A DNA stretch of 64,000 nt from Actinomycetes bacterium. Its GTDB lineage: Bacteria > Auribacterota > JAJCYG01. Below the pieces are notes generated by a model. It was given only the letters and a program-made list of their open reading frames with translations, was not told the DNA's origin and did no database searches. The stretch spans positions 11,458 to 75,457 of the forward strand of contig JAJCYG010000065.1 of the NCBI GenBank assembly GCA_029263055.1. The letters are read 5' to 3'. A program made the translations under genes and the position numbers. Of the stretch, positions 1 through 64,000 are shown piece by piece. Positions within the stretch are counted from its first letter, which is position 1. Each line of letters begins with the position of its first letter.

Positions 1-428
1 TGCAAAGTGTGCTGCCAATGAAAGATGGTTCGGCGCTTCGTTTGACTACAGCTAAATATTACACACCTAAAGATCGTTCTGTTCATGGAAAAGGAATTAT
101 TCCTGATATTGTGGTCGATATCTCTGATAAAGATATGATTCAACTGCTTCGACAAAGAAGAAAAGAAAAACTGAAAAAAGTTGAAGAAAATATTCCTGAA
201 CCGATTGAAAAAGAAGATAAACCAGAAGTAAAGATAGATAAGAAAGATAAAAAGGATAAGAAAGCAGAAGAGGAAGAGACGATTGCGGACGTTCAATTAG
301 ATCGAGCCGTTGACTTGCTAAAGGGACTTGATATTTTGATGCACAAATCTTTAACCAATCCATTTGCCATCACTCCTTTTCAGGCAAATGCAAAAGATGG
401 AGACGATGTCTCTATCTTAAAAAATTAA
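1..428 (+). CDS. Carboxyl-terminal (tail-specific) protease, S41 family, C-terminal fragment; 5' end lies outside the window. Carries a Lys/Asp/Glu-rich low-complexity insert.
   Basis: The ORF runs off the window start. The motif GKGIIPDIVVD and the surrounding C-terminal region resemble CtpA/Prc-type S41 peptidases. The KDKKDKK repeat is low complexity. Confidence 0.55.
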   Translation, partial: QSVLPMKDGSALRLTTAKYYTPKDRSVHGKGIIPDIVVDISDKDMIQLLRQRRKEKLKKVEENIPEPIEKEDKPEVKIDKKDKKDKKAEEEETIADVQLDRAVDLLKGLDILMHKSLTNPFAITPFQANAKDGDDVSILKN

Positions 429-431
429 CCA

Positions 432-1256
432 TTGAAACGTTATCTGATTTTATTTCAAACTCTTTTTCTTTTAGTGGCAATCGGCTGTAGTCGGGCGCCA
501 CAAAAGACAGCACTGCCTCCGGTCGATTCTGTTGCAATTGGGACTAAAGAAGTGGCTGTTATTCCTCTTCCTGAAAAGAAAATCCCTGTTCTAAAAGCAA
601 AAGCCTTAGTGGCGATTATTATTGATGATGCCGGTCACAACTTGCGTCCAATGGAAGCTTTATCGTCTCTACCTGTTCGGTTTAATATCGCGGTGTTGCC
701 ACGTCTGAAATACTCTAAAAAAGTGGCGCGTGACCTTTATGAACAAGGCTATGAGATTATGCTGCATCAGCCAATGGAACCTAAAAATAGTGCGATTGAT
801 CCGGGACCAGGGGCTATTTTAGTTTCAATGAATGCTGAGGAAATTTCTAAAATATTAGAAGAAAACTTTGCCGGTATCCCTCATTTAGTTGGTTTTAATA
901 ACCATATGGGGTCTAAAGCCACAATGGACCAAACTGTAATGGAAGCGGTTCTAAGAGCAGGGAAGAAAAGTAATTTGTTTTTTATTGATTCACTTACCTC
1001 TGCTTCTAAAGTAAAGGCAGCTGCTAAGGTTGTTGATGTTAATATTTTGACTCGAGATATTTTCTTAGATAATGAACGTGATTTGAATAAGATTAAAACT
1101 CAATTGCGTAAGCTAAAGAAAGTTGCTTTAGAAAAAGGGGCTGCCATTGGAATTGGGCATTTTTATCCTTTAACCATTCAAGCAATTGAAGAAATCCTAC
1201 CTGAGTACGAACAAGATCAAGTGGCGATTGTTCCTGTCTCTCAATTTTTGGAATAA
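432..1256 (+). CDS. Divergent polysaccharide deacetylase (YibQ-like) exported protein
   Basis: It has an N-terminal signal or TM segment. The IIIDDAGHN and LPVRFNIAVLP motifs are typical of the YibQ/DUF610 divergent deacetylase family. It follows ctp, as in many bacteria. Confidence 0.55.
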   Translation: MKRYLILFQTLFLLVAIGCSRAPQKTALPPVDSVAIGTKEVAVIPLPEKKIPVLKAKALVAIIIDDAGHNLRPMEALSSLPVRFNIAVLPRLKYSKKVARDLYEQGYEIMLHQPMEPKNSAIDPGPGAILVSMNAEEISKILEENFAGIPHLVGFNNHMGSKATMDQTVMEAVLRAGKKSNLFFIDSLTSASKVKAAAKVVDVNILTRDIFLDNERDLNKIKTQLRKLKKVALEKGAAIGIGHFYPLTIQAIEEILPEYEQDQVAIVPVSQFLE

Positions 1257-1257
1257 C

Positions 1258-2268
1258 ATGGTTGTTTTAGGTATTGAATCAAGTTGTGACGAAACCTCGG
1301 TTGCCTTAGTTAAAAAAGGGAATCAGGTTCTTTCTAATGTGGTGGCATCTCAAATTAAAGATCATCGTGAGTATGGGGGCGTGGTTCCAGAGCTGGCGAG
1401 TCGCAAGCATTTAGAAAATATTGAGCCTGTGTTTCAACTCGGTCTCAAACAGGCCAAGCTTAAACCCCAAGATATTGATTTGATTGCTGTGACGCAGGGA
1501 CCCGGGTTAACCGGATCTCTTTTAATTGGCGTTTCATTTGCTCGAGCATTAGCCTATAACTTAAAGAAAAAATTAGTGGGCGTTCATCACATTGAGTCGC
1601 ATCTCTATTCTCCTTTTTTAGAAAACTCAAAATTAAAATTTCCTTTTATTAGTTTAGTGGTTTCAGGTGGGCATACCGCTCTATTTCATGTGAAGGGAAT
1701 TGGAAAGTATCGTCAACTGGGACATACAGTGGATGATGCCGTTGGAGAAGCGTATGACAAAGTAGCTAAGATGTTGGAGTTGGGTTACCCCGGTGGGCCG
1801 ATTGTGGATCGGCTGGCTAAAGAGGGTGATCCTAAAGCGATTTCATTTCCCCGCGCTATGCTGCATTCCAAAAATTTAAATTTTAGTTTTAGTGGATTAA
1901 AAACAGCTGTGTTGTATCACATTCGAAAGTATCCAAGCTTAAAAAAAGTTCCGGTTGCAGATGTTTGTGCTTCGTTTCAAGAAGCAGTCATGGATGTGCT
2001 TGTGGCAAAAATAAAAAAAGCAACGCAACAAAGTAAGGTAGAAACAATCACCATGGCAGGTGGCGTGGCGTGTAATTCACGCTTGCGTGTTCGTCTAAAT
2101 GAGTTAGCCGATCAACAAGGCTGGCAGTTTTTTTATCCTTCTCCAATCATGTGTACAGATAACGCGGCCATGATTGCAGGTTTAGGTTATCACAAGCGTG
2201 GTTTAGCCAAATCTCCACAATCAACTTCTCTAAAGCTCGAAGCAAGACCTACTTGGGCCATTGCTTAA
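1258..2268 (+). CDS. tsaD: tRNA N6-adenosine threonylcarbamoyltransferase TsaD (Kae1/Gcp family)
   Basis: The N-terminus MVVLGIESSCDETSVAL, the HHIESH metal-binding motif and the SGGVACN motif identify it. The start was moved to the ATG at 1258, which lies just after the stop of the upstream gene. Confidence 0.9.
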   Translation: MVVLGIESSCDETSVALVKKGNQVLSNVVASQIKDHREYGGVVPELASRKHLENIEPVFQLGLKQAKLKPQDIDLIAVTQGPGLTGSLLIGVSFARALAYNLKKKLVGVHHIESHLYSPFLENSKLKFPFISLVVSGGHTALFHVKGIGKYRQLGHTVDDAVGEAYDKVAKMLELGYPGGPIVDRLAKEGDPKAISFPRAMLHSKNLNFSFSGLKTAVLYHIRKYPSLKKVPVADVCASFQEAVMDVLVAKIKKATQQSKVETITMAGGVACNSRLRVRLNELADQQGWQFFYPSPIMCTDNAAMIAGLGYHKRGLAKSPQSTSLKLEARPTWAIA

Positions 2269-2303
2269 ATTCCGTGGTATAATAATTCCCATAGGGACAA
2301 ACC

Positions 2304-3362
2304 ATGGAACTGGACGCATTACTCCAGACAGTTATTGATAAACAAGCTTCAGACCTTCACCTTACAGTGAAGGAACCTCCCATGTTACGCATTCATGGAC
2401 AGCTCGAACCCATTGAAAACCTTCCCCTCTTAAATGCCAAAGATGTTGAACAATATGCTTTAAAAACAATGACTCTGGAACAACAAGCTCAAGTGATGGA
2501 ACGGGGTGGGACTGACTTTGCTTTGAATTATCAAGATAAAGCACGCTTTCGTGTATCTGTTTATAAGCAAAAAGGAAATTATGGATTGGCCTTGCGCTTG
2601 CTTCCAAATCAAAAGTTAACTTTAGAAGAGATTGGATTGTCTGAAGCGGTTAAAGAATTATTGTTTCGTCCGCGTGGTTTGATTTTAATGACAGGTCCAA
2701 CAGGAAGTGGCAAGACCACCACTTTGGCCAGTATGATTAATGTGATTAATCAAGAACGAGGCGGTCATATTTTAACGTTTGAAGATCCTATTGAATATTT
2801 GCATGAACACAAAAAGGGAATTATCACGCAACGCGAATTAGGTGACGATGTTCCTGACTTTGCCAATGCGATTCGTTCAGGGTTGAGGCAAGACCCTGAT
2901 GTGATGATGGTGGGGGAAATGCGCGACCCTGTCACCATTGAAGCGGCTATTACCGCCGCTGAAACCGGGCATGTGGTTTTTTCTACATTGCATACAACTG
3001 GCGCTGCAAAAACAGTAGATCGTATTTTGGGTGTTTTTCCACCGAGTCAACAAGAGCTGATTCGGATGCAGCTCTCAACTTCTTTATTAGCTGTGATCTC
3101 ACAAGTGTTGGTGCCCCGTTGTGACAAGCCTGGGCGTGTGGCTGCTTTTGAAATCATGATTGCCACTCCTGCGATTCAAAACTATATCCGCGAAAACAAA
3201 ACATTTCGGATCCTCTCAGACATACAAACAGGGGGTAAGTTTGGGATGATCACTTTAGACATGTCGCTGATTAATTTGTATGAGCAAAAGATTATTAGCT
3301 ATGGTGATCTTTTAGCAAAATGCCAAGATGTTGAAGCTGTGATCCAACGAGTGAAGTCGTAA
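2304..3362 (+). CDS. pilT: Type IV pilus retraction ATPase PilT-like (PilT/GspE secretion ATPase family)
   Basis: The Walker A motif LILMTGPTGSGKTTTLASMI is present, and the ~350 aa length fits PilT rather than GspE or PilB. Asp and His box regions are present. Confidence 0.75.
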   Translation: MELDALLQTVIDKQASDLHLTVKEPPMLRIHGQLEPIENLPLLNAKDVEQYALKTMTLEQQAQVMERGGTDFALNYQDKARFRVSVYKQKGNYGLALRLLPNQKLTLEEIGLSEAVKELLFRPRGLILMTGPTGSGKTTTLASMINVINQERGGHILTFEDPIEYLHEHKKGIITQRELGDDVPDFANAIRSGLRQDPDVMMVGEMRDPVTIEAAITAAETGHVVFSTLHTTGAAKTVDRILGVFPPSQQELIRMQLSTSLLAVISQVLVPRCDKPGRVAAFEIMIATPAIQNYIRENKTFRILSDIQTGGKFGMITLDMSLINLYEQKIISYGDLLAKCQDVEAVIQRVKS

Positions 3363-3950
3363 CTACTCGTCCAACCCTAAGATCTTTTTTCCTGATTCAC
3401 TGATCATGCTCGAGTTCCAGGCAGGATCCCAAACCACTTCAACGGTTGCTTTAGCCACGCCAGGAAGGCGAGCAATTTTAGATTCAGCATCACCTGCAAT
3501 GGTGGCGCCCATACCACAACCTTGAGCAGTGAGTGTCATTTTGACATGAATATCATTGTCACCACTGTCTAATTTTTGAACTTCCATGTCATAAATCAAA
3601 CCAAGGTCGACAATGTTTAAAGGAATTTCTGGATCGTAACAAGTCTTGAGTGCGTCCCAAACCCGCTCTTGGCTAAACTCACCTGCTTCAATATCTGAGT
3701 CACCTTGCAAAGCTCCTTCAGGAATCACAGTCCCTTCAGGATAGAGCGCATCCAAATCCTTATCATTAATTCGAGCCAAAGCCCCATAAGAAGGAACTTG
3801 CACAGTAATGTTTCCACCCAAAGTTTGAGTCACCATTGCTTCAGTTCCTTTACGAACTGTCAAAGGATCCCCACTTGGAATCTGAGTAATGGTTGTATCT
3901 CTAAAAAATTGAATGGTATCGCCTGCTTGTAATTCTTTATATGTGCTCAT
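3363..3950 (-). CDS. DUF59 / SufT-like (MIP18 family) Fe-S cluster assembly protein with ~90 aa N-terminal extension
   Basis: The C-terminal half matches the DUF59 pattern: DPEIPLNIVDLGLIY...V.V.MTLT..GCGMG......I..LPGV..V.V..VWDP.W....M...GK..LGL. Confidence 0.55.
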   Translation of the reverse strand: MSTYKELQAGDTIQFFRDTTITQIPSGDPLTVRKGTEAMVTQTLGGNITVQVPSYGALARINDKDLDALYPEGTVIPEGALQGDSDIEAGEFSQERVWDALKTCYDPEIPLNIVDLGLIYDMEVQKLDSGDNDIHVKMTLTAQGCGMGATIAGDAESKIARLPGVAKATVEVVWDPAWNSSMISESGKKILGLDE

Positions 3951-4020
3951 GTTTACTCCTAAAAGGTTTAAAGGTATTAAATCTAAGGTGTCCGATTATA
4001 CCGACTTCCCCCTTCCGCCA

Positions 4021-4086
4021 CAACCCCAAACCCCCCTCCTGTGGATAACCGGGGGTCAGGCTCACTTATCCACAGGTTTGGGGTTG
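4021..4086. promoter_or_regulatory. Imperfect 21-bp palindrome. The arms are 4021-4049 and 4066-4086, and each contains a perfect DnaA-box 9-mer TTATCCACA (minus strand 4040-4048, plus strand 4066-4074). It overlaps the -35 element.
   Basis: Arm 1 is CAACCCCAAACC[CCCCTC]CTGTGGATAA and arm 2 is TTATCCACAGGTTTGGGGTTG. The 17-nt spacer carries a GGGGTCAGGC motif. The element sits in the divergent promoter region between 3950 (minus gene) and 4155 (plus gene). Confidence 0.5.
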
Positions 4087-4112
4087 ATTTTATCGAGGGG
4101 GAGGGGTATAAT
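4084..4112 (+). promoter_or_regulatory. Sigma70-like promoter for the AKR/Cld-like gene: -35 TTGATT (4084-4089), 17-nt spacer, -10 TATAAT (4107-4112)
   Basis: A near-consensus hexamer pair with optimal spacing lies ~43 nt upstream of the ATG at 4155. Confidence 0.5.
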
Positions 4113-4154
4113 TTCTGCTCCTTAATTTTATAAATTTAAAGAAAGAGCTTAGTT

Positions 4155-6038
4155 ATGACAATTGATGCACAAATTCAAGAAGCTTCAAAAGATCAAACCA
4201 TTGTACAAATTGGACCTGCTGTTTTTGGGATGTGGAGTGGGGGACACTTCATGCATTTTGGCGAAGACATCGGAGAAGAGAATTTAAAAGCTCTTGTTCG
4301 TCAAGCTTACCAAAAAGGGATCCGCACTTTTATGACGGCGGATGTTTATGGCAATGGGAAGTCTGATCAAATGTTAGGTGAAGCTCTTTCTGAGTATGAC
4401 CGCAGTTCTTACAAAATTTTAGGCGCAATTGGTCATGATTTTTATACAGGTAGACGAGAAGGGGAAAAAGGGTTTCCTCGATTTACAGACCCGCGTTTGC
4501 GTGATGAATCTGAGTATGAAAATTATATTCGGATGGCAACTCAAAAATCTTTAGAACGTTTAAGGACTGATTATTTTGATGTGTTGTTTTTGCACAACCC
4601 GGATCAAATTGGTTATACCAATAAAAAGATTTGGCAAACATTTGATCAGCTGAAAAAAGAAGGCATTGTCAAGCAAGTTGGGATTGCACCTGGACCGGCA
4701 AATGGTTTTTCTTTAGATTTGATTGGTGCGTTTGAAGATTTTGAATCAAGTATTGATTGGGCCATGATTATTATGAATCCGTTTGAACCATGGCCTGGAA
4801 ATTTTGCTTTAGAACCTGCAAAGAAACATAATGTGAAGTTGTTGATTCGTGTGGTTGATTATGGCGGCTTGTTTCATGAATCAATCAAGCCAGGCGTGCA
4901 ACTTCCTCGAATGGATCACCGAAGCTTTCGTCCTAAAGGATGGATTGAAGCAGGTTGGGAAAAAATAGAGCAGGTTCGTCCTATTGCTGAGAAACATGAC
5001 ATTTCATTGCTTCAGCTCTCTTGTCAATGGAATCGGAGTCAATCTAATGTTGAAGCAGTTGTGCCGACTTTGATTCAAGAAAAAGATCCGAATGCCAAAT
5101 CATTAGAAGCTCAATTAGATGAATTAGTTGGCATTGCTGATTTAAAAACACTTTCTGAAGAAGAAGTTTCGAAGATTTCTGAGATAGGGAATAACAAAGG
5201 ATGCATGGCTCTAAAAGGAGGCTCCCGTCAGTATCAAGGACCGCCTCAAGGAGATCAATGGCACATTTCAGATAAAAATAACGATGTGGCTAAACGTTGG
5301 GGAATTGAGCCTGACCGAGATTTGTTTTATATGGAAGACCCGCGTGACTTAAGAGAAAAAGGAGCGCCTGTTCGAGGCAAACCTCAGTTTCTTGATCGTC
5401 GACTGTTTATTCAGTTCTTGGCTTTTGGCAATTGCCACAACCCTGCCGCAATTATTGATGTGATTAAAGAAAAGAAATGTGAAGCAGTTGTTTACGCCGA
5501 TGCCAATGACCCTAAAGGAATCGGGCTTGTTTTTATGAGTGAAGATCCTGACTTTTTTGTTGGAGAAAAGAACTGTTTGCTCAACCATCACGCTTTTTCT
5601 GAATTAGAAGACAAGCCAGAGTTTACGATGTTTGGCCGTACTTATTCAAGTGGCCGCGAGCCTGATTTAGAAGATTGGGTGCTTCATAAACCACGCAAAA
5701 CCGCTTTTAATCCAGATTGGCCGTGGGCGATTTGGTATCCGCTGCGTCGTAAAGGATCGTTTGAACAACTGACCCCTGCCGAACAAGGAAAAATCTTATT
5801 CGAACATGCTATGATTGGCCGCAACTACGGCAATGCTGATTATGCTCATGACATTCGAATTGCTTGCCATGGCTTAGACCAAAATGACAATGAGTTTGTG
5901 ATTGGTTTAACAGGGCGTGAATTGTTTCCGCTTTCGCACATCATCCAAACCATGCGCAAAACAAAACAGACCTCGGAATATATTGAATCCCTCGGTCCGT
6001 TTTTTGTTGGAAAAGCAATTTACCAATTCCAAAAGTAG
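4155..6038 (+). CDS. Fusion protein. The N-terminal ~330 aa is an aldo/keto reductase (AKR). The C-terminal ~290 aa is a chlorite dismutase/HemQ-like (CDE superfamily) domain.
   Basis: The AKR part shows MTADVYGNGKSDQMLGEAL, LERLRTDYFDVLFLHNPD and a GIAPGP-type region. The C-terminal part shows YAHDIRIACHGLDQNDNEFVIGLTGRELFPLSHIIQTMR, recalling the H...GLDD.DF...E..DL.....L...M pattern of Cld/HemQ family proteins. Confidence 0.55.
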   Translation: MTIDAQIQEASKDQTIVQIGPAVFGMWSGGHFMHFGEDIGEENLKALVRQAYQKGIRTFMTADVYGNGKSDQMLGEALSEYDRSSYKILGAIGHDFYTGRREGEKGFPRFTDPRLRDESEYENYIRMATQKSLERLRTDYFDVLFLHNPDQIGYTNKKIWQTFDQLKKEGIVKQVGIAPGPANGFSLDLIGAFEDFESSIDWAMIIMNPFEPWPGNFALEPAKKHNVKLLIRVVDYGGLFHESIKPGVQLPRMDHRSFRPKGWIEAGWEKIEQVRPIAEKHDISLLQLSCQWNRSQSNVEAVVPTLIQEKDPNAKSLEAQLDELVGIADLKTLSEEEVSKISEIGNNKGCMALKGGSRQYQGPPQGDQWHISDKNNDVAKRWGIEPDRDLFYMEDPRDLREKGAPVRGKPQFLDRRLFIQFLAFGNCHNPAAIIDVIKEKKCEAVVYADANDPKGIGLVFMSEDPDFFVGEKNCLLNHHAFSELEDKPEFTMFGRTYSSGREPDLEDWVLHKPRKTAFNPDWPWAIWYPLRRKGSFEQLTPAEQGKILFEHAMIGRNYGNADYAHDIRIACHGLDQNDNEFVIGLTGRELFPLSHIIQTMRKTKQTSEYIESLGPFFVGKAIYQFQK

Positions 6039-6049
6039 AGCAAAAACAA

Positions 6050-6349
6050 TTAAGCGTTGGCGTAGACTTTGTGTGAAGGTCTGCCGGCTAAGATTTGTTC
6101 TTTTCCCCAGTTGGTGACTGCGGCAAATTCTTCGGATTGAATGAATTTTGAGAACGCTTCTTTTTCTGACCATTCTGAAACAATCAGGTATGAGGTTGCT
6201 TTAGCCACATCTTTATAAAGATGTGATTTTTCATGGCCTTGCATATCTTTCATGACATTTAACACTTTTGTAAACGCATCTTCAAATGCTTGTTCTTTGC
6301 CTGGGATTACTTCGTAGTTCATTCCAATCGTTACCATAATATCCTCCAA
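6050..6349 (-). CDS. Antibiotic biosynthesis monooxygenase (ABM/Dabb) domain protein. The true start may be the ATG at 6337.
   Basis: At ~95 aa it has the ferredoxin-like ABM pattern MVTIGMNYEVIPGKEQAFEDAF...YLIVSEWSEKEAFSKFIQSEEF. IsdG-type heme oxygenases share this fold. Confidence 0.55.
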   Translation of the reverse strand: MEDIMVTIGMNYEVIPGKEQAFEDAFTKVLNVMKDMQGHEKSHLYKDVAKATSYLIVSEWSEKEAFSKFIQSEEFAAVTNWGKEQILAGRPSHKVYANA

Positions 6350-6530
6350 ATTTGCTCAGAGTGTATCAGAAAGCCAAAAATGTTCAAAATGGTATTTTTG
6401 CGTAGAAAGTGAACAAAAATGAGCGTGATTAAAAACGGGCACTTTTATAACAATTTCTAATAGAAGGGGATGGGAAAGTGAGAATTTGGCCTGCTATATG
6501 CAAATAATAGTTATGAAGCCGGAGGGTTGG

Positions 6531-7883
6531 ATGAAGAAGCAAGGAATAGTGATTTTGTTGGTCATTATGTTAGGAGTACCAGGACAGGTTAAGGCGGTTC
6601 AGTCCAACCATTTTAATGATTATTTAGATGTTGCGGCCTCTCGTTTGTCGACTTCTTCTTCAAGTCTTTTTGAGCAAACCCTTCTTGGATTTACTTATTT
6701 AGGACTGGGTGAGTGGGAAAAAGCAGAAGCACAAATCTTGATAGGAAAAGAAGTTGTTGAGAAAAATAAGAACTTGTTAACAAGCTTTAAACTTTGGTTG
6801 GCTCTGCTTTCATTTCAATTTGATTTTTTAACGGAACAAAATAAATACGGTTTGTTTGGCGAAAAACTCTGCTTAGATGTTTGTTCTCTTCCTACTTATA
6901 ATGATTTGCCTGTTATGGGAAAGAGAAAAGATATTTGGAATGTTGATTGGAGTTGTTTTGTTGCATTAGAAGATATTCGTTTTGGAATAGAAGTATTAGA
7001 TGTTGCCACTCAGCTAACTTTAAATTTAAAGAATAAAAAAACGTTTGAAGTAAAAAAACAAAAATTAATTCAAGCACTTCCATTGTTTGAGTCATTTCCT
7101 GAAAATAGTTTTTTTGTTTTTTCTTATTTAGATGATCAGTCTTCTGACATAGAAGATAAGCGCAAAAGCTATTTTTTTAATGTTTCTAATGGGCTTTACT
7201 TTGTGTCTGATCAAAGAAAAATAGCTATGCCTAAGCCTGGAAAAACTAAGAGAACTCTTGCTTACTTTGCTGGTTTAATGAGAGAAGAACAGTCAGAGAG
7301 GGCTATTGCTAAGTATGAAAAAGCTCGCCGATCGATAAATGGATTACGTCCCTTTTCTGTATGGAAAAAAGAAAATCAGCTTAAGATTTATGATCGAAGC
7401 CATCTTGCTTCATTGAATAAAAAAGAAGATTGGTTTTTTCCTGATCGTTTTAAGGATAAATTCTCTGATAAAGGATTAGCAGATATCTGTTTTGATTTTA
7501 TTAAAACATATTCTCATCCATTAAAATTACAGAAAACAGTGGTTGTAAAAGAAGAGTTAAATTCTCTGATTTTGGCAAAAATAGCTAAACGCCATCTTTT
7601 AACAGGAGAGTATAATAAAGCGGAAAGATGGGCTAAAAAATCTGTAGCTACAGATCAAGATCGTGATGCGGTTGCTTCATCATGGTTGATTTTGGGTAAA
7701 ATTTATCGTGATAAAGCGGACCATGCAAAGTCTGATTTTAAATTTGTATTAGCCGATCAATATCAAGAAAAGAGTGAGCATGCTTTTCAGACTGTGGCAC
7801 GCCACTACCCAACAGCCAGTGTGATTGATTCTAAAAGCTCGTTAAAACGAGTGGTTGAGATTATTCAAGGCCTCTACCAGTAA
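6531..7883 (+). CDS. Secreted hypothetical protein (signal peptide), AT-rich
   Basis: The start was moved to MKKQGIVILLVIMLGVPGQVKA, which has a good signal peptide and an SD GGAGGG upstream. The protein is ~450 aa with no recognisable family. Its composition is more AT-rich than the flanking genes. Confidence 0.45.
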   Translation: MKKQGIVILLVIMLGVPGQVKAVQSNHFNDYLDVAASRLSTSSSSLFEQTLLGFTYLGLGEWEKAEAQILIGKEVVEKNKNLLTSFKLWLALLSFQFDFLTEQNKYGLFGEKLCLDVCSLPTYNDLPVMGKRKDIWNVDWSCFVALEDIRFGIEVLDVATQLTLNLKNKKTFEVKKQKLIQALPLFESFPENSFFVFSYLDDQSSDIEDKRKSYFFNVSNGLYFVSDQRKIAMPKPGKTKRTLAYFAGLMREEQSERAIAKYEKARRSINGLRPFSVWKKENQLKIYDRSHLASLNKKEDWFFPDRFKDKFSDKGLADICFDFIKTYSHPLKLQKTVVVKEELNSLILAKIAKRHLLTGEYNKAERWAKKSVATDQDRDAVASSWLILGKIYRDKADHAKSDFKFVLADQYQEKSEHAFQTVARHYPTASVIDSKSSLKRVVEIIQGLYQ

Positions 7884-7927
7884 GTTTCTGTTATACTTCA
7901 GCCTCACCTAAATTATGGAGAATCAAT

Positions 7928-8188
7928 ATGTCAGAGATGGTTCAGAAGATTGAAGCCATTTTAAAAGAAGCGTTGCAGCCTACTTCTATAGAAGTAGAGG
8001 ACCAAAGCTATCTGCACAAAGGGCATGCCGGAGCCATGAAAGGGGGTGGCCATTATAAAGTAGAGGTTATTTCACCTCTTTTTGAGGGCAAATCTCTAGT
8101 GGAGCAGCATCAAATGGTCTACCAAGCCCTTGGGCAGGAAATGAAGGCAGACATCCATGCCTTAGCTCTTAAAACCTCGGTTCGATAA
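7928..8188 (+). CDS. BolA family protein
   Basis: At 86 aa it matches the YLHKGHAG....GGHY.V.V.S..F.G.S.V..H..VY..L pattern of BolA/YrbA. Confidence 0.75.
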   Translation: MSEMVQKIEAILKEALQPTSIEVEDQSYLHKGHAGAMKGGGHYKVEVISPLFEGKSLVEQHQMVYQALGQEMKADIHALALKTSVR

Positions 8189-8196
8189 AATAGGGG

Positions 8197-8225
8197 TTGA
8201 CTCTTTTGGGGGAGTCACTTATAAT
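8197..8225 (+). promoter_or_regulatory. Consensus sigma70 promoter: -35 TTGACT (8197-8202), 17-nt spacer, -10 TATAAT (8220-8225). The spacer contains the palindrome GACTCttttgggggGAGTC.
   Basis: Both hexamers are perfect or near-perfect. It lies ~120 nt upstream of coaE (8347), and no ORF occupies the 120-nt stretch. Confidence 0.55.
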
Positions 8226-8346
8226 AGGCACATAATTAGTTCCTTAAAATTTCTTAAAGCCAGTCCCAAAACTAACCGAGATTTCCTTTAACAGCCAATA
8301 GCTTCAAATAGGACATTAGGTTCTTGAAATATCAAATTTCATTATC

Positions 8347-8943
8347 ATGTTAACAGTAGGACTAACAGGTGGAATTGCTTCCGGTAAAAGTAGTGTGGTG
8401 AAGCTTTTAAAACAGCATGGCGCCAAATCAATAGACAGTGATGTTTTGGTTCATCAACACCTCAGGCAAGGAACCCCAGTTTGGAAAAAGGTTGTTCGTC
8501 AATTTGGAAAAGATGTTTTAACTAATTCCAAAAATATTAGTCGGAAAAAACTTGCGAAAATTGTCTTTAATCATCCTCGAAAACTTCGTCAATTAGAACA
8601 AATTGTTCATCCACCCGTAATTGCCGATCTCAAGAAATGGTTAAAAAGTTGGAATAAAAAGAAGCACATTTCATTAGTAGTGGCAGAAGTGCCGCTCTTG
8701 TTTGAAAAAAAATTAGAGTCATTATTTGATGTGGTTGTTGTCGTGACAGCCTCAAAAAAAGAACAAATTTCGCGTTGCTTGAAAAAAGGTTATTCCTCGC
8801 AGCAAGAGGTGCTCAAGCGAATCAATTCACAAATGAATTTGCGAGATAAAGCTCAAAAAGCAGATTTTGTGGTGCGCAATAACGGAACTGAAAAAGATTT
8901 AAAGCTGAAAGTTAATCAGCTTTTGAAAAAATTAAATAGATAA
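8347..8943 (+). CDS. coaE: Dephospho-CoA kinase
   Basis: The P-loop [13 protein letters not shown] is at the N-terminus, and the ~200 aa length is typical of CoaE. Confidence 0.85.
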
Positions 8944-8960
8944 AAGGAGATCAAGGTATT

Positions 8961-10328
8961 ATGCCTGACGAGAAGGAAACAAAACAAACTAAGATAGAAA
9001 AACGCCCTGCTAATGGAGAAGGGGCAGAAAAAAAGACAGTGGTTCAATCTAAGCCGCAACCTAAAAAAGGTGGCAAGGATATGAGCATTGTTAAACTCCA
9101 AGAAATGAATATGACAGACTTAGCTAAGATGGCTAAGGAACTCGGTGTTGAAGGAATTGGAAGTCTTAAAAAACATGAACTGATTTTTAAAATGTTAGAA
9201 GCCAATGCGCAGCGTGAAGGTGTGATGTTTGGTGAAGGGGTTTTAGAAGTATTGCCTGATGGATTTGGCTTTTTGCGCTCCCCAAATTACAACTACCTTC
9301 CTTGCCCTGAAGATATTTATGTGTCGCCTTCACAGATTCGTCGATTTGATTTACAAACCGGGGATACAGTTAGTGGGCAGATTCGTTCACCAAAAGATAA
9401 AGAACGTTATTTTGCTTTATTAAAGGTTGAAGCGGTTAACTACGAAAACCCAGAAAAAGCAAAAGACAAGATTCTCTTTGATAACTTGACTCCGCTTTAT
9501 CCGCAAGATCAGCTTCATTTGGAAACAGGTCCTGATGATGTTTCGATGCGGGTGATGGATATGTTGACACCGGTTGGGATGGGGCAACGGGCTTTGATTG
9601 TGGCGCCTCCTCGTACAGGTAAAACTGTTTTGCTTCAACAGATTGCTAATGGAATTACAAAGAACCATCCAGACGCTAAATTAATCGTGTTGTTAATTGA
9701 TGAGCGGCCTGAAGAAGTGACTGATATGGAACGTTCTGTGAAAGGTGAAGTGGTTAGTTCTACTTTTGATGAGCCGCCAGATCGTCACGTCCAAGTTGCT
9801 GAGATGGTGATTGAAAAAGCAAAACGAATGGTAGAACACAAAACCGATGTCATTATTTTGCTCGATTCGATTACACGTTTGGCTCGTGCTTATAATACGG
9901 TTCAACCACATAGTGGTAAGATTTTATCCGGTGGGGTTGACTCCAATGCACTGCATAAACCAAAACGCTTTTTCGGAGCAGCCCGAAATATCGAAGAAGG
10001 GGGCAGTTTAACGATTATTGGTACTGCTCTTGTTGATACCGGTAGCCGAATGGACGAAGTGATTTTTGAAGAGTTTAAGGGAACGGGTAACATGGAAATG
10101 TGGCTCGATCGTCGTTTGATGGATAAACGTATTTTTCCTGCCATGGACATTGAAAAATCAGGTACCCGTAAAGAGGAACTCCTTATGGCAGACGATGATC
10201 TGAAGAAAGTCTGGATCTTGCGTAAAGCCTTAACAGGGATGAATCCGGTTGAAGCCATGGAGTTGATTGTCGAACGGATGAAAAAGACCAAAGATAATCA
10301 GGATTTCTTATCGACAATGAACCGGTAG
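8961..10328 (+). CDS. rho: Transcription termination factor Rho (with Lys/Glu-rich N-terminal extension)
   Basis: The RNA-binding OB region and the ATPase core, including [15 protein letters not shown] and the Q- and R-loops, are recognisable. A good SD AAGGAG precedes the start. Confidence 0.95.
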
Positions 10329-10378
10329 TATGGTTTAATGCTAGGCCAAATTGATAATAAGGGCTAAGCTACTGCGTT

Positions 10379-10440
10379 GCAGCTAAAAACAATAGCTTCA
10401 ACGTATATAAAGATACGCATCAGCTATTGTTTTTAGCTGC
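10379..10440. repeat. 19-bp perfect inverted repeat (GCAGCTAAAAACAATAGCT / AGCTATTGTTTTTAGCTGC) with a 24-nt loop, between rho and rpmE
   Basis: Read directly from the sequence at 10379-10397 and 10422-10440. No T-tract follows it. Confidence 0.7.
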
Positions 10441-10506
10441 GCCTTGTATCTTAACCCTTCTTATCAATTTATAGGTATATTCTTAATAGATTTAAGGAGT
10501 TTTAAT

Positions 10507-10749
10507 ATGAAAGCAGAGATACATCCTAAATATGAGACAACATCGATCTCTTGTGTGTGCGGCGAAGTTTTTCAAATCCGTTCAACCAAGCCAGATTTAA
10601 AGATCGGGATTTGTTTTAAATGCCATCCTTTTTACACAGGTAAAGCCAAACACGTTGATACTGAAGGACGTTTGGAACGCTTTAAAAAGAAATATGGCGA
10701 AGGTTATAAAACAAGCAAGAAAGCAAAAAAAGAAGAACCTGCTTCTTAG
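10507..10749 (+). CDS. rpmE: 50S ribosomal protein L31 (with Lys-rich C-terminal tail)
   Basis: The sequence [10 protein letters not shown]...C.C......K.HPF(Y/F)TG is the L31 signature. The start was moved to the ATG at 10507, which has AAGGAG upstream. Confidence 0.85.
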
Positions 10750-10766
10750 CTAAATACATTTGTATA

Positions 10767-10805
10767 AAGACCTCCCTTTTTTAGGGGAGGTCTTTTTGTT
10801 TTTAA
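10767..10805 (+). terminator. Rho-independent terminator after rpmE
   Basis: The stem AAGACCTCCC (10767-10776) pairs with GGGAGGTCTT (10785-10794). It is followed by a TTTGTTTTT tract. Confidence 0.8.
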
Positions 10806-10839
10806 TCAAGAGAACCCTCAACAGATAGTAGAAAAAAAT

Positions 10840-11913
10840 ATGCTTCCAGATTCAGAGCAATTCCGCACCAAACTACACGAACTTGAAACCCAGCTTTCTG
10901 ATCCTGCCATTATTGGTGATCCTAAAAAGTTAAAAGATGTCTCGCTTGATCATGCACGTACTAAAGAGCTTGTGGATGCATTTGATCAGTATGAGTTGAC
11001 TCAAAAAGGACTTAAAGATTCAACTGAAATGTTGAAAGAGAGTCAAGACGACGAAGAGATGGTTCAAATGCTTAATGATGAGATTGAATCGCTGAGCAAA
11101 AAAGAAGCTGAATTAGAGTTTGCCCTTAAAACCTTAATGCTTCCTCCTGACAAAAATGAGGGGAAGAATATGATTATTGAGATTCGAGCAGGCACGGGTG
11201 GAGAAGAAGCCTCTCTTTTTGCCGCGGATCTTTATCGCATGTATGGGAAGTATGCTGAAAGATGTGAGTTAAAAATAGAGCAAATGAGTTTGAGCAATAC
11301 GGGCTTGGGTGGAATCAAAGAAGTTATTTTTACGATTTCAGGAAAAGAAGCCTACAAAAGATTAAAGTTTGAGAGTGGCGTGCATCGCGTGCAGCGTGTT
11401 CCAGATACAGAAGCAAGTGGACGGATTCATACCTCTGCTGTGACTGTGGCTGTGTTGCCTGAAGCTGAAGAAGTGGACCTTGAACTGGATCCTAAAGAAT
11501 TACGTATTGATGTGTACCGTTCTTCAGGACCGGGTGGGCAGAGTGTGAATACCACAGATTCTGCTGTTCGGATTACTCATGTTCCTTCGGGATTGGTTGT
11601 GACCTGTCAGGACGAAAAATCTCAAATTAAAAATAAAGCTAAAGCAATGCGGATTTTGCGCTCGCGTTTGTTAGAAATGAAAGAACGTGAAGAGGCTGAA
11701 AAGCGAGCTAAAGAGCGACGTGAGCAAGTTTCAACAGGGGACCGTAGTGCTAAAATTCGAACGTATAATTTCCCTCAAAGTCGTTTGACCGATCATCGCA
11801 TTAACTTTACCGCACATAATTTGTTGGAAGTACTTGCTGGAAATTTAGATGTATTAGTGGATGCTCTTTTAATGCATGATTACGAAGAACGTTTAAAACA
11901 AGTAAAGAGTTAA
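10840..11913 (+). CDS. prfA: Peptide chain release factor 1
   Basis: The GGQ motif ([20 protein letters not shown]) and the PxT-type region are present, and prmC lies downstream. Confidence 0.95.
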
Positions 11914-12789
11914 ATGAACGAGATATGGACGATTAAAAAAACATTGGCTTGGGGAACAAACTATTTTGACAAAAATGGTGTTGAAAGCCCTCGTCTAAAT
12001 ATTGAACATCTCTTAGCTGAAATCCTTCAAAAAAAACGGATTGAACTTTATGTTGAATTTGATCGTCAACTTAATCCTAAAGAATTAGCTTCTCTTAAAG
12101 AATCTATCCAACGACGAGTTAAAAAAGAACCGCTTCAATATATTTTAGGGTATGTCGAGTTTTCGGATTTAACATTCACGGTTCGTCCTGAAGTTTTAAT
12201 TCCTCGTCCTGAGACAGAGCTCTTAGTTGAAAAACTGACTGCGATTATTAAAGATTTTTTTATCGAACAAAATAAAATCAGAATCGTTGATTTAGGTGTG
12301 GGGAGTGGGTGTATCGGGCTTTCTTTAATTAAACCTTTTTTTCAAGCTGAGTTAATTGGGGTAGATGTTTCCCAAGAAGCATTGAGCTTAGCTCGAGAAA
12401 ATGCCGAAGCAAACGAACTGACTGAACGTGCTCAATTTTTAAAAGGGAGCTGGTTGGCCCCTTTAAAAGAAAAATCAATTGAGCCTGTCGATTTGATTGT
12501 TTCCAATCCTCCTTATGTGACCGAAGCTGAATTTCAAGACTTGCAGCCTGAAGTGAAAGACTTTGAACCTAAGCTTGCTTTGGTTTCAGGTGAGACTGGT
12601 CTTGAAATGTATGAGCAGATTATCCCTGAAGCCAAAGATCATTTAAAAGAGAACGGGATGTTGGCTTTTGAAGTAGGGATGGGACAATCTGAAAAAGTAA
12701 AAAATTTAATGGAAGCAAATGGATTTAAAGACGTCGAAGTGACACACGATTTAAATAATATTGATCGTATTGTGATTGGAAAGAAATAA
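11914..12789 (+). CDS. prmC: Release factor glutamine N5-methyltransferase PrmC (HemK)
   Basis: It has the NPPY motif (IVSNPPYV) and the SAM motif DLGVGSGCIG. It lies immediately after prfA. Confidence 0.85.
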   Translation: MNEIWTIKKTLAWGTNYFDKNGVESPRLNIEHLLAEILQKKRIELYVEFDRQLNPKELASLKESIQRRVKKEPLQYILGYVEFSDLTFTVRPEVLIPRPETELLVEKLTAIIKDFFIEQNKIRIVDLGVGSGCIGLSLIKPFFQAELIGVDVSQEALSLARENAEANELTERAQFLKGSWLAPLKEKSIEPVDLIVSNPPYVTEAEFQDLQPEVKDFEPKLALVSGETGLEMYEQIIPEAKDHLKENGMLAFEVGMGQSEKVKNLMEANGFKDVEVTHDLNNIDRIVIGKK

Positions 12790-12792
12790 GCC

Positions 12793-14061
12793 ATGGATAA
12801 AATCGTACTTGAAGGTGGAACTCAATTAAGAGGTGAAGTGGAACTAAGTGGCGCAAAAAATGCGGCGCTCCCTATTTTGTCTGCCACGATCTTATCTGAT
12901 TCAACCTCTGTGATTCACCGCGTTCCAAATCTTCAAGATATTCGTACCATGGTGACGATTTTAGAATCGTTAGGGGCTGTGGTTGATTGGGATAAGGATC
13001 AAGGGACGATTCAAGTTGATCCTAAAAATATTAATAAAGAAGAAGCACCATATGAGCTGGTTAAAAAGATGCGGGCTTCAATCTGTTTTTTAGGCCCTTT
13101 AATTGGTCGGCTTGGTAAAGCACGTGTTTCTATGCCTGGTGGATGTGTGATTGGACCTCGACCTGTTGATTTGCATTTAAAAGGATTGGAATGTTTGAAT
13201 GTTAAAATCAGTATTGAACAAGGTTATATTTGTGCCGAGACTGAAGAGTTGCGTGGGAATGAAATCTTTTTAGGCGGCCGTTTTGGTTCTTCAGTGTTGG
13301 CAACAGCCAATGTGATGATGGCTGCTGTTCGAGCTAAAGGCCTTACTATTATTGAAAGTGCAGCGTGTGAACCTGAAATTGAAAACCTGGCTCATTTTTT
13401 AATGAAGATGGGAGCTGACATTGAAGGAGCGGGCACACATGTGATTAAAATTCGTGGAGTAGATTCATTGCACGGTGCAGAGCATACTGTGATTCCTGAT
13501 CGGATTGAAGCAGGAACCTTTATGATTGCTGCAGCCATGACGCGTGGGGATGTGTTGATCAAAGGGGTCGACATGGCCATGCTTCACGGTGTGAATGACA
13601 AATTGGCTCAAGCAGGTGTGAAGCTAGAACGAAAAGATGGGAATGTGCGTGTCACGGTTCCGAATGATCTTTCCGTGGTTGATGTGATTACGCTTCCATA
13701 CCCAGGTTTTCCAACAGATTTGCAAGCGCAGATGATGGGGCTAATGAGTGTGACCAATGGTATTAGTGTGATCACAGAAAAAATTTATCCCGAGCGGTTT
13801 ATGCATGTGGCAGAACTCAACCGTATGGCAGCCAGTATTTCTTTAGAAGGGCAGTCTGCCATTGTTAAAGGGGTGAAGCATTTAAATGGTGCGCCTGTGA
13901 TGGCCTCTGATTTACGTGCCAGTGCCGCATTAGTTTTAGCTGGTCTTGTGGCTGATGGATCTACTGAAGTACACCGTGTTTATCACATTGATCGTGGCTA
14001 TGAAAATATAGAAGAAAAATTATCCAAATTAGGCGCAAAAATCCAACGCGTAAAAGAATAG
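12793..14061 (+). CDS. murA: UDP-N-acetylglucosamine 1-carboxyvinyltransferase
   Basis: It shows the EPT fold, the N-terminus LEGGTQLRGEVELSGAKNAALPIL, and the active-site loop with Cys (PGGCVIGPRPVD). Confidence 0.95.
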   Translation: MDKIVLEGGTQLRGEVELSGAKNAALPILSATILSDSTSVIHRVPNLQDIRTMVTILESLGAVVDWDKDQGTIQVDPKNINKEEAPYELVKKMRASICFLGPLIGRLGKARVSMPGGCVIGPRPVDLHLKGLECLNVKISIEQGYICAETEELRGNEIFLGGRFGSSVLATANVMMAAVRAKGLTIIESAACEPEIENLAHFLMKMGADIEGAGTHVIKIRGVDSLHGAEHTVIPDRIEAGTFMIAAAMTRGDVLIKGVDMAMLHGVNDKLAQAGVKLERKDGNVRVTVPNDLSVVDVITLPYPGFPTDLQAQMMGLMSVTNGISVITEKIYPERFMHVAELNRMAASISLEGQSAIVKGVKHLNGAPVMASDLRASAALVLAGLVADGSTEVHRVYHIDRGYENIEEKLSKLGAKIQRVKE

Positions 14062-14092
14062 GGGTCTGGCGCCGCAGGTGCCTGACCCCGGA
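14061..14092. repeat. GC-rich imperfect hairpin immediately after the murA stop. It contains the 15-mer GGTGCCTGACCCCGG, which also occurs at 29360-29374.
   Basis: GGGGTCTGGCGCCGCAGGTGCCTGACCCCGG forms an imperfect 13-bp stem. No T-tract follows. Confidence 0.5.
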
Positions 14093-14100
14093 GAAAAACA

Positions 14101-15441
14101 ATGTTTGAAACTTTAGGTCAAAAATTAAACAAAGTTTTTAAAGATTTACGAGGTTATGGCAAGCTCTCTGAAAAAAACATTTCAGATGCATTGCGTGAAA
14201 TCCGTATGGCTTTACTTGAAGCCGATGTTCATTTTTCTGTGGTGAAAGACTTTTTAAGCAAAGTAAAAGAAAAATCTTTAGGCCAAGAAGTCCTTAATAG
14301 TATTACCCCTGGCCAACAAGTGGTGAAAATTGTTCATGATGAATTAGTCGAGTTGTTAGGGGGAGAAGCCGTTGAGTTAGAACGGCCTAAAGGGTTTGTC
14401 AAAATCTTATTGGTTGGTTTGCAAGGGGCTGGTAAAACAACTACAGCAGGTAAGCTTGCCTCATGGTTGAAACGAAATAAAAAACGGCCTCTACTTGTTT
14501 CTTGTGACACGCAGCGTCCTGCAGCACGCGATCAACTTAGAATTTTAGCCGAACAAGTCGATGTTCCTTTCTTCACCATTAATGATGAAAAAGATCCGAA
14601 AAAAATTGCTGCTGCCGCGATTGACCGTGCAACTGAAGAGGGTGTGGACGCTATTATTGTGGATACAGCAGGACGTTTGCATGTGGATGAAGAATTAATG
14701 GATGAAGTGGTTCAAGTACGTGATCTATTTCAGCCGAACGAAATTTTATTTGTGGCTGATGCGATGACCGGACAAGATGCCGTGCAAAGTGCTAAAGCAT
14801 TTAATGAGTCGGTTGGTACAACCGGAATTATTTTATCTAAGCTTGATGGCGATAGTCGAGGTGGAGCTGCTTTATCAATCCGTTGGATTACAGGTAAGCC
14901 TATTAAGTTTTGTGGAATCGGAGAGAAATTAGATCAACTTGAAGCGTTTTACCCAGACCGAATGGCTTCCCGTATTTTAGGCATGGGAGATGTGGTGAGC
15001 TTAGTTGAAAAAGCTCAAGAAAATTTTAACGAAGATGAAGCTGTTAAAATGCAAGCCAAACTCCAAAAAGGGAGTTTTGATTTTGAAGACTTCTTAAATC
15101 AAATGCGCCAACTCCAAAAAATGGGAGGTATGGGCGAACTCCTAAAAATGATGCCAGGCATGGGCCAGCTCAAAGATTTACAGGTGGATGAAAAAGAGAT
15201 GAAGCGAACCGAAGCCATCATCTTATCCATGACTAAAGTGGAGCGAAGCCGCCCATCCCTACTTGATATTTCCCGGCGCCAACGCATTGCCGATGGAAGC
15301 GGAACCACCTTAAATGAAGTCAATAGCCTCATCAAACGCTTCAACCAATCCCAAAAAATGATGAAAAAAATGGGTGGGATGGCTAAGGGTATGAAGGGCA
15401 AAAAGGGTGGAATGCCCTCAGGACTCCCTTTTGGGAGATAA
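14101..15441 (+). CDS. ffh: Signal recognition particle protein Ffh
   Basis: The NG domain has GLQGAGKTTT and DTAGR, followed by a Met-rich M domain. Confidence 0.95.
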   Translation: MFETLGQKLNKVFKDLRGYGKLSEKNISDALREIRMALLEADVHFSVVKDFLSKVKEKSLGQEVLNSITPGQQVVKIVHDELVELLGGEAVELERPKGFVKILLVGLQGAGKTTTAGKLASWLKRNKKRPLLVSCDTQRPAARDQLRILAEQVDVPFFTINDEKDPKKIAAAAIDRATEEGVDAIIVDTAGRLHVDEELMDEVVQVRDLFQPNEILFVADAMTGQDAVQSAKAFNESVGTTGIILSKLDGDSRGGAALSIRWITGKPIKFCGIGEKLDQLEAFYPDRMASRILGMGDVVSLVEKAQENFNEDEAVKMQAKLQKGSFDFEDFLNQMRQLQKMGGMGELLKMMPGMGQLKDLQVDEKEMKRTEAIILSMTKVERSRPSLLDISRRQRIADGSGTTLNEVNSLIKRFNQSQKMMKKMGGMAKGMKGKKGGMPSGLPFGR

Positions 15442-15457
15442 AAAGCCCTTTTTTTCC

Positions 15458-15485
15458 TTGTAATATATTCCAGTTTACCTATAAT
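15458..15485 (+). promoter_or_regulatory. Sigma70-like promoter upstream of rpsP: -35 TTGTAA (15458-15463), 16-nt spacer, -10 TATAAT (15480-15485)
   Basis: The hexamers and spacing are read from the sequence. It lies ~60 nt upstream of the rpsP ATG. Confidence 0.45.
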
Positions 15486-15546
15486 GCTAGAGCTTTTTAC
15501 CCCGAAATAGTGGGTTTTGAGCTACTTATATAAGGAGAAGCAAGAA

Positions 15547-15798
15547 ATGGCCGTAGTTATCCGGTTACAACGTAAAGGAACGACCAAGCGCCCAACTTAC
15601 CGTGTTGTGGTGACTGATGCTCGTAAACCTAATAATGGAAGATGCTTAGAACGTGTTGGCAACTATTATCCTCTTAAAAATGAAGAGGAAGAACTTGAGT
15701 TGAAATTAGATCGTGTGGAGCATTGGATTGGACAAGGGGCACAGCCTTCTGACACTGTTCGCAGCTTAGTGCGTAAAGCTAAAAAAGCTCAAAAATAA
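15547..15798 (+). CDS. rpsP: 30S ribosomal protein S16
   Basis: MAVVIRLQRKGTTKRPTYRVVV is the S16 N-terminus. The start was moved to 15547, which has AAGGAG upstream. Confidence 0.9.
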   Translation: MAVVIRLQRKGTTKRPTYRVVVTDARKPNNGRCLERVGNYYPLKNEEEELELKLDRVEHWIGQGAQPSDTVRSLVRKAKKAQK

Positions 15799-15801
15799 TA
15801 G

Positions 15802-16482
15802 ATGTTAATTGAATTTTTGACCCTTTTCCCTGAAATGTTTCAGGGGCCTCTTAGTGAAAGCATTCTTAAGCGGGCGCAGGAAAAGGGAGTTGTAGATATT
15901 CGAATTCACGATTTGCGTGAATTTGCTTTAGATCGGCACCAAACCGCTGATGATCGACCTTACGGTGGTGGATCTGGAATGGTGATGTTAGTTGAGCCGA
16001 TTGTGTTGGCATTGGAAAAGTTTTGCCAATCCAATTCAAAAGTTTTGATTCCTTCTCCACGCGGAGAACGGTTTGATCAAAAAAAAGCAGCTGCTCTAAC
16101 TAAAGAAGAGCATTTGATTTTTATCTGTGGGCATTACGAAGGAATTGATGAAAGAGTTTTTGAACTCTTTCCGTGTGAGCCAATCTCGATTGGAGATTTT
16201 GTCTTAACCAACGGTGAAGTTCCTTCTGCTTTGATTGCAGATAGCGTGATTCGGTTGTTGCCAGGTGTGTTGGGAAATCCTGATTCATTAAAACAAGAAT
16301 CGTTTGAAGAGGGGTTGTTAGAATATCCTCACTACACACGTCCAGCAGAGTTTAGAGGAAAAAAGGTTCCAGATGTCTTGTTATCTGGTGACCATCAAGA
16401 GATTGAAAAGTGGCGACAAGCCAAACGGGTAGAAGAGACTCAAAAGTTTCAGCCTGACATGTTAAAGAATTTCGGAGGATAA
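15802..16482 (+). CDS. trmD: tRNA (guanine37-N1)-methyltransferase
   Basis: The SPOUT fold, the FPEMF motif near the N-terminus, and the position between rpsP and rplS identify it. Confidence 0.95.
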
Positions 16483-16483
16483 G

Positions 16484-17002
16484 ATGAGTAATATTATTGA
16501 AGAGTTGCAAAAGAGTCAGTTAAGAGATATCCCAAGTTTTCGTGTGGGAGACACCTTAAAAATTTCTTTGAAGATTGTTGAAGGAACACGTGAGCGGATT
16601 CAGGCTTTTACAGGAACATTGATTGCTCGTAAAGGAAAAGGATCTACTGAAACCATTACTTTACGTCGTATTTCTTTTGGTGAAGGTGTGGAGCGTATTT
16701 TACCACTTCACTCACCCCGTATTGATAAGATCGAAGTGATTCAACGTGGGCATGTTCGTCGCGCAAAACTTTATTATCTACGAAGCTTGTTTGGTAAAAA
16801 AGCACGTATTCAAGAGAGTAAGCGTCCTCAAGATCTTCAAGAAAAAGCAGGCGGAAAAAAGGCAAAAGCTGAAAAACCAAAAGTGTTAGAAGCCAAGCCA
16901 AAAGCAGAAGAAAAAAAAGAAGCGCCAAAGGCCTCTCCTAAACAAGCAGAAGCGCCAAAAGCAGAAGCCAAACCTGCTGACAAAACTAAAGACGCAGAAT
17001 AG
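16484..17002 (+). CDS. rplS: 50S ribosomal protein L19 with ~55 aa Lys/Ala/Pro-rich (histone-H1-like) C-terminal tail
   Basis: The L19 core covers ~115 aa. It is followed by [48 protein letters not shown]. Confidence 0.9.
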
Positions 17003-17016
17003 TCGCTCTTTAGCTG

Positions 17017-17694
17017 ATGCTTGAATACGAACAAACAACCTGGCAACAGGGAAAGCAATTTGTTGCGGGTGTAGATGAAGCAGGTCGGGGTCCTTTAGCA
17101 GGGCCTGTTGTTGCTGCTGCAGTTATCTTTCCTTCTGAAATTCTAGAACTTTTTAAGCAAGAAACATTTTCTGATCAAGAACGTTATCTTAAAGAGATCA
17201 ACGATTCTAAAAAACTAACCCCTAAAAAACGTGAAAAAATATTTGAAGCCATTGTTGCAGATAAACGTGTGGTTAAAGCATGGTCTGTGATTGATGCGCA
17301 ATGCATTGATGAGATTAATATTCTTAATGCTTCTTATTTAGCGATGCAGAAATCATTGGAACAATTAGATCCTGTTCCTGAACATGTGTTGGTGGATGGA
17401 CACCCTATTAATGCGCAGTACTTTGCTCCTTTTGAAGGGCGTTTTACTCAAGAGGGAATAGTCAAAGGGGACGCGAAAAGTTTGACCATTGCTGCTGCTT
17501 CGATACTTGCAAAGGTGATTCGAGATCGAATGATGCTGGAGTATCATCAGGAGTTTCCTGAGTATGGTTTTGACTCGCATAAAGGGTATGGGACTAAAGT
17601 CCATATGCTGAAGATTCAAGAATTGGGTCCCATCGCGATACATCGAAAAACATTTGAGCCTATAAAGAGCCAATTCTTTTCTAAAAAGAGTTGA
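17017..17694 (+). CDS. rnhB: Ribonuclease HII
   Basis: VAGVDEAGRGPLAGPVVAAAV is the N-terminal catalytic motif of RNase HII. Confidence 0.9.
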   Translation: MLEYEQTTWQQGKQFVAGVDEAGRGPLAGPVVAAAVIFPSEILELFKQETFSDQERYLKEINDSKKLTPKKREKIFEAIVADKRVVKAWSVIDAQCIDEINILNASYLAMQKSLEQLDPVPEHVLVDGHPINAQYFAPFEGRFTQEGIVKGDAKSLTIAAASILAKVIRDRMMLEYHQEFPEYGFDSHKGYGTKVHMLKIQELGPIAIHRKTFEPIKSQFFSKKS

Positions 17695-17835
17695 TAAGTT
17701 GTTCTAACCGGCTCTCCTTCATACTCTTTTCTTAATATACTTTAATGATCTATTTGGGGTTTCATAATAAAGGGGCTTGGTGTATAATTTTTCCCCATAA
17801 CTGGAACTATTTCATTGAGAAGGTCTTATTGATTA

Positions 17836-18762
17836 ATGGCTAAACAAGTATTTGATTCAATCCAAGATGAAGTGAAAGAGCTTAAGAAAGAGCGCAATGC
17901 ATTGATTGTGGCGCACAACTATCAGTTGCCAGAGGTTCAAGATGTGGCTGACTTTGTTGGAGATTCGCTTAATCTAGCTCGCTTTGCACAAAAGACAGAG
18001 GCAGAAGTGCTCGTGTTTTGTGGGGTTCACTTTATGGCTGAAACAGCCTCAATTTTATGCCCAGATAAAACAGTGTTGTTGCCTGATTTGGCTGCAGGTT
18101 GTTCGTTGGCAGCTATGGCTGCGCCTAAGCAAGTGATGAAGTGGCGCGAAGAGCATCCAGAGGGTGTGGTGGTTGCTTATGTTAATACTTCTGCTGAAGT
18201 CAAAGCTGTGAGTGACTATTGCTGTACCTCTTCAAATGCCGAACAAGTGGTCCGTGCCATTCCTGAAGATAAAGAGATTCTTTTTCTCCCTGATTTTTTT
18301 CTAGGTAATTTTGTGAAGCAAAAGACCGGACGCAATATTCATCTTTGGAAAGGGTTTTGCGGTACTCATGCCATTATTAGTAGTGAACATATTGATCAAT
18401 TAAAAGTAGAGAATCCAAAAGCAGAATTTATCATGCATCCTGAATGTGGGTGTTCCACCAAGTCGATGCCTTATGCGGATAAAATTTTATCAACTGAGGG
18501 AATGACTAATTACGTTCACGAATCAAAATCTGAAGAGTTTATTGTTGCTACTGAAACAGGGATTTTACACCGCATGCAAAAACAAAATCCTGAGAAAAAA
18601 TTTATTGCGGCAAGCGATGAAGCTGTGTGCGGCTACATGAAGCAAATCACCTTAGAAAAAGTTGTGACTGCTCTCGAACGATTAGAACATCGAATCCAAG
18701 TTCCAGATGAGATCGCCAAAAAAGCCAAACGCGCCATTGACCGCATGATGGAAATTACCTAG
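17836..18762 (+). CDS. nadA: Quinolinate synthase A
   Basis: The ~308 aa length, the VFCGVHFMAET motif and the CGC...HPEC cysteine ligand pattern are typical of NadA. Confidence 0.8.
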   Translation: MAKQVFDSIQDEVKELKKERNALIVAHNYQLPEVQDVADFVGDSLNLARFAQKTEAEVLVFCGVHFMAETASILCPDKTVLLPDLAAGCSLAAMAAPKQVMKWREEHPEGVVVAYVNTSAEVKAVSDYCCTSSNAEQVVRAIPEDKEILFLPDFFLGNFVKQKTGRNIHLWKGFCGTHAIISSEHIDQLKVENPKAEFIMHPECGCSTKSMPYADKILSTEGMTNYVHESKSEEFIVATETGILHRMQKQNPEKKFIAASDEAVCGYMKQITLEKVVTALERLEHRIQVPDEIAKKAKRAIDRMMEIT

Positions 18763-18774
18763 TCAGCAATACTC

Positions 18775-19004
18775 CGTGTTAAAGTGTGCCTCAAAGGGCC
18801 GTTCCATAAGTGACTTGCCGCCCGGCAACTCACTTACTCCACTCATATTCGCAGACACACCCAGATAAAATTGTCTTCTTAGGCAGGGTCTCCCTCCGGC
18901 TCCGCTAACGCTACGCCTACACGAGCCCCTGTCGGAAGCCAACTTTATCCGGGCCCCTGTCTACTCAGATGCCCTTTGATGCACACTTTAACACTGCGTT
19001 TGTT
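18775..19004. repeat. GC-rich ~230-bp structured element (copy L). It is closed by a 24-bp terminal stem (18775-18798 pairs with 18981-19004) and is ~85% identical to the reverse complement of copy R.
   Basis: The terminal stem GTGTTAAAGTGTGCCTCAAAGGGC pairs with GCCCTTTGATGCACACTTTAACAC. The internal sequence aligns to the reverse complement of 19845-20030. Confidence 0.75.
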
Positions 19005-19014
19005 GGTGTTTATT

Positions 19015-19716
19015 TTAAGGGTGGGGTGAAAGAATGACTTCCTTAGTTTTTTTGCTGATTCCGGACGTATCTTCTATTTTATTATAGATAATAGCGAAAA
19101 TATTTTTGCAGTGATCAGTGATTTCTTTTTTATTACACTTTGTTCTATTTAGTTTTATTTCTTCATTTCTTATTAATTCAGGTAGGTCTGGATCTTCTAC
19201 AAGTGTTTTATTATGAGTAATGCTTAAAAAATAATAATTTTTGTATCGAGTTGATATTCCATAAACTGGATCATTCCAATCAAATGTCCTTGATTCAAAT
19301 TGTAATGGTCTACTTGTTGTGATTCCTATTTTGTTTGTTATTTCAAAAAAAACGGGTTTTTCTTTTTCAAAATTTCCAACGTAAAAGAATGTTGGATCTT
19401 TGGGTGTGTAACCGCATTGTCTAAAGTTTTTCTCTAAATCTGAAGTTAACTCATCTCTAATGCTGTTTATTAAGTAAGCTGGATTGTCTATGTAGTGGAA
19501 TTTTTTATAATAGTCTTTATACCAGTCCTGTAGGTTTTGTTCGCTTAATGAGATACCAGCGAAACCTACTAGTGCGAAGTTATTGAAATTATATACTTTT
19601 ATTTGATTGTCTTGATATCTGCTTGGACAATCTTCAGGATGCTTTATATGGGTTAATCTTTTATCGCCTACGAAAACAATATGGTTTTGAATATAAGCTC
19701 CTAGAATTAAAGTCAT
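19015..19716 (-). CDS. Hypothetical protein (233 aa), AT-rich orphan ORF flanked by the inverted GC-rich elements
   Basis: It is a long ORF with a strong AT bias relative to its neighbours and belongs to no recognisable family. Its N-terminus MTLILGAYIQNHIVFVGDKRLT is faintly reminiscent of N-terminal-Thr (Ntn, HslV/proteasome-beta-like) hydrolases. Confidence 0.5.
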   Translation of the reverse strand: MTLILGAYIQNHIVFVGDKRLTHIKHPEDCPSRYQDNQIKVYNFNNFALVGFAGISLSEQNLQDWYKDYYKKFHYIDNPAYLINSIRDELTSDLEKNFRQCGYTPKDPTFFYVGNFEKEKPVFFEITNKIGITTSRPLQFESRTFDWNDPVYGISTRYKNYYFLSITHNKTLVEDPDLPELIRNEEIKLNRTKCNKKEITDHCKNIFAIIYNKIEDTSGISKKTKEVILSPHP

Positions 19717-19832
19717 TTGTTTCTCTTTATAAATAATTATACATGAGTAAAAGGCTCTTTATATAAAGGGTTTATAACAATGTTTTATAGTTGAATGGGG
19801 TGTGGTACAATTTGGGGCTTTAGCGGAGTTCG

Positions 19833-20045
19833 GGAGTCTTTGTGAAAAGGCACCGGAGCAGACAGGGGCCCAGGGAAAGTTGACTTCAGACAGGGGCTCG
19901 TGGAGGCGGAGCGTTAGCGAAGCCGGAAGGAGACCCTGCCTAAGAAGGCAACTTTTTCTGGGTGTGGCTGCGATGATGAGTGAGTCTACCGAGTTGCCGG
20001 GCGGCAAGTCGGTTAGGGAACGTCGTTTTCACAAAGACTCCTGAA
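19833..20045. repeat. GC-rich ~213-bp structured element (copy R), in inverted orientation relative to copy L. It is closed by a 15-17 bp perfect terminal stem (19833-19849 pairs with 20029-20045).
   Basis: GAGTCTTTGTGAAAA pairs with TTTTCACAAAGACTC. The internal sequence is ~85% identical to the reverse complement of copy L. Confidence 0.75.
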
Positions 20046-20064
20046 CGGAGCGTGGACAACTTAT

Positions 20065-21228
20065 ATGAGTAAAAAAATTATTTATTTAGATCATAATGCT
20101 ACGGCGCCTGTGCGGGCTGGGATTAAAGAGGCAGTGTTGCCTTATTTGAACTCGGCTTTTGGGAATCCTTCGTCTATTCATGCTTTGGGGCGTGAGGCAA
20201 AGCGAGATTTAGAGCGGGCGCGGGAGCAAGTGGCTGGTTTTATTGGGGCGCCTTTGACTAATGTTTTTTTTACCTCGGGTGGGACAGAGTCTAATAATTT
20301 AGCTATTTTGGGGGCTGCTCGGTTTGCAAAGAAAAAGGGGAAGGGCAATCACCTTATTACAACAGCAGTGGAACATGATGCTGTTTTGACTACGTGCAAA
20401 TATTTGGAGCAGAATGAAGATTTTGAGTTAACGGTTTTGCCTGTGGATCAGTATGGCATGATTACGGTTGATCAGGTTGTTGAAGCGCTCAAGGATAACA
20501 CGATTCTTGTGAGTGTGATGATGGCGAATAATGAAATTGGAACCTTTTTGCCCATTAAAGAGATTGGAACAATTCTTAGAGAAAAAGATATTTTATTTCA
20601 TACTGATGCGGTTCAAGCAATGAATACGTACGATGTGAATGTGTCGCAGCTTCCTGTTGATTTGCTCTCTTTGTCGGGGCATAAGATTGGGGCGTTAAAA
20701 GGGATTGGGGCATTGTATGTGCGGTCTCAAGTTCGATTGCATCCTTTGCAGCATGGGGGGGAGCAAGAGATGACACTGCGTTCAGGTACAGAGAATTTGA
20801 TCGGAGCGGTTAGTTTGGGCAAAGCGTGTGAGTTAACGGCTCAAGATAAAAAAGAAAAGCGCGATCAGCTTAAACAGTTGCGTGATTGTTTGTGGAAAGG
20901 GATTCAGAGTAGTATTGAAGATGTGTCTGTTAATGGAGCCCCTGAAGCGCGGTTGATCAATACGTTGAGTGTCAGTTTTAAAGGGGCTGAAGGAGAAGCG
21001 ATTCTTTTAGCTTTAGATATGGCTGGTGTGGCTGCTTCAAGTGGTTCGGCGTGTGCGTCAGGTTCTGTTGAGTCGTCTCATGTTTTAGAAGCGATTGGTT
21101 TGCCTGAAGACTTAGCTGAAAACACAGTCCGTTTTTCATTGGGTTATTCCACAACTCAGGAAGAGATTGATCATGTGTTAGAGATTCTTCCGCAACTGAT
21201 TTCTCGAATCCGACTTGCAAATGGGTAA
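20065..21228 (+). CDS. Cysteine desulfurase (NifS/IscS class V aminotransferase family)
   Basis: The PLP lysine region SLSGHKIGALKGIGALYV and the active-site Cys loop SSGSACASG are typical of the family. Confidence 0.9.
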   Translation: MSKKIIYLDHNATAPVRAGIKEAVLPYLNSAFGNPSSIHALGREAKRDLERAREQVAGFIGAPLTNVFFTSGGTESNNLAILGAARFAKKKGKGNHLITTAVEHDAVLTTCKYLEQNEDFELTVLPVDQYGMITVDQVVEALKDNTILVSVMMANNEIGTFLPIKEIGTILREKDILFHTDAVQAMNTYDVNVSQLPVDLLSLSGHKIGALKGIGALYVRSQVRLHPLQHGGEQEMTLRSGTENLIGAVSLGKACELTAQDKKEKRDQLKQLRDCLWKGIQSSIEDVSVNGAPEARLINTLSVSFKGAEGEAILLALDMAGVAASSGSACASGSVESSHVLEAIGLPEDLAENTVRFSLGYSTTQEEIDHVLEILPQLISRIRLANG

Positions 21229-24200
21229 GCCTGTTTTAAGGTTCTTTTTATTCTCTCTTTTGTTTCTCTCCATGGTTCTTTTAGGTGGGTGTAACGAACG
21301 GTTTAAAATTCAAGAAGTAAAGTGGTCAGGTACTGGAGAGTATCTCTCTGTTTTAGCGAATCAAAAAATTTACTTTCTTTCTGCAACCCCTCCTTATATT
21401 AAAGAGTCAATTGAAATAGATACGATTGAAAGCTCAACTCTTTCATGGTCTCCGATTGCTAATAAGGTTGTTTATTCTGTTAAGAACCCAAAAAATGTTT
21501 GGGACCTTGAACAGTTTGATTTAAATAATCAATCAAAACAAAAAATAACCAATGACTTAGCTAAAGATTTTTTACCTCGCTATTTAAACTCTGAAGAAAT
21601 TCTTTTTTATACGGACAGAACAGGGGATGTGTTGCCTTGGGTTTATATGATTTCTTCAGCTCAGTTTTCTCCACTTCAGGACAAAGCTCCAGAGTTATTA
21701 CCTTTGGGGCTTTCATCAGATGATCGTAATGAAATTAAAGTGAGTCCTTTTAAAAAAGGGAGTCTGATCTCAGGGATTTATAAAGATAAAAAGTGGAAGT
21801 GGAAAGAGCCAATATTAAAACTCCATTCGCCTAAGTGGGCGCCTGATAATAAACGCTGTTTGTTTATTGCTGAGAATGAAGATATTTTTAAAGGAGAGTT
21901 TCTCTATATTCTAGACTTTGAGAATAAAGAGGCGCTTTGGGTCCCTATTTTACCTGAGCATTATTTGGTTTTTTCTGATGTTTATTCTAAACAAGGGGAA
22001 TGGGAGACTGCGCTTGATTTTGATCAGCAGCTTATTAAAAAATATCCCAATCATCCGCAAGTCCATTTAGCTTATCAGAATCAAATTAATTATTATTTGC
22101 ATCAGAACGTGAATTTGTCTAAGGCTAAAGAGTTGTTGCTTGCTCTATCTGTTATTCCAACAGCAAATCAATCTGCTGAGCCACCTTATTTATGGTTAGG
22201 AGTGATTTATGCCATAGAAGGGGCTTTTGATCAAGCTCAAGAATCGTTTCAAATTGTTTTAAAAAATGAAGAAGACAAACAGATTGTGTCGCAGGTGAAC
22301 AACTTTTCTGTTTTGATCAAAGAAAAGTCTACGGAGGATCTCTCTTACTTCTTTAGAGGCTTTGTCTTTGCGTATGAAAAAAAGTATGACCAGGCAATAT
22401 CGTCTTATAAGTATTTACTCCAAAGTTTAGAAAAATCAGAAAGCCGTTTTATTGTTTTAGAGTTTTTAGCAGAAGCGCTTCTTGCTAACAATCAAACAAA
22501 ACAATCGATTCAAATATTAGACGAAGTTGTAGAGGAGTCGACAAACCTGGTTTTAAAAGAAAAAGCACGTCTTAAGATCGCTGAATCTCTTGAAAAAGAA
22601 AGAGAGACTGCTCTTGCTTTTAAAGCATACTTAAAAGTAAAACCCCCTTACCAAGAAGAAGCATTGCAGAAGCTCTTTTATATGCTTCGAGATGATGCTT
22701 ATGAATTCAAACAAGCGGTAACCATTGGAGATTTTTATTTAAAAAAATATCCTGGATCAAAAAAATGGAATGAGATCTATGCTGAGTTGAATCAAATTAG
22801 ACAATGGTTTTATGAAGGGGTCTCTAATGAAGAGATTGCTTCTTTTTATTTGGCTCAGAAGTATAAAGAAGCAAAGGAAAATCATCTGGCTGTTAAAGAG
22901 TATGAAAAAGCGTTAAAACAGACTGAGAATCGTTTGTTCAAACAAACTATTTATCAAAACTTAAGTGAGCTTCATTACGATTCTGAGAAGAAACCTGTTT
23001 TTACTTTAGCCGCTCTGTTTTCTTATTATGGTCTGTTTGATTCAGTTTCGTTTAATCCAGAAGAATGGGATGAGCGTTTGGTTGGATCCTTGCAAAAAGC
23101 GCTTCAGGAAAAGAAGACTTCTGATGTGATTGGTTTGTGCCAAGCTTATTTAAAGGAATATTCCAGAGGTGGCTTTGATCTTTTTGTTTATATGGCTTTA
23201 ACGTTGGCTTCATTTTCAGAAAAAGATTGGAAAAAGTCAGAGGAGAGTGTGGCGCATTACTTTGAAGAGAATAAAAAGAATCAATATGAGAGCGCGGATT
23301 CTTTTTTACTGCTTGTGGCTGCAATGAGTGCGGTTCAACAAGAAGAGTGGGATCGAGCTTTGTCTTATTACAATAAACCGTATAAAGAAGAGTATGCTGA
23401 GATTGCCCGGAGCCACTCTAATTGGATTCAACTTTTTCGTCTTTCTTCACCCAAAGAATTAAAACAATTTCTTTTGGCTGATCTAAAACTTCATTCAGAG
23501 TTTTCACTTTTGGAGGAAGATAAGAAAAGTTCGTTTGAAGTGATTGATTTGCTTGCTAAACAATCTGGAGAACTGCAGCCCTTGGCATTGTTAAAAAAGA
23601 TTGATTGGTTGGTGGAACGTGATTTGAGAGATGACAATGAAAAGAGAATTGAGTTATACCAATGGTTTAAACAGATTCGAGCTAATTATTCTCAAACAGA
23701 GTGGGATGCGCAGGCATGGTTGAAAATTGTGCAGTTTGAACGCGATGCTTCTTTCTTTTTAGTGGCAAAAAAGAGCTTAGAGAATTTTATTGAAACATTT
23801 AAGCAGCCTCAGTTACAAGACCAAGCCCGTTTTTATTTGGCTCAGCTTTATTTGAATCAGTTAGAGAGTGGTTCTGAGGCAGAAGCTTTGTTCAAACAAA
23901 ATCAGAGCTCTCCTGAAAATTCTGAGTGGAAGAGAAAAGCGATTTTAGAATTAGCTCAAATGGAGGGAGAAAATTCTGAAGCTTTGTACAAACAATTGGT
24001 TCAAGAGACTCCTTACAGTGAAGAAGCTGAAAAAGCTTTGATTGCTTTGGGGCTAATGGCTTTTGACGCGGGAGAGTTGAAAGAAGCAGAAGTCTATTTT
24101 AATGAATTGAAACGATTTGATTTGTCTGAAGATGACTTGGGGTTAGTGACGCAACGGCTGATTCTTTTAAAAGCAGGGAAAAAAGCAGTTAAGTTGTGGA

Positions 24201-24664
24201 AGCAAGTTCAAGTTGATTTGGACAATGACCGTTGGCATAAACTTGGAAAGAAATTTAAGAAGTTAGTCTCTTTGTCAGATGACTTGCCGTATCAAATTCT
24301 GATTTGTGATTTGTGGGTGGAGTCTATTCGTGATTCCAAGCAGTGGGGGCAATTTCCAAATGCGTTGGGCCAGCGGATCAAAAGCCCGATGAGTGAAGCT
24401 GATTGGGGGCGCGTTTTTGATTGGCATGACCAATATGTGGATGAGACTTCTTGGTTTTCATTTGTAGACCAAGCTTTGAGTTTAAAAGGGCTGCCCAAGC
24501 CAGTCCAAAATCGACTGATTTTGATGAAAGCCAAGGAGTGGATTAAGCAGGGGAAGGTGATTCAAGCTAAGCATCTCCTGTCAGGGCTTTTAAAGCGAAA
24601 AGAGCTGCATCCTGATATTTTAAAAACCTATTTTTCTACGTTGAAAAAACTCTCTGCTTCATAA
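21215..24664 (+). CDS. Large lipoprotein (1149 aa). It has an N-terminal TolB-like/beta-propeller-like region followed by extensive TPR-like repeats.
   Basis: It has a lipoprotein signal (LLGGCN). A WSP...VVYSV-type beta-strand repeat sits at the N-terminus. The remainder consists of many helical repeat units with aromatic and Ala positions. Confidence 0.4.
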   Translation: MQMGKPVLRFFLFSLLFLSMVLLGGCNERFKIQEVKWSGTGEYLSVLANQKIYFLSATPPYIKESIEIDTIESSTLSWSPIANKVVYSVKNPKNVWDLEQFDLNNQSKQKITNDLAKDFLPRYLNSEEILFYTDRTGDVLPWVYMISSAQFSPLQDKAPELLPLGLSSDDRNEIKVSPFKKGSLISGIYKDKKWKWKEPILKLHSPKWAPDNKRCLFIAENEDIFKGEFLYILDFENKEALWVPILPEHYLVFSDVYSKQGEWETALDFDQQLIKKYPNHPQVHLAYQNQINYYLHQNVNLSKAKELLLALSVIPTANQSAEPPYLWLGVIYAIEGAFDQAQESFQIVLKNEEDKQIVSQVNNFSVLIKEKSTEDLSYFFRGFVFAYEKKYDQAISSYKYLLQSLEKSESRFIVLEFLAEALLANNQTKQSIQILDEVVEESTNLVLKEKARLKIAESLEKERETALAFKAYLKVKPPYQEEALQKLFYMLRDDAYEFKQAVTIGDFYLKKYPGSKKWNEIYAELNQIRQWFYEGVSNEEIASFYLAQKYKEAKENHLAVKEYEKALKQTENRLFKQTIYQNLSELHYDSEKKPVFTLAALFSYYGLFDSVSFNPEEWDERLVGSLQKALQEKKTSDVIGLCQAYLKEYSRGGFDLFVYMALTLASFSEKDWKKSEESVAHYFEENKKNQYESADSFLLLVAAMSAVQQEEWDRALSYYNKPYKEEYAEIARSHSNWIQLFRLSSPKELKQFLLADLKLHSEFSLLEEDKKSSFEVIDLLAKQSGELQPLALLKKIDWLVERDLRDDNEKRIELYQWFKQIRANYSQTEWDAQAWLKIVQFERDASFFLVAKKSLENFIETFKQPQLQDQARFYLAQLYLNQLESGSEAEALFKQNQSSPENSEWKRKAILELAQMEGENSEALYKQLVQETPYSEEAEKALIALGLMAFDAGELKEAEVYFNELKRFDLSEDDLGLVTQRLILLKAGKKAVKLWKQVQVDLDNDRWHKLGKKFKKLVSLSDDLPYQILICDLWVESIRDSKQWGQFPNALGQRIKSPMSEADWGRVFDWHDQYVDETSWFSFVDQALSLKGLPKPVQNRLILMKAKEWIKQGKVIQAKHLLSGLLKRKELHPDILKTYFSTLKKLSAS

Positions 24665-24716
24665 TTCCGGTTTGGTTGTTGCTTCTCAAGACTCAAGTAT
24701 GTTAAAAATATAGGCT

Positions 24717-25484
24717 ATGTTTGCCATTTTCAGAGAGTTACGTCAATATCGTGAGTTGATCTGGAATTTGGTGGTTCGCAATTTGAAGATCCGTTACAAG
24801 GGGTCGTTCCTTGGTTTTTTTTGGACGCTGGTCAATCCCTTGTTCATGATGGCGATCTACCTTGTTTTTATCAAGCTGATGCGTTTTGAGATGAATCTAG
24901 CTGCCCTTTTAGTGGGGCTGATTCCATGGCAGTTCTTTGTCATGTGTCTGAGCGATTCAGTGGAGTCGATTACTGGGAATGCTAATCTGGTTAAAAAGAC
25001 TCCGTTTCCACGTTTTTTACTTCCACTCTCTATTGTGCTCGCTAACTTGGTGAATTTCTTACTTTCATTAGTGGTGTTGTTTCTCTTTTTGTTGATTTTG
25101 CAGTATCCGATCACGTTTTCCTTTCTCTGGTTGCCTCTGATTATTGGTATTCAATTCTTTCTCTGTTTGGGGCTCTCTCTTTTTGTGGCCTGCACACATG
25201 TCTATTTCAAAGACACACAACATATTTTATCGGTGGGTCTCTTAGCCTGGTTTTTCTTAACCCCGATTATTTATCCACTCAGTATTATTCCTGAAAACTA
25301 TTTGAAATGGTTTTTGTTTAATCCCATGGCATCAATCGTGGGGCTGTACCGACAAGCATTGTTGGGCATTTCCTCAGTCTCCATTCTTTCGTTAACACTC
25401 TGTTTATTAACAACAGTGGTGTTTTGTTTTGTTGGATTAAGCCTTTTTCGAAAATATGAACCTGATTTTGCGGATGAACTGTAA
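24717..25484 (+). CDS. ABC-2 type polysaccharide/O-antigen export permease (Wzm/TagG/KpsM-like)
   Basis: It has six predicted TM segments and the LKIRYKGSFLGFFW ABC-2 N-terminal motif. An ATPase gene follows directly. Confidence 0.7.
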   Translation: MFAIFRELRQYRELIWNLVVRNLKIRYKGSFLGFFWTLVNPLFMMAIYLVFIKLMRFEMNLAALLVGLIPWQFFVMCLSDSVESITGNANLVKKTPFPRFLLPLSIVLANLVNFLLSLVVLFLFLLILQYPITFSFLWLPLIIGIQFFLCLGLSLFVACTHVYFKDTQHILSVGLLAWFFLTPIIYPLSIIPENYLKWFLFNPMASIVGLYRQALLGISSVSILSLTLCLLTTVVFCFVGLSLFRKYEPDFADEL

Positions 25485-26695
25485 TGAATGCAATTGAAGT
25501 ACAAAATTTAACCAAGTCATTTAAAAAACGATCTCAAGGGGGTCATTCACTTAAGGGAATGGTTTTGGATTGGGTGCGTTCAAATAAAAAGAAGGAGGAC
25601 CATCTTTTTACCGCACTTAAAGACCTTTCATTTGATGTTCAGCAAGGGGAAGTGCTTGGTATCATTGGTTCCAATGGAGCAGGAAAAAGTACTCTACTCT
25701 CAATTTTAGCTCAAACCATGCGTCCGACAACCGGAACCGTTTCTGTGAAGGGGCGTGTCTCTTCTTTGTTAGAGTTGGGAGCTGGTTTTCATCCTGATCT
25801 AACTGGACGTGAAAATGTATTTTTAAATGGTTCGATTTTAGGCTTAACACGCAAACAGATTGAAGAACGTTATGAAAACATTGTTGAGTTTTCAGAGTTG
25901 CGTGAGTTTATGGACACCCCAGTGAAACATTATTCTTCAGGCATGTATGTGCGTCTTGGTTTTGCTGTGGCCGTTGAAGTCGATCCTGATGTGTTGTTGA
26001 TTGATGAAGTCTTAGCTGTAGGAGATGAAAAGTTTCGCAAACGGTGTTTGGCTAAGATTGAAGAGTTTCAACAAAAGAAAAAAACCATGTTAGTGGTGTC
26101 TCACGATTTAGAAGTGATTACAAAGATCAGTGATCGCGTTTTAGTCTTAGATCATGGCCAAGTCTTAAAAGTAGATGACCCGCAACGTGCTGTGGATGAA
26201 TATAAAAGTTTAGGTTTTGTGCGCGAAGGGGCTGTGGTTAAAAAAGAAGTGGGGACCAAGCAGATTGAGATTGAAACCGTCCGGTTTTTAGATGAAGCAG
26301 GCAATGAGACCGATCAAATCGAATCAGGGCATTCGCTTAAACTAGAAATTCAGTTTCGAGCCAATGAAGAGGTGCAAGACCCTGCATTTGGATTTGGGAT
26401 TTCAAGCATGGATGGAAAACTCTGTTTTGGAACCAATACCATTAATGAAGAGGTGAAGATTGATTCGGTTAAAGGGACTGGAGTGATTCAAATCCAAATT
26501 GAAAAATTGAATCTACTCCAAGGGAAATATTATTTCTCCTTTTCTTCTCATTCACGCGATCATAAAACCCAATACCATCGTTTAGACCATTATCATGAAC
26601 TTTTTGTTTCAAGTAAGCGAAAAGCTGAAGGAACAGTTCAATTAGAGTGTCAGTGGGATTTTCAACAAAAGGAGAAAAGTGTTGGAAACATTTGA
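25484..26695 (+). CDS. ABC transporter ATP-binding protein (Wzt/TagH-like) with C-terminal extension, possibly a glycan-binding domain
   Basis: The Walker A GSNGAGKST, the LSGGM-like signature and the Walker B LLIDEVLAVGD are present. A ~150 aa beta-rich C-terminal tail resembles that of Wzt. Confidence 0.85.
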   Translation: MNAIEVQNLTKSFKKRSQGGHSLKGMVLDWVRSNKKKEDHLFTALKDLSFDVQQGEVLGIIGSNGAGKSTLLSILAQTMRPTTGTVSVKGRVSSLLELGAGFHPDLTGRENVFLNGSILGLTRKQIEERYENIVEFSELREFMDTPVKHYSSGMYVRLGFAVAVEVDPDVLLIDEVLAVGDEKFRKRCLAKIEEFQQKKKTMLVVSHDLEVITKISDRVLVLDHGQVLKVDDPQRAVDEYKSLGFVREGAVVKKEVGTKQIEIETVRFLDEAGNETDQIESGHSLKLEIQFRANEEVQDPAFGFGISSMDGKLCFGTNTINEEVKIDSVKGTGVIQIQIEKLNLLQGKYYFSFSSHSRDHKTQYHRLDHYHELFVSSKRKAEGTVQLECQWDFQQKEKSVGNI

Positions 26696-27089
26696 AATTA
26701 AAACACCGGGTGTGGATGTTAAGAAGATCATGGATGATATCCAATCCAAAATTAAAGAGAAAAAAGAACAAGGCGTTTACAACCAATACAGCCTGGACCG
26801 CGTAACCCGGCTTGAAATTGAGAACATTAAGGGCGATGTCGAATACCTGCAATGGTTGATGAAGGTGATGAACCAGAGTTGGGACATTAATATTGGCGAC
26901 CCTCAGATTGTGAATAAAGGGGGATTGTTAGGCAAGCCTGAGATGTGGCTTAAAAAAATTATTTGGCATCTGCTTAAGTTTTATACTTACCGGATGTTTT
27001 CTCAGCAAAAAGAATTTAATTCTCAAACTGTGATGGCTTTAGGGTTGCTTTCAAAACGGATTGACCAGCTCGAAGAGAAAAGTAAATAA
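26679..27089 (+). CDS. Hypothetical protein (136 aa)
   Basis: The ORF overlaps the wzt end by 17 nt and has no family assignment. Confidence 0.3.
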   Translation: MLETFEIKTPGVDVKKIMDDIQSKIKEKKEQGVYNQYSLDRVTRLEIENIKGDVEYLQWLMKVMNQSWDINIGDPQIVNKGGLLGKPEMWLKKIIWHLLKFYTYRMFSQQKEFNSQTVMALGLLSKRIDQLEEKSK

Positions 27090-28292
27090 ATGAGTTCCTT
27101 TCGATTGGCATTTATCACACCTCGTTATTTACCCAAGTCTGCAGGCGGGGCAGAAGTGCATGCGCAGCTATTAGCTGAGCGGGTGGCTGCAGATGGCCAT
27201 CAAGTTGATGTGCTCACAACATGCGCACGCGACCACTACACTTGGGAGAATTATTTTAAAAAGGGAACTGAAAAGATTAATGGAGTCACGGTTCACCGGT
27301 TTGAAGTTAATGAAGATCGAAAGATCGAGCAGTTCCATTCTATTCAGAGTCGCATTTCTAATCGCCAACCGGTTTCACCTGAAGAAGAGGTGCAATGGAT
27401 TGAGGGGAGTGTGAAGAGTCAGGCTCTAGAAGATTATATTCAATCCAATCATCAAAACTATGACTTTCTCATCTGCATTCCTTATCTTTTTGGAACCACC
27501 TATTGGGGTTCTAAGCTTTATCCTGAAAAAACATTGTTGATTCCTTGTCTTCATGATGAATCATTTGCTTATCTCTCTATTTTTAAGGAAATGTTTCAAT
27601 CGGTTAAAGGATTGATGATGAACACGCTTCCTGAAATGGCTCTAGCCAAACAATTATACGAGCTTCCTGATGAAAAATGCACGATTGTGAGTTTGGGTTT
27701 TGAAAAGGGGAGAACTGTTGGCCATGAACTGTTTCGTAAAAAGTTTAAAGTGAATGATCCTTATCTTTTGTTTGCAGGACGCCGTGAAAAAGGAAAGAAT
27801 GTCCCGCTTTTAATTGAAAACTTTAGAGCGTATAAGAAGCAGAATCAAAATAATTTAAAATTAGTGTTGTTGGGGAGTGGTGCGGTTGATCTTCTTCCTG
27901 AAGATGAGGGGAATATTTTTGACTTTGGGTATGTGAGCGAAGATGAAAAGATCTCTGCTTCTGAAGGGGCGCTTGCTTTTTGCCAGCCTTCGATTAATGA
28001 GTCGCTTTCTATTGTGGTTTTAGAGTCGTGGCTCAAAAAAGTCCCTGTTTTAGTGCATGCGGATTGTGCCGTGACCAAAGCACACTGTGATGGTTCTAAT
28101 GGCGGACTCTATTTCAAAAACTATTTTGAATTTGAAGAATGTTTGAACTTTTTAGTTCAAAACCAAGAGACGGCTAAAAAAATGGGGGAGTATGGTTGTC
28201 AGTATGTGGAGCAATTCTTTAACTGGGAAAGCGTGATCAAGCGTTTTAACCAATCATTAGAACATTTTAGTTCTCCAGTAGGCCAAACTTAA
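27090..28292 (+). CDS. Glycosyltransferase family 4 (GT-B fold)
   Basis: The N-terminus PKSAGGAEVHAQLLAERVAADGHQVDVLT and the C-terminal E..S..VLES nucleotide-sugar binding region are typical of GT4. Confidence 0.65.
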   Translation: MSSFRLAFITPRYLPKSAGGAEVHAQLLAERVAADGHQVDVLTTCARDHYTWENYFKKGTEKINGVTVHRFEVNEDRKIEQFHSIQSRISNRQPVSPEEEVQWIEGSVKSQALEDYIQSNHQNYDFLICIPYLFGTTYWGSKLYPEKTLLIPCLHDESFAYLSIFKEMFQSVKGLMMNTLPEMALAKQLYELPDEKCTIVSLGFEKGRTVGHELFRKKFKVNDPYLLFAGRREKGKNVPLLIENFRAYKKQNQNNLKLVLLGSGAVDLLPEDEGNIFDFGYVSEDEKISASEGALAFCQPSINESLSIVVLESWLKKVPVLVHADCAVTKAHCDGSNGGLYFKNYFEFEECLNFLVQNQETAKKMGEYGCQYVEQFFNWESVIKRFNQSLEHFSSPVGQT

Positions 28293-28293
28293 G

Positions 28294-29355
28294 ATGCAAA
28301 TCGATCAATACCTTCCAGGGGTTGCTCCTGGAGATGCGGTCACAACCCATGCTTTAGAAATTCAAAAGACACTTCAATCATTTGGAGTCACCTCTAATCT
28401 TTATGCACCCAAGCAGCATGTTGAGCCTGCTTCAGAACATCTCTGCCGTGATTACCGTGAAGCAACTAAAAATGGGGCGGCTGATTCCACGCACCTTTAC
28501 CACTTTTCAATTGGTTCTGAGCTTTCTGAATTTGTTCCTGGTTTAAAAGGGAAGAAAGTAATGATCTATCATAATATTACACCGCACACCTTCTTCTTAA
28601 AGTTTAACAATGAAAAAGCTTTAGCTGCCTATGTTGGGCGTGAACAACTGGAAACATTAGCTAATAAATTTGATTTAGCTTTAGGCGATTCTGAATACAA
28701 CCGAAAAGAATTAGAAGCCGCTGGTTTTAAACAAACAGGAGTATTGCCGCTTTTTATTGATGCCCATGATTGGGATTCACCGGGTGAAGACTCTGTTCCT
28801 TTAGATGATGGCTTTGTGAACTTTTTGTTTGTGGGGCGTTTTGTGCCAAACAAAAAATTCGAAGATGTGATTAAAACTTTTTATACGTATCAAAAAACAA
28901 TTGAACCTCGATCCCGTCTTTATTTGGTAGGACCTACTGATAGTTTTGATAAGTACAAAGTTTATCTTCAATGTTTAGTGGAAACATTAGGGGTTGAAAA
29001 TGTCATTTTTACAGGACGCATTCCTACAGAAGAACGGAACCGTCTTTATAAAGAAGCTGATGTTTTTTTGTGCATGAGTGAGCATGAAGGGTTTTGCATG
29101 CCTCTTTTAGAAGCGATGCACTTTGGGGCGCCGGTTGTGGCCTATGACGCGGCAGCAGTTCCCGAAACCATGGGAGGAGCTGGGGTCTTAGTCAAAGAAA
29201 AGAATTTTCCTCAAATCGCAGAGATGATTCATCAGATTGTGTTGAACAAAGAATTGCGCCAACAAATTGTTGAAGGCCAGCGAAAACGCTTAAAAGATTT
29301 TGATCGTTCTAAGGTTCAGCAGCAGTTAAAAGACTATTTAGGACTAAAACGTTGA
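28294..29355 (+). CDS. Glycosyltransferase family 4-like (paralog of 29396-30469)
   Basis: FVGRFVPNKKFEDVI and EGFCMPLLEAMHFGAPVVAYD form an EX7E-type motif. It is highly similar to the next gene. Confidence 0.6.
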   Translation: MQIDQYLPGVAPGDAVTTHALEIQKTLQSFGVTSNLYAPKQHVEPASEHLCRDYREATKNGAADSTHLYHFSIGSELSEFVPGLKGKKVMIYHNITPHTFFLKFNNEKALAAYVGREQLETLANKFDLALGDSEYNRKELEAAGFKQTGVLPLFIDAHDWDSPGEDSVPLDDGFVNFLFVGRFVPNKKFEDVIKTFYTYQKTIEPRSRLYLVGPTDSFDKYKVYLQCLVETLGVENVIFTGRIPTEERNRLYKEADVFLCMSEHEGFCMPLLEAMHFGAPVVAYDAAAVPETMGGAGVLVKEKNFPQIAEMIHQIVLNKELRQQIVEGQRKRLKDFDRSKVQQQLKDYLGLKR

Positions 29356-29384
29356 CATCGGTGCCTGACCCCGGCGTCAACGTT
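29348..29384. repeat. Hairpin (AACGTTGACATCGG ... CCGGCGTCAACGTT) overlapping the GT4 stop codon. It contains the 15-mer GGTGCCTGACCCCGG (29360-29374).
   Basis: The 15-mer is identical to that at 14077-14091. A related GCCTGACCCCCGG motif occurs on the opposite strand at 4049-4062. Confidence 0.5.
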
Positions 29385-29395
29385 GAAAAGAGAGT

Positions 29396-30469
29396 GTGAT
29401 GCAAGTACATCAATTAGTACCAGGTTTGAGTGTGGGGGATGCGGTGACCAACCACGCGCTAGAGATTCAACAGATTTTGCGTGAGCTTGGGCATGAATCA
29501 AATATTTATTCAGTCTCCAAACATGTGAGCCCACATATGAAGTCTGCTTGTTTAGATTACAAGGAGCATGCCTCTAAAAGCTCTAAAGAAAATATTGCCT
29601 TATATCATTTTTCAACTGGCTCTGAATTAACTCCTTATTTTCAATCGTTACCTGATAAAAAAATGATGGTCTACCACAACATTACTCCGGCCCGTTTTTT
29701 TCAAGGCTTGAGTGAAGAAAAAGCAAAGAGTGTGGAAGAAGGGCGAACTCAGTTAAATCAATTGGCCACTTCTTCTGAAATCTCTTTAGGTGTTTCTGAA
29801 TACAATCGATCTGAATTAGAAGAAGCAGGTTACAAAAATACCGGTGTGTTGCCTCTTGTGATTGATCCTCCTAGTTGGGATGGTTCGATTAATGACTCAT
29901 TGTTAAAACAATATCGAGATGGAAAAACAAACATCTTATTTGTCGGACGAATCGCACCGAATAAGAAATTTGAAGATTTGATCCGAACCTTTTATTATTA
30001 TCAAAAAACAGTTAATCCAAATTCTCGTCTTCTTTTAGTGGGATCCCATATTGGCATGGAAAAGTACTATGCTTTCTTAAAAGCATTAGTCAATGAGCTT
30101 GATTTAAAAGATGTGGTTTTTTCAGGCCATGTCTCTGATGAGGATGTTCGTACTTATTATCAATGTGGCGATCTATTCCTTTGTTTGAGTGAGCACGAAG
30201 GGTTTTGTTTGCCTCTTTTAGAGGCGATTCATGTGGGATTGCCTGTGATGGCTTATGATGCGTGTGCCATTGGCGAAACCTTAGGGGGAAGAGGGGTTTT
30301 GATCAAAGAGAAGAACTTTCTTGAAATTGCTGAGTTGGCTGGTAAGATCATGGCTGATTCTGCTTTAACTGAGCAGATTGTGGCAGGGCAAAAAGAGCGT
30401 TTGAATGCTTTTACCCGTGAAAAAGTGGGGGAACGCTTGAAACATTATTTGGAGACGTTGACTTCGTGA
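29396..30469 (+). CDS. Glycosyltransferase family 4-like (tandem paralog)
   Basis: Same architecture as 28294-29355: EGFCLPLLEAIHVGLPVMAYD. Confidence 0.6.
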   Translation: MMQVHQLVPGLSVGDAVTNHALEIQQILRELGHESNIYSVSKHVSPHMKSACLDYKEHASKSSKENIALYHFSTGSELTPYFQSLPDKKMMVYHNITPARFFQGLSEEKAKSVEEGRTQLNQLATSSEISLGVSEYNRSELEEAGYKNTGVLPLVIDPPSWDGSINDSLLKQYRDGKTNILFVGRIAPNKKFEDLIRTFYYYQKTVNPNSRLLLVGSHIGMEKYYAFLKALVNELDLKDVVFSGHVSDEDVRTYYQCGDLFLCLSEHEGFCLPLLEAIHVGLPVMAYDACAIGETLGGRGVLIKEKNFLEIAELAGKIMADSALTEQIVAGQKERLNAFTREKVGERLKHYLETLTS

Positions 30470-31329
30470 AAGAAAAAGTGATTGTTTTTGGTGGTTCAGG
30501 GATGTTGAGTACTTCTCTAGTCCCGTTGCTTGAAGAAAAATATGAAGTCCATGTTTTTGATCGCAATGCATGTGATGTTTCAGATGCTGAAAAAGTTGAT
30601 TCAATCATTTCAGAAACCCAACCTAAGTGGGTCTTTAATTGCGCGGCTTATACCAAAGTCGATGATTGTGAAACCAATGTAGAACATGCGTTTAATGTGA
30701 ACCGTGAAGGCCCTCGAAATATTGCTGAAGCAGTTTCTCGAGTTAAGGGGGCTAAGATGGTTCATATCTCAACTGATTTTGTGTTTGATGGTTCTAAAAA
30801 AGAACCGTATACCGAAACAGATGAAGTGAGTCCTCAATCTGTTTATGGAAAGAGCAAGGAAGAGGGCGAACAGGCTGTTTGGTCTGTGTTGCCGCAACGT
30901 TCTTTAATTGTGCGTACAGCTTGGGTGTTTGGTGTGGGGGGTGGAAACTTTGTTGAGACCATGTTGAGCCTAGCTGAAAAGCATCCTGAGTTAAAAGTAG
31001 TGGATGATCAGGTGGGGCGTCCCACCTACACTAAAGATTTAGCTCAAGCCTTGTTACATTTAATTGATGTCAATGCCATGGGATGGGTTCACTTTGCTAA
31101 CGAAGGGGTTTGTTCGTGGAATGGATTCACACGCGGCATTTTTGAAATCGCAGGTATTGATATTCCTGTGAACAAAGTAACGAGTGCCGAGTTTGTGCGT
31201 CCAGCTAAACGCCCTAGTTATTCGGTGCTCGATACCACGCGTTACACAAAATTAACCGGTCAAACTATTCGACCTTGGCAAGAGGCCATTAAAGACTATT
31301 TAGAAGAAAGAACTAAAATAAAGGTATAA
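30466..31329 (+). CDS. dTDP-4-dehydrorhamnose reductase-like (RmlD family) sugar-nucleotide reductase
   Basis: The Rossmann motif VFGGSGMLS, the ~287 aa length and the YTKDLAQAL region are typical of RmlD. Confidence 0.75.
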   Translation: MKEKVIVFGGSGMLSTSLVPLLEEKYEVHVFDRNACDVSDAEKVDSIISETQPKWVFNCAAYTKVDDCETNVEHAFNVNREGPRNIAEAVSRVKGAKMVHISTDFVFDGSKKEPYTETDEVSPQSVYGKSKEEGEQAVWSVLPQRSLIVRTAWVFGVGGGNFVETMLSLAEKHPELKVVDDQVGRPTYTKDLAQALLHLIDVNAMGWVHFANEGVCSWNGFTRGIFEIAGIDIPVNKVTSAEFVRPAKRPSYSVLDTTRYTKLTGQTIRPWQEAIKDYLEERTKIKV

Positions 31330-31333
31330 AACA

Positions 31334-32443
31334 ATGTCGGTTCCTTTTTTAGATTTAAAATTACAGTACCAACAAATTAAAGATGAGTTGCAGCCTCTAC
31401 TTCAAGACCTCTATGAGTCCCAACAATTTGTCTTAGGGATTCCTGTTTCAGAATTTGAATCCACTTTTGCGCAATATTGCGGCAGTGCTGAAGCGATTGG
31501 AGTGGCGTCAGGAACCGATGCCTTAAGTATTTCGTTAGAAGCTTTGGATATTGGAGCCGGGGATGAAGTGATTACCTCAGCTTTTACTTTTATTGCTTCG
31601 GCTGGAGCCGTGGTCTCTTGTGGAGCTAAGCCTGTTTTTGTTGATATTGATCCGGTCACTTTTAATTTAGATCCAAATCAGGTTGAAGACAAAATCACGA
31701 AGAAAACAAAAGCAATCATTCCAGTCCACCTCTTTGGTCTAGCTGCGGATATGAAATCGTTACTAGAAATTTCAGAAACATCAGGCATTCCACTTATTGA
31801 AGATGCGTGCCAAGCCGTAGGGGCAGAGTACCAACAACAAAAAGTGGGCACCTTTGGTAGAACTGGTTGTTTTAGCTTTTTTCCAACCAAAAACTTAGGT
31901 GGTTTTGGGGATGGGGGAATGGTGACGACTGAAGATGAAAAATTAGCAGAAAAGATTCGTATGATTCGGGTGCATGGGAGTAAAGAACGCTACAAGTCAG
32001 AAGTGATTGGCCGAAATGTCCGTTTAGATGCGCTTCAAGCCATTATTTTAGATGTGAAACTGAAATATTTAGATGAGTGGAATAACAAACGTCGAAGCAT
32101 TGCCCAGTTCTATAATGAACAATTGAAGTCTTTGCCAATGACACTTCCTTTAGAATCGCCTGGTTATCACTCGGTTTACAACCAATATACGGTGCGCGTT
32201 GAAAATCGAGATCAGTTAGTCGATCATCTGGTTGAAAAAGAAATCGGGTATTCTATCTATTATCCTATTCCTTTACACTTGCAACCTTGCTATGATTACC
32301 TTGGCTATAAAAAAGGGGATTTCCCTGAATCTGAAAAAGCAGCTGATTCAGTCTTGTCTTTGCCAATCTATCCTGAACTAAAAACAGAACAACTTAAAGA
32401 AGTGGCGCAAACATTAGGGGCCTTTTATGTCAAAGTGGGTTAA
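31334..32443 (+). CDS. DegT/DnrJ/EryC1/StrS-family PLP-dependent sugar aminotransferase
   Basis: The N-terminus VPFLDLKLQY fits the family, and the PLP Lys region is SFFPTKNLGGFGDGG. Confidence 0.85.
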   Translation: MSVPFLDLKLQYQQIKDELQPLLQDLYESQQFVLGIPVSEFESTFAQYCGSAEAIGVASGTDALSISLEALDIGAGDEVITSAFTFIASAGAVVSCGAKPVFVDIDPVTFNLDPNQVEDKITKKTKAIIPVHLFGLAADMKSLLEISETSGIPLIEDACQAVGAEYQQQKVGTFGRTGCFSFFPTKNLGGFGDGGMVTTEDEKLAEKIRMIRVHGSKERYKSEVIGRNVRLDALQAIILDVKLKYLDEWNNKRRSIAQFYNEQLKSLPMTLPLESPGYHSVYNQYTVRVENRDQLVDHLVEKEIGYSIYYPIPLHLQPCYDYLGYKKGDFPESEKAADSVLSLPIYPELKTEQLKEVAQTLGAFYVKVG

Positions 32444-32747
32444 ACAGTTTATTGTGTTGTCGATGATTGTTGTTGTGTCAGGGTGTACAGGAGTCGATAA
32501 ACGACCTGTTCAGCCGATTTCATCTCTTGCCTCAAGACGGGGTCAAGATGGTTCCAATCAAATGTTAAAAATACCTGCCGAAATCATTCATCAAAGTGGT
32601 GAAGGGTTTGTTTGGGTGATTAAAGAACTTCTTTCACCTTTTAATGCACTCCGAAAAGGGATGGTAAACGCTTTTGGCGTGACTGAAGAATCAAGCGTTA
32701 AAGAAAAGAGCTATCCCCCTTCTTTAAAAAGATACGATTCTCAATAA
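32427..32747 (+). CDS. Small lipoprotein, hypothetical
   Basis: It has a lipobox VVSGC after a hydrophobic N-terminus and no family assignment. Confidence 0.35.
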   Translation: MSKWVKQFIVLSMIVVVSGCTGVDKRPVQPISSLASRRGQDGSNQMLKIPAEIIHQSGEGFVWVIKELLSPFNALRKGMVNAFGVTEESSVKEKSYPPSLKRYDSQ

Positions 32748-35395
32748 ATATTAATGTCTGAGATGGACCACTCGCTATGAGTGAAGTCTTGGGTCAGTTT
32801 GATTTTAAGGTAGCGTGTTTCCGTAGGACTGATTTCAATAGGAAGTATTCTGTTTTTGAGTTGGCTTTTCACGAGTCGTTTTCCATCCCAAAAAGCAAGG
32901 CCGATCTGTTTGATCTCTATTTCTTTCCAGTTGTTTTGATCCTTTGAAGCATAAAGTTTAAAGTGGCGTGGGTATTCCCAAAAAGAGGGGCCTGTGGTGA
33001 GCTCTACTTTTGAAATGGTTTCATTTTTATTTAGATCAAGAGTAAATTCCATCCCCTTTGCTTGAGGCTCGGTTGTATTCCATCTTTTTTCAGGGCGGCT
33101 AATGGCACGACTCGCTCGTTTTGATTTAGGCGAAGCTGTTGCACTCCAATTCTTTTTTGAAAGAGCTTTCCATATTCTCTGTGGTGCTTCTTTTAGTTGG
33201 TAAATTTTCCAGGCTCCTGCTTGTTTATGAGTCCACTCTAAATTTTTAAAATAAGAGCCACTTTCAAAAAGAGGGGCTTTACTTTGATGGATCACAAATA
33301 GCGGGTGTTTATTCCAATCAACAAAACGGTCTAGAGTGGTTTGTTCTGGTTTTAAGACGCTGAGTCTTTCTCGAGGGTTGTAATAAGGGAGTAGATTGAG
33401 TAGACCTGTTTCAGGTAGAGAACGTAATTTTTCTGAAAGCCATGTATCTGTATAGATAGGGCTCTGACCTGCGTTGTTGAGTTCTTTGATGAGTTGCTCT
33501 AGAGACTCATCTGTTTCAAAGGCATTTTGAGTTGGTTCATATAAATAAACTTCGTGAACAGACCAATAGGTTGCAGGAGAGCGGCTCATTTGTGTGAAGC
33601 GAATAAATCGAGCAGGAGTTGGCTCAAATGAAAGTTCTAGTCGCCCATGTTCTAAGTCTGAAAAAGGGTGAGGCCCTGAAAAATAGAGTGGGGTTGGCGT
33701 AAAAGGTAAAAGAGCAATCTGCTTCCATTCTTTTTGATTATTGGAGACTTCTACCTTTAATGAACGAGGCAGGTCATGGGCTTCAATGCAACGAAGTTCT
33801 ATTCCTGCTAAAGAATGTGATTGGCCTAAATCAAGTTCAAATTGTTGGCCTGGCTTTTGGGGCACATTAGGTGTCCAGCGAGTGATGCGATTACGGTCAA
33901 ATGCGGCTTCAGGCCCTTTCCATTTTTTAGGTGAAATCGATTTGAGTTGTGAGTGAACTTGTTTCACATCAAAAAAGAGGACATGGTTCTCAACTTCTCT
34001 CTTTTTAAAAGTGCAACCTAAAGTACTGAGATTTATTTCAAAGTGAGGCGCAAAGTTTTTTGTCATGATAAAGCCAGGATGGTCACTGGCATTGAGTCTG
34101 TTTTTATAACCCGGGACAGGTTCTTCCAAAAAGTTTCCTGCAATGAGTTGTTCTTCTGTTTTAAAAGAGAGGACAGGGGCTAACGAATAAGGAGCGTAAA
34201 CCGTATCGAGTTGAGCTTCTTTAATTGCGGTTAAAATAGTTTGAGTTACCTTTTCAAAGTGGTGCGCGTTTTGTTGGCGTCCAACAGAACTGGCATAAGT
34301 TTGCAAGCTATATGAAGGAATCAGAATCAAAATAAATCCCCAAAAGATCAGTTTAGACTGTTGGTTTAAATAAGAGAGAAAAATGCCTATGAGAGCTGGG
34401 AAGATAAATAAAAGGGGAAGGGCTACCATAGGAGAACGATCCCCGACGTAATTGCTTCGAGAAAAAAGAAACAGTGTGATCACAAAAAGTAAAGGTAAAG
34501 GGAGCTGAGCATGTTTTCGCTGCCATTTGATTTGCCCTAAGAGCCAAATGAGTCCCGCAAAAAAGAGCACGCCAATCAGAATCCATCCCCCTTTGCGTAA
34601 AAGGGTGTCTGCCTGAAAGCCCCAACCTAAAATAGCAGGAACATAAAAGTTGAAAAAAGAGAGGAAGTGGTCAAAAAATTGTGAGAGAGATGCTTTTTTG
34701 ACCATGCCAAATGAATTAAATTGGTGGTAGATGTTAAATAGCCAAAACGGAGCACTGCCAATCAAAAAACTAAATCCAAATAAAGGGAGTGTTTTTGAAA
34801 AAATATTACTCGGCCTTAAAATAAAAAGAGCTGTTCCAATGGTGATTAAATAATAACCACTTAATGGAAATTGCCATAATGCTAGCCCACTAAAAAGCCC
34901 AAGAGCAAGCGACCACTTCCATTTATGTTGGGCTTCACCAAAACAAAATTTATGTAAAAAGATAAAGAGCAGGTTGCCGTAAAATAGGGTGTCCATATAC
35001 CCGCCCACAATTTCAGCAGAAAATAGGGTCATCCATTGAGAGGCTAGGATAGTAAAGAGCATGGCAATTTGTGAGGCTTTGCGATTGGCAACTAAACTGA
35101 CCCACCAATAAGTGGTGATTGAAAATCCAACATAAAAAAGAGCGGGTAAGAGGAGGAGTGTTTTTGTATTGGCTCCAAAAACGGTAAAAAGCCCGGCACC
35201 AATAAAACTTTTTAAACTGCCAATATAACCATAGCCATAAAAAAAGATCGGAAATTGTCCTTCTAATATATGGCGCGCCATTAATCCAATCATGGCGCCA
35301 TCTGGATTAAGGTGGTTGTGCTGATAAAGAAAAAAAGTTTTCCAAATCAGTCCAGCCAGAAGAATAAGAAAAATAAAATCAAATCGCTTTTTCAT
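32741..35395 (-). CDS. GT-C-type polytopic membrane glycosyltransferase (ArnT/PMT-like N-terminal ~450 aa) fused to two discoidin (F5/8 type C) domains
   Basis: The N-terminal third has multiple TM helices. The C-terminus carries two repeats with W...Q...Q.ELDLG....IE......P..L.V.VS......W, typical of discoidin/galactose-binding-like domains. Confidence 0.5.
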   Translation of the reverse strand: MKKRFDFIFLILLAGLIWKTFFLYQHNHLNPDGAMIGLMARHILEGQFPIFFYGYGYIGSLKSFIGAGLFTVFGANTKTLLLLPALFYVGFSITTYWWVSLVANRKASQIAMLFTILASQWMTLFSAEIVGGYMDTLFYGNLLFIFLHKFCFGEAQHKWKWSLALGLFSGLALWQFPLSGYYLITIGTALFILRPSNIFSKTLPLFGFSFLIGSAPFWLFNIYHQFNSFGMVKKASLSQFFDHFLSFFNFYVPAILGWGFQADTLLRKGGWILIGVLFFAGLIWLLGQIKWQRKHAQLPLPLLFVITLFLFSRSNYVGDRSPMVALPLLFIFPALIGIFLSYLNQQSKLIFWGFILILIPSYSLQTYASSVGRQQNAHHFEKVTQTILTAIKEAQLDTVYAPYSLAPVLSFKTEEQLIAGNFLEEPVPGYKNRLNASDHPGFIMTKNFAPHFEINLSTLGCTFKKREVENHVLFFDVKQVHSQLKSISPKKWKGPEAAFDRNRITRWTPNVPQKPGQQFELDLGQSHSLAGIELRCIEAHDLPRSLKVEVSNNQKEWKQIALLPFTPTPLYFSGPHPFSDLEHGRLELSFEPTPARFIRFTQMSRSPATYWSVHEVYLYEPTQNAFETDESLEQLIKELNNAGQSPIYTDTWLSEKLRSLPETGLLNLLPYYNPRERLSVLKPEQTTLDRFVDWNKHPLFVIHQSKAPLFESGSYFKNLEWTHKQAGAWKIYQLKEAPQRIWKALSKKNWSATASPKSKRASRAISRPEKRWNTTEPQAKGMEFTLDLNKNETISKVELTTGPSFWEYPRHFKLYASKDQNNWKEIEIKQIGLAFWDGKRLVKSQLKNRILPIEISPTETRYLKIKLTQDFTHSEWSISDINIY

Positions 35396-35416
35396 AGGGA
35401 TAAGGTATCAAAAAAA

Positions 35417-37339
35417 CTACTCCTGAAGTAGGATCTCTTTGGCTTTAAAATTACGAAAATCATAGACAGGGGGTTGAACTGGAAGCTTGAAATGAGGTTT
35501 TTCCCCTTTTTCAAGGATTTCAAAAAGTCGGTAGTCCTTATTAGAGTAAAGAAGCTGAAAGTGTTTTAACGTAATAGGATCAAAATGAAGTTGGTATAAG
35601 ACCATTTCTTTGTTCATTAAGAGGTTGTTTGTCCGGTATCGAAGTGAGTCTTGAGCCAGATCAAGCATGGCGCCTGAATCAATAATTAAATAGCGTGCCC
35701 CATATTTATTACACAACTGATGAAACGTTTCTTCATCAGTGAAGTGTCCCTCTTCAAATTCTTTAACCTTGCGTCGGATTGTTCCGTTCTCAAACTTTGA
35801 ATGCAGTACAACGGGGCGATCTGTGAAAGCAGCAATCGAAGGTCCCATGAAAAAAGGAGGGACAATGGGCCCCTCTTTTTGAGTGAGTGATTCGACTTTA
35901 CGTAAAAGGTCGAGCAATGTTGGAACGGGGGGTGTGACTTGACGAATTCGACTGTGACTTAATTTGTAGAGATTAAAGCTTAAGCCACAAACTAAAATAA
36001 GAAGTAAGGTGATTAATCTTTTATGCGTGAATGGATGTGGAAGATTAGGGAGTATACCTATTAGGGCAATGGAAAAAAAGACGAGAAAACAATCCATGCG
36101 CACCATAAGCCAATAAAAAAAGATAAAACTAACAAAAAAGTAGAGAAGCATGATTTTGTCTAGAGTTAGTTCTTTATTGCGATACTGTTGAATTGATCCA
36201 ATGATTCCTGGAATGATCAATAGAGGAATGACTCCAAAAAAACTCCAAATTGTTTTTAAAGAAGGGGTGGCAAAAGAACTCATCCACATCACATTGGCTT
36301 CATAGGAGAGAGCGCCAGGCAAAGTAGGCTTGATCCCTAAATGAAGAATCTTTCCTTTTAAAAACGCATACACATGTGAAAACTCTGAAGCATGACTTGA
36401 TTGAAAGAGTGAAAAGAGAAAGATAAGAAAGCAAGCTCCTGCAATCAGGCTGATTCGTTTTGTGAGCAGATTCCAGTTTTGCGGTAGCCAATAAAGGCCA
36501 ATTAAAAAAACATAAGATAAGGTGGCGGCATAAGAAGCAAGAAAGCCTCCCTTAATCAGATGGGGCTGAGTCATGCCTGCTAAAAGAGCAAACAAGATTT
36601 GAATCGCAAAACAAAAGGGGACATTCCCTTTTGAAGGTGTCCGTAAAAGAGTCCCAAACATAAAAAGAATGAGAAGTGCGTAATAAAACTGAGAGACGTG
36701 CCAAGCAAAGAGTGAAATAAATAAAAATATTCCAGAAAGAATCGCCCATCTCAAACGTTGTTCGTTGATGGCTAATATCAGAAACGCAAATTGAAAAAAG
36801 ATAAAAACTAAAGCAAAAATCTCTCGAGGAATCGATCCTGAAGCAATAGAAGAAAGGTGGGCAATAGAAAAAACAAACAGAGCCGCGCAAACTAATCCCA
36901 GCCACCGATTCCGACTTAAAGAATAGACCACCATAAAAAGTGGAAAGATCACAAGCGAACTAAAGTAACTGTGAAACAAAATCACAAAATGATGAAACGG
37001 CATTTTGATTTTTAGAACGCGATAGGTGGTTCCAACCAACCAATCCATAAAAGGAGTTTCATCTTGAAAAGGAAGAATCCCTTCGGGGTGTTGAATTCGC
37101 GTGTCGCGCTCCGTAATGCTCTGACCTTCAGCCACCATCTTAGCCCAACGATAATGAACCGCATTCTCAGTCCAAAAAGCAGCATAGTCACTCGTCTTAG
37201 CAATCAAAGGATTTTTAAACGCAGTATGGACCTTAAAGAGGGAAGCCCCCATAAAAATTAAAAACAACAGTCCAAACACGATCCAAGTCTTTGTTTTCAA
37301 TAGATCCTCAATGTAATGGTTGAGAAAAACAGACTGCAA
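35417..37339 (-). CDS. Polytopic membrane protein, putative GT-C family glycosyltransferase
   Basis: It has ~12 TM segments and a first extracytoplasmic loop with acidic motifs (ITERD, FQDET) like PMT/ArnT-type enzymes. A soluble C-terminal domain follows. Confidence 0.4.
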   Translation of the reverse strand: MQSVFLNHYIEDLLKTKTWIVFGLLFLIFMGASLFKVHTAFKNPLIAKTSDYAAFWTENAVHYRWAKMVAEGQSITERDTRIQHPEGILPFQDETPFMDWLVGTTYRVLKIKMPFHHFVILFHSYFSSLVIFPLFMVVYSLSRNRWLGLVCAALFVFSIAHLSSIASGSIPREIFALVFIFFQFAFLILAINEQRLRWAILSGIFLFISLFAWHVSQFYYALLILFMFGTLLRTPSKGNVPFCFAIQILFALLAGMTQPHLIKGGFLASYAATLSYVFLIGLYWLPQNWNLLTKRISLIAGACFLIFLFSLFQSSHASEFSHVYAFLKGKILHLGIKPTLPGALSYEANVMWMSSFATPSLKTIWSFFGVIPLLIIPGIIGSIQQYRNKELTLDKIMLLYFFVSFIFFYWLMVRMDCFLVFFSIALIGILPNLPHPFTHKRLITLLLILVCGLSFNLYKLSHSRIRQVTPPVPTLLDLLRKVESLTQKEGPIVPPFFMGPSIAAFTDRPVVLHSKFENGTIRRKVKEFEEGHFTDEETFHQLCNKYGARYLIIDSGAMLDLAQDSLRYRTNNLLMNKEMVLYQLHFDPITLKHFQLLYSNKDYRLFEILEKGEKPHFKLPVQPPVYDFRNFKAKEILLQE

Positions 37340-37367
37340 ACTGGTTGTAAATAAAGAGGATGGGAGT

Positions 37368-38183
37368 TTATTTCACTCTTACGCCGCGAATACCAATGCC
37401 GAATTGGTTTGAGCCTCTTAGTACGGTTCCGTTATCATACAGTCTTAGAGTATCGACCCAAATCTTGCCGCGCCAATTAACTGTAAAAACATCTCCATCG
37501 ACTGTCCAAGAAGCGGCAATTTTACCATTTCTTCTGTAAACATTGCCGTCACTTCTAAAGGTGACTCTTTTTCCGGAAAACCAATTCCATGTTCCTAAAA
37601 CACGTTCTGAAGATGGGGATGGGAGTGGTTCTACTACAATAATAGATCTGATTTCTTGGCCTGAAAGAATGAGAGCAAGTTCATCGATTCTAGTAGGAAT
37701 TTCAGAAACATCTTCAGCCTTAACATCTGCTGCTTTTAAGATGGTTCCGGTTTGGGTATCGATTAATCGGGCTGTGACTGAAATGATTCGGCCCCATTTC
37801 AACACGCTGCCTGTGACAATTGCTTCAACGCCGTAAAGTTCACCTGCTTTTGCGGCAATGGTTTGTTCATCAACCATTCCGCTAGACTGAAACATTTGTT
37901 CTTCTATTACTTTAGCTAAAAGGACTCTTTCTCTAAGCTCAAAGTGCCCGGTTTTGGCTAAGGCGCTGATCATCCATTCCGCTGTAATCGCTCCAGCATC
38001 TTGAATACCAAGGTCGCCTTTGACTTCAAACTCAATCACAGCCGCACTTATTTGGGAAAAAGAATCAGTCTCCAAAGCAAAAGTACTTTTAGATTGAAAG
38101 AAGACAATACCGACTAAAATGAATAGCCCTAAGATAAGTCTGAATTTATTGATCAATAGAATCCCTTTGAATAATTCCAGCAA
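37368..38183 (-). CDS. Exported protein, hypothetical (N-terminal domain weakly CsgG/LpoB-like)
   Basis: It has a signal or TM segment. The pattern VIEFEVKGD...ERVLLAKVIEEQ...GMVDEQT...GVEAIVTGSV resembles a periplasmic lipoprotein fold. This call is weak. Confidence 0.3.
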   Translation of the reverse strand: MLELFKGILLINKFRLILGLFILVGIVFFQSKSTFALETDSFSQISAAVIEFEVKGDLGIQDAGAITAEWMISALAKTGHFELRERVLLAKVIEEQMFQSSGMVDEQTIAAKAGELYGVEAIVTGSVLKWGRIISVTARLIDTQTGTILKAADVKAEDVSEIPTRIDELALILSGQEIRSIIVVEPLPSPSSERVLGTWNWFSGKRVTFRSDGNVYRRNGKIAASWTVDGDVFTVNWRGKIWVDTLRLYDNGTVLRGSNQFGIGIRGVRVK

Positions 38184-38455
38184 TTATCTCATTAAAGATG
38201 TGGGGTGTCTATCATTCTAGGGTAAATGGTCGGTTATCAGATGATTATCCTTTTTTTAGTTGGAACAGGGTTAGGAATCTCCTGAGTAGAATATTAGCTA
38301 CGTTTAATAAATAAGGATAAATGTTCTTTGTGATCGATCTTGATTTCTGTACTATTGCTTCTCTGCCAATGTCTTAGATAAAGATTATTCCCTTGACTTT
38401 TAAGGGCACTTTTTAGTATCTTTAAAAATCACAAAATTCCTATATAGCGATACTT

Positions 38456-39754
38456 ATGAATAATACTGAAGAAATTCAAGTGGTTCCTGAGCAGGGAACG
38501 GCGCAAAAAAAGTGTATCAAGAAGAGCTTGATGGAGCATGCTGGCTTGCTTCTTGTGGCTACTTTGGTTGCAGGCGTGGCCAATTATCTGTTTCATATTT
38601 TGATGTCTCGTTCTTTGGGGACTCAAAATTATGGTGTCTTATCCTCATTAATCTCTCTTTTTATGATCTTTGCTTTTCCTTTAAGCACAGTTCAAATGGT
38701 GTTGACCAAGTATGTGGCGATCTACAAAGGGCAAAACAATGAAAAGCAAATTCGTTATCTTTTTTCTGATTTCTTTAAAAAGCTAGCGATTGCTGGAGTT
38801 GTGTTGCTTGGGCTGATGATTTTATTTAGTGGTGGGATTGCTAACTATTTACAAATCCCTTTAAAAGAGCCTGTTATTTTATTAGGTGTTTTTGCTTTCT
38901 TTTCATTTTTAATGCCATTGATGTTGGGCATGCTGCAAGGGTTGGAACACTTTTTCTATTTGAGTTTGAATAGTGCGATGGCTTCTGTTTCAAAATTAGT
39001 GTTGGCTCTGTTGTTTGTTTACATGGGCTTTCAAGTGAATGGGGCGTTGTTTGCGTGTGTGTTGTCTGTGGGAGTGACCTTCCTTTTAGCCTGGTTGCCA
39101 CTTCGAAAGTTTTTAACCATGCATACCGCAGAAAAGAATCAATCCCGTCGAGAAGTCTATCAATTTTTTATTCCTGTTTTTGCTGCTCTTTGTTGTTTTG
39201 GGTTGCTTGCGTATCAAGACATTGTGCTGGTGAAGCATTGGTTTAGTCCGTTACAAGCTGGGGCTTATGCCACAGCCGCTCTTTTAGGCAAAGCCTTTCT
39301 TTTTCCTGCTCAATCTTTAGCCATGGCTATGTTTCCAAAAGTGTCTCAAGCTCATTCTAAAGGCGAAGAGACGGTGGGTCTTTTAAAGCACACGCTGCTT
39401 TTAACCGCAGGTGTTTTGGGAGCGGGATTAATAGTAATGTTTACCTTTTCAGACCTTTTGACGAGCCTCTTGCTGAAAAAGGGGAGTTATACAGTAGAGA
39501 CCTATGATTTGGTGTTTAAACTGATTCGCTATTATGGCTTTGCGTTTGTGCCCGTCTCATTAGTTTACATTTTAACGTTCTATTATTTAGGGTGCCATAA
39601 GAAGCGCTTCGTGCTCGTCTTAGCAGGGGTGACTGTGTTATTCTTAGGGGTTACTCATTTCTATCATCCTACGATGTGGTCTGTGCTCATTACAATGGGA
39701 GCCTGTGGGGTGTTAGCTTCAATCTTATTGTTAATAGGAAGTTTGAAAAAATAA
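38456..39754 (+). CDS. Polysaccharide biosynthesis/oligosaccharide flippase family protein (Wzx/MOP-like)
   Basis: It is 432 aa with 12-14 predicted TM helices and sits in a glycan-locus context. Confidence 0.55.
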   Translation: MNNTEEIQVVPEQGTAQKKCIKKSLMEHAGLLLVATLVAGVANYLFHILMSRSLGTQNYGVLSSLISLFMIFAFPLSTVQMVLTKYVAIYKGQNNEKQIRYLFSDFFKKLAIAGVVLLGLMILFSGGIANYLQIPLKEPVILLGVFAFFSFLMPLMLGMLQGLEHFFYLSLNSAMASVSKLVLALLFVYMGFQVNGALFACVLSVGVTFLLAWLPLRKFLTMHTAEKNQSRREVYQFFIPVFAALCCFGLLAYQDIVLVKHWFSPLQAGAYATAALLGKAFLFPAQSLAMAMFPKVSQAHSKGEETVGLLKHTLLLTAGVLGAGLIVMFTFSDLLTSLLLKKGSYTVETYDLVFKLIRYYGFAFVPVSLVYILTFYYLGCHKKRFVLVLAGVTVLFLGVTHFYHPTMWSVLITMGACGVLASILLLIGSLKK

Positions 39755-40599
39755 TGAAAGAATTTAAAGGTAGAATTTCAGTGATTATGCCCGCTCATAA
39801 TGAAGGGCATCATATTTATGAGAACATTCGCGAAACACAACATGTGTTTGAAGAAGCAGAATGTGATTATGAAATCATTGTGGTTAATGATGGAAGTGGG
39901 GATGATACCGGTAAAGAATCAAAGCGGGCGTCTCTAGGTTTTGACAATATAAAAGTAGTGGATCGAGATCGTAACAGTGGTAAAGGAAACGCGCTTCGCC
40001 GAGGTTTTTATCATGCTACTGGAGATGTGGTGGTGTTGTTAGATGCTGATTTGGACTTGCATCCAAACCAGTTGCACACTCTCTTTACCATTATGAAAAT
40101 GGAAGAAGCTGATGTGGTGGTCGGGTCTAAGCGTCATCCTGATTCAAAGCTTGATTATCCTACCCGTAGAAAATTTGTGAGTAAGATTTATTATTTTATT
40201 TTGTGGACCCTTTTTGGATTGCCATTAAATGACACGCAAACCGGTTTGAAATTGTATAAACATGAAGTGCTACGCAAAGTAATGAAACGTGTGTTGTGTA
40301 AGCGGTATGCGTTTGATGTTGAGATTCTTGCCAATGTGCATCACTTAGGTTATAAGATTGTCGAAGCACCGATTGTGTTGACTTACCGTCGAACAGTGAA
40401 GTGGGGACGGATCACATCGCAAGATTTGTGGCACACAGGTTTAGATACATTGGCGATTTGGTACCGCATGTTTATTGTGAAAACCTATGATTTAGAAAAA
40501 CGAGAGATCAAAAAAAAAGTCTTTCAAGAAAAAAACGCAAAAGACACAAAAAACACAAAAAGCGTAAAAGTCATTAATGAGGTAACAGAAAAAGTATGA
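39754..40599 (+). CDS. Glycosyltransferase family 2 (polyprenyl-phosphate sugar transferase-like, ArnC/DPM1-like)
   Basis: ISVIMPAHNE, VVNDGSGDDT and the DAD motif VVLLDADLD are present. The start was moved to the ATG at 39754. Confidence 0.8.
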   Translation: MKEFKGRISVIMPAHNEGHHIYENIRETQHVFEEAECDYEIIVVNDGSGDDTGKESKRASLGFDNIKVVDRDRNSGKGNALRRGFYHATGDVVVLLDADLDLHPNQLHTLFTIMKMEEADVVVGSKRHPDSKLDYPTRRKFVSKIYYFILWTLFGLPLNDTQTGLKLYKHEVLRKVMKRVLCKRYAFDVEILANVHHLGYKIVEAPIVLTYRRTVKWGRITSQDLWHTGLDTLAIWYRMFIVKTYDLEKREIKKKVFQEKNAKDTKNTKSVKVINEVTEKV

Positions 40600-41591
40600 A
40601 CACTCCGTTTGTTTCTATTATCATTCCTTATCCAAAAGACAATCCCTTTTTACAAGAGTGTATGGAACACTGTTTGAAAATTGATTATCCTGCATATGAA
40701 ATTATTCTTTTGCCTGATGGCGAAGAAACACATGATTGGGCTCACACTCAAATTATTCCAACCGGTAAAATTGGCCCTTCTGAAAAAAGAGATATTGGTT
40801 TGAATAATGCCAAAGGAGAGATTGTTGCTTTTTTAGATGATGACACTTTTCCTGTTAAAGATTGGTTAAAGAATGCGGTGCGACATTTTGAAAATGACGA
40901 AATCGCAGCAGTAGGGGGTCCCGCAGCGACTCCGGCAAATGATGGACCGTTGCAACAAGTGAGTGGGGCGATTTATGAATCTCCGCTTGTGAGTGGAAAA
41001 TATGTGTACCGTTATTTACCAAAAACAAAACAGTATGTTGATGATTACCCTTCTTGTAATTTGATTGTGCGCAAATCAATTATGGAAGAGATTGGTGGAT
41101 ACAATAGTTTTTATTATCCAGGCGAAGATACCGTCATCTGTTTGAAGATCACTAAAGAACTGAATAAGAAAATTATTTATGATCCTGAAGCATTGGTGTA
41201 TCACCACCGTCGTAATGTTTACCGTGCTCATCTTAAGCAGATTAAAAATTATGCGTTGCACCGTGGTTATTTTGTGAAGAAATTTCCTGAAACATCTCTC
41301 AAACCAGCTTACTTTGTGCCGTCTGCTTTTACATTGGGAGTGGTGCTAGGGCCGTTAGTTGGAGTCTTTTCTTCATTTTTAATGTCTGTATATGTCTTGG
41401 TGTTAACAGGTTACTTAATTTCTGTTTTTTATAGCTCTTTTAACCATAAAAGTGCTAAACTATTTCAACATCTCTTCCTTGGGATTATCGTCACCCACTT
41501 AACCTATGGCTATTGGTTTTTGGTAGGGCTTTGTTCTAAGAAGATGAGAGAAGAGAAGGCTGCTTTAAACGAACAAGCAGCAACATCTTAA
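40596..41591 (+). CDS. Glycosyltransferase family 2 with C-terminal TM helices
   Basis: VSIIIPY near the N-terminus and the motif FLDDDTFP identify it. A hydrophobic C-terminal region follows. Confidence 0.75.
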   Translation: MNTPFVSIIIPYPKDNPFLQECMEHCLKIDYPAYEIILLPDGEETHDWAHTQIIPTGKIGPSEKRDIGLNNAKGEIVAFLDDDTFPVKDWLKNAVRHFENDEIAAVGGPAATPANDGPLQQVSGAIYESPLVSGKYVYRYLPKTKQYVDDYPSCNLIVRKSIMEEIGGYNSFYYPGEDTVICLKITKELNKKIIYDPEALVYHHRRNVYRAHLKQIKNYALHRGYFVKKFPETSLKPAYFVPSAFTLGVVLGPLVGVFSSFLMSVYVLVLTGYLISVFYSSFNHKSAKLFQHLFLGIIVTHLTYGYWFLVGLCSKKMREEKAALNEQAATS

Positions 41592-41620
41592 ATAAACTAT
41601 TTTCAGGAGGAATTTCTAAT

Positions 41621-43150
41621 ATGAAGGTGATGATTGCTTATCCCCCAATCGAGACAGATAAAGGGGTCCCACTTTTGGCGCAAAATCGTCAGTTTCAATT
41701 TTTTAACAATCCAACTTATATTTATCCTGTGATTCCTGCTTATGCAGCGACGTTATTGAAATCTAAAGGATACAATGTAATCTGGAGTGATGGAATTTCT
41801 GAAGGATGGACTGAAGAACAATTTAGAAACCACTACCTTGAAGAAAAGCCTGATGTCATTGCTATTGAATCCAAAACACCTACCATTAAAGCGTACTGGA
41901 CACGCATCAATCGTTTAAAAGAATTATTACCAGAAACTGAAATTGTTCTTTACGGTGACCATGTCACAGCCATGCCTGATGAGTCGATGGAAAATTGTAA
42001 CACCGACTATGTGATGACCGGTGGAGATTATGACTTCCTGCTTTTAAATATTTGTAACCACATTAAAACCAAACGCCAATTAGAAAATAATGAGATCACA
42101 GCGGATAAAGTTGAACCATTAGAACCCGGTGTTTGGTCACGTGTTGACGGTAAAATTGTCAACACAGGTAAATTTGTTCAAAACCACAATGTGCATGATC
42201 TTCCTTTAATTGATCGTGATTTAACAAAGTGGAATCTTTACAGTGAAAAGAACGGAAACTACAAAGCGCTTCCAGGAACTTACACCATGGTAGGACGTGA
42301 CTGTTGGTGGCATAAATGTACGTTTTGTTCTTGGACAACAACCTATCCTAAATTTCAAACACGTAAACCTGAAAGTTTGTTAGACGAAGTTGGAATGTTA
42401 ATTGAAAAATATGGCATCCGCGAAATCTTTGATGACACAGGAACATTTCCTGCAGGGGGTTGGTTGAAAAACTTTTGTAATGGAATGATTGAGCGTGGGT
42501 ATAACAAAAAATTATACTTTGGTTGTAACATGCGTTTTGGTGCCGTGGATTACAGCATGTACAAGCTCATGAAGAAAGCAAACTTCCGTTTTATTTTATT
42601 TGGATTGGAATCAGGGAACCAAAAGTCTCAAGATTTGCTTCAGAAGGGGAACACCCGAGAAGAGATTATTAAATCTTGTAGTGAAGCCGCTAAAGCTGGT
42701 TTAGATCCACATATCACAATTATGTTCGGGTATCCGTGGGAAACTTATGAAGATGCGATGGAGACGGTGAAGTTGGGTAAATATCTTCTTCGTAAAGGTT
42801 ATGCTAAAACCATGCAGGCCACAATTGTGATTCCTTATCCAGGCACACCCTTGTTTGACCAATGTAAAGAAAATGATTGGTTGAAAACATATGATTGGGA
42901 TGAGTTTGATATGCGGGGTGCGGTCATGAAAGTTCCTATGGGTGAAGAGCAGTTGCAAAAAGCTGTGCAACAACTTTACAAAGTGGCTTTTAACCCTGAG
43001 TTTATTGCCCGTCGTCTACTTGCTATCCGGGGTGCGGATGATCTTCAATTTATTGCCCGTGGTGTTAAATATATCTGGGGTCACTTAGCTGACTTTAGTC
43101 CTAGCGGTAATAAAAAAATCAAAGAAAAACAAGCTGCCGCTTCTATCTAA
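41621..43150 (+). CDS. B12-binding domain / radical SAM domain protein (class B-like)
   Basis: The N-terminal region resembles a cobalamin-binding Rossmann domain. The cysteine cluster is GRDCWWHKCTFCS, with Cx4Cx2C spacing. Confidence 0.6.
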   Translation: MKVMIAYPPIETDKGVPLLAQNRQFQFFNNPTYIYPVIPAYAATLLKSKGYNVIWSDGISEGWTEEQFRNHYLEEKPDVIAIESKTPTIKAYWTRINRLKELLPETEIVLYGDHVTAMPDESMENCNTDYVMTGGDYDFLLLNICNHIKTKRQLENNEITADKVEPLEPGVWSRVDGKIVNTGKFVQNHNVHDLPLIDRDLTKWNLYSEKNGNYKALPGTYTMVGRDCWWHKCTFCSWTTTYPKFQTRKPESLLDEVGMLIEKYGIREIFDDTGTFPAGGWLKNFCNGMIERGYNKKLYFGCNMRFGAVDYSMYKLMKKANFRFILFGLESGNQKSQDLLQKGNTREEIIKSCSEAAKAGLDPHITIMFGYPWETYEDAMETVKLGKYLLRKGYAKTMQATIVIPYPGTPLFDQCKENDWLKTYDWDEFDMRGAVMKVPMGEEQLQKAVQQLYKVAFNPEFIARRLLAIRGADDLQFIARGVKYIWGHLADFSPSGNKKIKEKQAAASI

Positions 43151-43163
43151 TCAGGAAATCTTC

Positions 43164-44702
43164 ATGGTCCTTTTGGTTGGAATTCTTACTGCCTTTGCCG
43201 GCTTTATTTTAGAGAGTTGGCCTCGTTGGTCTGTCCGTTATTTCGGGATTGATACGTGGCGCCATTTAATGGTGGCAGACATTGTGCGTCGTGAAAAACG
43301 TTGGCCTAAAGCGATTCCTGAAAAATATCTTTTACCTGAAGAGTCTGACTATCCGCCACTCTTTCGTCTGTTTCTTGCTTTCTTTCCTAAAAAGTTTTTA
43401 GAAGAGAAGCAGGGGTTTATCAGCCCTATCTTTGATGCGATCCATTCTCTCTTTTTATATTTCATTGTTTATTCACTAACAAAAAATGTGGCCATTGCGT
43501 TTATGGCGCAAGTGGCTTATGTGGCCAATCCTTTAGTGGTGATGGAAAACTCTAATCTCACAACCCGTCCCGTTGCTTCCATGCTCTTTAGTTTTGCTTT
43601 TGTGGCACTCCTTTATTACACCTCGTTTGGCGGCACAACCATGCTTGTCCTTTCAGTGGTGCTTTTAACTGCTTTGATTTTAACGCATCGATTTGCGTTG
43701 CAAGCCTTGCTTGCTTTAACACTCTCTTTTGCCATTTTTCAACAGAGTTGGATTTATATTGCTGTTTTAGTCGGTTCGATTTTATTGGCAGGGGCCGTGA
43801 CCAAAGGGTTTTATTTTAAAGTGTTGTGGGGGCATATCCAGATGTTGAATTGGTGGCGTCTGAATATTCATAACCGTTATGCGCATCAAGTGCGTGGTTT
43901 GCCTAAAAAAGGGGAGAAGAGTCCTGACATTGTGTTTCGCCTTTATCAGTTTGTGTTTAAGTTGCCACCGATTGCCGTGATTGCGGCAATTCCATGTGTG
44001 GTGATTGCGATCTTAACGGTTGTCTGGTATTTCTTTGGCTGGGTGATTGCTGATTTTTCTCGTTTGGGTGTTCCCTCTCAATTGTTTGAGAGTTTGGGTT
44101 TGTGGGTTCTCACGTTGTTTGTCGTAGGTGTTTTTATCCGCTCGTTTAAATTTGTGGAGTGGGCTGGAGAAGGGGAACGCTACATGGAGTTTGGCGCGTT
44201 TCCAACAGCCATTCTAACCTCGCTCTTTGTTTGGAATGTTTACCGCTCTTGGCCTTCAGCCTGGGTCTTTGTTTTGTTTGGTCTGTTTCTTTTAGTGGGT
44301 GGTTTGTTGCCTGCTCTCTTTTTGCAAAAAAAGGTGATCATTGATTCAAAAGACCGTTCCCTTGGCAAAGACATGTTTAATTGTTTTGACCATATTAATA
44401 AACTTCCTAAGGGGAGTGTGAAAATGGCCACTATTCCTTTGGGTTTAGCTGATTCAACCATGTACTTTACCCATGCCACGGTTTTTTCAACAGACAGTTC
44501 ATTAGCTCATTACAATCACTATTCTGATTTTTTTCCTGTCATACAAAAACCATTAAATGAAATTTTTAGTCGCTATGATGTGAACACACTTTTCTTAAAT
44601 GAAAACTATGCCCGCGTCGAGGAATTGCCGTTAAAGGGGTATGAAGAAATCTTTCAATCAGGACCGTATAAAATATTTAAAATCAACCAAAACGGGAACT
44701 AA
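43164..44702 (+). CDS. Polytopic membrane protein, hypothetical (possible GT-C-like)
   Basis: It has ~10 TM segments and no confident family. Confidence 0.35.
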   Translation: MVLLVGILTAFAGFILESWPRWSVRYFGIDTWRHLMVADIVRREKRWPKAIPEKYLLPEESDYPPLFRLFLAFFPKKFLEEKQGFISPIFDAIHSLFLYFIVYSLTKNVAIAFMAQVAYVANPLVVMENSNLTTRPVASMLFSFAFVALLYYTSFGGTTMLVLSVVLLTALILTHRFALQALLALTLSFAIFQQSWIYIAVLVGSILLAGAVTKGFYFKVLWGHIQMLNWWRLNIHNRYAHQVRGLPKKGEKSPDIVFRLYQFVFKLPPIAVIAAIPCVVIAILTVVWYFFGWVIADFSRLGVPSQLFESLGLWVLTLFVVGVFIRSFKFVEWAGEGERYMEFGAFPTAILTSLFVWNVYRSWPSAWVFVLFGLFLLVGGLLPALFLQKKVIIDSKDRSLGKDMFNCFDHINKLPKGSVKMATIPLGLADSTMYFTHATVFSTDSSLAHYNHYSDFFPVIQKPLNEIFSRYDVNTLFLNENYARVEELPLKGYEEIFQSGPYKIFKINQNGN

Positions 44703-44703
44703 T

Positions 44704-45579
44704 ATGGATACGGTTCGTTATTTGATGCTTTCGTTGCGCCCTAAGCAATGGACAAAAAACTTAATCTTATTTGCAGGCCTTCTTTTTTCTCAAAACTTTT
44801 TAAATAAGGCTCTTTTTTTAGAGACGCTGTTTGCCTTTTTTATCTTTTGTTTTTTATCAGGTGCTGTTTATTTAGTGAATGATCTGGTGGATGCACAAAA
44901 AGATCGCAAGCATCCTGAAAAGAAAAAACGTCCGATTGCGGCTAAAAAATTATCGCAATCAACAGCTTTAATCGCGGCTATTGTGATTCCTCTTAGTTGC
45001 ATGGTGCTTGCTTTGCAGCTGAACTTTTCTTTCTTTTTAGTTGCCGCCATCTACTATATTTTAATGCTTGCTTATTCGTTTGCTCTAAAAAAGATGGTGA
45101 TCTTAGATGTGATGACTATTGCCTTTGGGTTTGTGTTGCGGGCTTTAGCAGGGGCTTTGGCGATTCAAGTGGATGTCTCTTCTTGGTTTTTGATCTGTAC
45201 GATCTTATTAGCTCTTTTTCTGGGTCTGGCCAAACGTCGTCATGAGCTTCGTTTGCTTGAGGGAAAGGCAGCTGCCCATCGGGAATCGCTCTCATCTTAT
45301 TCGCCCCAGCTCTTAGATCAGTTGATTGCTGCAGTGACCTCTTCAACCATTTTAGCCTATGCGCTTTACACAATGGGTGAGGAAACAGTGGCAAAATTCG
45401 GAACAGAAAATTTGATATATACCTTACCCTTTGTGATTTACGGTATTTTCCGCTATCTTTACTTGATGTATGTCAAAGAGCATGGGGGCTCTCCTGAAAA
45501 AGTGCTTTTAACGGATAAACCAATGATTGCCAATATCCTTTTGTACCTTGCCGCAGCAGGGGTAATTTTATACTCATAA
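44704..45579 (+). CDS. UbiA-family prenyltransferase. It is homologous to decaprenyl-phosphate phosphoribosyltransferase (the DPPR synthase of the decaprenylphosphoryl-arabinose pathway).
   Basis: The N-terminal LRPKQWTKN motif and YLVNDLVDAQKDRKHPEKKKRPIAA match the RPxQWxKN and YLxNDxxDxxxDRxHPxKxxRPIAAG signatures recalled for Rv3806c-type enzymes. The start was moved to the ATG at 44704. Confidence 0.7.
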   Translation: MDTVRYLMLSLRPKQWTKNLILFAGLLFSQNFLNKALFLETLFAFFIFCFLSGAVYLVNDLVDAQKDRKHPEKKKRPIAAKKLSQSTALIAAIVIPLSCMVLALQLNFSFFLVAAIYYILMLAYSFALKKMVILDVMTIAFGFVLRALAGALAIQVDVSSWFLICTILLALFLGLAKRRHELRLLEGKAAAHRESLSSYSPQLLDQLIAAVTSSTILAYALYTMGEETVAKFGTENLIYTLPFVIYGIFRYLYLMYVKEHGGSPEKVLLTDKPMIANILLYLAAAGVILYS

Positions 45580-45600
45580 TGGAACAATTTTGCTATGATA

Positions 45601-45637
45601 TCTGCCTTCTGACTAGAAGAGTGGCAGACTTTTTTTA
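45601..45637 (+). terminator. Rho-independent terminator after the UbiA-family gene
   Basis: The hairpin TCTGCCTTCT...AGAAGAGTGGCAGA has a bulged stem and is followed by TTTTTTT (45631-45637). Confidence 0.65.
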
Positions 45638-45665
45638 GATAAACGTGAATTAAGGGATTTAAAAC

Positions 45666-46643
45666 ATGAATATTATTGTTACAGGTGGTGCAGGTTTCTT
45701 AGGGTCACATATTTGTGAAAAATTGTTAGATCGAGGGCATCATGTCACTGTGGTTGATATGGCGGATGGCTCCAAAATTGAACATTTGTTGGAAAACCCA
45801 CAATTTGTTTTTCATCAAGATTCTATTTTAAACAACGATCTATGGACTCGAGACATCAATCTAGAAAACATTGATATGATCTTTCACTTTGCTGCTATTG
45901 CAGATCCAAAGCGATATGTGTTTGATCCTTTAACCACATTAGAAATTGATCTTCAAGGGAGCTTAAATGTTTTTAAAGCAGCTGCCCGTCATAAAATTAA
46001 AGTCACTTTTGCTTCAACTTCTGAAATCTATGGAAAGAATCCAAACGTTCCTTGGAAAGAAGATGATGATCGTTTGCTCGGTTCCACACAAATCAATCGT
46101 TGGTGTTACTCTACAGCCAAAGCTGCTGGAGAACATTACCTTCAAGCGTACAATCAAAAAGAGGGTGTTCCCTTTGTGATCTACCGTTTTTTCAATGTGT
46201 ATGGTCCTCGCTTAGATGATTTGGGAAGTGGTCGCGTGATCCCAATCTTTTTAGAGCAGTTCTTAAAAGGGGATCCCATTACGATCCATGGGGATGGAGA
46301 GCAGACTCGAAGTTATGCGTATGTGGATGATGTTGTGGATGGGGTTGTGGAGTGTGGTTTAAACCCTAAAGCCGAAAACCAAATTTTTAATATTGGTAAT
46401 AGCCGTGAAACAAGTGTGAAAGAATTAGCTCAGCTTCTTAAAGAAGCGGGTGGTTTTGATTCAGAGATTACATTTGTGCCGCATAAAGAAGTTTTTGGAG
46501 ACAAATACGAAGATATTCCGCGTCGCGTTCCTGATGTCTCTAAAATCAAACAAGTTGTGGGATGGGAAGACAAGACACCTCTAGAAGAGGGCTTGAAAAA
46601 AACGATCGAGTATTATCAACAACGATCACTTGTCAAAGGATAA
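45666..46643 (+). CDS. NAD-dependent epimerase/dehydratase (extended SDR), UDP-glucuronate decarboxylase / ArnA C-terminal domain-like
   Basis: TGGAGFLGSH, the YxxxK region and the GDGEQTRSYAYVDDVVDG motif are typical of the UXS/ArnA-C family. Confidence 0.75.
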   Translation: MNIIVTGGAGFLGSHICEKLLDRGHHVTVVDMADGSKIEHLLENPQFVFHQDSILNNDLWTRDINLENIDMIFHFAAIADPKRYVFDPLTTLEIDLQGSLNVFKAAARHKIKVTFASTSEIYGKNPNVPWKEDDDRLLGSTQINRWCYSTAKAAGEHYLQAYNQKEGVPFVIYRFFNVYGPRLDDLGSGRVIPIFLEQFLKGDPITIHGDGEQTRSYAYVDDVVDGVVECGLNPKAENQIFNIGNSRETSVKELAQLLKEAGGFDSEITFVPHKEVFGDKYEDIPRRVPDVSKIKQVVGWEDKTPLEEGLKKTIEYYQQRSLVKG

Positions 46644-47622
46644 GCCGTTGTGTCCTCAAACACTATCTCAACTGAATAGTTTAGTTGAAAAGAGTGGTTT
46701 TAATCCTTACCTAGGTGGTCCGGTTCCTTTGAACGCGGACTCAATCCAGCTTTTTGTCCAACAAATCGAATCCCAAAAAGACCAAGAAGGAAATGCTCTC
46801 TTTGTTGAAGAAGAAAAGGGTGTTCTTGTAGGAGCGCTTCTTGTTGAATCGCTTGTCTTTGATTCTGAGTTGTATGGTTTTCCTATGGCTCGCATTAATT
46901 TTCTTTTAGCTGAGGGTGAGTACGAGCAAGAAAAAGAAATTAAGAATCGATTGTTGCAACGTTGTTTTCAGTGGTGTCGTGAAAATGGGATCAAGCATTT
47001 GAGCGCATGCGCTTTGCCTGATGAGATGTCTAAAATTCATGCGTTAGAAGAACATGACTTTTATATGGTGGCCGGGCTATCTACTTTTCTTATTGATCTG
47101 AAAAAATATTCTAATCCATCTAAAGAAAACTCTGTGTTGATTCGTCCTTTTCAAAAGAGTGATTTAGATCCTTTAAGCGAGTTGTCCCGTGTCTCATTTG
47201 GTAATCCTAAAGATTGGTTAGATAAAGCGCATGCCGATCCAAATTTGCCTAAAGATAAAAGTGATGAACTCTATGTGCGTTGGTTTCAAAATTGTTGTAA
47301 TGGCACCCAAGCGCATCAAGTCTTAGTGGCTGATGTAGAGGGCAAGCCTGCAGGTTATATTGCGCTTAAGTTAGAAGAGGGATTGACTCAAGCATGTGGA
47401 GCTCGAGCAGGAAATGTGCCGCTTAATGCTGTGAGCCCTGAGTATAGAAAGATGGGAATTTACTCTAGTTTAGTGCGTGCAGGTTTGGACTGGTACAGCG
47501 GCCAAGTTGATTGGGTGTCGATTAAAACTCAAGTGACTACTTTGGCTGTTCATCGTACTTGGTTAAAGTTAGGTGCGCACATGTCTTCAGTTGAATATGC
47601 TTTCCACAGGTTTTTTAAATAG
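46630..47622 (+). CDS. Hypothetical protein, possibly GNAT-like N-acetyltransferase
   Basis: The C-terminal RKMGIYSSLV region resembles GNAT motif A. The call is weak. Confidence 0.3.
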   Translation: MSKDKPLCPQTLSQLNSLVEKSGFNPYLGGPVPLNADSIQLFVQQIESQKDQEGNALFVEEEKGVLVGALLVESLVFDSELYGFPMARINFLLAEGEYEQEKEIKNRLLQRCFQWCRENGIKHLSACALPDEMSKIHALEEHDFYMVAGLSTFLIDLKKYSNPSKENSVLIRPFQKSDLDPLSELSRVSFGNPKDWLDKAHADPNLPKDKSDELYVRWFQNCCNGTQAHQVLVADVEGKPAGYIALKLEEGLTQACGARAGNVPLNAVSPEYRKMGIYSSLVRAGLDWYSGQVDWVSIKTQVTTLAVHRTWLKLGAHMSSVEYAFHRFFK

Positions 47623-47632
47623 AGGTCTTAAG

Positions 47633-48802
47633 ATGAAAACAGAATCACCGGTTCGAGAAAAATTTTTACCTGTGTCGTTACCTCAGATTGATCAAGAAGA
47701 GATTGATGAAGTGGTTGATTCCATGAAGTCGGGCTGGATTACTACCGGCCCTAAAGTCATGAAGTTTGAAGAAAAGTTTCAAGACTATTTTAATGTTCCT
47801 CATGCGGTTGCGTTGAATTCAGGAACAGCTGCGTTGCATATTTCTTATTTGACAGCAGGTATTGGGCCTGGGGATGAAGTGATCACCACTCCAATGACTT
47901 TTGCCGCAACAGTGAGCATGATCATGCTAGCAGGAGCTAAGCCTGTTTTAGTTGATATTGATTCAGCCACACTGAATCTTGATCCAAACTTAATTGAAAA
48001 AGCAATCACTCTTAAAACCAAAGCGATCGTGCCTGTTCATTTTGGGGGATTGCCATGTGACATGGATGCAATTAACGCTATTGCTAAAAAACATAATTTA
48101 AAAGTGATTGAAGATGCTGCCCATGCAGTTGGTTCGGAATATAAAGGAAAAAAGATAGGACAAATCAGCCCCTTTACCTGTTTTAGTTTTCATCCTATGA
48201 AAAATTTAACCACTGCTGAAGGGGGAATGGTGATTGCTCACTCAGAAGAAGATGCTGAGCAGCTTCGTTTACTTCGTTTCCATGGGATTGATAAAGATGC
48301 TTGGAAACGTTATGAGAAAAAAGGTTCGGCTCGTTATGGTGTGCACCAACTTGGTTTTAAATACAATATGCTTGATCTGCAAGCCGCAATTGGTTTGCAT
48401 CAATTAGATAAGCTGGCTCAATTTAATCATCGCCGTGCTGAGTTGGCTCAACTTTATTTAGGAGTGCTAAGTGATGTAGAAAATATCATCTTACCTCCGA
48501 TCAGTCCGGCTGATTCTGTGCATACATGGCATCTTTTTCCTGTTCAATTTGACATAGATAAAATAGGGAAGAGTCGCGAAGTGATTATGGATGAATTAAA
48601 AGCTGAGAATATTGGGACAGGGGTTCATTACGAAGCCATTCATTTGCATCCTTACTTTGGTGAAGCGTTAAAGTATGAACGAGGAGCCTTTCCAAAAGCA
48701 GAATTTATGTCTGACCGTGTGTTATCACTTCCTTTATTTCCGAAAATGACCAATCAAGATGTTGCTGATGTGGTTGCAGCCATCAAAAAGGTTCTAGGCT
48801 AA
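47633..48802 (+). CDS. DegT/ArnB-like PLP-dependent sugar aminotransferase (UDP-4-keto-sugar aminotransferase)
   Basis: FLPVSLPQIDQEEIDEV...SGWITTGPK matches the ArnB/DegT N-terminus, and the PLP-Lys region is SFHPMKNLTTAEGG. The start was moved to 47633. Confidence 0.85.
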   Translation: MKTESPVREKFLPVSLPQIDQEEIDEVVDSMKSGWITTGPKVMKFEEKFQDYFNVPHAVALNSGTAALHISYLTAGIGPGDEVITTPMTFAATVSMIMLAGAKPVLVDIDSATLNLDPNLIEKAITLKTKAIVPVHFGGLPCDMDAINAIAKKHNLKVIEDAAHAVGSEYKGKKIGQISPFTCFSFHPMKNLTTAEGGMVIAHSEEDAEQLRLLRFHGIDKDAWKRYEKKGSARYGVHQLGFKYNMLDLQAAIGLHQLDKLAQFNHRRAELAQLYLGVLSDVENIILPPISPADSVHTWHLFPVQFDIDKIGKSREVIMDELKAENIGTGVHYEAIHLHPYFGEALKYERGAFPKAEFMSDRVLSLPLFPKMTNQDVADVVAAIKKVLG

Positions 48803-50704
48803 ATGTGCGGACTTTCCGGGGTTTTTTTTGAAGACCCAACCCAACAGATTGAAGAAGTAGCTCTCATTGCCATGCGCGATGTCATGCAATTGCGTGGACC
48901 AGATGAAGCCGGTCTTTTTCGCGAGCCAGGGATAGGTCTGGGGCATCGTCGTCTTTCTGTGATTGATTTGGCTCAAGGGCATCAGCCGATGACCAATGAG
49001 AATGAATCTGTTTGGCTTGTCTATAATGGAGAAGTCTACAACTTTTCCAAACTCCGCTCTCAACTTCAAGGCAAAGGCTATTCTTTTAAAACTAACTCTG
49101 ACACGGAAGTGATTCTACGTGCCTATGAAGCTTATGGTGCGGATTGTGTGCAGCATTTTAATGGGATGTTTGCGTTTGCGATTTACGATAAAAAAGATCG
49201 CTCGCTCTTTATTGCCCGAGACCGCTTGGGAATCAAACCTCTTTATTACACGCATCAAAAAGGAATGTTTGCATTTGCTTCTTCTTTAAAAGCATTATTG
49301 AAGCATGCTGATGTTCCTCTTGAAATTGATAAAGAAGCACTGAATGAATACCTTCTTTTTGAATATGTGCCAGCCCCTCTTTCTATGGTTAAAAATGTGT
49401 TTAAGCTTTTACCGGGTCATCGCGCTCTGTTTAAAGATGGGAAATTAAAGATTGATAAGTATTGGGACTTAAATTATCAGAAGAAAGAGACTAAATCAGT
49501 TCCTGAGTTGTGTGAAGAGCTTAAAGACTTACTCCAGGCATCTGTTAAGCGTCGTCTTATTAGCGATGTGCCGCTCGGTGTTTTTTTGAGTGGTGGCATT
49601 GATTCGAGCGCGATTTTAAGTAGCATGACTGATTTAGGCCACGCCCCTTTAAAAACATTTTCTATTGGGTTTAAGGAAACCTCTTTTAATGAACTAAGCT
49701 ATGCTAGAAAAGTGGCGCAGTATTTTTCAACGGATCACAATGAAATGATGGTGACCCCGCAATCTTTGATTGATCTCTTTCCAAAGGTTTTAGAAGGGAT
49801 TGATGATCCAATAGGAGATCCTTCAGCCGTGCCGACTTATTTGGTTTCTCAATTAGCTCGTCAAAATGTCACAGTCTGTTTGTCTGGAGATGGAGGGGAT
49901 GAACTCTTTGCTGGTTATCCAACTTATCAAGCCTTAAAAATATGGCAGCTTTATTCAAAATTGCCAAAATCAATTCAAAAAGGGATTGCTTTAGGAGTGG
50001 CTGCGCTTCCAACCTCTTTTAGTGATATTAGCTTAGATTATAAATTAAAGAAATTTATGGAAGGAATGCCTTATCCGATTGAACAAGCTAATTTTTTATG
50101 GAAAGGGGCATTCCGTCCTGAAGAAAAAGAACGGCTGCTTTCACCTGAGTATTCTTTAACTCAAGATGGGTACAAAAACTACCAATCCTTAGAACCTTAC
50201 TTAAAGGGGTATCAAGGAAAGGGGCTTTTAGATAAACTATTGTTTCTAGATACCCATGTTTATATGCAAGATGACATTTTGGTTAAAGTCGATCGAATGA
50301 GTATGGCTAATTCATTAGAGGTGCGGGTTCCTCTTTTGGATCATACGATTGCTGAGTTTGCGGCTCGACTACCTGAGAATCTGAAGTTAAAAGGATTAAC
50401 CTCTAAGTTTCTTTTGAAAAAGACAATGGAGGGGAGTCTGCCTAAAGAGATTATCCACCGAAAGAAAAAGGGATTTGGAATTCCTTTTGCGGTTTGGGTG
50501 GCTGAGGCTCTGCTTAAAAACTTTGTGCTAGATTTTTTTGATGAAAAAAAGATTAATGAAGAAGGTTTCTTTAGGTTTGAAGAGATCAAACGCATTTTAG
50601 ATGACCACTTTGGCCAAAAACGAGACAATCGTAAATTGATTTGGACGTTGCTTGTTTTTATTGCTTGGTATCGCGAAGTGCTATCCATTAAAACAAATAG
50701 TTAA
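48803..50704 (+). CDS. Asparagine synthase (glutamine-hydrolysing) family amidotransferase
   Basis: The MCGLSG N-terminal Cys nucleophile and the SGGIDSS PP-loop identify the family. Confidence 0.85.
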   Translation: MCGLSGVFFEDPTQQIEEVALIAMRDVMQLRGPDEAGLFREPGIGLGHRRLSVIDLAQGHQPMTNENESVWLVYNGEVYNFSKLRSQLQGKGYSFKTNSDTEVILRAYEAYGADCVQHFNGMFAFAIYDKKDRSLFIARDRLGIKPLYYTHQKGMFAFASSLKALLKHADVPLEIDKEALNEYLLFEYVPAPLSMVKNVFKLLPGHRALFKDGKLKIDKYWDLNYQKKETKSVPELCEELKDLLQASVKRRLISDVPLGVFLSGGIDSSAILSSMTDLGHAPLKTFSIGFKETSFNELSYARKVAQYFSTDHNEMMVTPQSLIDLFPKVLEGIDDPIGDPSAVPTYLVSQLARQNVTVCLSGDGGDELFAGYPTYQALKIWQLYSKLPKSIQKGIALGVAALPTSFSDISLDYKLKKFMEGMPYPIEQANFLWKGAFRPEEKERLLSPEYSLTQDGYKNYQSLEPYLKGYQGKGLLDKLLFLDTHVYMQDDILVKVDRMSMANSLEVRVPLLDHTIAEFAARLPENLKLKGLTSKFLLKKTMEGSLPKEIIHRKKKGFGIPFAVWVAEALLKNFVLDFFDEKKINEEGFFRFEEIKRILDDHFGQKRDNRKLIWTLLVFIAWYREVLSIKTNS

Positions 50705-50714
50705 GAGGGCGGAT

Positions 50715-51326
50715 ATGTCTGAAGGACATGGCGAACATGACGAGTGGTTTTTTAAATACCCTTCGATCTATCGCTTTTTAAGAACCATTGTCAATCTTGG
50801 GCGATTCACTCAGCCTGTAAAAGAATACCTTCGAGCGACCCCTGAGGAGTCAGTGATTGATGTGGGGTGTGGAGTGGGAGACTTTTCAACAGTGGTTCCG
50901 GGTTCTTACGAGGGCTATGACTTGAATGAACGTTTTATTCAATATGCTCAGAAGAAATTTGGCAATGGGAACAAATCTTTTCATTTCAAGGACGTGTTGG
51001 CTTTACCTGAAACTCAACTTTATGACAAAGGGGTTGTTGTTAATATCATGCATCACTTCACTGATGAAGAACTGAAAATTTTATTGGCTCGCCTCAGAAA
51101 GTTAGTCACAAACTATTTTGTGATTGTGGATGCGGATTGGAACTCTTCTAATCGTTTTCAACGTTGGTTGCTCAATAAAGATCAGGGGAGTCATTTTCGT
51201 GATCGAAAAGATTTGCAAGCACTCTTGTCTCAATATTTTGATTTAGAAGACTTTTCTGTCTTTGAAACACGGTCAAAGTCTGTCTCTTTATTTCGATGCA
51301 TAGCGAAACCTAAACATGAAAATTAA
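50715..51326 (+). CDS. Class I SAM-dependent methyltransferase
   Basis: Motif I is VIDVGCGVGDFS. The start was moved to the ATG at 50715, which has an SD upstream. Confidence 0.55.
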   Translation: MSEGHGEHDEWFFKYPSIYRFLRTIVNLGRFTQPVKEYLRATPEESVIDVGCGVGDFSTVVPGSYEGYDLNERFIQYAQKKFGNGNKSFHFKDVLALPETQLYDKGVVVNIMHHFTDEELKILLARLRKLVTNYFVIVDADWNSSNRFQRWLLNKDQGSHFRDRKDLQALLSQYFDLEDFSVFETRSKSVSLFRCIAKPKHEN

Positions 51327-54300
51327 AGCTGAAAACTATCATTATATTCTTATCTTTTTTTTAGGTTTGACACCCCTTTTGTGGTTTGAGCCTGAGTATT
51401 TGATCAAACAGATTGATTTTGATCTTCCTTTAACTTTAGAGCGATTTAAAGCAACTTTTTTCTCTATGTGGGATTATCGGAATGGGGCAGGTCTGCCGCG
51501 TAGTTTGCATATGCCTGCTTTTATGTTTTTTCTTCCTCAAGCAGCCATGGGGCTTTTAGGGTTTTCGCTTGAAACCATCCAACGTTTTTTCTTTTGTTTT
51601 TGGTTTATGCTTCCTGGTTTTGCTTTTTACTATTTAATGAAGAGTTTGCTTCCTGAAAACAGTTTGGGAAATTATGCAGGACGGTTGGTTGCGGTTAGTT
51701 TTTATATGTTTAACCTTTATTTAGAACCGATTTGGATTGGTTTTAATATGGCTAACTTATCTTCTTATGTGGCTGTTCCCTTTGCATTAGGAGTTTTGAT
51801 TAAAAGCCTGCCTCAAAAAAGCTCTATCTATTTAACGGCATTTAAAGTTGCTTTAATTTTTACTCTGTTTCCAGCCATGGCAACCAACCCTTCTATGACT
51901 CTTATAGCAGCTGTTCCCTTTGTTGTTTTAGTGATTAAGTATCTTTTTGATGAAAAATTCAAATTAGCTTCGATTGGCTATATTATCGGTCTGCTCACTT
52001 TGACAGTCACTTTGTTAGGGCTTTTTAACCTTTATTGGATTTGGCCTGAGGTGAAAAAATTATTTGAAGCGAATATGGTTTTAACTTCTTCGGGTGTGAT
52101 GGGAGGGAGTCTTTCTGAGGATGTCTTTTTTGTGACAGATTGGCTAAAAGGGATTAGTTCGCGTACAAGTATTCCTGCTGTGATTAAAATGCAAGGGGAT
52201 TGGCCTTGGTATCAAGGGTACCGGGATTATGTGTCCACCTACTGGGGAAATCCTCTCTGGATTATTTTAGCTTGGTTTCCTTTTGCTCTTTCTGTCTTTG
52301 CTCTATGGAAAGCCAAACACCAATACAAATGGTTTTTTGGCGGGATGTTGATCGTGGCTCTTATATTAAGTACAGGGTTGCATCCTCCTTTTGGAATATT
52401 GTTTAAATTCTTATTAGAAAACGTGCCGCTCTTTTGGACGATTCGTAGCCCTTGGTATAAGTTTACCTTTTTAACTTGTCTGGGCTATGGTGTGTTAATT
52501 GGATTAGGTTCTCAAATCATTTTTAATGCGTTATCAACAAGAAAAACTAAGTGGCTTAATACACGTTACATTGCCATATTATTAATTTTTATTGCTGTAA
52601 GTCCTACTTATGCATTTCCGTTAGTTAAAGGAAAACATTTCAGACGTCCTGGTCCAGAACAAGGCTATCCCAATCATTTTAAACTTCCTTCTCATGCTAA
52701 AAAAGCAGCAGATTGGTTTAATCAGCAAAAAGAAGGAGGACGTATTCTAGACCTTCCTAGTCGTGGGATTACATACAATGAGTGGGGTTATGAAGGGTTT
52801 CTTCCTTTAATTGGTTATTTCACGCACTGGCCTTTAATGGTCGATAATCATCCACTCCATATTCCGTATCAAGGGGCTTGGGGATCTTCATGGATGTACA
52901 TGCAAAAACTGACACGGAATGCTTTTGAAAGAGGGTTGACCCCTTATGTGTCCAACTTAATGAGATTATTGCGCATTCGATATATTTTACATGAGCAAGA
53001 TTTTAAGTATCCAGTCCTTCCTTTTCCTACATCTGTTAAAGAAATTAATTCAAAGGTAGACTCTATGGTTGGAGTGGAACCAGCTAAAACATTTGAAGAT
53101 AAGTGGAGGGTCTGGGAATTAGAGAATTTGGTTCCAGAAGTCTATTCTATTGATAAGGTCTCTTTAGTGAATGGAAGTATTGATTCTTTTGTTCCATTGT
53201 CTGTTCGGATGAATGAAGAAGAACCTGGTTATGTGCTTTTGCCTGAAATAGGGAGTGAGACGTTTGAGACCTTGATTGCCGAGAAAACGATTGGTGAGGT
53301 GATTAGTTTTGAAGAGTCTCTTATGGATTGGGCTATTGAAAGTCTGAATCCTATTTATTTGCATCGTATCACGGTAAAAAATTCTGAAGAGTGGATGGTT
53401 TCTAAGACTAAAAAGTTTCTTCTTTCAAAGTCTGATGATTATTTGATCTTTGCTAAAAAGTTAGTCGCGAATCGAGAAATTAATTTAAGATTGGGTGTTG
53501 ATTTTACTCCTTATCCTCAGACAACAAAAATACATTGGAATTTAAATCTATTTCAACATTCGATTAAAGAGATTAAAAAATCAGATTTTCTTCCTGAGAA
53601 CGTTCAAATGGTTGCTTTAAAATCACTCGTGATTTTATTTGGAATCCAATACCAAGACGTCTCTTTTCATCTAGTGAAAAAAGCAGCCAATATTTTCTTA
53701 GATAAGAATAAGCAGGGAATTTGGAATCAAGCTTGTCTGGTAATTGATGGAAAAAGTGGATTGAATATAGACCAAGATGTACATCAACTTTCTCAAAAAT
53801 ACGAATCTAAAAAATGGGAGTTTTTGGGAACTCGATTTTTTGAAGAGGGAAGTCACCGGTTGTTTGCTCAAGCTGTTTTAAACAGGCGTTCGGTTTGGGA
53901 GTTTTATGTGGTGCCTAAACAACATTTTATGCAACGTTTTGAACAGGTCTTGAGTCTTTTTAAAGACAAGAGTGTGGGGCAGTCCTACCTTTTATCCTCT
54001 ACATCTAACTGGACTTCAGTAAGTGATTTAGAAAGGAAAAGTTATGTGATTACAGATGTTGAAGGATTGGAGGCCGAGTCAGATATTTATAACCGTACTT
54101 TTGGTTATTCTATTTTTAATAAAGAGTTTGAGTGTTCTGCTTCTGGGTCATATTCAATCATTGTAAAAAATGACTTTGATAAGCCTATAAAAAAATCTTT
54201 AGCTTTTAATGTTATTAGTCTTCAGAAGGGGCCGAAAACATTTGATGTTCAGTTTAATGGGAAAAAGATAAGGCAAATTATTGTTGATCCGATGCAAAAC

Positions 54301-55068
54301 TTTGCCATCTTTCTTAAGAATTTAGAGTTTAAACCAGGAAAGAATAGGGTTTCTCTTTCATTTTATGCCGGTGCTATTCCATTAGGAGAGCTTTTGGGTA
54401 ATGAGGAGCCTCGAGAGGTTCAGTTTGGTGTTCGAAATATTAGAGTGGGTGATTTGACTTTTAGGGAAAAATTTGTGATTCCTTCGGAAAGAGCCTTTAC
54501 TGTGAAATTATTTCCCTTTTTAGGAAAGAACCAAAATAAAAAAGCGTTTCAAGCCGCGAAACATATCTCTTCTGTTGTGATTGATGATCGAGAGTTGTTG
54601 TTGGAGGATGTTTTGGATGGAGAGAAAGGGATGTTTCTTCAAACCAAAGAGCCAATCTTATTAAAAGAGGGGACTCATTTTATTGGGTTTTCAAAGCAAA
54701 TGGACCCCGATTATTTTATTTTGTTACAGAGTGTTGTTAAACCTAAACCCTATGAGTCTAAGTTACAGTTTAAAAGGCTGAATCCAACTCGCATTGAGGC
54801 CCATCTCAACTTAGATCTCGATCAGATTCTTGTTTTTTCTGAAGCATTTGATGGAAAATGGCGTGCTTCTTCAAAAGAGAAAGAGTTTTTTCAGCATTTT
54901 AAGATCAATGGGTATGCTAATGGTTATCTTATCCCTGCTTCTAGTGGTAGAGAGATTACCTTAGAGTATTTTCCTCAAAGAGCTTTCCGTTTTGGGTTGT
55001 CTGTTTCTATACTTTCATTTTTATTGCTTTCACTAACAGCGTTATGGATTAGAAGGTCAAAAAAATAA
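51316..55068 (+). CDS. Large polytopic membrane protein, AftD/DUF3367-like GT-C family glycosyltransferase candidate (paralog 1 of 3)
   Basis: The N-terminal ~450 aa has many TM helices. Its conserved N-terminal block (LLWF...D..LP.T..R....F..W; P.F.F.LPQA..GLLG.S....QR..F..W) resembles the DUF3367 N-terminus. A large extracytoplasmic domain and a C-terminal TM anchor follow. Confidence 0.5.
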   Translation: MKIKAENYHYILIFFLGLTPLLWFEPEYLIKQIDFDLPLTLERFKATFFSMWDYRNGAGLPRSLHMPAFMFFLPQAAMGLLGFSLETIQRFFFCFWFMLPGFAFYYLMKSLLPENSLGNYAGRLVAVSFYMFNLYLEPIWIGFNMANLSSYVAVPFALGVLIKSLPQKSSIYLTAFKVALIFTLFPAMATNPSMTLIAAVPFVVLVIKYLFDEKFKLASIGYIIGLLTLTVTLLGLFNLYWIWPEVKKLFEANMVLTSSGVMGGSLSEDVFFVTDWLKGISSRTSIPAVIKMQGDWPWYQGYRDYVSTYWGNPLWIILAWFPFALSVFALWKAKHQYKWFFGGMLIVALILSTGLHPPFGILFKFLLENVPLFWTIRSPWYKFTFLTCLGYGVLIGLGSQIIFNALSTRKTKWLNTRYIAILLIFIAVSPTYAFPLVKGKHFRRPGPEQGYPNHFKLPSHAKKAADWFNQQKEGGRILDLPSRGITYNEWGYEGFLPLIGYFTHWPLMVDNHPLHIPYQGAWGSSWMYMQKLTRNAFERGLTPYVSNLMRLLRIRYILHEQDFKYPVLPFPTSVKEINSKVDSMVGVEPAKTFEDKWRVWELENLVPEVYSIDKVSLVNGSIDSFVPLSVRMNEEEPGYVLLPEIGSETFETLIAEKTIGEVISFEESLMDWAIESLNPIYLHRITVKNSEEWMVSKTKKFLLSKSDDYLIFAKKLVANREINLRLGVDFTPYPQTTKIHWNLNLFQHSIKEIKKSDFLPENVQMVALKSLVILFGIQYQDVSFHLVKKAANIFLDKNKQGIWNQACLVIDGKSGLNIDQDVHQLSQKYESKKWEFLGTRFFEEGSHRLFAQAVLNRRSVWEFYVVPKQHFMQRFEQVLSLFKDKSVGQSYLLSSTSNWTSVSDLERKSYVITDVEGLEAESDIYNRTFGYSIFNKEFECSASGSYSIIVKNDFDKPIKKSLAFNVISLQKGPKTFDVQFNGKKIRQIIVDPMQNFAIFLKNLEFKPGKNRVSLSFYAGAIPLGELLGNEEPREVQFGVRNIRVGDLTFREKFVIPSERAFTVKLFPFLGKNQNKKAFQAAKHISSVVIDDRELLLEDVLDGEKGMFLQTKEPILLKEGTHFIGFSKQMDPDYFILLQSVVKPKPYESKLQFKRLNPTRIEAHLNLDLDQILVFSEAFDGKWRASSKEKEFFQHFKINGYANGYLIPASSGREITLEYFPQRAFRFGLSVSILSFLLLSLTALWIRRSKK

Positions 55069-55069
55069 G

Positions 55070-58000
55070 ATGAAAAACGAATCAAAGTGGTCCTCTTTAT
55101 TTGATCTGAGTTTGATTTTTCTTTTTGGACTCTTGCCTTTAACTTGGTTTGTAGCAAACCATTTTATTCTTTCAGTTGATTCAAATCTTCCATTTACATT
55201 TGAGCGTTGGATTAACGAAGTCTTTTTTAGTTGGGACACGCACCTTCGAGCAGGGTGGTCGCCTCGGATGATTGAATCGACGCATTTCTTTTTCTTTGTG
55301 CAGTGGTTTTTTCAGTTTTTAGGGCTTGATTTATTAGGCGCACAACGAGCTGTTTTTGTTTTTTGGTTTATGTTGCCTGGATTTACTCAATACTTTTTTC
55401 TTCGATATCTTTTTCGAGACATGCCTCCTGTCGCCAAGCGACTAGCCTGTTTAGCAGGGGTGATGTTTTATATGTTTAATCTCTATCTAGAGCCGATTTG
55501 GTTAGGATTGAATGTGAGTAATTTGTTGGGATATGCGTTTCTGCCTTTATTACTTCGGATTTGGGTTCAAGTTTTAGAAGAACGTCGTTCCCCTGTGTTG
55601 TACGGCTTTTTATTTGCTTTGGTCTCTATCATGGCCTCAGGAATTGCCACAAATCCTGCCAATGTCTTTGTTTGTTCTATTCCTTTTTTTATTTTTGCTG
55701 CGATTGCTTTAGTTAAAGGCTTTAAAACAAAGGGTGGGGTGATTCATCTTATTTTATTCCTCTTTTTTACTCTGTTGTTTTCTCTGTTGTTTAATGCTTA
55801 TTGGATATTAACGGAATGGCAAAAAGTTTTTGTGACTTCTTTTGATTCAACAAAAGCAGCTGGTGAGGGCTTTATTGTTGAAGCATGGTTAGAAGGGGTC
55901 TCTAGGTACACGAGTTTTACTAATGTGATTCGTCTGTTAGGGAGTTGGACTTGGTTTGCTTCTCCTCGGGCATACAATACCTTGATTTTAACCAATCCAA
56001 TTTTTGTCATTTTTAGTTGGTTGGTTCCTGTCTTTGGTTTAATTGGACTGTTCTGTAAGACTCGTTATCGTTCTTTGTTTGGGGTCGTGCTTGTTTTAGG
56101 CATCATTCTCTCTATGGGAATCCATTTTCCTTTTAAACATGTTTATATGTGGATGGTGGAGCATGTCCCATTCTTTTGGTTGGTAAGAAGTCCTTGGTAT
56201 AAATTTATGATCTTAACTTGTTTGGGCTATTCATATTTTTTTGGAGTGGCTGCGGCTAAAATTTATCAGTGGGGAATGACGCCAAGTCGCAATCCTAAAA
56301 GGCGACGGCGTTTGACTTTTGCTGTTGTCTTTTTAGTGATTTTTCTTTCACCTATTTATGCGTTTCCTGTTTCTTTAGGAAAAATGTTTTTAAAACCAGA
56401 AGAGTCTAGTTATACAAATCATTTTCAAGTTCCTGAGTATGTTTATCAAACGAGCGATTATCTGAATAAAAAACCTGGGAATAATCGTATTTGGTCTCTG
56501 CCTGGAAAAGGTTTCTTCATGAATAACTGGGGCTTCTCTGGTTTTTCACCTTTTTTACCGTATGAGGTTTCCAAACCGATTCTTTACACAGATCACAACT
56601 TATCGATCCCTATTTCAGAGCAATGGCTCTCAGCTATTTCTCATCCCTTTCACATTATTCAGAATAGCTTTGAAAAGCAACTCACCCCTAATTTGTACCG
56701 AGTCTTAGGTCTTTTTAATGTAGATACACTTGTGACTGAAAATGATTTTAAATTCGCAGCATTGCCAGTTCCTTATTCTAAGAAAGAAATGAGTGACTCG
56801 GTTGAATTGCTTTGGGGAGTGGATAAAGAAAAATCATTTGGAGAATGGGATGTTTATCAATTGGCTCAACCTCAGCCTCTGATTTATAAAACTCAATCTG
56901 TTAATTTTGTTGAAGATCACATCGATGCACTGGTTCCTCTTTCAAATACAAACCAGTTAAATCGTTCTGCTTCATTTTTTGCTGAAGATTTGTCTGATAA
57001 GCAAAGAAACCTTCTTTTTCAAGACCAGGAAGTGAAGCACTTGGTTTTAAATAATCGATCCTGGTTTGATTTGGCTGTTGATTTGATGGAGCCTATTGAA
57101 AAAGTTCGCCTCTCTTTTGATAAAAAAGAGATTCCAGCCATTGAAATTAATGTGTCTGAAACAGGCTTTTATTATTTCTATGCGACTGCAGGTCGATCTA
57201 TAGGCTGGACGCGGCCTCGGCCTTTAGTCGATAAGCAGGAACTGGCTCAGACCCTTCCTGTGCAGTGGAGTCCTAATCTATTAGAAAAAGAGAATTGGCT
57301 TTCTGTAAACCAAATTCAAATTAAGCCAGTTTTATTTCAAGATCGTCCTAAAAAAGAGATGAATCAAGCGATCAAATGGGAAATGGTGGGGCAGCTTTAC
57401 TTGGAAGAGGGAAAACAGGAGCTTCGAGTAGAAGGATGGCAGCCAGACAAAGGGAATGTGACTGTTGCGGTTGTGCCTAAAGAAGAGGCTCAAGTCAAGC
57501 TGAGTCGCGTGCAAGAGCTCTATAAGAGTTCAACACTTTCTGTTTCTCAGTTCTTATCAACAGATTCTGCTTGGAGGCATGGGGGATGGGCACAAACCGA
57601 TCCTGGATTAGTGTCTCCTGATCCTGCTGTTAAATGGAAGCTAGCTGGCGTTTTTGAAAAATTGTTTGAGTTTCAAGGTTCTTCTCAGTGGCATCAATTG
57701 AGGCATGATGATATTGCGCTTGAGATTGAGAACAATCAGAAAGAATTGAAGCAGACTCGATTGGCTTTTAAGGTACTTTCCATTCAACCGACTCAAAGAG
57801 AAATTTATGTTTTTTTAAATGGAGAGCGGATTCAAAAGCTTAACGTTGAACCGATGGAAGAGTTAGGGGTTTCTGTTTTATTACAGCTAAATCCAGGTTT
57901 GAATAAAGTGCATTTTCAAACAAATGGATCGCCTGAGCCAATCAGTAAATTCTATAAAAATGATGATGAGCGTAGAGTGATTATGCTGGCAAAACAAATT

Positions 58001-58654
58001 GAGATAGGGCACCTTTCTTTTGTTTCGGATCTTTACTTGCCTGAAAGAGAGTCTTTTGTGGTTCGAGTCTATCCTTTTCGAGTACAAAAAGAGAGGGATC
58101 CTGAATTTTCAGATTTAAATAGAACGTTGAAGATTAATAACAAAGCTCTTCCTTTAAAAATGACAAAAGGGGAGTTTGGAGCACCTTATTGGGAGTCTGC
58201 CCAGCTTCATTCTTTTTCTGGAAAAAGAGTAAAGATTGAGTTTAAAGAAAGAGAAGGAAATCGTTATTTTATTGAAGTTCTTTCGGGGCAACCTGCTTCC
58301 CTTGAGAATGAGTCCCTTGTTGAGTTTACTCGACTTAATCCAACTAAGATTGAAGGGAGCCTTCAAACCAACAAGCCTGAATGGTTTATCTTTAGTGAAT
58401 CGTTTGATCCTCGGTGGGTTCTTTTGATTAATGGAAAAGAGTTTTTGCCCATTAAAGTAAATAGCTATGCCAATGCTTATAAAATTCCTTCTACAAATGG
58501 AGAGGTTGTTTCATTTGAATTGGAGTTTGGGCCTCAGAAGTGGATGTGGCGAGGCATTCGAATCTCTTTAGCCAGCTTGGCAGGATCGACTTTATTTGTT
58601 TTGATCTTATTGCTTTTTAAACGCCACTATCGTAGAAAAAAGTACACTCAGTAG
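55070..58654 (+). CDS. AftD/DUF3367-like GT-C family membrane protein (paralog 2 of 3)
   Basis: Same architecture and N-terminal motifs as 51316-55068. Confidence 0.5.
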   Translation: MKNESKWSSLFDLSLIFLFGLLPLTWFVANHFILSVDSNLPFTFERWINEVFFSWDTHLRAGWSPRMIESTHFFFFVQWFFQFLGLDLLGAQRAVFVFWFMLPGFTQYFFLRYLFRDMPPVAKRLACLAGVMFYMFNLYLEPIWLGLNVSNLLGYAFLPLLLRIWVQVLEERRSPVLYGFLFALVSIMASGIATNPANVFVCSIPFFIFAAIALVKGFKTKGGVIHLILFLFFTLLFSLLFNAYWILTEWQKVFVTSFDSTKAAGEGFIVEAWLEGVSRYTSFTNVIRLLGSWTWFASPRAYNTLILTNPIFVIFSWLVPVFGLIGLFCKTRYRSLFGVVLVLGIILSMGIHFPFKHVYMWMVEHVPFFWLVRSPWYKFMILTCLGYSYFFGVAAAKIYQWGMTPSRNPKRRRRLTFAVVFLVIFLSPIYAFPVSLGKMFLKPEESSYTNHFQVPEYVYQTSDYLNKKPGNNRIWSLPGKGFFMNNWGFSGFSPFLPYEVSKPILYTDHNLSIPISEQWLSAISHPFHIIQNSFEKQLTPNLYRVLGLFNVDTLVTENDFKFAALPVPYSKKEMSDSVELLWGVDKEKSFGEWDVYQLAQPQPLIYKTQSVNFVEDHIDALVPLSNTNQLNRSASFFAEDLSDKQRNLLFQDQEVKHLVLNNRSWFDLAVDLMEPIEKVRLSFDKKEIPAIEINVSETGFYYFYATAGRSIGWTRPRPLVDKQELAQTLPVQWSPNLLEKENWLSVNQIQIKPVLFQDRPKKEMNQAIKWEMVGQLYLEEGKQELRVEGWQPDKGNVTVAVVPKEEAQVKLSRVQELYKSSTLSVSQFLSTDSAWRHGGWAQTDPGLVSPDPAVKWKLAGVFEKLFEFQGSSQWHQLRHDDIALEIENNQKELKQTRLAFKVLSIQPTQREIYVFLNGERIQKLNVEPMEELGVSVLLQLNPGLNKVHFQTNGSPEPISKFYKNDDERRVIMLAKQIEIGHLSFVSDLYLPERESFVVRVYPFRVQKERDPEFSDLNRTLKINNKALPLKMTKGEFGAPYWESAQLHSFSGKRVKIEFKEREGNRYFIEVLSGQPASLENESLVEFTRLNPTKIEGSLQTNKPEWFIFSESFDPRWVLLINGKEFLPIKVNSYANAYKIPSTNGEVVSFELEFGPQKWMWRGIRISLASLAGSTLFVLILLLFKRHYRRKKYTQ

Positions 58655-61651
58655 GCTGGTAATCAATCCAATAAGTGTTAGTAGCCAGAAGAGGTCAAAC
58701 CACTTTTGCGGCGTGAAGTCGAGCAAGACCGTAAAGCTTCCTGTCTGATCAATGTAATAACCGTTTGCAAATCCATTTGCCTTACCGTGAATATTAAAAT
58801 AATGATTTTCCCCATCTATGATTGTTGAAGCTTTCCAATAAGGGTGGTAAGACTCGGAAAAGATAAGCACAAATGGTTTTTCTGTTTTGACTTTAATTTG
58901 ATGTTGAGTTGAAGAAATCATTTCGTGGCTTAAATCGGTCTTTTCTTCTTTAGTTGAAAATGAAGCTTTAGCTGTTCGGCTCAATTCGATAAAGTAGTTA
59001 TCTTTTCCTGATTGTTCTACGAGTAATTGTTTGTTTTTATCGTTAAGATTAAGTGTTGCTTTAAAGTGGTCTACCTTTGAGTTGTTTGCCTTCTTAAGAG
59101 ATATTTTATTCTGATCTAACCATGCAAAAGGTGAGGCGCTTCCTTGTGGGGGATAGATTTTAAGTTGCACACTCTCTTTTTTAGGTTGTTCTAGTGGGAC
59201 TTTAAAAGAGATTGTGCCGTATTTAAATGAGTTTTTGTTTAATCCAAAGCTTGTCCCGAAACCTCCCCATCCAGAATGTTGAAATGGAGAATAAAAATGG
59301 ATTTTATTTTTACCTGGTTTTAACTCAATTTTTTTAACAAGAAGAGAGGTTATTTGATCCGCTTTTAGTTGAACAATTCTAAGGTTTTTTCCATCTTGTT
59401 GAACGTAAAATGAACGATCATTTTCTAGACTAAACACATCAAAAGAAAAGTTAATAAAGATTGTTTCTTGGGTGGGATTATTAAAGTAGATGCCATCTGT
59501 ATTCCCATCCCACCAGGTCCAGGTAATGTTGTCTTCGATTTTTAAAGGAACATGGTTTAAAAACTGGATGTCCATTTTGATTTTTTGGTGTAGTTTTTTG
59601 TTATTAGGGCTTTCTTCAATAATCACAGCTTCCAGATTTTCGCTGTTTACGACAAGGCGGTTGTCATGCGAAAAAACAGAATCGATTTTTGTGGCTTCAG
59701 CAAGTTTAAAACTAGAATCAGGGTTTAAGAAGAGTGCCTCATGTTCTTGGGGATGATTTTGAAAGGTCCACCAAGTGAATAAGGAAGTGTCTCCATTTAA
59801 GAGCAATGTATTTTTAGGGGAGGCAGCATAAATAAATGGAGTGATGCTACTTGTTTCATAAAATTGCCATTCACCAAATAACTGGCTTTGCTTGATCCCT
59901 TTTTGTTTATTTAGTTTGCTTTCAATAAATTTAGGATCATCTCCCAAAACATAGCCAAGCCCCTTGTAGAAGTCATACCGAATATCTTTTTCATGTAAAA
60001 GGTACTTGATTTGAAATAAGCTTAAAAGCTCTTCAGCGTAAGGAGTGGTTTCATTATAAATTTGATAGCGTATGGCTTCTAACAGTTCCTTGCCTTGGTT
60101 AATCGGGCCTTGTGCTGTGAGTGTGTAGTGGTGATGGTGAGGGAATGCCAAATTCTTAGAAGAAAACTCATTTGAAAAAGAACCATAGTTTGTCCCCCCC
60201 CAATTATAAATATAGGGGTTGTCACCAGGCAGAGTGAAGTAACGAAAAAAGCCTGGCTGATCATCTAGCCACTTTGATGCTTTAAAGACATAGTCAGGGA
60301 TTTCAAACCGATTTGGAGAAAGAAACTTTCGAGTCTCTTTAGCATGAAAAAACTTTCCTGTTGTGATTGGAAAGGCATAAACCAAATTGCTTAAACAAAG
60401 GAGAGTGATTAAAGTAATGCCGATTGCTTTTCTCTTAGACGTTATTTTATAAATTAAATGACACGCTGCGCCAAACAATACTGCGTAACCTAGGCAGACC
60501 CAGAAATAAAATTTTAAATAAGGACTTCTGAAGATCCAAAACAGAGGCATATTTTCAGTTAACCAAATATAGAGAGAACCAAATGGAGCATGGGCACCCA
60601 TTGAAAGAAAAATACCGGTGAGGGTTAAAAAGATAAATGTTTTCCGAAATGAGATTGATTTGTTCCAGCAACCGATTAAAGCCATTAAAGGGACTATCCA
60701 GCTCAGGCAGTAGAGAAATGTTTTAGGGGCATAAGAAGATGAGTAAGAACGATACGGATCCACACATCCTTGATACCAAGTCCAATCACCTAAGGTGCGA
60801 ATCACATTTGAGAAACTAGTATAAATACTCATTCCTTTTAACCAGCCGATTAGTTCTGCTGGAGTTGCGATTTCACCCCCCATTTTTAAAATTGCATTTC
60901 TATAGATTGCCATGGCTTGAGGAAAGAGCCAGTAGATATTGGCACAAAGCCAAATGCAAAGAAGCGCCAAGGTTTTAAATGTTAAAAGTTTAAACAGACC
61001 AAAGTTTTTCCATGCTTTGCCGCGAATAAAAAAGGAGATAAAGACAATAATGATTGGAGCAACCGACGCGCCAAATTCAGAAGGATTATTTCCCATCCCT
61101 GAAGCGAAAAAAGAGACTAAGAAATAAAGGGCCGCTCCAAGAGAAAACTTAATTTCACCTCGAAAGATTTGAATGCTGAGTGCGAGTAAAATAGGAACCA
61201 GTGCATAGGCTGTGATAAGTGGGGGCTTAAACCCAATCCAAACATTTTCAAGCCAGAGGTTAAAAAGGTAAAAGCTCAGTCCGCCTAAGCGAAAGATGAG
61301 AGAGCCGGGTCCTTTGTAAAGCGTGCGTAGCAAATAAATAATCCCAAAACCAGCCAAGGTGTACCAAAAGACAAACATGATTTTTTGAGTGGAGAGAAGT
61401 GAGAGTCCCCATTCTTGCAATAAGGCAGGTAAAAGCATCATGGGCATCAAGCAGTTATCAAAAATCAGTTCGCTTCCAGTGTTCCATCCATGATGCCAAA
61501 CTGAGAAGAGGGCCTTCCATTTGTCTAAGGTATAAGGCAAGCGGACATCTTCTGCTTTTAAAATCTCATTTCCCTCAAACCACAATAGGGGAACAAGTCC
61601 GCAAAGCAAGACAACTAAGAAGTCAATATTTCGAATAAAACGGTTCTTCAT
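58607..61651 (-). CDS. AftD/DUF3367-like GT-C family membrane protein (paralog 3 of 3), on the opposite strand
   Basis: Same architecture. Its 3' end overlaps the 3' end of 55070-58654 by 48 nt, so both C-terminal TM anchors are encoded in the same DNA. Confidence 0.5.
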   Translation of the reverse strand: MKNRFIRNIDFLVVLLCGLVPLLWFEGNEILKAEDVRLPYTLDKWKALFSVWHHGWNTGSELIFDNCLMPMMLLPALLQEWGLSLLSTQKIMFVFWYTLAGFGIIYLLRTLYKGPGSLIFRLGGLSFYLFNLWLENVWIGFKPPLITAYALVPILLALSIQIFRGEIKFSLGAALYFLVSFFASGMGNNPSEFGASVAPIIIVFISFFIRGKAWKNFGLFKLLTFKTLALLCIWLCANIYWLFPQAMAIYRNAILKMGGEIATPAELIGWLKGMSIYTSFSNVIRTLGDWTWYQGCVDPYRSYSSSYAPKTFLYCLSWIVPLMALIGCWNKSISFRKTFIFLTLTGIFLSMGAHAPFGSLYIWLTENMPLFWIFRSPYLKFYFWVCLGYAVLFGAACHLIYKITSKRKAIGITLITLLCLSNLVYAFPITTGKFFHAKETRKFLSPNRFEIPDYVFKASKWLDDQPGFFRYFTLPGDNPYIYNWGGTNYGSFSNEFSSKNLAFPHHHHYTLTAQGPINQGKELLEAIRYQIYNETTPYAEELLSLFQIKYLLHEKDIRYDFYKGLGYVLGDDPKFIESKLNKQKGIKQSQLFGEWQFYETSSITPFIYAASPKNTLLLNGDTSLFTWWTFQNHPQEHEALFLNPDSSFKLAEATKIDSVFSHDNRLVVNSENLEAVIIEESPNNKKLHQKIKMDIQFLNHVPLKIEDNITWTWWDGNTDGIYFNNPTQETIFINFSFDVFSLENDRSFYVQQDGKNLRIVQLKADQITSLLVKKIELKPGKNKIHFYSPFQHSGWGGFGTSFGLNKNSFKYGTISFKVPLEQPKKESVQLKIYPPQGSASPFAWLDQNKISLKKANNSKVDHFKATLNLNDKNKQLLVEQSGKDNYFIELSRTAKASFSTKEEKTDLSHEMISSTQHQIKVKTEKPFVLIFSESYHPYWKASTIIDGENHYFNIHGKANGFANGYYIDQTGSFTVLLDFTPQKWFDLFWLLTLIGLITSLLSVLFSTIVAFKKQ

Positions 61652-61867
61652 ATATATTTTTCAGAGTAATAATTGTGGATTAGGTCTTTGTTGCACATAG
61701 GGTCAGAGCCTTTGAACTTCTTCTACAAATGGCATATTCACTGTAACACGTTGAGTTTGGTAAAGATATCAAATAGCGTGTCAAAAAAGTAGCTAAATCA
61801 ATCCATTGACGGAGAGCCTGTTTTTTGGAAGACTATTAGGTCAAATCATTCATTTTAGAGGATTTAA

Positions 61868-63532
61868 ATGTATATATTAGGAATTACAGCCCCAATTTCA
61901 TGGAACAATGCCGCAGCTCTGATTCAAGATGGTAATGTCATCGCTGCTGCTGAAGAAGAGCGATTTAACCGGGTTAAGCATGCGCCTCGGACACCTCCGA
62001 TTGAAGCGATTAAATTTTGCCTCGACTTTGCCAAAATTGATCTTTCTCAAGTTGATACGATTGCTGTTGGGTTTAAAAGTCCTTTAGCCTATCTTCCTAT
62101 TTCACAATGGACAGAACTTCGTCGAGGATCGGTTCCTAATGCGATTGCTCAATTTGGAGCTGTTGCAGAATATGCGATTTTACTTCAAAAATTAAAGCGT
62201 CAGTTGGCCCAAATTTATGGTGAAATTCCTCCTACATTAAAGTGGGAATTTATTCCTCATCATATTGCACATGCAGCTAGTGCTTATTATGTTTCTGGTT
62301 TTGATAAAGCCAACATTATTAGTTTGGATGGAAATGGAGAGGATGATTGCGGTTTGTTAGCTTATGGTCAACCTTCAGGAATTGATCCGATTCATAAACT
62401 TTCATTGTCTGATTCGATTGGCGAGTTATTTGGAACGTGTACTGATATTTTGGGTTTTCGCAAACATAGTGATGAAGGCAAGACAATGGGATTGGCTGCG
62501 TTTGGAAGTCCTCAATATTTAAAAGATGTGGTTAACTTTAAGAATGGTGCGTTTACTTTAAAGAAGGGGTATGCAAACGAGTTGTGGAAGGAGTTTGGTC
62601 CGCGTCGTCCTCAAGAAGAAGCATTGAATGAGCGCCATAAAGATTTAGCGGCTTCTGTTCAGAGTGTGACAGAGCAAGTGGGGGTTCATTTAGCTCAAGG
62701 TTTAAAGAACAAAACAAAATCAGCTAACTTTTGTTTGGCAGGTGGGGTTGCTTTAAACTGTGATATGAATGCTCAGATTTTATTAAAAGGTGTGGCTGAA
62801 AATATTTTTGTTCAACCGGCTGCTCATGATGCAGGAACAGCTTTAGGCGCTGCTTATGAAGTGTATGTGCGTCGTGGAGGTCGTTCTAATTTTGTGATGG
62901 ACCATGCTTCTTGGGGGCCTGAGTATACTAATGAAGAGATTGAGCATGTTTTGCGTGAATCTAAATTAGAATACACGCATCATAGAAATATTGAAGAAGT
63001 GGCTGCTGAGAGTTTGAAAAATGCCAAGATTTTAGGTTGGTTTCAAGGGCGTATGGAATGGGGGCCACGTGCATTAGGGAACCGTTCTATTTTAGCCAAT
63101 CCGGCGATTCCTCAAATGAAAGAAAAAGTAAACCGCGAAGTCAAACACCGAGAGAACTGGCGTCCGTTTGCACCTGCGATTTTAGCTGAAGAAGTGAAGA
63201 ATTATGCGGATGGGGCTTACCCTTCTCCTTTTATGTTGCTCTTCTTTCATGTTTTTAAAGAGAAGCAAAAAGATTTAGCTGCTGGGATCCATATTGATGG
63301 AACAGCACGTGTGCAATCTGTAACTGAAAAAGCAAATCCTACTTTTTATCGTCTGCTTCAAGAAATGCAGAAGAAGACAGGGGTCCCTTCAGTAGTGAAT
63401 ACTTCTTTTAATGATCGTGGAGAACCGATTGTGATGAGTCCGCGGCATGCGGTGCGCACATTTTTTGCGACCGGGCTGGATGAACTCTTTATTGGTAATT
63501 ACCGCATTGTTAAACCTGCAAGTGCTAAGTAA
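61868..63532 (+). CDS. Carbamoyltransferase (NodU/CmcH family)
   Basis: MYILGI...NAAAALIQDG...AAEEERFNRVKH matches the carbamoyltransferase N-terminal Kae1-like domain, and the ~550 aa length fits. Confidence 0.75.
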   Translation: MYILGITAPISWNNAAALIQDGNVIAAAEEERFNRVKHAPRTPPIEAIKFCLDFAKIDLSQVDTIAVGFKSPLAYLPISQWTELRRGSVPNAIAQFGAVAEYAILLQKLKRQLAQIYGEIPPTLKWEFIPHHIAHAASAYYVSGFDKANIISLDGNGEDDCGLLAYGQPSGIDPIHKLSLSDSIGELFGTCTDILGFRKHSDEGKTMGLAAFGSPQYLKDVVNFKNGAFTLKKGYANELWKEFGPRRPQEEALNERHKDLAASVQSVTEQVGVHLAQGLKNKTKSANFCLAGGVALNCDMNAQILLKGVAENIFVQPAAHDAGTALGAAYEVYVRRGGRSNFVMDHASWGPEYTNEEIEHVLRESKLEYTHHRNIEEVAAESLKNAKILGWFQGRMEWGPRALGNRSILANPAIPQMKEKVNREVKHRENWRPFAPAILAEEVKNYADGAYPSPFMLLFFHVFKEKQKDLAAGIHIDGTARVQSVTEKANPTFYRLLQEMQKKTGVPSVVNTSFNDRGEPIVMSPRHAVRTFFATGLDELFIGNYRIVKPASAK

Positions 63533-64000
63533 TGGGAGCGTCTGTTCCTGAATATTTTTTTGGAACAACTGATCCTGCTTTAAATCAAGCAATTTATTCT
63601 TCGTCTGCAAATGAAATCGAATCACTCTGTTCTAAGTATTTAAATAAACCTTTTAATGAATGTCGTTTGATTGATGTTGGTTCAGGCAATGGAGGCGTGG
63701 CAGAGCAGCTTGCAAAAAAAGCAGCTTCTGTTTGTGGATTGGAAGTGGTTCCAGCCCTTCACCAGCATGCGATTCAACGATTAAAAAAAGAGCCGCGAGC
63801 AAACTTAAATTTTACTTTAGGTAGTGTCTATGACATGCCTTATAAAGAAGAATTTGATTTGGCTGTTTTTTTAACGGCAATTGAACATATTAAAGAGCAT
63901 CATCTTGCCATTGAAAAGATTCTTCAATCACTCAAGCCTGGGGGGCTTTTATATTTAACCGCTCCAAATAAATTATGGCCAATTGAACAGCATTACAATC
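63532..64000 (+). CDS. Class I SAM-dependent methyltransferase, 3'-truncated by the window end
   Basis: An open frame runs from the ATG at 63532 (it overlaps the upstream stop as TAATG) to the window end. Motif I is IDVGSGNGGVAEQLA. This ORF is not in the supplied track because no stop occurs within the window. Confidence 0.5.
   Translation, partial: MGASVPEYFFGTTDPALNQAIYSSSANEIESLCSKYLNKPFNECRLIDVGSGNGGVAEQLAKKAASVCGLEVVPALHQHAIQRLKKEPRANLNFTLGSVYDMPYKEEFDLAVFLTAIEHIKEHHLAIEKILQSLKPGGLLYLTAPNKLWPIEQHYN

Follow-up and report, generated by a model that had tools for sequence, protein, structure and literature searches.

ORF233, an orphan gene in the window, i.e., the whole 64-kb stretch of DNA which was analyzed, probably encodes a very divergent, horizontally acquired singleton homologue of the proteasome inside an insertion bracketed by two structured elements. 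Based on sequence comparisons, a probability of about 0.6 is assigned to this reading. The features of the locus are listed in Table 1.

Table 1. Features of the ORF233 locus (positions refer to the window).
Feature	Position	Strand	Remarks
Lineage-specific insertion, 1302 nt	18763..20064	.	from nadA stop to cysteine-desulfurase (Aminotran_5) start
Left structured element, GC-rich, ~230 nt	18768..19005	minus (folded strand)	directly 3′ of ORF233; own 3′ end abuts the nadA stop
ORF233 (orphan gene)	19015..19716	minus	233 aa; residues 1-97 probably homologous to proteasome-beta/HslV (T1), residues 98-233 unassigned
Gly54 codon (putative Gly47 oxyanion-hole equivalent, G-F-A-G)	19555..19557	minus	from alignments
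Lys40 codon (putative Lys33 equivalent)	19597..19599	minus	from alignments; after 6-residue insertion
Asp18 codon (putative Asp17 equivalent, G-D motif)	19663..19665	minus	from alignments
Thr2 codon (putative N-terminal nucleophile, Thr1 equivalent)	19711..19713	minus	aligned to family position 1
Candidate ORF233 promoter, perfect TATAAT	19736..19741	minus	19 nt upstream of start; by reading the sequence
Promoter-like TTTATA-16-TACAAT, TG extended -10	19784..19811	plus	ends ~7-10 nt before right element; consensus match only
Right structured element	19818..20058	plus (folded strand)	desulfurase-gene leader; conserved 3′ ACGGAG 14 nt before ATG

The product of ORF233 has a length of 233 amino acids and starts with MTLILGAYIQNHIVFVGDKRLT. 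Since its start is the first possible start codon past the upstream in-frame stop, Met-Thr is the sole possible N-terminus. The frame extends over 247 codons without a stop, whereas a Markov simulation of the same 822-nt AT-rich stretch reached a maximum of 157 (n = 5000), and the other five frames contain 11-26 stops each. With a GC content of 30.2% (40.1 ± 2.1% in the 40 other genes of the window), a GC3 of 23.9% (34.0 ± 4.2%) and a CAI-like index of 0.58 (0.71 ± 0.03), ORF233 ranks last among the 41 window genes in all three measures. The AT-rich and deviant codon and base composition reported in the preliminary description was thereby confirmed, and ORF233 is a real open frame, probably coding, of foreign composition. 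Between the candidate promoter and the start codon lies a GAGA stretch resembling a Shine-Dalgarno sequence. A promoter consensus scan flagged none on this strand, the TATAAT being missed because of its poor -35 region.

The genes neighboring ORF233 are nadA and the cysteine-desulfurase gene, which are 1302 nt apart. In the relatives L001, L003, and L005 the corresponding gap measures 41, 31, and 1 nt, respectively, with conserved flanking synteny. As these three close relatives lack the entire 1.3-kb segment, the arrangement of element, ORF and element represents an insertion; both the element and ORF233 were not found at the three loci. The sequence ACTCC(G)TG occurs at both outer borders of the insertion, which is a weak direct repeat only and no clear target-site duplication. 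No tRNA or tmRNA integration site was found within the 64-kb window, and such a site was set aside as an identity for the elements. The empty sites in three relatives together with the foreign composition support the horizontal acquisition of ORF233, which had already been suggested from the composition. Plausibly it is the cargo of the flanking elements, and the elements and ORF233 may have arrived as one unit.

ORF233 is a strict orphan and a singleton within the databases searched, so that the earlier statement that it has no recognizable family holds. No matches were obtained in Pfam, NCBIfam, and PADLOC at E ≤ 10. This includes the Pfam Proteasome family PF00227, for which ORF233 was not reported and hence lies below the gathering score, as well as the HUH, DDE and serine/tyrosine-recombinase families in Pfam. 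A phmmer search of the PDB yielded NcdE alone (E = 0.33) and no T1 chain at E ≤ 10. Apart from ORF233 itself, nothing was matched by an indexed search covering 5.8 billion clusters or by an exhaustive HMMER scan of 1.84 billion representatives, and in single-sequence phmmer comparisons with the PDB and these representatives no HslV was linked to it. Furthermore, tblastn against phages, plasmids and IMG/VR gave no matches. A weak match of a PreQ1 model of Rfam inside ORF233 (E = 1.5) was attributed to chance.

The link to the T1 family was obtained with a hand-built profile of 18 T1 sequences, consisting of HslV, archaeal, bacterial and yeast beta subunits and phage HslV-family proteins. Apart from B. 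subtilis CodW, each sequence was verified against a PDB chain, a database protein or a phage record. Little diversity was gained from a search for T1 homologues, which returned almost exclusively mycobacterial PrcB, and from a scan of genome contigs, which returned 80 enterobacterial HslV genes of 95-99% identity. Using profiles of 3, 9, 14, and 18 sequences, hmmsearch --max scored ORF233 with 6.9, 6.8, 9.6, and 12.6 bits, and hhalign assigned probabilities of 32, 69.5, 64.5, and 91.5%. For the 18-sequence profile the hmmsearch E-value as a single comparison is 4.9e-6 (0 of 10,000 shuffles equal), which becomes ~0.1 and thus borderline when rescaled to a library of the size of Pfam. The hhalign score for the same profile is 47.4 (P = 8.6e-7), compared to a mean of 12.5 (sd 2.3, maximum 23.4) for 400 shuffles of ORF233, of which one had a best hit beginning in register; the hhalign probability did not exceed 2.1% for any of 140 natural control proteins. 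As the T1 hypothesis was first raised by eye and then tested, these single-family P-values are somewhat optimistic.

The matches to T1 profiles always begin at residue 1-3 of ORF233, corresponding to family position 1-2, and are confined to residues 1-97. BLASTP of ORF233 against E. coli HslV likewise gives an alignment beginning at residue 1 (E = 0.01), and in a pairwise alignment residues 2-123 are collinear with residues 1-111 of the Thermoplasma beta subunit. By comparison, HslV aligns with PrcB or yeast beta2 only over residues 2-69/73, with E-values of 1e-5 to 1e-3. The matching stretch of ORF233, about the first 70-100 residues, is thus the region that also links accepted distant T1 subfamilies. 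A profile similarity to the phage group (PPH-like; T5-like and jumbo phages) was not seen, the hhalign P being 0.23 for 13 phage homologues, most of them PPH-like. Enlarging the T1 profile by ten PPH-like phage genes reduced the values of ORF233 to 9.7 bits and 86%. With the 14-sequence profile, phage PPH-like homologues reached 34-35 bits vs. 9.6 for ORF233.

Methionine aminopeptidase is known for a specificity that allows the removal of Met before Thr, by which Thr2 of ORF233 would become the N-terminal residue. Asp18, Lys40, and Gly54 are in register with Thr2 in the BLASTP, MAFFT, HMMER, and hhalign alignments, and MAFFT independently aligns Thr2, the Gly-Asp pair, Lys40 and the Ala-Gly pair with the catalytic columns found in both PrcB and the Thermoplasma beta subunit. 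The T1 family is defined by the corresponding residues Thr1, Asp17, Lys33, and Gly47 (PMC8665760). Taken with the profile scores, this supports the homology of residues 1-97 to the proteasome-beta/HslV family at the sequence level. The preliminary description had tentatively proposed an N-terminus like that of Ntn hydrolases and HslV, with a Thr in first position after removal of the Met. The Thr fits family position 1, and the proposed likeness stands for residues 1-97; residues 96-233 gave no match with the same T1 profiles. The Gly-Ser-Gly motif (Ser129) of the family is missing in ORF233, and D216-T-S-G219 is a by-eye candidate only for Asp166/Ser169. The T1 fold is an alpha-beta-beta-alpha sandwich of strands S1-S11 and helices H1-H4. 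AlphaFold2 failed to predict a fold for ORF233, with a pLDDT of 31.5 from the single sequence and of 38.4 with a shallow alignment of 10 T1 sequences (PrcB/Thermoplasma). A Foldseek search with the former model placed Anbu at rank 26 (E = 3.4), which is meaningless as the model is too poor. The whole fold of ORF233, its hydrolase activity and its substrate are inferred.

The segment containing ORF233 was described earlier as flanked by inverted repeats, and the repeat arms were indeed located at 18772-18977 and 19845-20050. They have a length of 206 nt, are 80% complementary and form the only long inverted repeat around the ORF233 locus in the window. The two element copies are ~80-85% identical, i.e., ~15-20% diverged. 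Folding of the left element yields -119.5 kcal/mol on the minus strand vs. -98.8 on the opposite strand (z-score -9.6), and the predicted structure is a strand-specific three-way junction with long stems. All 78 of 78 pairs are kept between the copies, of which 15 are compensated, with ~12 G.U cells; the covariance model R1 scores the left element with 206 bits and the right one with 207.8. Within each copy there is additionally a pair of direct repeats, CAGACAGGGGCYC, spaced by 28 nt. The element termini are least conserved, yet compensated within each copy, which points to selection on structure and not to transposase-binding ends. A conserved, compensated structure is established by this comparison of the predicted folds, and the elements may act as RNA.

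No relatives of the elements were found. At gathering scores, no Rfam model matched the elements anywhere in the window, at E ≤ 10 over 18700-20100 there were chance-level matches only, and further copies were absent from the 64-kb window and from 83 kb of the relatives. A 19-mer core of the element occurs neither in GTDB genomes nor in IMG/VR, and a 20-mer hairpin does not occur in IMG/VR. The double GACAGGGGC motif had one chance match in JGI metagenomes, which lies inside a nuclease gene, and 27 chance matches in IMG/VR, which were all turned down by the covariance model. Blastn of the element against plasmids and phages gave no match. Several known classes were also considered and set aside: an integron attC site, as the core is conserved and the GTT...AAC boxes stand in reverse order; ends of IS200/IS605 or a TnpB/IscB guide RNA, as an ORF of this type and an Rfam match are both lacking; template and variable repeats of a DGR, as the differences are compensatory and not adenine-specific; and a riboswitch, as one copy lies 3′ of ORF233 and antisense to nadA.

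According to the reading which is preferred here, 1.3 kb of foreign DNA would have entered the spacer, originally very short, that separates nadA from the cysteine-desulfurase gene in an Omnitrophota-like bacterium. Its AT-rich center would carry one gene, encoding a very divergent and so far unique member of the T1 superfamily (MEROPS, Ntn-hydrolase). In the absence of a propeptide, Thr2 would become the N-terminal nucleophile through the action of methionine aminopeptidase, similar to the propeptide-less HslV. The other members of the catalytic triad and the oxyanion hole would be Asp18, Lys40, and Gly54, and six additional residues would form a loop ahead of the Lys strand. The remaining 135 residues at the C-terminus would either have diverged past recognition or represent something else. 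The two inverted GC-rich element copies of ~230 nt would bracket ORF233 facing outward, the right one, with the promoter-like site just upstream, now serving as leader of the desulfurase gene and the left one as 3′ end of the ORF233 transcript.

It is unlikely that the similarity to HslV and proteasome beta subunits is due to chance or convergence and that ORF233, although acquired horizontally, has a function in the mobile unit, e.g., as a recombinase or transposase of a new type or as an accessory protein acting on the elements. Such a function would fit its position exactly between two long inverted repeats and the internal direct repeats, which could be protein-binding sites, and a chance similarity would fit the missing report by any curated family model, the C-terminal 135 residues without any match and the AlphaFold model, which does not adopt an Ntn fold even with the T1 alignment. 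However, shuffles and natural controls came nowhere near the hhalign result (P = 8.6e-7, 91.5%), the four family-defining residues are all in register from residue 1, and the known recombinase and transposase families named above did not match at E ≤ 10. Decidedly improbable is a non-functional ORF233, be it a decaying remnant of foreign DNA or an accidental frame between two small-RNA genes, even if it is a singleton with relatives nowhere in the databases searched, ranks lowest of the window genes in codon adaptation and lacks a flagged consensus promoter on its strand. Noise is not expected to produce a family-like N-terminus with intact catalytic residues or 247 stop-free codons, where 5000 simulations gave at most 157 and the other frames have 11-26 stops, and the perfect TATAAT and the GAGA stretch precede the start. 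Moreover, if the ~15-20% divergence of the copies arose in place, an unselected AT-rich frame as long as this one should have accumulated several stops.

Inactive subunits and a sequence-specific ligase that is monomeric are also known from the T1 family (PMC8665760), and ORF233 might accordingly be a proteasome-fold protein other than a protease, either a connectase-like ligase or transpeptidase or a non-catalytic scaffold like the alpha subunits. The additional loop residues ahead of the Lys33 strand, the unrecognizable C-terminal half and the lack of an unfoldase gene such as hslU beside ORF233 would agree with this, which is nevertheless regarded as very improbable. The complete set of Thr, Asp, Lys, and Gly speaks against a non-catalytic role, but does not separate hydrolase from ligase chemistry. 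The least probable reading, with only a slight chance of being correct, is a new small mobile or selfish module in which two outward-facing structured RNAs, both maintained by compensatory changes, and the enzyme of proteasome fold between them work together. The element RNA, one copy having its own promoter, could then act on the enzyme, for instance as a guide, scaffold or regulator, or the enzyme could instead serve the spread of the element or defence. Such a module would differ from both conventional transposons and conventional protease operons.

If the preferred reading of a divergent proteasome homologue is true, ORF233 would have the proteasome fold and exceed the 22 subfamilies from 2021 in divergence. 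No second copy of this kind would be known besides the one in this precisely delimited insertion, and the proteasome-like family would still have unsampled, fast-evolving and apparently mobile branches. A targeted profile test would then sometimes be able to place an 'ORFan' that neither curated libraries nor structure prediction can assign. The flanking elements provide a second, independent lead, with a strand-specific, fully compensated predicted structure of 230 nt that belongs to no known family and forms the leader of a cysteine-desulfurase gene. No long-standing open question is touched, and the conclusions on ORF233 are restricted by its being a single sequence.

In integron mobilization units two inverted MITE-like repeats enclose the cargo, and ERIC and Correia elements are structured intergenic repeats. 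By description, the locus resembles MITE-bounded cargo in having two inverted non-coding copies that bracket a foreign gene and are absent from the site in relatives. The elements further resemble ERIC, Correia and MITE sequences in their tight location between a stop and a start codon and in their long hairpins, and one copy may supply the downstream gene with a promoter. In contrast to these elements, the copies are only ~80-85% identical with the least conservation at their termini, the fold is strand-specific with ~12 G.U cells, and no clear target-site duplication was found, nor any other copies or a transposase in the sequences and databases searched.

Like HslV (ClpQ), ORF233 begins with Met-Thr without a propeptide, and the first 21 residues align without gaps with those of E. 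coli HslV, T1, H11, V13, G16, D17, and T21 being identical. A K-V strand and the G-F-A-G oxyanion motif are also shared. However, ORF233 consists of 233 instead of ~175 amino acids, has six additional residues before the Lys33 equivalent, lacks the G-S-G-G motif, is dissimilar in its C-terminal half and is not adjoined by an hslU gene. Based on its length, the lack of a single-sequence match and the lack of an adjacent hslU, ORF233 is not HslV proper. The 20S beta subunits (PsmB, PrcB, yeast beta1-7), whose sequences contribute to the profile reaching 91.5%, are similar in that the Thermoplasma subunit is collinear with ORF233 over residues 2-123 and the catalytic columns coincide, whereas ORF233 has neither a propeptide nor an alpha-subunit partner nor the Ser129/Asp166/Ser169 signature.

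A parallel is offered by the divergent prokaryotic and phage proteasome homologues described by Fuchs, Alva and Lupas in 2021, i.e., PPH, AAH, CPH, DPH, RPC, WPH, PMI, FC1-5, and others (PMC8665760). ORF233 belongs detectably to none of these subfamilies, according to the HMMER scan of 1.84 billion representatives and the 13-sequence phage profile, and it is a singleton, whereas they have tens to hundreds of members each. Known T1 subfamilies include many that are very divergent, of narrow distribution and carried by phages, and it was such inspection that revealed them (PMC8665760). The 2021 homologues have low similarity and were recognized via active-site residues and profile comparison; they are often narrowly distributed, some of them being spread by mobile elements or phages, their insertions occur in defined loops, and their C-termini vary greatly (PMC8665760). 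In this respect, ORF233 appears to be the same kind of object as these divergent and phage homologues.

ORF233, the 233-aa reading frame bracketed by two inverted structured repeats (left and right element), lies exactly where the preliminary description had placed it. Its stop-free frame comprises 247 codons, whereas the maximum in 5000 first-order Markov simulations modelled on the same 822-nt, 30% GC stretch was 157, and the remaining five frames carry 11 to 26 stops, which argues against a chance open frame. The ATG is the earliest possible start downstream of an in-frame stop and no further ATG, GTG or TTG is found nearby, so that Met-Thr is the sole available N-terminus. Upstream of the gene, a perfect TATAAT is followed by a GAGA Shine-Dalgarno-like stretch. 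As had been noted from its AT-rich sequence, the codon and base composition is deviant: ORF233 ranks lowest of 41 genes in GC content (30.2% vs. 40.1 ± 2.1%), GC3 (23.9% vs. 34.0 ± 4.2%) and a CAI-like index (0.58 vs. 0.71 ± 0.03), with the 40 other long ORFs of the window serving as proxy genes.

Coordinates of the features discussed (window positions unless a relative's locus, L001, L003 or L005, is named)
Feature	Position	Strand	Remark
ORF233	19015-19716	minus	233 aa, N-terminus MTLILGAYIQNHIVFVGDKRLT
Left element	18768-19005	minus	structured repeat
Right element	19818-20058	plus	structured repeat
Direct repeats CAGACAGGGGCYC, right element	19859-19876 / 19887-19904	plus	28 nt apart
nadA-desulfurase spacer	18763-20064		1302 nt
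nadA end at junction	18757-18762		...GAAATT ACC TAG
nadA end, L001	10973-10978		comparison site
nadA end, L003	10922-10927		comparison site
PreQ1-like match	19037-19077	minus	within ORF233 3′ end
rnhB-nadA region	17695-17835		regulator/kinase pair missing
Regulator/kinase pair, L001	8633-9905		opposite strand
Regulator/kinase pair, L005	8488-9787		opposite strand
ffh-rpsP junction	15442-15516		genes adjacent
ffh-rpsP insert, L001	3153-6412		GDSL-lipase and carbamoyltransferase genes
Second-lowest-GC gene	6486-7883	plus	34.4% GC, GC3 26%
Coding direct repeats	29046-29237 / 30157-30348		70-77% identity
Coding direct repeats	31549-31728 / 47860-48039		70-77% identity
Coding direct repeats	51580-51758 / 55343-55524		70-77% identity

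The gene with the second-lowest GC content may be another foreign gene, and the diverged coding repeats most likely represent paralogous genes of a downstream polysaccharide or glycosyltransferase cluster. The PreQ1-riboswitch-like match is weak (17.4 bits, E = 1.5, against a gathering score of 39) and was judged to be a chance hit.

The segment is preceded by the housekeeping genes murA, ffh, rpsP, trmD, rplS, rnhB and nadA and followed by genes for an Aminotran_5 cysteine desulfurase, a large TPR protein and an ABC-2 transporter. Named NadA relatives (65-67% identity) carry the label Candidatus Omnitrophica. The three closest NadA relatives (86, 83, and 77% identity), recovered with 10-kb flanks, share the gene order, with nadA and the desulfurase gene separated by 41, 31, and 1 nt, and neither ORF233 nor the flanking repeat was found in their loci by blastn, tblastn or a covariance model. 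Left element, ORF233 and right element thus make up a lineage-specific insertion in a very short spacer; only a few bases separate this insertion from the nadA stop on one side and from the desulfurase ATG on the other. These empty sites in syntenic relatives and the deviant composition support the horizontal acquisition that had been suspected from the sequence. At the outer borders, the short direct repeat ACTCC(G)TG, one copy of which occurs in a relative's spacer, hints only weakly at a target duplication. Directly downstream of conserved sequence, nadA differs from its relatives in its final sense codon and its stop (...ATT GTT TAA or TGA in L001 and L003), and its end may have been replaced by the insertion. 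Another indel occurs in this otherwise conserved gene row: a response-regulator and histidine-kinase-like pair between rnhB and nadA in L001 and L005 is missing from the window and L003. L001 carries two genes between ffh and rpsP.

The two elements are about 230 nt long, mutually inverted and have a GC content of 53-58% compared to 40% for the genome. Their predicted fold, a three-way junction that joins a long closing stem to two hairpins, one long and interrupted and the other short (z-score about -9.7), is preserved between the copies: when the left (minus) is aligned with the right (plus), each of the 78 predicted pairs is formed in both copies, and in 15 of them both sides have changed, compared with 0-2 after sliding the partners. 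Identity is about 85% over the 171-nt core; the closing stem is only about half identical, yet its compensation is complete. Owing to about a dozen G.U cells the fold is strand-specific (-119.5 kcal/mol for the left element vs. -98.8 kcal/mol on the other strand), which favours an RNA or single-strand structure read outward from ORF233 on both sides. The left element starts 15 nt past the ORF233 stop; a promoter-like TTTATA-16-TGgTACAAT ends directly before the right element, which continues into the desulfurase start.

The elements could delimit a composite mobile unit as its ends, act as small RNAs or leaders, or serve as sites of recombination. No Rfam family matched, neither the window nor 83 kb of relatives contained further copies, plasmids and phages gave no BLAST match, and scanning GTDB genomes, JGI metagenomes and IMG/VR for patterns gave chance matches only; the elements may constitute an undescribed structured RNA or repeat family. 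Each element holds two CAGACAGGGGCYC repeats, mirrored in the left copy, and an ACGGAGT-like 7-mer lies on both sides of each closing-stem base; these repeats and 7-mers could serve protein binding or recombination, or may just belong to the fold. The elements are less well explained than ORF233.

That ORF233 belongs to no recognisable family was confirmed for library and database searches. Pfam (including its own T1 model), NCBIfam and PADLOC gave no match at E ≤ 10, the sole phmmer match in the PDB was irrelevant (E = 0.33), and no relative turned up among phage and plasmid records (tblastn) or when IMG/VR was scanned. A word-indexed search of 5.8 billion clusters and an exhaustive HMMER scan of 1.84 billion representatives returned ORF233 alone, the former on a single NCBI contig (96,924 bp).

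As the curated libraries were silent, profiles of the MEROPS T1 (proteasome-like, HslV) family were built by hand. Members were HslV of E. coli (175/176 residues matched to the database) and T. maritima (171/171), yeast beta1-beta7 and A. fulgidus beta (essentially identical full-length matches, about 2.1-2.3 bits/residue), M. tuberculosis PrcB (retrieved as P0123), Thermoplasma beta (P0124, a Thermoplasma sp. entry differing by few substitutions) and B. subtilis CodW, the sole sequence without a displayed database match; four HslV-family genes from phage records and later ten more, resembling the phage proteasome-homologue (PPH) subfamily, were added.

ORF233 against hand-built T1 profiles (values are for single comparisons; the T1 hypothesis was formed by eye before testing)
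Profile	hmmsearch --max	E	hhalign	P	Shuffles reaching score
3 sequences	6.9 bits	3e-4	32%	4.8e-4	0/2000
9 sequences	6.8 bits	2.8e-4	69.5%	4.2e-5	0/10,000
14 sequences	9.6 bits	3.8e-5	64.5%	6.3e-5	0/10,000
18 sequences	12.6 bits	4.9e-6	91.5%	8.6e-7	0/10,000
28 sequences (with ten PPH-like phage genes)	9.7 bits	4.4e-5	86%	5e-6	1/10,000

Residues 2-97 matched positions 1-90 of the 18-sequence profile. The hhalign score of 47.4 exceeds that of 400 shuffles (mean 12.5, sd 2.3, maximum 23.4), one of which had its best match starting in register, and 140 natural control products from ORFs of the window and relatives reached at most 2.1% probability. Scaled by Pfam size, the best E-values are about 0.1 (HMMER) and 0.02 (hhalign), and phage homologues score 34-35 bits where ORF233 scores 9.6. 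Pairwise BLASTP aligned residue 1 with residue 1 of E. coli HslV (E = 0.01) and residues 2-123 collinearly with 1-111 of the Thermoplasma beta subunit (E = 0.27). A phage-only profile (13 homologues, mostly PPH-like) gave no match (P = 0.23), so that ORF233 leans to the HslV/beta type. Proteasome/HslV-family genes occur widely among phages of the T5-like, phAPEC8-like and jumbo types and also in an archaeal virus (92 and 209 matching records), e.g., phAPEC8_0094 (230 aa, record L088); in some phages two distinct members are neighbours, e.g., in Aeromonas phage 4L372D ('peptidase HslV family', record L094).

All alignments, among them an independent one made by MAFFT with PrcB and Thermoplasma beta, place Thr2, Gly17-Asp18, Lys40 (past a 6-residue insertion) and Gly54 of G-F-A-G on family Thr1, Gly16-Asp17, Lys33, and Gly47. 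The Ntn/HslV-like N-terminus of the preliminary description therefore holds for the N-terminal half, for which we put homology to T1 at roughly four in five; residues 96-233 show no similarity to the same profiles. A G-S-G motif is not present, and D216-T-S-G219 is at most a by-eye candidate for the Asp166/Ser169 region. AlphaFold2 reached a pLDDT of 31.5 alone and 38.4 with a 10-sequence T1 alignment, and Foldseek on the poor model obtained alone was uninformative; the single sequence and the low-confidence prediction cap the certainty on ORF233.

That ORF233 is an active Thr hydrolase is clearly less certain than the N-terminal homology. In the mechanism proposed, foreign DNA with one gene would have entered the nadA-desulfurase spacer, and loss of the initiator Met would leave Thr2 exposed as the nucleophile; as in propeptide-less HslV, Asp18 and Lys40 would complete the triad and Gly54 would form the oxyanion hole. 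With its promoter-like site, the right element would allow the downstream operon, cut off from nadA by the insertion, to be transcribed again. No unfoldase gene lies adjacent to ORF233.

ORF233 is most appropriately classed as a novel variant of the proteasome-like family, a singleton that is very divergent and sits in an insertion that is unusual and sharply bounded. This family is defined by its catalytic triad and its oxyanion hole, at the Thr1/Asp17/Lys33/Gly47 columns (PMC8665760). In a 2021 survey, 22 divergent subfamilies were found via non-significant matches inspected for catalytic residues, and narrow distribution, transmission by phages, insertions in loops and strong variation at the C-terminus were remarked on (PMC8665760). 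HslV itself aligns with PrcB or yeast beta2 in the PDB only over residues 2-69/73 (E 1e-5 to 1e-3); the N-terminal stretch matched by ORF233 is thus the region that links the accepted distant subfamilies.

Follow-up and report, generated by a model that had tools for sequence, protein, structure and literature searches.

A probable envelope-glycan locus of vertical descent, with a cassette shared across bacterial phyla

The bacterial genes at positions 24717–64000 of the window (the whole stretch analyzed, 64,000 nucleotides) form a genuine cluster, inherited vertically, whose product is a decorated sugar polymer of the cell surface. The block consists of 28 genes in an unbroken run, and glycan-biosynthesis domains were found in nearly all of them by Pfam, NCBIfam, and PDB-sequence searches, which bear out the original prediction of a contiguous surface-glycan block of ~39 kb. 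The block continues past the window end, where its last gene is cut (63532–64000). Observed directly were family assignments, paralogy, an AftD fold, a cassette conserved in several phyla, and a syntenic locus in a relative. The balance tips toward a composite, vertically inherited cell-envelope glycan locus in which an exported polymer module is combined with a periplasmic decoration module.

The composition of the block matches that of its flanks (tetranucleotide r = 0.985; GC3 of 0.35 vs. 0.33), and no tRNA, IS, or integrase accompanies it in the window. In a relative (GCA_040960375.1), the locus occupies the same chromosomal position, and the products compared, from either side of its ~27–44 kb portion, are 59–89% identical. 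The locus had been considered notable on the premise of a chlamydial host, which is not supported by Rho, Ffh, or syntenic housekeeping genes. For Rho, the closest named matches are Auribacterota/Aureabacteria MAGs (78–81%), followed by MAGs loosely labeled Chlamydiae/Chlamydiota (74–76%). Ffh falls in its own small clade, beyond which matches named Clostridia, Deltaproteobacteria, and Verrucomicrobiota drop to 61% or less. By these two proteins, the window belongs to a small clade of some five sequences, and cultured chlamydial genera are absent from both best-match lists. Eight to nine syntenic housekeeping genes are equally close (~54% identity) to the Auribacterota/Aureabacteria and the Chlamydiae/Chlamydiota-labeled groups. 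The window also encodes a PilT-family pilus ATPase and NadA. The host appears to be a rare, deep-branching, uncultured diderm that is PVC-superphylum-like and not demonstrably chlamydial; because it cannot be placed in the Chlamydiae, the claim that made the locus notable lacks support.

The left part of the block encodes an exporter, glycosyltransferases, and enzymes of sugar supply (genes are on the plus strand unless stated otherwise). The permease Wzm (24717–25484; Pfam ABC2_membrane, 71 bits) has six hydrophobic segments, and its top NCBIfam matches are galactan Wzm and KpsM, both under cutoff. The ATPase Wzt (25484–26695; ABC_tran and Wzt_C, 98 bits) carries a C-terminal carbohydrate-binding domain. 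In the relative (L039), the wzm-wzt pair likewise follows the TPR protein, and a 137-aa gene occupies the position of the 136-aa open reading frame (26679–27089) that lacks a Pfam or NCBIfam match here. Three GT4 glycosyltransferases follow (27090–28292, 28294–29355, and 29396–30469; Glycos_transf_1 at 71, 105, and 87 bits), the last two being paralogs with 52% mutual identity. RmlD, the dTDP-4-dehydrorhamnose reductase (30466–31329), scores 311 bits against a TIGR01214 cutoff of 224 and 316 bits with RmlD_sub_bind. A DegT-family sugar aminotransferase (31334–32443; DegT_DnrJ_EryC1, 418 bits) has PseC as its top NCBIfam match (268 bits vs. a cutoff of 423) and is 36% identical to the second DegT aminotransferase (47573–48802). 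The exporter, the GT4s, RmlD, and both aminotransferases are as originally predicted. A 106-aa open reading frame (32427–32747) with one hydrophobic segment matches no Pfam or NCBIfam family and is a predicted gene on Logan contig L001.

The right part opens with a flippase and continues with lipid-donor and tailoring enzymes. The flippase (38456–39754) belongs to the MOP superfamily (Polysacc_synt 39.5, MurJ 33.6, and MatE 20.9 bits), has about 12–13 transmembrane (TM) segments, and has 30–31% homologs in the same cassette at L054, L059, and L060. The first GT2 (39676–40599; Glycos_transf_2, 107 bits) is a candidate polyprenyl-phosphate sugar synthase: its top NCBIfam match is ArnC (75 bits vs. 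a cutoff of 529), with PpgS, AglJ, and dolichyl-P hexose transferase also matched, no C-terminal TM segment was found in it, and homologs of 45–48% identity occur at L022, L054, and L059. The second GT2 (40596–41591; Glycos_transf_2, 61 bits) has a C-terminal hydrophobic region, a top match to MftF (102 bits vs. a cutoff of 280), and 41–50% homologs in cassette loci. The B12-binding radical-SAM enzyme (41621–43150; Radical_SAM 59 bits, B12-binding 31.5 bits) is nearest to HpnJ in NCBIfam (130 bits vs. a cutoff of 578), with 44–53% homologs in cassette loci. A WecD-like GNAT N-acyltransferase (46630–47622; Acetyltransf_1, 43 bits) has dTDP-fucosamine acetyltransferase WecD as its top match (64 bits vs. 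a cutoff of 219) and follows the decarboxylase-type SDR gene in cassette loci as well. The AsnB-type glutamine amidotransferase (48803–50704; Asn_synthase 346 bits, plus GATase_7) matches the XrtA/PEP-CTERM amidotransferase (642 bits vs. a cutoff of 817), and the NodU/CmcH-type carbamoyltransferase (61868–63532; Carbam_trans_N 169 bits, Carbam_trans_C 228 bits) has 47–56% homologs in 11 AftD-like loci. These predicted enzymes were all recovered by profile searches, including the GNAT that had been listed as possible. Class I SAM methyltransferases number two rather than the three claimed: one at 50652–51326 (Methyltransf_25, _23, and _31), missing from the relative's L004, and the gene cut by the window end (Methyltransf_11, 60 bits; LIDVGSGNGG in the translation). 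The co-occurrence of an ABC-transporter route and a Wzx-type flippase is likewise supported, as are glycosylation in the periplasm from lipid-linked sugars and a large set of tailoring enzymes.

The proposed echo of the aminoarabinose (L-Ara4N) pathway stands in part. The product of 47573–48802 is an ArnB-like UDP-4-amino-4-deoxy-pentose aminotransferase by homology: ArnB takes the top four places among its PDB matches (9e-105 to 2e-86), ahead of the next family at 4e-68, and is by a wide margin its closest solved relative in sequence. The extended SDR at 45666–46643 is of the UDP-glucuronate decarboxylase type (UXS/ArnA-C-like), with human UXS1 as its closest PDB match (1e-60; ArnA, 1e-42). 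The alignment conserves ASTSEIYG, YxxxK, and the Arg at the position of UXS1 R277, and the top NCBIfam match is UDP-4-keto-pentose/UDP-xylose synthase (202 bits vs. a cutoff of 294). The SDR shares just 22% identity with an ORF13-type epimerase. In contrast to the L-Ara4N pathway, with which it shares the ArnB-like and ArnA-C-like steps, the block lacks the ArnA-N formyltransferase, the ArnD deformylase, and the ArnE/F (SMR) flippase in profile searches. All Arn-like proteins score under NCBIfam equivalog cutoffs (ArnB, 424 bits vs. 631), so their substrates are putative. UXS-type enzymes usually reduce the 4-keto intermediate to UDP-xylose; the aminotransferase would then be bypassed, which counts against an aminopentose route.

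The prediction of at least three GT-C enzymes was correct in that GT-C-like proteins are present, but the polytopic candidates number six and homology to AftD had been overlooked. Three of the six are membrane proteins of ~1000–1250 aa that, by sequence and structural modeling, are mutual paralogs homologous to mycobacterial AftD. Paralog 1 (51316–55068; 1250 aa), whose large soluble region is flanked by an N-terminal TM block and a C-terminal TM segment, is 29% identical to paralog 2 across its full length. Its Pfam GT-C_AftD match is under threshold, and it belongs to family A1, whose profile matches AftD (PDB 6W98/6WBX, E = 2e-16). Paralog 2 (55070–58654; 1194 aa) passes GT-C_AftD directly (43 bits vs. 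a cutoff of 26), and its AF2 model (pLDDT 82) has 6W98 as its top Foldseek match (E = 2.5e-23), with PglB and AftA ranking next. Paralog 3 (58607–61651, minus strand; 1014 aa) is ~30% identical to the other two, with a GT-C_AftD match under threshold. Chloroflexota loci have orthologs in the conserved order 1-2-3.

Two further candidates are divergent minus-strand genes. The protein at 32741–35395 combines a PMT_2-type (ArnT/PMT-like) GT-C membrane domain, with ~10 hydrophobic segments in aa 1–370 and a family-invariant D32 after TM1, with two discoidin (F5_F8_type_C, CBM32-like) domains. This fusion had been regarded as unusual; it is a member of a large, common family: 2789 representative homologs share its N-terminal domain (E ≤ 1e-3), and among 37 sampled homologs PMT_2 was found in 30 and discoidin domains in 29. 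Its neighbor (35417–37339) is Dpy19-like (31.7 bits vs. a cutoff of 27.2), with a weak STT3 match and ~12 TM segments. A CsgG-like secreted protein (37368–38183, minus strand; 37 bits vs. a cutoff of 20.8), absent from the earlier inventory, has an N-terminal hydrophobic signal-like segment.

The sixth candidate, M512 (43164–44702), is an orphan, highly conserved 512-aa membrane protein with ~10–11 TM segments and a ~110-aa C-terminal soluble domain that has no match in Pfam, NCBIfam, or PDB. An alignment of 25 sequences has 38 invariant columns, among them those of D30-x-W-R-H after TM1. GT-C homology is not detectable (hhalign probabilities of 15–23%, confined to the post-TM domain), and a single-sequence structure model reached a pLDDT of just 46, too low to be of use. 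M512 is followed by a UXS-like SDR in 10 GTDB loci, and directly so in every one of the 17 closer metagenome loci (at least 37% identity) with enough downstream DNA. M512 may be the periplasmic transferase for a lipid-linked aminopentose, an analog of ArnT.

Also missing from the earlier inventory was a UbiA-family polyprenyl-phosphate phosphoribosyltransferase (DPPRS/PPPRS; 44641–45579) with an NDLVDAQKD motif. It passes two NCBIfam equivalog cutoffs (decaprenyl-phosphate phosphoribosyltransferase NF008977, 285 bits vs. 234; NF008978, 217 bits vs. 207). The relative has it at L004 (80% identity), and it occurs in none of the 30 GTDB and 36 metagenome cassette loci compared.

In the proposed working of the locus, three GT4s of the first module (24.7–32.7 kb) would assemble a polymer at the cytoplasmic side of the membrane from sugars supplied by RmlD and the DegT aminotransferase; Wzm/Wzt would export it, with a chain-end cap probably read by the Wzt C-terminal domain. 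The second module (38.5–63.5 kb and the divergent GT-C genes at 32.7–37.3 kb) would decorate or extend glycans in the periplasm from polyprenyl-phosphate donors. UDP-GlcA would be converted to UDP-4-keto-pentose by the decarboxylase and to UDP-4-amino-4-deoxy-pentose by the ArnB-like enzyme; the GNAT would acylate the amine, and the carbamoyltransferase, amidotransferase, methyltransferases, and B12-radical-SAM enzyme would add further groups. A GT2 would load the sugar on polyprenyl phosphate, the MOP flippase would carry it across the membrane, and M512 and the three AftD-like GT-Cs would transfer or polymerize it. The lineage of the window has probably inserted the extra phosphoribosyltransferase, which would provide a ribofuranose-type lipid donor for one GT-C. 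The window has no recognizable initiating phosphoglycosyltransferase, O-antigen ligase, Wzy, or Wza/Wzc, and likewise no Ugd, RmlABC, DprE1/E2, or phosphatase for the phosphoribosyl lipid. The substrates and the reaction order are inferred, as are what M512 does and which molecule finally accepts the glycan; candidates for that acceptor are lipid A-core, protein, peptidoglycan, and a free lipid. In the published Citrobacter youngae O1/O2 locus, backbone synthesis with Wzm/Wzt-CBM is paired with a lipid-donor synthase, a MOP/MATE flippase, and a CBM-bearing GT-C (PMC11127046); the present locus appears to follow the same logic.

The right half of the block recurs as a cassette (flippase, two GT2s, radical-SAM enzyme, M512, SDR, GNAT, aminotransferase, AsnB, AftD-like genes, and carbamoyltransferase) in genomes of Omnitrophota, Chloroflexota, and Nitrospinaceae as well as on metagenome contigs. 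This uncharacterized cassette, common to several phyla, is the most interesting part of the finding.

The window opens with a stretch of housekeeping genes (1-24.6 kb) that includes the tail of an S41 peptidase, tsaD, a PilT-family ATPase, SufT, coaE, rho (8961-10328), prfA, prmC, murA, ffh (14101-15441), trmD, rplS, rnhB, nadA, a NifS/IscS-type desulfurase and, as its final gene, a TPR/TolB-like protein of 1149 aa (21215-24664). The latter lies directly upstream of wzm and combines an N-terminal transmembrane segment with a TolB-like beta-propeller match and YbgF/TPR repeats; the relative GCA_040960375.1 has its counterpart (1042 aa) in the same position, and it may be a functional part of the envelope locus. 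Within the housekeeping stretch, a single 627-aa ORF (4155-6038) encodes a fusion of an aldo/keto reductase domain with, on its C-terminal side, one that resembles chlorite dismutase/HemQ. From 24717 to the end of the window, 28 ORFs follow one another back to back, nearly all of them with glycan-related domains.

Domain searches recovered most of the families that the original prediction had listed for this block: a Wzm permease (ABC2_membrane, 71 bits) and a Wzt ATPase (ABC_tran, 82 bits), three GT4 enzymes (two of them paralogs at 52% identity), RmlD (above its equivalog cutoff), two DegT aminotransferases, a MOP/Wzx-type flippase, two GT2 enzymes, a B12-binding radical-SAM enzyme, a GNAT, an AsnB-type amidotransferase, and a carbamoyltransferase. 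The list had omitted a UbiA-family phosphoribosyltransferase and the paralogy of three AftD-like proteins, and it had counted three SAM methyltransferases where two were found, one of them cut by the window end. These two are candidates for a chain terminator beside the C-terminal Wzt_C domain of Wzt (98 bits) and could be the source of a chain cap. ABC-transporter O-polysaccharide systems in which Wzt has a carbohydrate-binding domain, of the E. coli O9a type, are outlined in the background to PMC11127046, and the locus resembles them in that Wzm, the Wzt NBD, a Wzt_C domain, and GT4 transferases are encoded together in a single operon. In contrast to the O9a type, the window lacks a recognisable WbdD-like kinase or coiled-coil terminator, WecA, and WaaL, and the block ORFs gave no match to initiating phosphoglycosyltransferase or O-antigen ligase families. 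Genes for the initiating phosphoglycosyltransferase and WaaL often lie elsewhere, so that not finding them in the window carries little weight.

One GT-C enzyme, fused to discoidin domains (32741-35395), had been singled out as an unusual fusion. Its membrane domain has no Pfam match, yet the GT-C assignment stands, since 30 of 37 sampled homologues match PMT_2. The fusion, on the other hand, is commonplace: 29 of the same 37 homologues have discoidin domains, in a family of 2789 representatives at E<=1e-3. As judged from sequence, the placement in PMT_2 would be one at superfamily level, with no bearing on lipid A as acceptor.

The genes for a putative aminopentose pathway lie in the right half of the locus. 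The four best PDB matches of the aminotransferase at 47573-48802 are all ArnB (E 9e-105 to 2e-86; next family 4e-68), and the NCBIfam ArnB model scores it at 424 bits (cutoff 631). The SDR at 45666-46643 has human UXS1 (UDP-xylose synthase) as its best PDB match (1e-60; ArnA-C, 1e-42), with NCBIfam scores of 202 bits against 294 (U4kpxs) and 170 against 777 (ArnA). Its alignment conserves ASTSEIYG, YxxxK, and an Arg aligned to UXS1 R277; we take TSE, YxxxK, and Arg to be the decarboxylase catalytic set. Between the SDR and aminotransferase genes is a WecD-like GNAT gene, and a GT2 enzyme without C-terminal transmembrane helices (39676-40599) has ArnC as its best NCBIfam match (75 bits; cutoff 529). 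The echo of the L-Ara4N pathway that had been predicted here thus survives as a working logic, in its ArnB-like and UXS/ArnA-C-like parts, but not as Arn membership: each Arn-like score falls below its equivalog cutoff, 24717-64000 has no match to the formyltransferase (ArnA N-terminal) or ArnD deformylase/deacetylase families, and the block has no SMR protein (ArnE/F).

Compared with the Arn system of E. coli and Salmonella (PmrHFIJKLM), the locus has in common a UDP-GlcA decarboxylase-type SDR, an ArnB-like aminotransferase, a predicted N-acylation of the amine, a GT2 with ArnC as its best NCBIfam match, a flippase, and a GT-C of the PMT_2 type, a family that includes ArnT. In contrast, N-acylation would be carried out by the GNAT rather than by a formyltransferase, the flippase is of the MOP type rather than an SMR pair, and the genes are linked with those of AftD-like GT-Cs and of a 512-aa polytopic membrane protein (M512) in a cassette common to Chloroflexota, Omnitrophota, and Nitrospinaceae.

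The AftD-like proteins are three large membrane proteins (AftD-like 1, 51316-55068, and 2, 55070-58654, on the forward strand; AftD-like 3, 58607-61651, on the reverse strand) that are paralogous to one another, with about 30% identity from end to end. Pfam GT-C_AftD matches the second of them with 43 bits (cutoff 26), a profile of 22 AftD-like sequences matches the mycobacterial AftD structures 6W98 and 6WBX with an E value of 2e-16, and D37, after TM1, is invariant. An AlphaFold model (pLDDT 82, pTM 0.77) has 6W98 as its best Foldseek match (E 2.5e-23), followed by PglB and AftA. All three resemble mycobacterial AftD (6W98) in having an N-terminal GT-C domain, a large beta-rich periplasmic region, and a C-terminal transmembrane segment; they differ from it in their low identity (about 12% in structural alignment) and in that this C-terminal segment is a single helix. 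Of the mycobacterial arabinan machinery, the window further lacks DprE1/E2, a Rv3807c-type phosphatase, Emb, AftA, AftB, and AftC. A profile search of GTDB species representatives with the AftD-like alignment gave matches 23-33% identical, in other phyla only. In the Chloroflexota MAGs L008, L016, L019, and L023, the orthologs of the three proteins keep the order 1-2-3; the triplication is therefore older than the dispersal of the cassette among phyla.

M512 (43164-44702, forward strand) has no family match in Pfam, NCBIfam, or PDB. Across 25 sequences, 38 columns are invariant, including the motif D30-x-W-R-H just after the first helix. Comparison by hhalign with GT-C families gave probabilities of 15-23%, on the soluble domain that follows the membrane region, which is no more than a hint of homology to these families; searches against the PMT_2 family, the AftD-like family, the UbiA neighbours in Chondrinema and Legionella, PDB sequences, and plasmids gave nothing or the same 15-23%. 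Membership in GT136/DUF6044 was considered because D30, H94, H175, and R339-Y340 lie near the published ORF12 residues D31, H106, H174, and R349-Y350 (PMC11127046); it was rejected on the lack of any DUF6044 match and an hhalign probability of 0.5% against a DUF6044 protein. A single-sequence model of M512 reached a pLDDT of 46 and was left out of the fold search.

Homologues of M512 lie in comparison loci L013, L016, L017, L020-L022, and L043-L078. When window proteins were compared by tblastn with 30 GTDB loci holding AftD-like genes, M512 homologues (38-46% identity) were found in 10 loci, the UXS-like SDR (52-67%) in about 10, and the carbamoyltransferase (47-56%) in 11; AsnB, GT2, radical-SAM, GNAT, and ArnB-like genes were also recurrent. 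A metagenome scan that started from M512 yielded 36 further loci. Among the closer of these (at least 37% identity), the UXS-like SDR (53-67%) directly follows M512 in all 17 with enough downstream DNA. Typical upstream neighbours are two GT2 genes, a radical-SAM gene, and a MOP flippase, and typical downstream neighbours are a GNAT, an aminotransferase, AsnB, and AftD-like genes; distant M512 homologues (28-33%) are preceded by ArnB-like genes. The phosphoribosyltransferase gene, which in the window stands between M512 and the SDR (44641-45579, forward strand), occurs in none of the 66 cassette loci and, on sequence comparison, is a lineage-specific insertion. As most cassette copies lack it, the donor of the AftD-like enzymes is probably not decaprenyl-P-arabinose.

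These observations are compatible with a tentative reading, to which little confidence is attached: an undescribed multi-phylum cassette, of which the right half of the locus would be one copy, would make, by an Arn-like cytoplasmic route, an N-acylated or carbamoylated 4-aminopentose on polyprenyl phosphate; M512, as a new GT-C-like family, would start a periplasmic polymer containing aminopentose; and its extension would fall to the three AftD-like enzymes, the products of an ancient triplication. The resulting envelope glycan would be of a new class, present in Omnitrophota, Chloroflexota, Nitrospinota, and the lineage of the window. For the locus as a whole, the most likely mechanism is that the three GT4s build a cytoplasmic polymer that Wzm/Wzt then exports, after which the periplasmic GT-Cs would attach further sugars, or polymerise them, using donors linked to polyprenyl phosphate. 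Chief among these would be the N-acylated, possibly carbamoylated, 4-aminopentose, made by the UXS-like, ArnB-like, GNAT, and GT2 set and flipped by the MOP protein, and a second donor, of the ribofuranose type, would come from the inserted phosphoribosyltransferase. Further decoration would be due to the amidotransferase, the methyltransferases, and the radical-SAM enzyme.

The phosphoribosyltransferase itself is a 312-aa UbiA-family protein with no extra domain. Assigned as a decaprenyl-phosphate phosphoribosyltransferase, it carries an NDxxDxxxD motif and exceeds the equivalog cutoffs of NF008977 (285 bits; cutoff 234) and NF008978 (217 bits; cutoff 207), a likeness to the mycobacterial arabinan machinery (cf. 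DPPRS, Rv3806c/UbiA). In Citrobacter youngae O1/O2, Wzm and Wzt-CBM serve backbone synthesis beside a polyprenyl phosphoribose synthase of the UbiA type (Kelly et al. 2024, PMC11127046), and a MATE flippase and a GT-C with a CBM bring about the addition of pentofuranose in the periplasm (PMC11127046). The closest published logic to that of the window is that of this locus. Both have Wzm, a Wzt with a C-terminal CBM, GT4 backbone enzymes, a UbiA-type synthase with an SDR beside it, a MOP/MATE-type flippase, and periplasmic GT-Cs with C-terminal carbohydrate-binding domains. The flippase of the window scores higher against Polysacc_synt and MurJ than against MatE and occurs also in cassette copies without the UbiA gene. 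Unlike C. youngae, the window has no PRP (HAD) phosphatase domain or gene (nor has the block any match to HAD or PAP2 phosphatases), no DUF6044-type GT-C (no window protein matches even at E<=1), six GT-C candidates rather than one, and an additional aminopentose pathway. The adjacent SDR is a UXS-type decarboxylase and not an epimerase of the ORF13 type, a candidacy that was rejected at 22% identity; a phage epimerase has TTD in place of TSE.

That epimerase belongs to an unannotated 6.6-kb contig from a human faecal sample (MT837543.1, 'Bacteriophage sp.'; locus L042), on which positions 898-5419 hold a complete pentofuranose set: a UbiA-type phosphoribosyltransferase, a HAD phosphatase, an SMR flippase, an SDR epimerase, and a GT-C that matches Pfam DUF6044 with 347 bits, a family taken to correspond to GT136. 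The set suggests phage-borne serotype conversion. Set against the phage contig, the window offers the synthase and a flippase of the MOP type but lacks the phosphatase, the epimerase, and the DUF6044 GT-C. In Chondrinema and Legionella, UbiA-type synthases adjoin GT-Cs of the PMT_2/GT39 type, which makes the PMT_2-discoidin or the Dpy19-like enzyme of the window a candidate for using the ribosyl lipid.

A mycobacterium-style pentofuranan would assign the AftD-like proteins differently: polyprenyl-P-ribofuranose, or an epimer of it, would be made by the phosphoribosyltransferase and polymerised by all three into an arabinan- or riban-like periplasmic polymer, and the aminopentose genes would serve a separate decoration. 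The equivalog-level phosphoribosyltransferase, the homology to AftD in both sequence and fold, the adjacency of phosphoribosyltransferases and GT-C genes in Chondrinema, Legionella, and the phage contig, and the wide distribution of pentofuranose three-component systems (PMC11127046) all speak for it. However, the UbiA gene is absent from 30 of 30 GTDB and 36 of 36 metagenome loci with the same AftD-like/M512 cassette, and the AftD-like enzymes thus cannot generally depend on it. The window also lacks DprE1/E2, an ORF13-type epimerase, a HAD or PAP2 phosphatase, and, as already noted, a GT-C of the phage type. The pentofuranan is accordingly considered unlikely.

Protein glycosylation, in which the PMT_2-type, Dpy19-like, and AftD-like GT-Cs would modify secreted, S-layer, or pilus proteins rather than a lipid-anchored polysaccharide, appears distinctly improbable. 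PMT_2 and Dpy19 are described in Pfam as protein mannosyltransferase families, the window holds a PilT gene and no O-antigen ligase, and a precedent is cited in PMC11127046 for Pseudomonas, where pilin is arabinosylated by a GT-C whose donor comes from an enzyme of the UbiA type. Yet Wzm/Wzt with Wzt_C and three GT4s are the signature of a polymer on undecaprenyl carriers (PMC11127046), PMT_2 also holds ArnT, which acts on lipid A, and no acceptor protein is identifiable.

The block had been predicted to lie in a chlamydial genome, where an O-antigen- or capsule-like island would overturn the view that Chlamydiae have only a truncated LPS. The order coaE-rho-rpmE-prfA-prmC-...-rpsP-trmD-rplS-rnhB is common to the window and to two MAG contigs that NCBI labels 'Chlamydiae bacterium', and it resembles the order in Chlamydia trachomatis; MAGs labelled Chlamydiae or Chlamydiota also have Rho proteins 74-76% identical to that of the window. 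The same order, however, occurs on one Auribacterota contig, and the nearest named Rho sequences are slightly closer ones from Auribacterota/Aureabacteria MAGs (78-81%), with one Omnitrophota MAG after the Chlamydiae-labelled sequences. Mean identity is about 54% to each of the two groups over 8-9 genes. In a neighbour-joining tree, the Rho clade of the window, which clusters with few sequences at 85-89% identity, falls outside the Auribacterota, Chlamydiae-labelled, and Omnitrophota sequences. In a search of 5.8 billion proteins, Ffh fell in a five-member clade at 73-83% identity, and the next level, at no more than 61%, carries the names of Clostridia, Negativicutes, Deltaproteobacteria, and Verrucomicrobiota. 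No chlamydial name occurs among the best 120 Ffh matches, and no cultured chlamydial genus among the best 120 for either Rho or Ffh. To judge by these two proteins, the host lineage is very sparsely sampled.

The 'Chlamydiae' labels of the two contigs may themselves be loose, and both, like the Auribacterota contig, carry type IV pilus secretin, PilM, and Amuc_1100-like genes. On all three, these genes precede one for a Dpy19-like GT-C of about 675 aa, immediately upstream of coaE-rho (L036 7284-9317, L037 7181-9199, L038 7340-9388). The window in turn encodes NadA and a PilT/PilU-family type IVa pilus ATPase (2304-3362; 427 bits, NCBIfam cutoff 319), both of which count against a chlamydial host; the ATPase suggests twitching-type pili in the lineage. 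The active-site Cys of MurA is present, in contrast to C. trachomatis MurA; as a chlamydial marker it was judged non-diagnostic. A chlamydial host is therefore highly improbable, at most conceivable as a very deep branch that nothing supports, and the evidence from Rho, Ffh, and synteny points to a lineage that is rare and branches deeply. A chlamydia with a large locus of the O-antigen type would run counter to what textbooks say of chlamydial LPS; with that premise unsupported, the locus is what is expected, and ordinary, in a free-living diderm.

Nor is the block a foreign island, as had been proposed for checking by GC and codon-usage profiles. GC content is flat across the window (0.36-0.42), GC3 is 0.35 in the block and 0.33 in the housekeeping flank, codon use agrees, and the tetranucleotide profiles of the two correlate at r = 0.985 (internal controls, 0.976-0.980). 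The window holds no Rfam families, tRNAs, integrase, IS, or other mobile-element signatures and no flanking repeat, its only repeats being the paralog pairs. The relative (contig JBFOMN010000578.1; Rho 86% and Ffh 78% identical) has its locus in the corresponding chromosomal position: nadA, the desulfurase, the TPR protein, wzm, and wzt are in the order of the window (L039), and 15 kb beyond them (L004) are M512, UbiA, SDR, GNAT, aminotransferase, AsnB, three AftD-like, and carbamoyltransferase genes, with products 59-89% identical. Recent acquisition by horizontal transfer is thus hardly credible, although identities of 40-67% to cassette genes of unrelated phyla point to transfer at some past time. 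The relative differs from the window in lacking the small methyltransferase and in an inserted set (16593-20341 of L004), between AftD-like 3 and the carbamoyltransferase, of a 404-aa protein, MBOAT, a FabH-like enzyme, and acyl carrier protein. The set is notable in that mycobacterial AftD has been solved with bound acyl carrier protein.

Glycosyltransferases of the AftD type are familiar from mycobacteria, where they serve the cell wall and stand in the context of drug targets. In the present cassette, several uncultivated phyla have them as a conserved set of three, linked with aminopentose genes of the ArnB/UXS-like kind, with a carbamoyltransferase, and with a membrane protein that is strongly conserved but unannotated, and in one lineage a phosphoribosyl-lipid donor module appears bolted onto this existing periplasmic glycosylation system. 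The part of the locus worth following is this cross-phylum cassette, with its M512 family and triplicated AftD-like enzymes; its characterisation could reveal a new chemistry of periplasmic polymerisation and a new glycosyltransferase family.

Follow-up and report, generated by a model that had tools for sequence, protein, structure and literature searches.

A probable surface-glycan operon with a phosphoribosyltransferase homologue and four predicted GT-C-fold transferases in an uncultured deep-branching bacterium

In this study, we analysed a 64-kb window (the whole stretch of DNA under examination) from an uncultured, deep-branching bacterium. On balance, at somewhat better than even chances, we read positions 38456-63532 (~25 kb) as a single conserved surface-glycan operon that would build or decorate an extracytoplasmic glycan from lipid-linked monosaccharide donors, among them one derived from a polyprenyl-phosphate 5-phosphoribosyltransferase (PPPRS, or DPPR synthase, homologue). 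Between 38456 and 58654, thirteen genes follow one another in the same direction, separated by short gaps or overlapping, and their order is found entire in two related genomes, whose versions of the second AftD-like paralog are 62% and 39% identical to the one described here. A 2024 study had already found that systems combining PPPRS, a flippase and a GT-C transferase are widespread outside Actinobacteria and include elaborate variants with multiple GT-Cs (Kelly et al., PNAS 2024; PMC11127046), so the operon represents a variant and no new pathway. The view in the preliminary description that such gene sets are characteristic of Corynebacterineae with a few exceptions is thus out of date; our metagenome scan also returned more than 545 relatives of PPPRS. 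Its placement of the locus in a Chlamydiae-like context is likewise not supported. Identity of the Ffh protein encoded in the window is 73-83% to its relatives and then drops to ~55-61% for members of several phyla; none of the 120 best matches listed bears a Chlamydiota name.

The phosphoribosyltransferase and its operon

Homology identifies the product of 44704-45579 (+ strand, 291 aa, UbiA superfamily) as a predicted PRPP:polyprenyl-phosphate 5-phosphoribosyltransferase, in agreement with the earlier assignment to the DPPR-synthase type. It scores 285.8 bits against the NCBIfam model NF008977 (cutoff 234) and aligns with mycobacterial Rv3806c (PDB 8j8j), the type of enzyme with which arabinan synthesis begins, across aa 7-287, that is, full length (E=1.6e-37). 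The PRPP/Mg-binding residues of Rv3806c are kept at nine of eleven positions (R22, K28, Y70, N73, D77, K87, R90, Y138 and K143). Of these, N73 and D77 are ligands of Mg, K28 and Y70 are the 5-phosphate ligands specific to PRTases, and R22, K87, R90 and K143 make up the entire pyrophosphate cluster. Q135, which contacts ribose O3, is replaced by Met. The motifs quoted in the preliminary description were also seen, namely LRPKQWTKN and YLVNDLVDAQKDRKHPEKKKRPIAA, the latter with NDxxDxxxD at aa 59-67. Both NDxxDxxxD and KRxxEL, the motifs mutated in ORF15 of Citrobacter youngae, are found in PPPRS.

The co-directional array opens with a MOP-superfamily flippase (Wzx/MurJ/MATE-like; 38456-39754, + strand, 432 aa), as judged by homology (Pfam Polysacc_synt 39.5 bits, MurJ 33.6, MatE 20.9). 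It has ~12-14 hydrophobic segments, keeps its position in the related loci L116 and L118, and is a candidate exporter of the lipid-linked sugar. A second set of genes, all on the + strand, resembles the Arn pathway and by homology would encode an Arn-like donor branch. Its GT2 enzyme (39751-40599), of the polyprenyl-phosphate sugar synthase type (ArnC/GtrB/DPMS) and with no predicted TM helix, has ArnC (75.7 bits), PgfS, PpgS, AglJ and Dol-P-hexose transferase as top NCBIfam models, and its best seven PDB sequence matches are ArnC, DPMS and GtrB (E=6e-18 to 7e-14). The SDR at 45666-46643 is of the UDP-glucuronate decarboxylase type (UXS or ArnA C-domain); its top PDB match is human UXS1 over the full length (E=1e-60, with ASTSEIYG aligned to ASTSEVYG), followed by ArnA decarboxylase domains at E ~1e-42, and it reaches 201.7 bits against NF008872 (cutoff 294). 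A WecD-like GNAT N-acyltransferase (46630-47622; Pfam Acetyltransf_1; WecD/RffC models at 64 and 52 bits, under cutoff) probably acylates a 4-amino sugar, and a DegT-family sugar 4-aminotransferase (47633-48802; Pfam DegT 447.8 bits) scores 424 bits against ArnB (cutoff 631) and 397 against PseC. Every Arn-like assignment in the operon falls under its NCBIfam equivalog cutoff.

The remaining genes, again on the + strand, encode putative glycosyl transfer and tailoring enzymes. A second GT2 (40596-41591; Pfam Glycos_transf_2 61.5 bits) carries a C-terminal hydrophobic segment and resembles MftF (NCBIfam, 101.8 bits, under cutoff). The B12-binding radical SAM enzyme at 41621-43150 (Pfam Radical_SAM and B12-binding; HpnJ-like at 129.8 bits, well under cutoff) is inferred to act in tailoring. 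A glutamine-dependent amidotransferase of the AsnB family (48803-50704; Pfam Asn_synthase and GATase_7) resembles XrtA/PEP-CTERM amidotransferases, under cutoff (641.9 bits against 816.9), and is a candidate for glycan tailoring. Finally, there are a SAM-dependent methyltransferase (50715-51326; Pfam Methyltransf_25/23/31) and an O-carbamoyltransferase of the NodU/CmcH family (61868-63532; Pfam Carbam_trans_N and Carbam_trans_C).

Four predicted GT-C-fold transferases

Homology and structural modelling place four GT-C-fold transferases in the operon. Three of them are AftD-like paralogs whose periplasmic domains are large and beta-rich: paralog 1 (51316-55068, 1250 aa), paralog 2 (55070-58654, 1194 aa) and paralog 3 (58607-61651, 1014 aa). 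All three, like PPPRS, had been located correctly in the preliminary description, which had put the trio on the minus strand. This holds for paralog 3; paralogs 1 and 2 lie on the + strand, so that paralogs 2 and 3 are convergent, with 3′ ends overlapping by 48 bp. Their paralogy was borne out by BLASTP (pairwise identity 29-30%; E=3e-157, 1e-75 and 5e-84). Paralogs 1 and 2 are 29% identical across 1244 columns (E=3e-157), and paralog 3 matches both at 30% over the N-terminal 620-650 aa and at 24-25% over the C-terminal 300 aa. Each begins with a polytopic domain of ~440 aa, continues into an extensive soluble region rich in beta structure and ends in a single TM helix.

The proposed likeness to AftD was upheld. 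PF11847 matches paralog 2 at 43 bits (gathering score 26), the paralog 1 orthologue in L032, and 14 of 22 members of the AftD-like family overall; the family profile matches AftD (PDB 6w98) at E=3e-16; and a Foldseek search with an AF2 model of paralog 2 (pLDDT 82.8) returned 6w98 first (E=6.5e-25), the next fold following at 7e-6. As in mycobacterial AftD, a GT-C domain is combined with periplasmic beta-rich domains and a C-terminal beta-sandwich with a TM helix. Identity in the structural alignment is only ~12%, however, and a single C-terminal TM helix stands in place of TM13-16 and the four-helix ACP-binding bundle. The EL1 Asp after TM1 is invariant in 23/23 aligned sequences, paralogs 1 and 3 included. 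AftD D474 and E475 are not conserved; opposite the essential D474 this family has Gly-Phe, and the active site thus differs from that of AftD.

The fourth predicted GT-C (43164-44702, + strand, 512 aa) belongs to a family without a Pfam model and is the best conserved protein across the cluster. Its stop codon falls 1 nt ahead of the PPPRS start. This neighbour of PPPRS, the MOP flippase and the Arn-like second-donor branch were all absent from the preliminary description. Outside the operon, a Dpy19-like protein at 35417-37339 is a possible fifth GT-C.

Partners of the AftD-like genes and the choice of donor

The AftD-like superfamily comprises ~15,000 cluster representatives, and in 30 distant AftD-like loci (±10 kb around the AftD-like gene) the conserved partners were the carbamoyltransferase (15 loci), the 43164-44702 GT-C family (10) and the UXS/ArnA-type decarboxylase (8), rather than PPPRS (UbiA gene in 0/30). 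Carbamoyltransferase, the commonest neighbour across phyla, was counted from homologues of at least 200 bits, most of them 47-56% identical and five weaker (29-34%). In six distant loci the decarboxylase gene directly follows the 43164-44702-family gene, and two or three AftD-like genes occur in 19 of the 30. Conversely, AftD-like and 43164-44702-type neighbours are absent from all 80 closest metagenomic PPPRS loci, some of which adjoin MatE, MurJ or PMT_2-type GT-C genes. Among the loci compared, the pairing of DPPR synthase with AftD-like genes emphasised earlier holds as one operon in three genomes of a single lineage, and not beyond it. Such a distribution would be consistent with an ancestral core of AftD-like paralogs, the 43164-44702 GT-C, decarboxylase and carbamoyltransferase, common to Omnitrophota, Chloroflexota and Nitrospinaceae MAGs, with PPPRS as a lineage-specific addition placed exactly between the 43164-44702 and decarboxylase genes.

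These counts also favour an alternative that we consider possible but clearly the less probable. Here, the AftD-like paralogs and 43164-44702 would use only hexose- or pentopyranose-type donors from the ArnC-like GT2, made by an Arn-like route (UDP-GlcA to a 4-keto-pentose, then to 4-amino- and 4-acetamido-pentose, or to xylose), and PPPRS would serve a distinct, minor modification of side chains or a GT-C that is not one of the trio, for example 43164-44702 alone or the Dpy19-like protein. The nearest relatives of the GT2 and the SDR fit this proposal. However, the GT2 lacks a TM helix, the Arn-like scores are all sub-cutoff, and PPPRS keeps its mid-operon position, one base after a GT-C gene, in three genomes. 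Moreover, GT-Cs of pentofuranose systems can be donor-promiscuous (PMC11127046). The operon resembles the Arn system for lipid A L-Ara4N (PmrHFIJKLM) in encoding decarboxylase-type SDR, ArnB-best DegT, ArnC-best GT2 and GT-Cs together, but has no formyltransferase, ArnD deformylase or ArnE/F, carries a GNAT and a MOP flippase instead, and its GT-Cs fall outside the ArnT family by sequence.

In the explanation we prefer, the PPPRS product would be dephosphorylated by a phosphatase encoded outside the locus and then flipped, and one or more GT-Cs would take polyprenyl-P-ribofuranose as donor. PPPRS, flippase and GT-C would thereby constitute a three-component pentofuranose system as described by Kelly et al. 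(2024). A further lipid-linked pentose donor, either a 4-acetamido-4-deoxy-pentose or of xylose type, would come from the Arn-like branch, and the product would be tailored by the radical SAM enzyme, amidotransferase, methyltransferase and carbamoyltransferase. The closest parallel is C. youngae O1/O2, where ORF15 (PPPRS), ORF14 (MATE flippase) and ORF12 (a GT136 GT-C) form such a system (PMC11127046); both clusters unite an Rv3806c-type PPPRS, a MOP/MATE-superfamily flippase and GT-C(s) in one non-actinobacterial glycan locus. In contrast to C. youngae, PPPRS here lacks a fused HAD phosphoribose-phosphatase domain, with no separate phosphatase seen at the locus, and there are four GT-Cs and a parallel Arn-like branch. 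The GT-Cs are AftD-like (PF11847) or of the no-Pfam family, and some may belong to GT136; the adjacent SDR is UXS/ArnA-like and may resemble the ORF13 epimerase.

Identity of the pentofuranose

Scanning ORFs of at least 120 aa, all except a few short ones overlapping other genes, revealed no FAD_binding_4 (DprE1-type), short-chain DprE2-type, PAP2 or HAD protein in the 64-kb window, which agrees with the earlier remark that no DprE1/DprE2 pair is evident. Likewise, L032, L034, L116 and L118 contained no DprE1/E2-type protein, and neither the window nor these loci contained a phosphoribose 5-phosphatase (HAD PRP domain or PAP2), leaving one required step without an enzyme at the locus. Given these absences, the pentofuranose is most likely ribofuranose and unlikely to be arabinofuranose; of the two sugars considered in the preliminary description, the first is thus favoured and the second unsupported.

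A mycobacterial-type arabinan pathway, in which the PPPRS product would be epimerised to polyprenyl-P-arabinofuranose and the AftD-like trio would polymerise or branch an arabinan-like polymer, accordingly appears improbable. In its favour, PPPRS is a true Rv3806c homologue, AftD is the nearest solved relative of the three large proteins, and these genes share an operon kept in three genomes. Against it stand the missing epimerases, the altered D474/E475 positions, the lost C-terminal bundle and the 0/30 linkage. Mycobacteria possess Rv3806c, the phosphatase Rv3807c, DprE1/DprE2 and AftD; the present locus has neither DprE1/E2 nor a PAP2 phosphatase, and its genes are clustered, with the AftD-like genes as tandem paralogs. 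In mycobacteria, aftD is likewise unlinked to Rv3806c, and missing linkage is therefore no disproof of a common pathway.

Very improbable, finally, is a prenyltransferase of another kind, aromatic or otherwise (menaquinone, heme O, chlorophyll or archaeal-lipid type), encoded incidentally in a glycan operon: the UbiA protein does belong to the superfamily (Pfam PF01040, 102 bits), but all other UbiA subfamily models score at most 51 bits, far under their cutoffs, and the protein keeps K28 and Y70, the ligands specific for phosphoribose. Its ORF has two possible starts, 44641 (312 aa, a version not on record) and 44704, and the latter is the start common to the orthologues in L032 and L034.

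Phosphoribosyltransferase gene and operon content

We found the observation behind the preliminary description, a DPPR-synthase homologue together with three AftD-like GT-C proteins, to be confirmed, and its reading as a polyprenyl-phospho-pentofuranose pathway to be partly supported. By its gene content, the window appears to combine a lipid-linked pentofuranose system with a glycan operon that is conserved, uncharacterised and rich in GT-Cs. The UbiA-superfamily gene proved to be of the proposed DPPR-synthase type (polyprenyl-phosphate 5-phosphoribosyltransferase, PPPRS). Its best start is at 44704, giving a 291-aa protein (44704-45579) of the same length as its orthologues in two related contigs; an exact-match look-up returned no record of a 312-aa version of this ORF, which fits the 291-aa start. 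The protein carries the motifs LRPKQWTKN and YLVNDLVDAQKDRKHPEKKKRPIAA, and exceeds the cutoffs of NCBIfam NF008977, decaprenyl-phosphate phosphoribosyltransferase (285.8 bits, cutoff 234), and NF008978 (211.4 bits, cutoff 207). Assignment to another UbiA prenyltransferase subfamily is rejected on the scores of the other NCBIfam models (heme O, ubiquinone, menaquinone, chlorophyll, GGGP), each of which reaches at most 51 bits.

Rv3806c of M. tuberculosis (PDB 8j8j) aligns with PPPRS from end to end (E=1.6e-37), and its ligand residues (listed in PMC10994848) were placed on PPPRS through the HMMER alignment to 8j8j. The Mg2+ ligands Asn73 and Asp77 are kept as N59 and D63, which stand with D67 in NDLVDAQKD (NDxxDxxxD), and the second cytoplasmic-loop motif is present as KRRHEL from aa 177 (residue roles of both motifs: PMC10994848; PMC11127046). 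Also kept are the 5-phosphate ligands K28 and Y70 (K18 and Y56 in PPPRS); Rv3806c does not share phosphoribose-binding sites of this kind with the UbiA superfamily (PMC10994848). The pyrophosphate ligands R22, K87, R90, K143 and Y138 correspond to R12, K73, R76, K129 and Y124. Of the two further phosphoribose-specific ligands, Y157 is replaced by Phe143, a variant that also occurs in some mycobacteria, and Q135 is not conserved (Met121). We regard the UbiA protein as a putative phosphoribosyltransferase.

PPPRS is the sixth of 13 co-directional, tightly packed genes (38456-58654), which are followed by a third AftD-like gene (58607-61651, minus strand) and a carbamoyltransferase gene. The array opens with a MOP-family flippase (38456-39754), a GT2 enzyme that finds its best relatives, in NCBIfam and the PDB alike, exclusively among polyprenyl-phosphate sugar synthases (ArnC, PgfS, PpgS, DPMS, GtrB), a second GT2, a B12 radical SAM enzyme and a 512-aa GT-C membrane protein of a family without a Pfam model (43164-44702). 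After PPPRS it continues with an SDR of the UDP-glucuronate decarboxylase type (45666-46643), a GNAT protein, a DegT aminotransferase with ArnB as best match, an AsnB-type amidotransferase, a methyltransferase and AftD-like paralogs 1 and 2 (51316-55068 and 55070-58654). The SDR is unlikely to be the missing DprE2/ORF13-type lipid-pentose epimerase, as among solved structures it comes closest to human UXS1 (E=1e-60 over the full length), with which it has the ASTSE(V/I)YG motif in common, and next to the decarboxylase domains of ArnA. The operon resembles the Arn L-Ara4N pathway in its logic only, the NCBIfam equivalog cutoffs not being reached (ArnA 170 vs 777, ArnB 424 vs 631, ArnC 75.7 vs 529), and neither a formyltransferase nor a deformylase was found in it. 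Judged from these assignments, the operon would hold two donor-making routes, a flippase and four extracytoplasmic GT-Cs. The first route would lead from PRPP to polyprenyl-P-ribose, and the second, Arn-like route from UDP-GlcA through a 4-keto-, 4-amino- or 4-acetamido-pentose (or xylose) to a polyprenyl-P-sugar.

Kinship of the three large membrane proteins to AftD

The preliminary description gave the coordinates of the three large genes correctly, but the minus strand is true only of paralog 3 (58607-61651); paralogs 1 and 2 lie on the plus strand. Paralog 3 is convergent with paralog 2, and their 3′ ends overlap by 48 bp (58607-58654), an overlap also kept in the related loci L032 and L034. 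The three proteins are 29-30% identical to each other (E=3e-157 to 1e-75) and have a common layout, in which about 440 N-terminal residues form a polytopic domain, followed by a large soluble region rich in beta structure and one C-terminal TM helix. Pfam PF11847 (GT-C_AftD, DUF3367) matched paralog 2 with 43 bits (gathering score 26); paralogs 1 and 3 gave no match at E<=0.01, yet are clear homologues of paralog 2, and within the AftD-like family 14 of 22 members match the model. Searched against the PDB, the family profile had AftD (6w98) as its sole match (E=3.4e-16), covering chain residues 438-569 and 1193-1281 and running through the periplasmic domain and the C-terminal beta-sandwich with the TM helix. 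Structurally, the AlphaFold model of paralog 2 (pLDDT 82.8) likewise had AftD 6w98 as its best Foldseek match (E=6.5e-25, TM-score 0.48/0.45, about 1430 alignment columns), the next being STT3 (E=7e-6). Paralog 2 is therefore modelled with the AftD fold and domain order, consisting of a GT-C TM domain, periplasmic domains and a C-terminal beta-sandwich. In AftD, the C-terminal TM13-16 form a four-helix bundle that binds acyl carrier protein (bioRxiv 10.1101/2019.12.22.885152), whereas paralog 2 has a single C-terminal helix (H1154-1193 in the model; one hydrophobic segment).

The position directly after TM1 is the canonical one for the catalytic acid of GT-C enzymes. Here, an Asp is invariant in all 23 aligned sequences, the three window paralogs included, and in profile alignments this residue (D37 in paralog 2) lies two residues from the essential D41 of AftD. 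In the 43164-44702 GT-C, the EL1 Asp is D30. In AftD, K39, D41, E251, K361 and D474 are essential and W272 is invariant (bioRxiv 10.1101/2019.12.22.885152). W272 is matched by W293; the essential D474/E475 face Gly-Phe in the alignment and have not been conserved. The alignments gave no placement for E251 or K361, and a sub-alignment profile intended to bring K361 onto the RSPWYKF motif of the family had no AftD match. Together, PF11847, the profile search, Foldseek and the invariant Asp argue that the three large proteins are divergent enzymes, predicted to work like GT-C transferases, with AftD as their nearest relative. Arabinofuranosyl specificity cannot be taken over from the AftD name.

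A tiny AftD-like family, as a word-indexed search with 27 matches had implied, was overturned by an exhaustive HMM search, which returned 14,987 cluster representatives at E<=0.001 and 3,253 at E<=1e-30. Chloroflexota members are labelled by NCBI as 'alpha-(1->3)-arabinofuranosyltransferase family protein', and from these members and the profile-search counts, AftD-like proteins appear to be common in sequence space outside Actinobacteria. A literature search for papers on DUF3367 or on AftD homologues outside mycobacteria yielded nothing relevant.

Linkage of the genes and the predicted sugar

The whole gene order is kept in two related uncultured genomes, with identities of 62% and 39% for paralog 2, 80% and 77% for the homologue of the 43164-44702 GT-C, and 81% and 78% for PPPRS. 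Farther afield, a scan of 185,579 species genomes gave 30 distant AftD-like loci (22-33% identity), hosted by Omnitrophota, Chloroflexota, Nitrospinaceae, Planctomycetia, Patescibacteria and Gammaproteobacteria MAGs. Of these 30 loci, 19 have two or three AftD-like genes, 15 a carbamoyltransferase, 10 the GT-C family of 43164-44702 and 8 a UXS-type decarboxylase; a UbiA gene was found within ±10 kb of none, even at E<=10. In six of them the decarboxylase gene comes directly after the 43164-44702-type GT-C gene, and PPPRS of the window's lineage sits exactly at this junction. The ancestral core would comprise the AftD-like paralogs, the 43164-44702 GT-C, the decarboxylase and the carbamoyltransferase. 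From the other side, a metagenome scan with PPPRS returned more than 545 relatives, and in the neighbourhoods of the best 80 (47-59% identity) no AftD-like or 43164-44702-type gene was seen. Sampled neighbours include MatE, MurJ and a PMT_2-type GT-C, which fit a generic three-component scheme.

A general linkage of PPPRS with AftD-like genes, tested in both directions, was thus not found beyond the three related genomes (0/30 loci; 0/80 best relatives), and these two counts confine the coupling proposed earlier to the window's lineage, where the association is real. This removes support for a shared pathway but does not disprove it, since each locus was viewed over ±10 kb and mycobacterial aftD is likewise unlinked to Rv3806c.

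In the related locus L032 (GCA_040960375.1), genes for an MBOAT protein, a KAS III-like enzyme, an acyl carrier protein and a 404-aa protein lie between paralog 3 and the carbamoyltransferase (16593-20341, minus strand), which suggests glycan O-acylation in that genome. The acyl carrier protein gene deserves mention because mycobacterial AftD binds such a protein (bioRxiv 10.1101/2019.12.22.885152).

A PPPRS, together with a MATE flippase and the GT-C that founded GT136, has been shown experimentally to attach ribofuranose, in the periplasm, to O antigens (Kelly et al., PNAS 2024, PMC11127046). ORF13, an SDR epimerase, converts the donor to Xylf, and DprE1/E2 homologues go with Araf systems (PMC11127046). 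Like these systems, the window encodes PPPRS (44704-45579), a MOP flippase (38456-39754) and GT-Cs (43164-44702 and 51316-61651) together. Unlike them, it shows no phosphoribose phosphatase, its GT-Cs belong to the AftD-like family and to the family without a Pfam match, they number four, and a parallel Arn-like branch is present. With these differences, its predicted gene products fit the three-component pentofuranose scheme. DprE1/E2 were found neither in the window, where a scan of its ORFs bore out the absence already remarked upon, nor in the related loci L032, L034, L116 and L118, and ribofuranose is therefore the default prediction for the pentofuranose. Their absence from the window also argues against decaprenyl-P-Araf as donor for the AftD-like enzymes. 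No HAD or PAP2 protein was detected among the scanned window ORFs or in the same four loci, and PPPRS, with 291 aa and no extra domain, has no fused HAD PRP domain.

As lipid-linked pentofuranose pathways outside Actinobacteria are already established, current understanding is not overturned, and the pathway concept is unsurprising after 2024. The leads lie in the conserved core of AftD-like, 43164-44702-type GT-C, decarboxylase and carbamoyltransferase genes in uncultured phyla, and in the GT-C family itself, which is well conserved and lacks a Pfam model. MAGs of Omnitrophota, Chloroflexota and Nitrospinaceae repeatedly combine tandem AftD-like paralogs with this GT-C family, a UDP-GlcA decarboxylase and a carbamoyltransferase; in those of Planctomycetia, Patescibacteria and Gammaproteobacteria, some or all of these partners of the AftD-like genes are missing. 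It is conceivable, though we think it rather improbable, that the recurring set is an undescribed, widespread extracytoplasmic machine polymerising a carbamoylated envelope polymer rich in pentose, which would do in uncultured phyla what arabinan does in mycobacteria; the window's lineage would have added a ribofuranose donor to it. To our knowledge, work on AftD-type enzymes has so far treated them solely as essential arabinofuranosyltransferases adjacent to drug targets; if our main reading of the operon, as a lipid-linked pentofuranose system, is right, they would be no mycobacterial speciality but one branch of a large environmental superfamily that uses lipid-linked pentoses to build cell-envelope glycans in several uncultured phyla. 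The locus is a compact, testable operon, and the farnesyl-P-Ribf assays already established for Citrobacter could be applied to PPPRS, the flippase and the four GT-Cs.

Lineage and flanking genes

Housekeeping genes in the window are rho, prfA, prmC, murA, ffh, trmD, rplS, rnhB and nadA. The closest relatives of its Ffh are 73-83% identical, followed at about 55-61% by Clostridia, Deltaproteobacteria, Negativicutes and Verrucomicrobiota, and the best named match among the 120 best listed is a Verrucomicrobiota MAG (61%). The lineage is deep-branching and uncultured. Its placement outside Actinobacteria was correct, but a 'Chlamydiae-like' context was not borne out, there being no Chlamydiota name among the 120 best Ffh matches listed. 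The 64-kb window contained no rRNA, tRNA or Rfam RNA.

Just upstream of the glycan operon, a Dpy19-like protein (35417-37339, minus strand; PF10034 31.7 bits, gathering score 27.2) is a possible fifth GT-C. Beside it lies a gene for an 884-aa protein with two F5/8 type C (discoidin/CBM32-like) domains (32741-35395, minus strand); the PDB name of the AftD chain 6w98_A is likewise 'F5/8 type C domain-containing protein'. Related locus L116 retains the F5/8 protein, and L118 lacks both genes. Directly upstream of the operon, on the opposite strand, a CsgG-like lipoprotein (37368-38183, minus strand; PF03783 37.4 bits) may serve as an outer-membrane secretion channel. Adjoining the operon is a second glycan cluster (24717-32443, plus strand), which is ABC-transporter-dependent in type and encodes Wzm (ABC2_membrane), Wzt with a Wzt_C carbohydrate-binding domain, three GT4/GT1 enzymes, RmlD and a DegT aminotransferase. 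As such a cluster stands beside the operon in L118 too, its polymer may be the acceptor decorated by the operon GT-Cs. Directly upstream of Wzm/Wzt is a 1149-aa TPR-repeat protein (21215-24664, plus strand), and a TPR protein is also found beside a PPPRS in metagenome locus L085. Nearly all window genes lie on the plus strand, and 31 of the 32 bins of 2 kb (1-64000) show a positive GC skew, the cumulative skew rising almost monotonically. The gene at 4155-6038 (plus strand) has an unusual domain combination, its 627-aa product being a fusion of an aldo/keto reductase domain (aa 24-344) and, towards the C-terminus, a chlorite dismutase/HemQ-like domain (aa 518-620).
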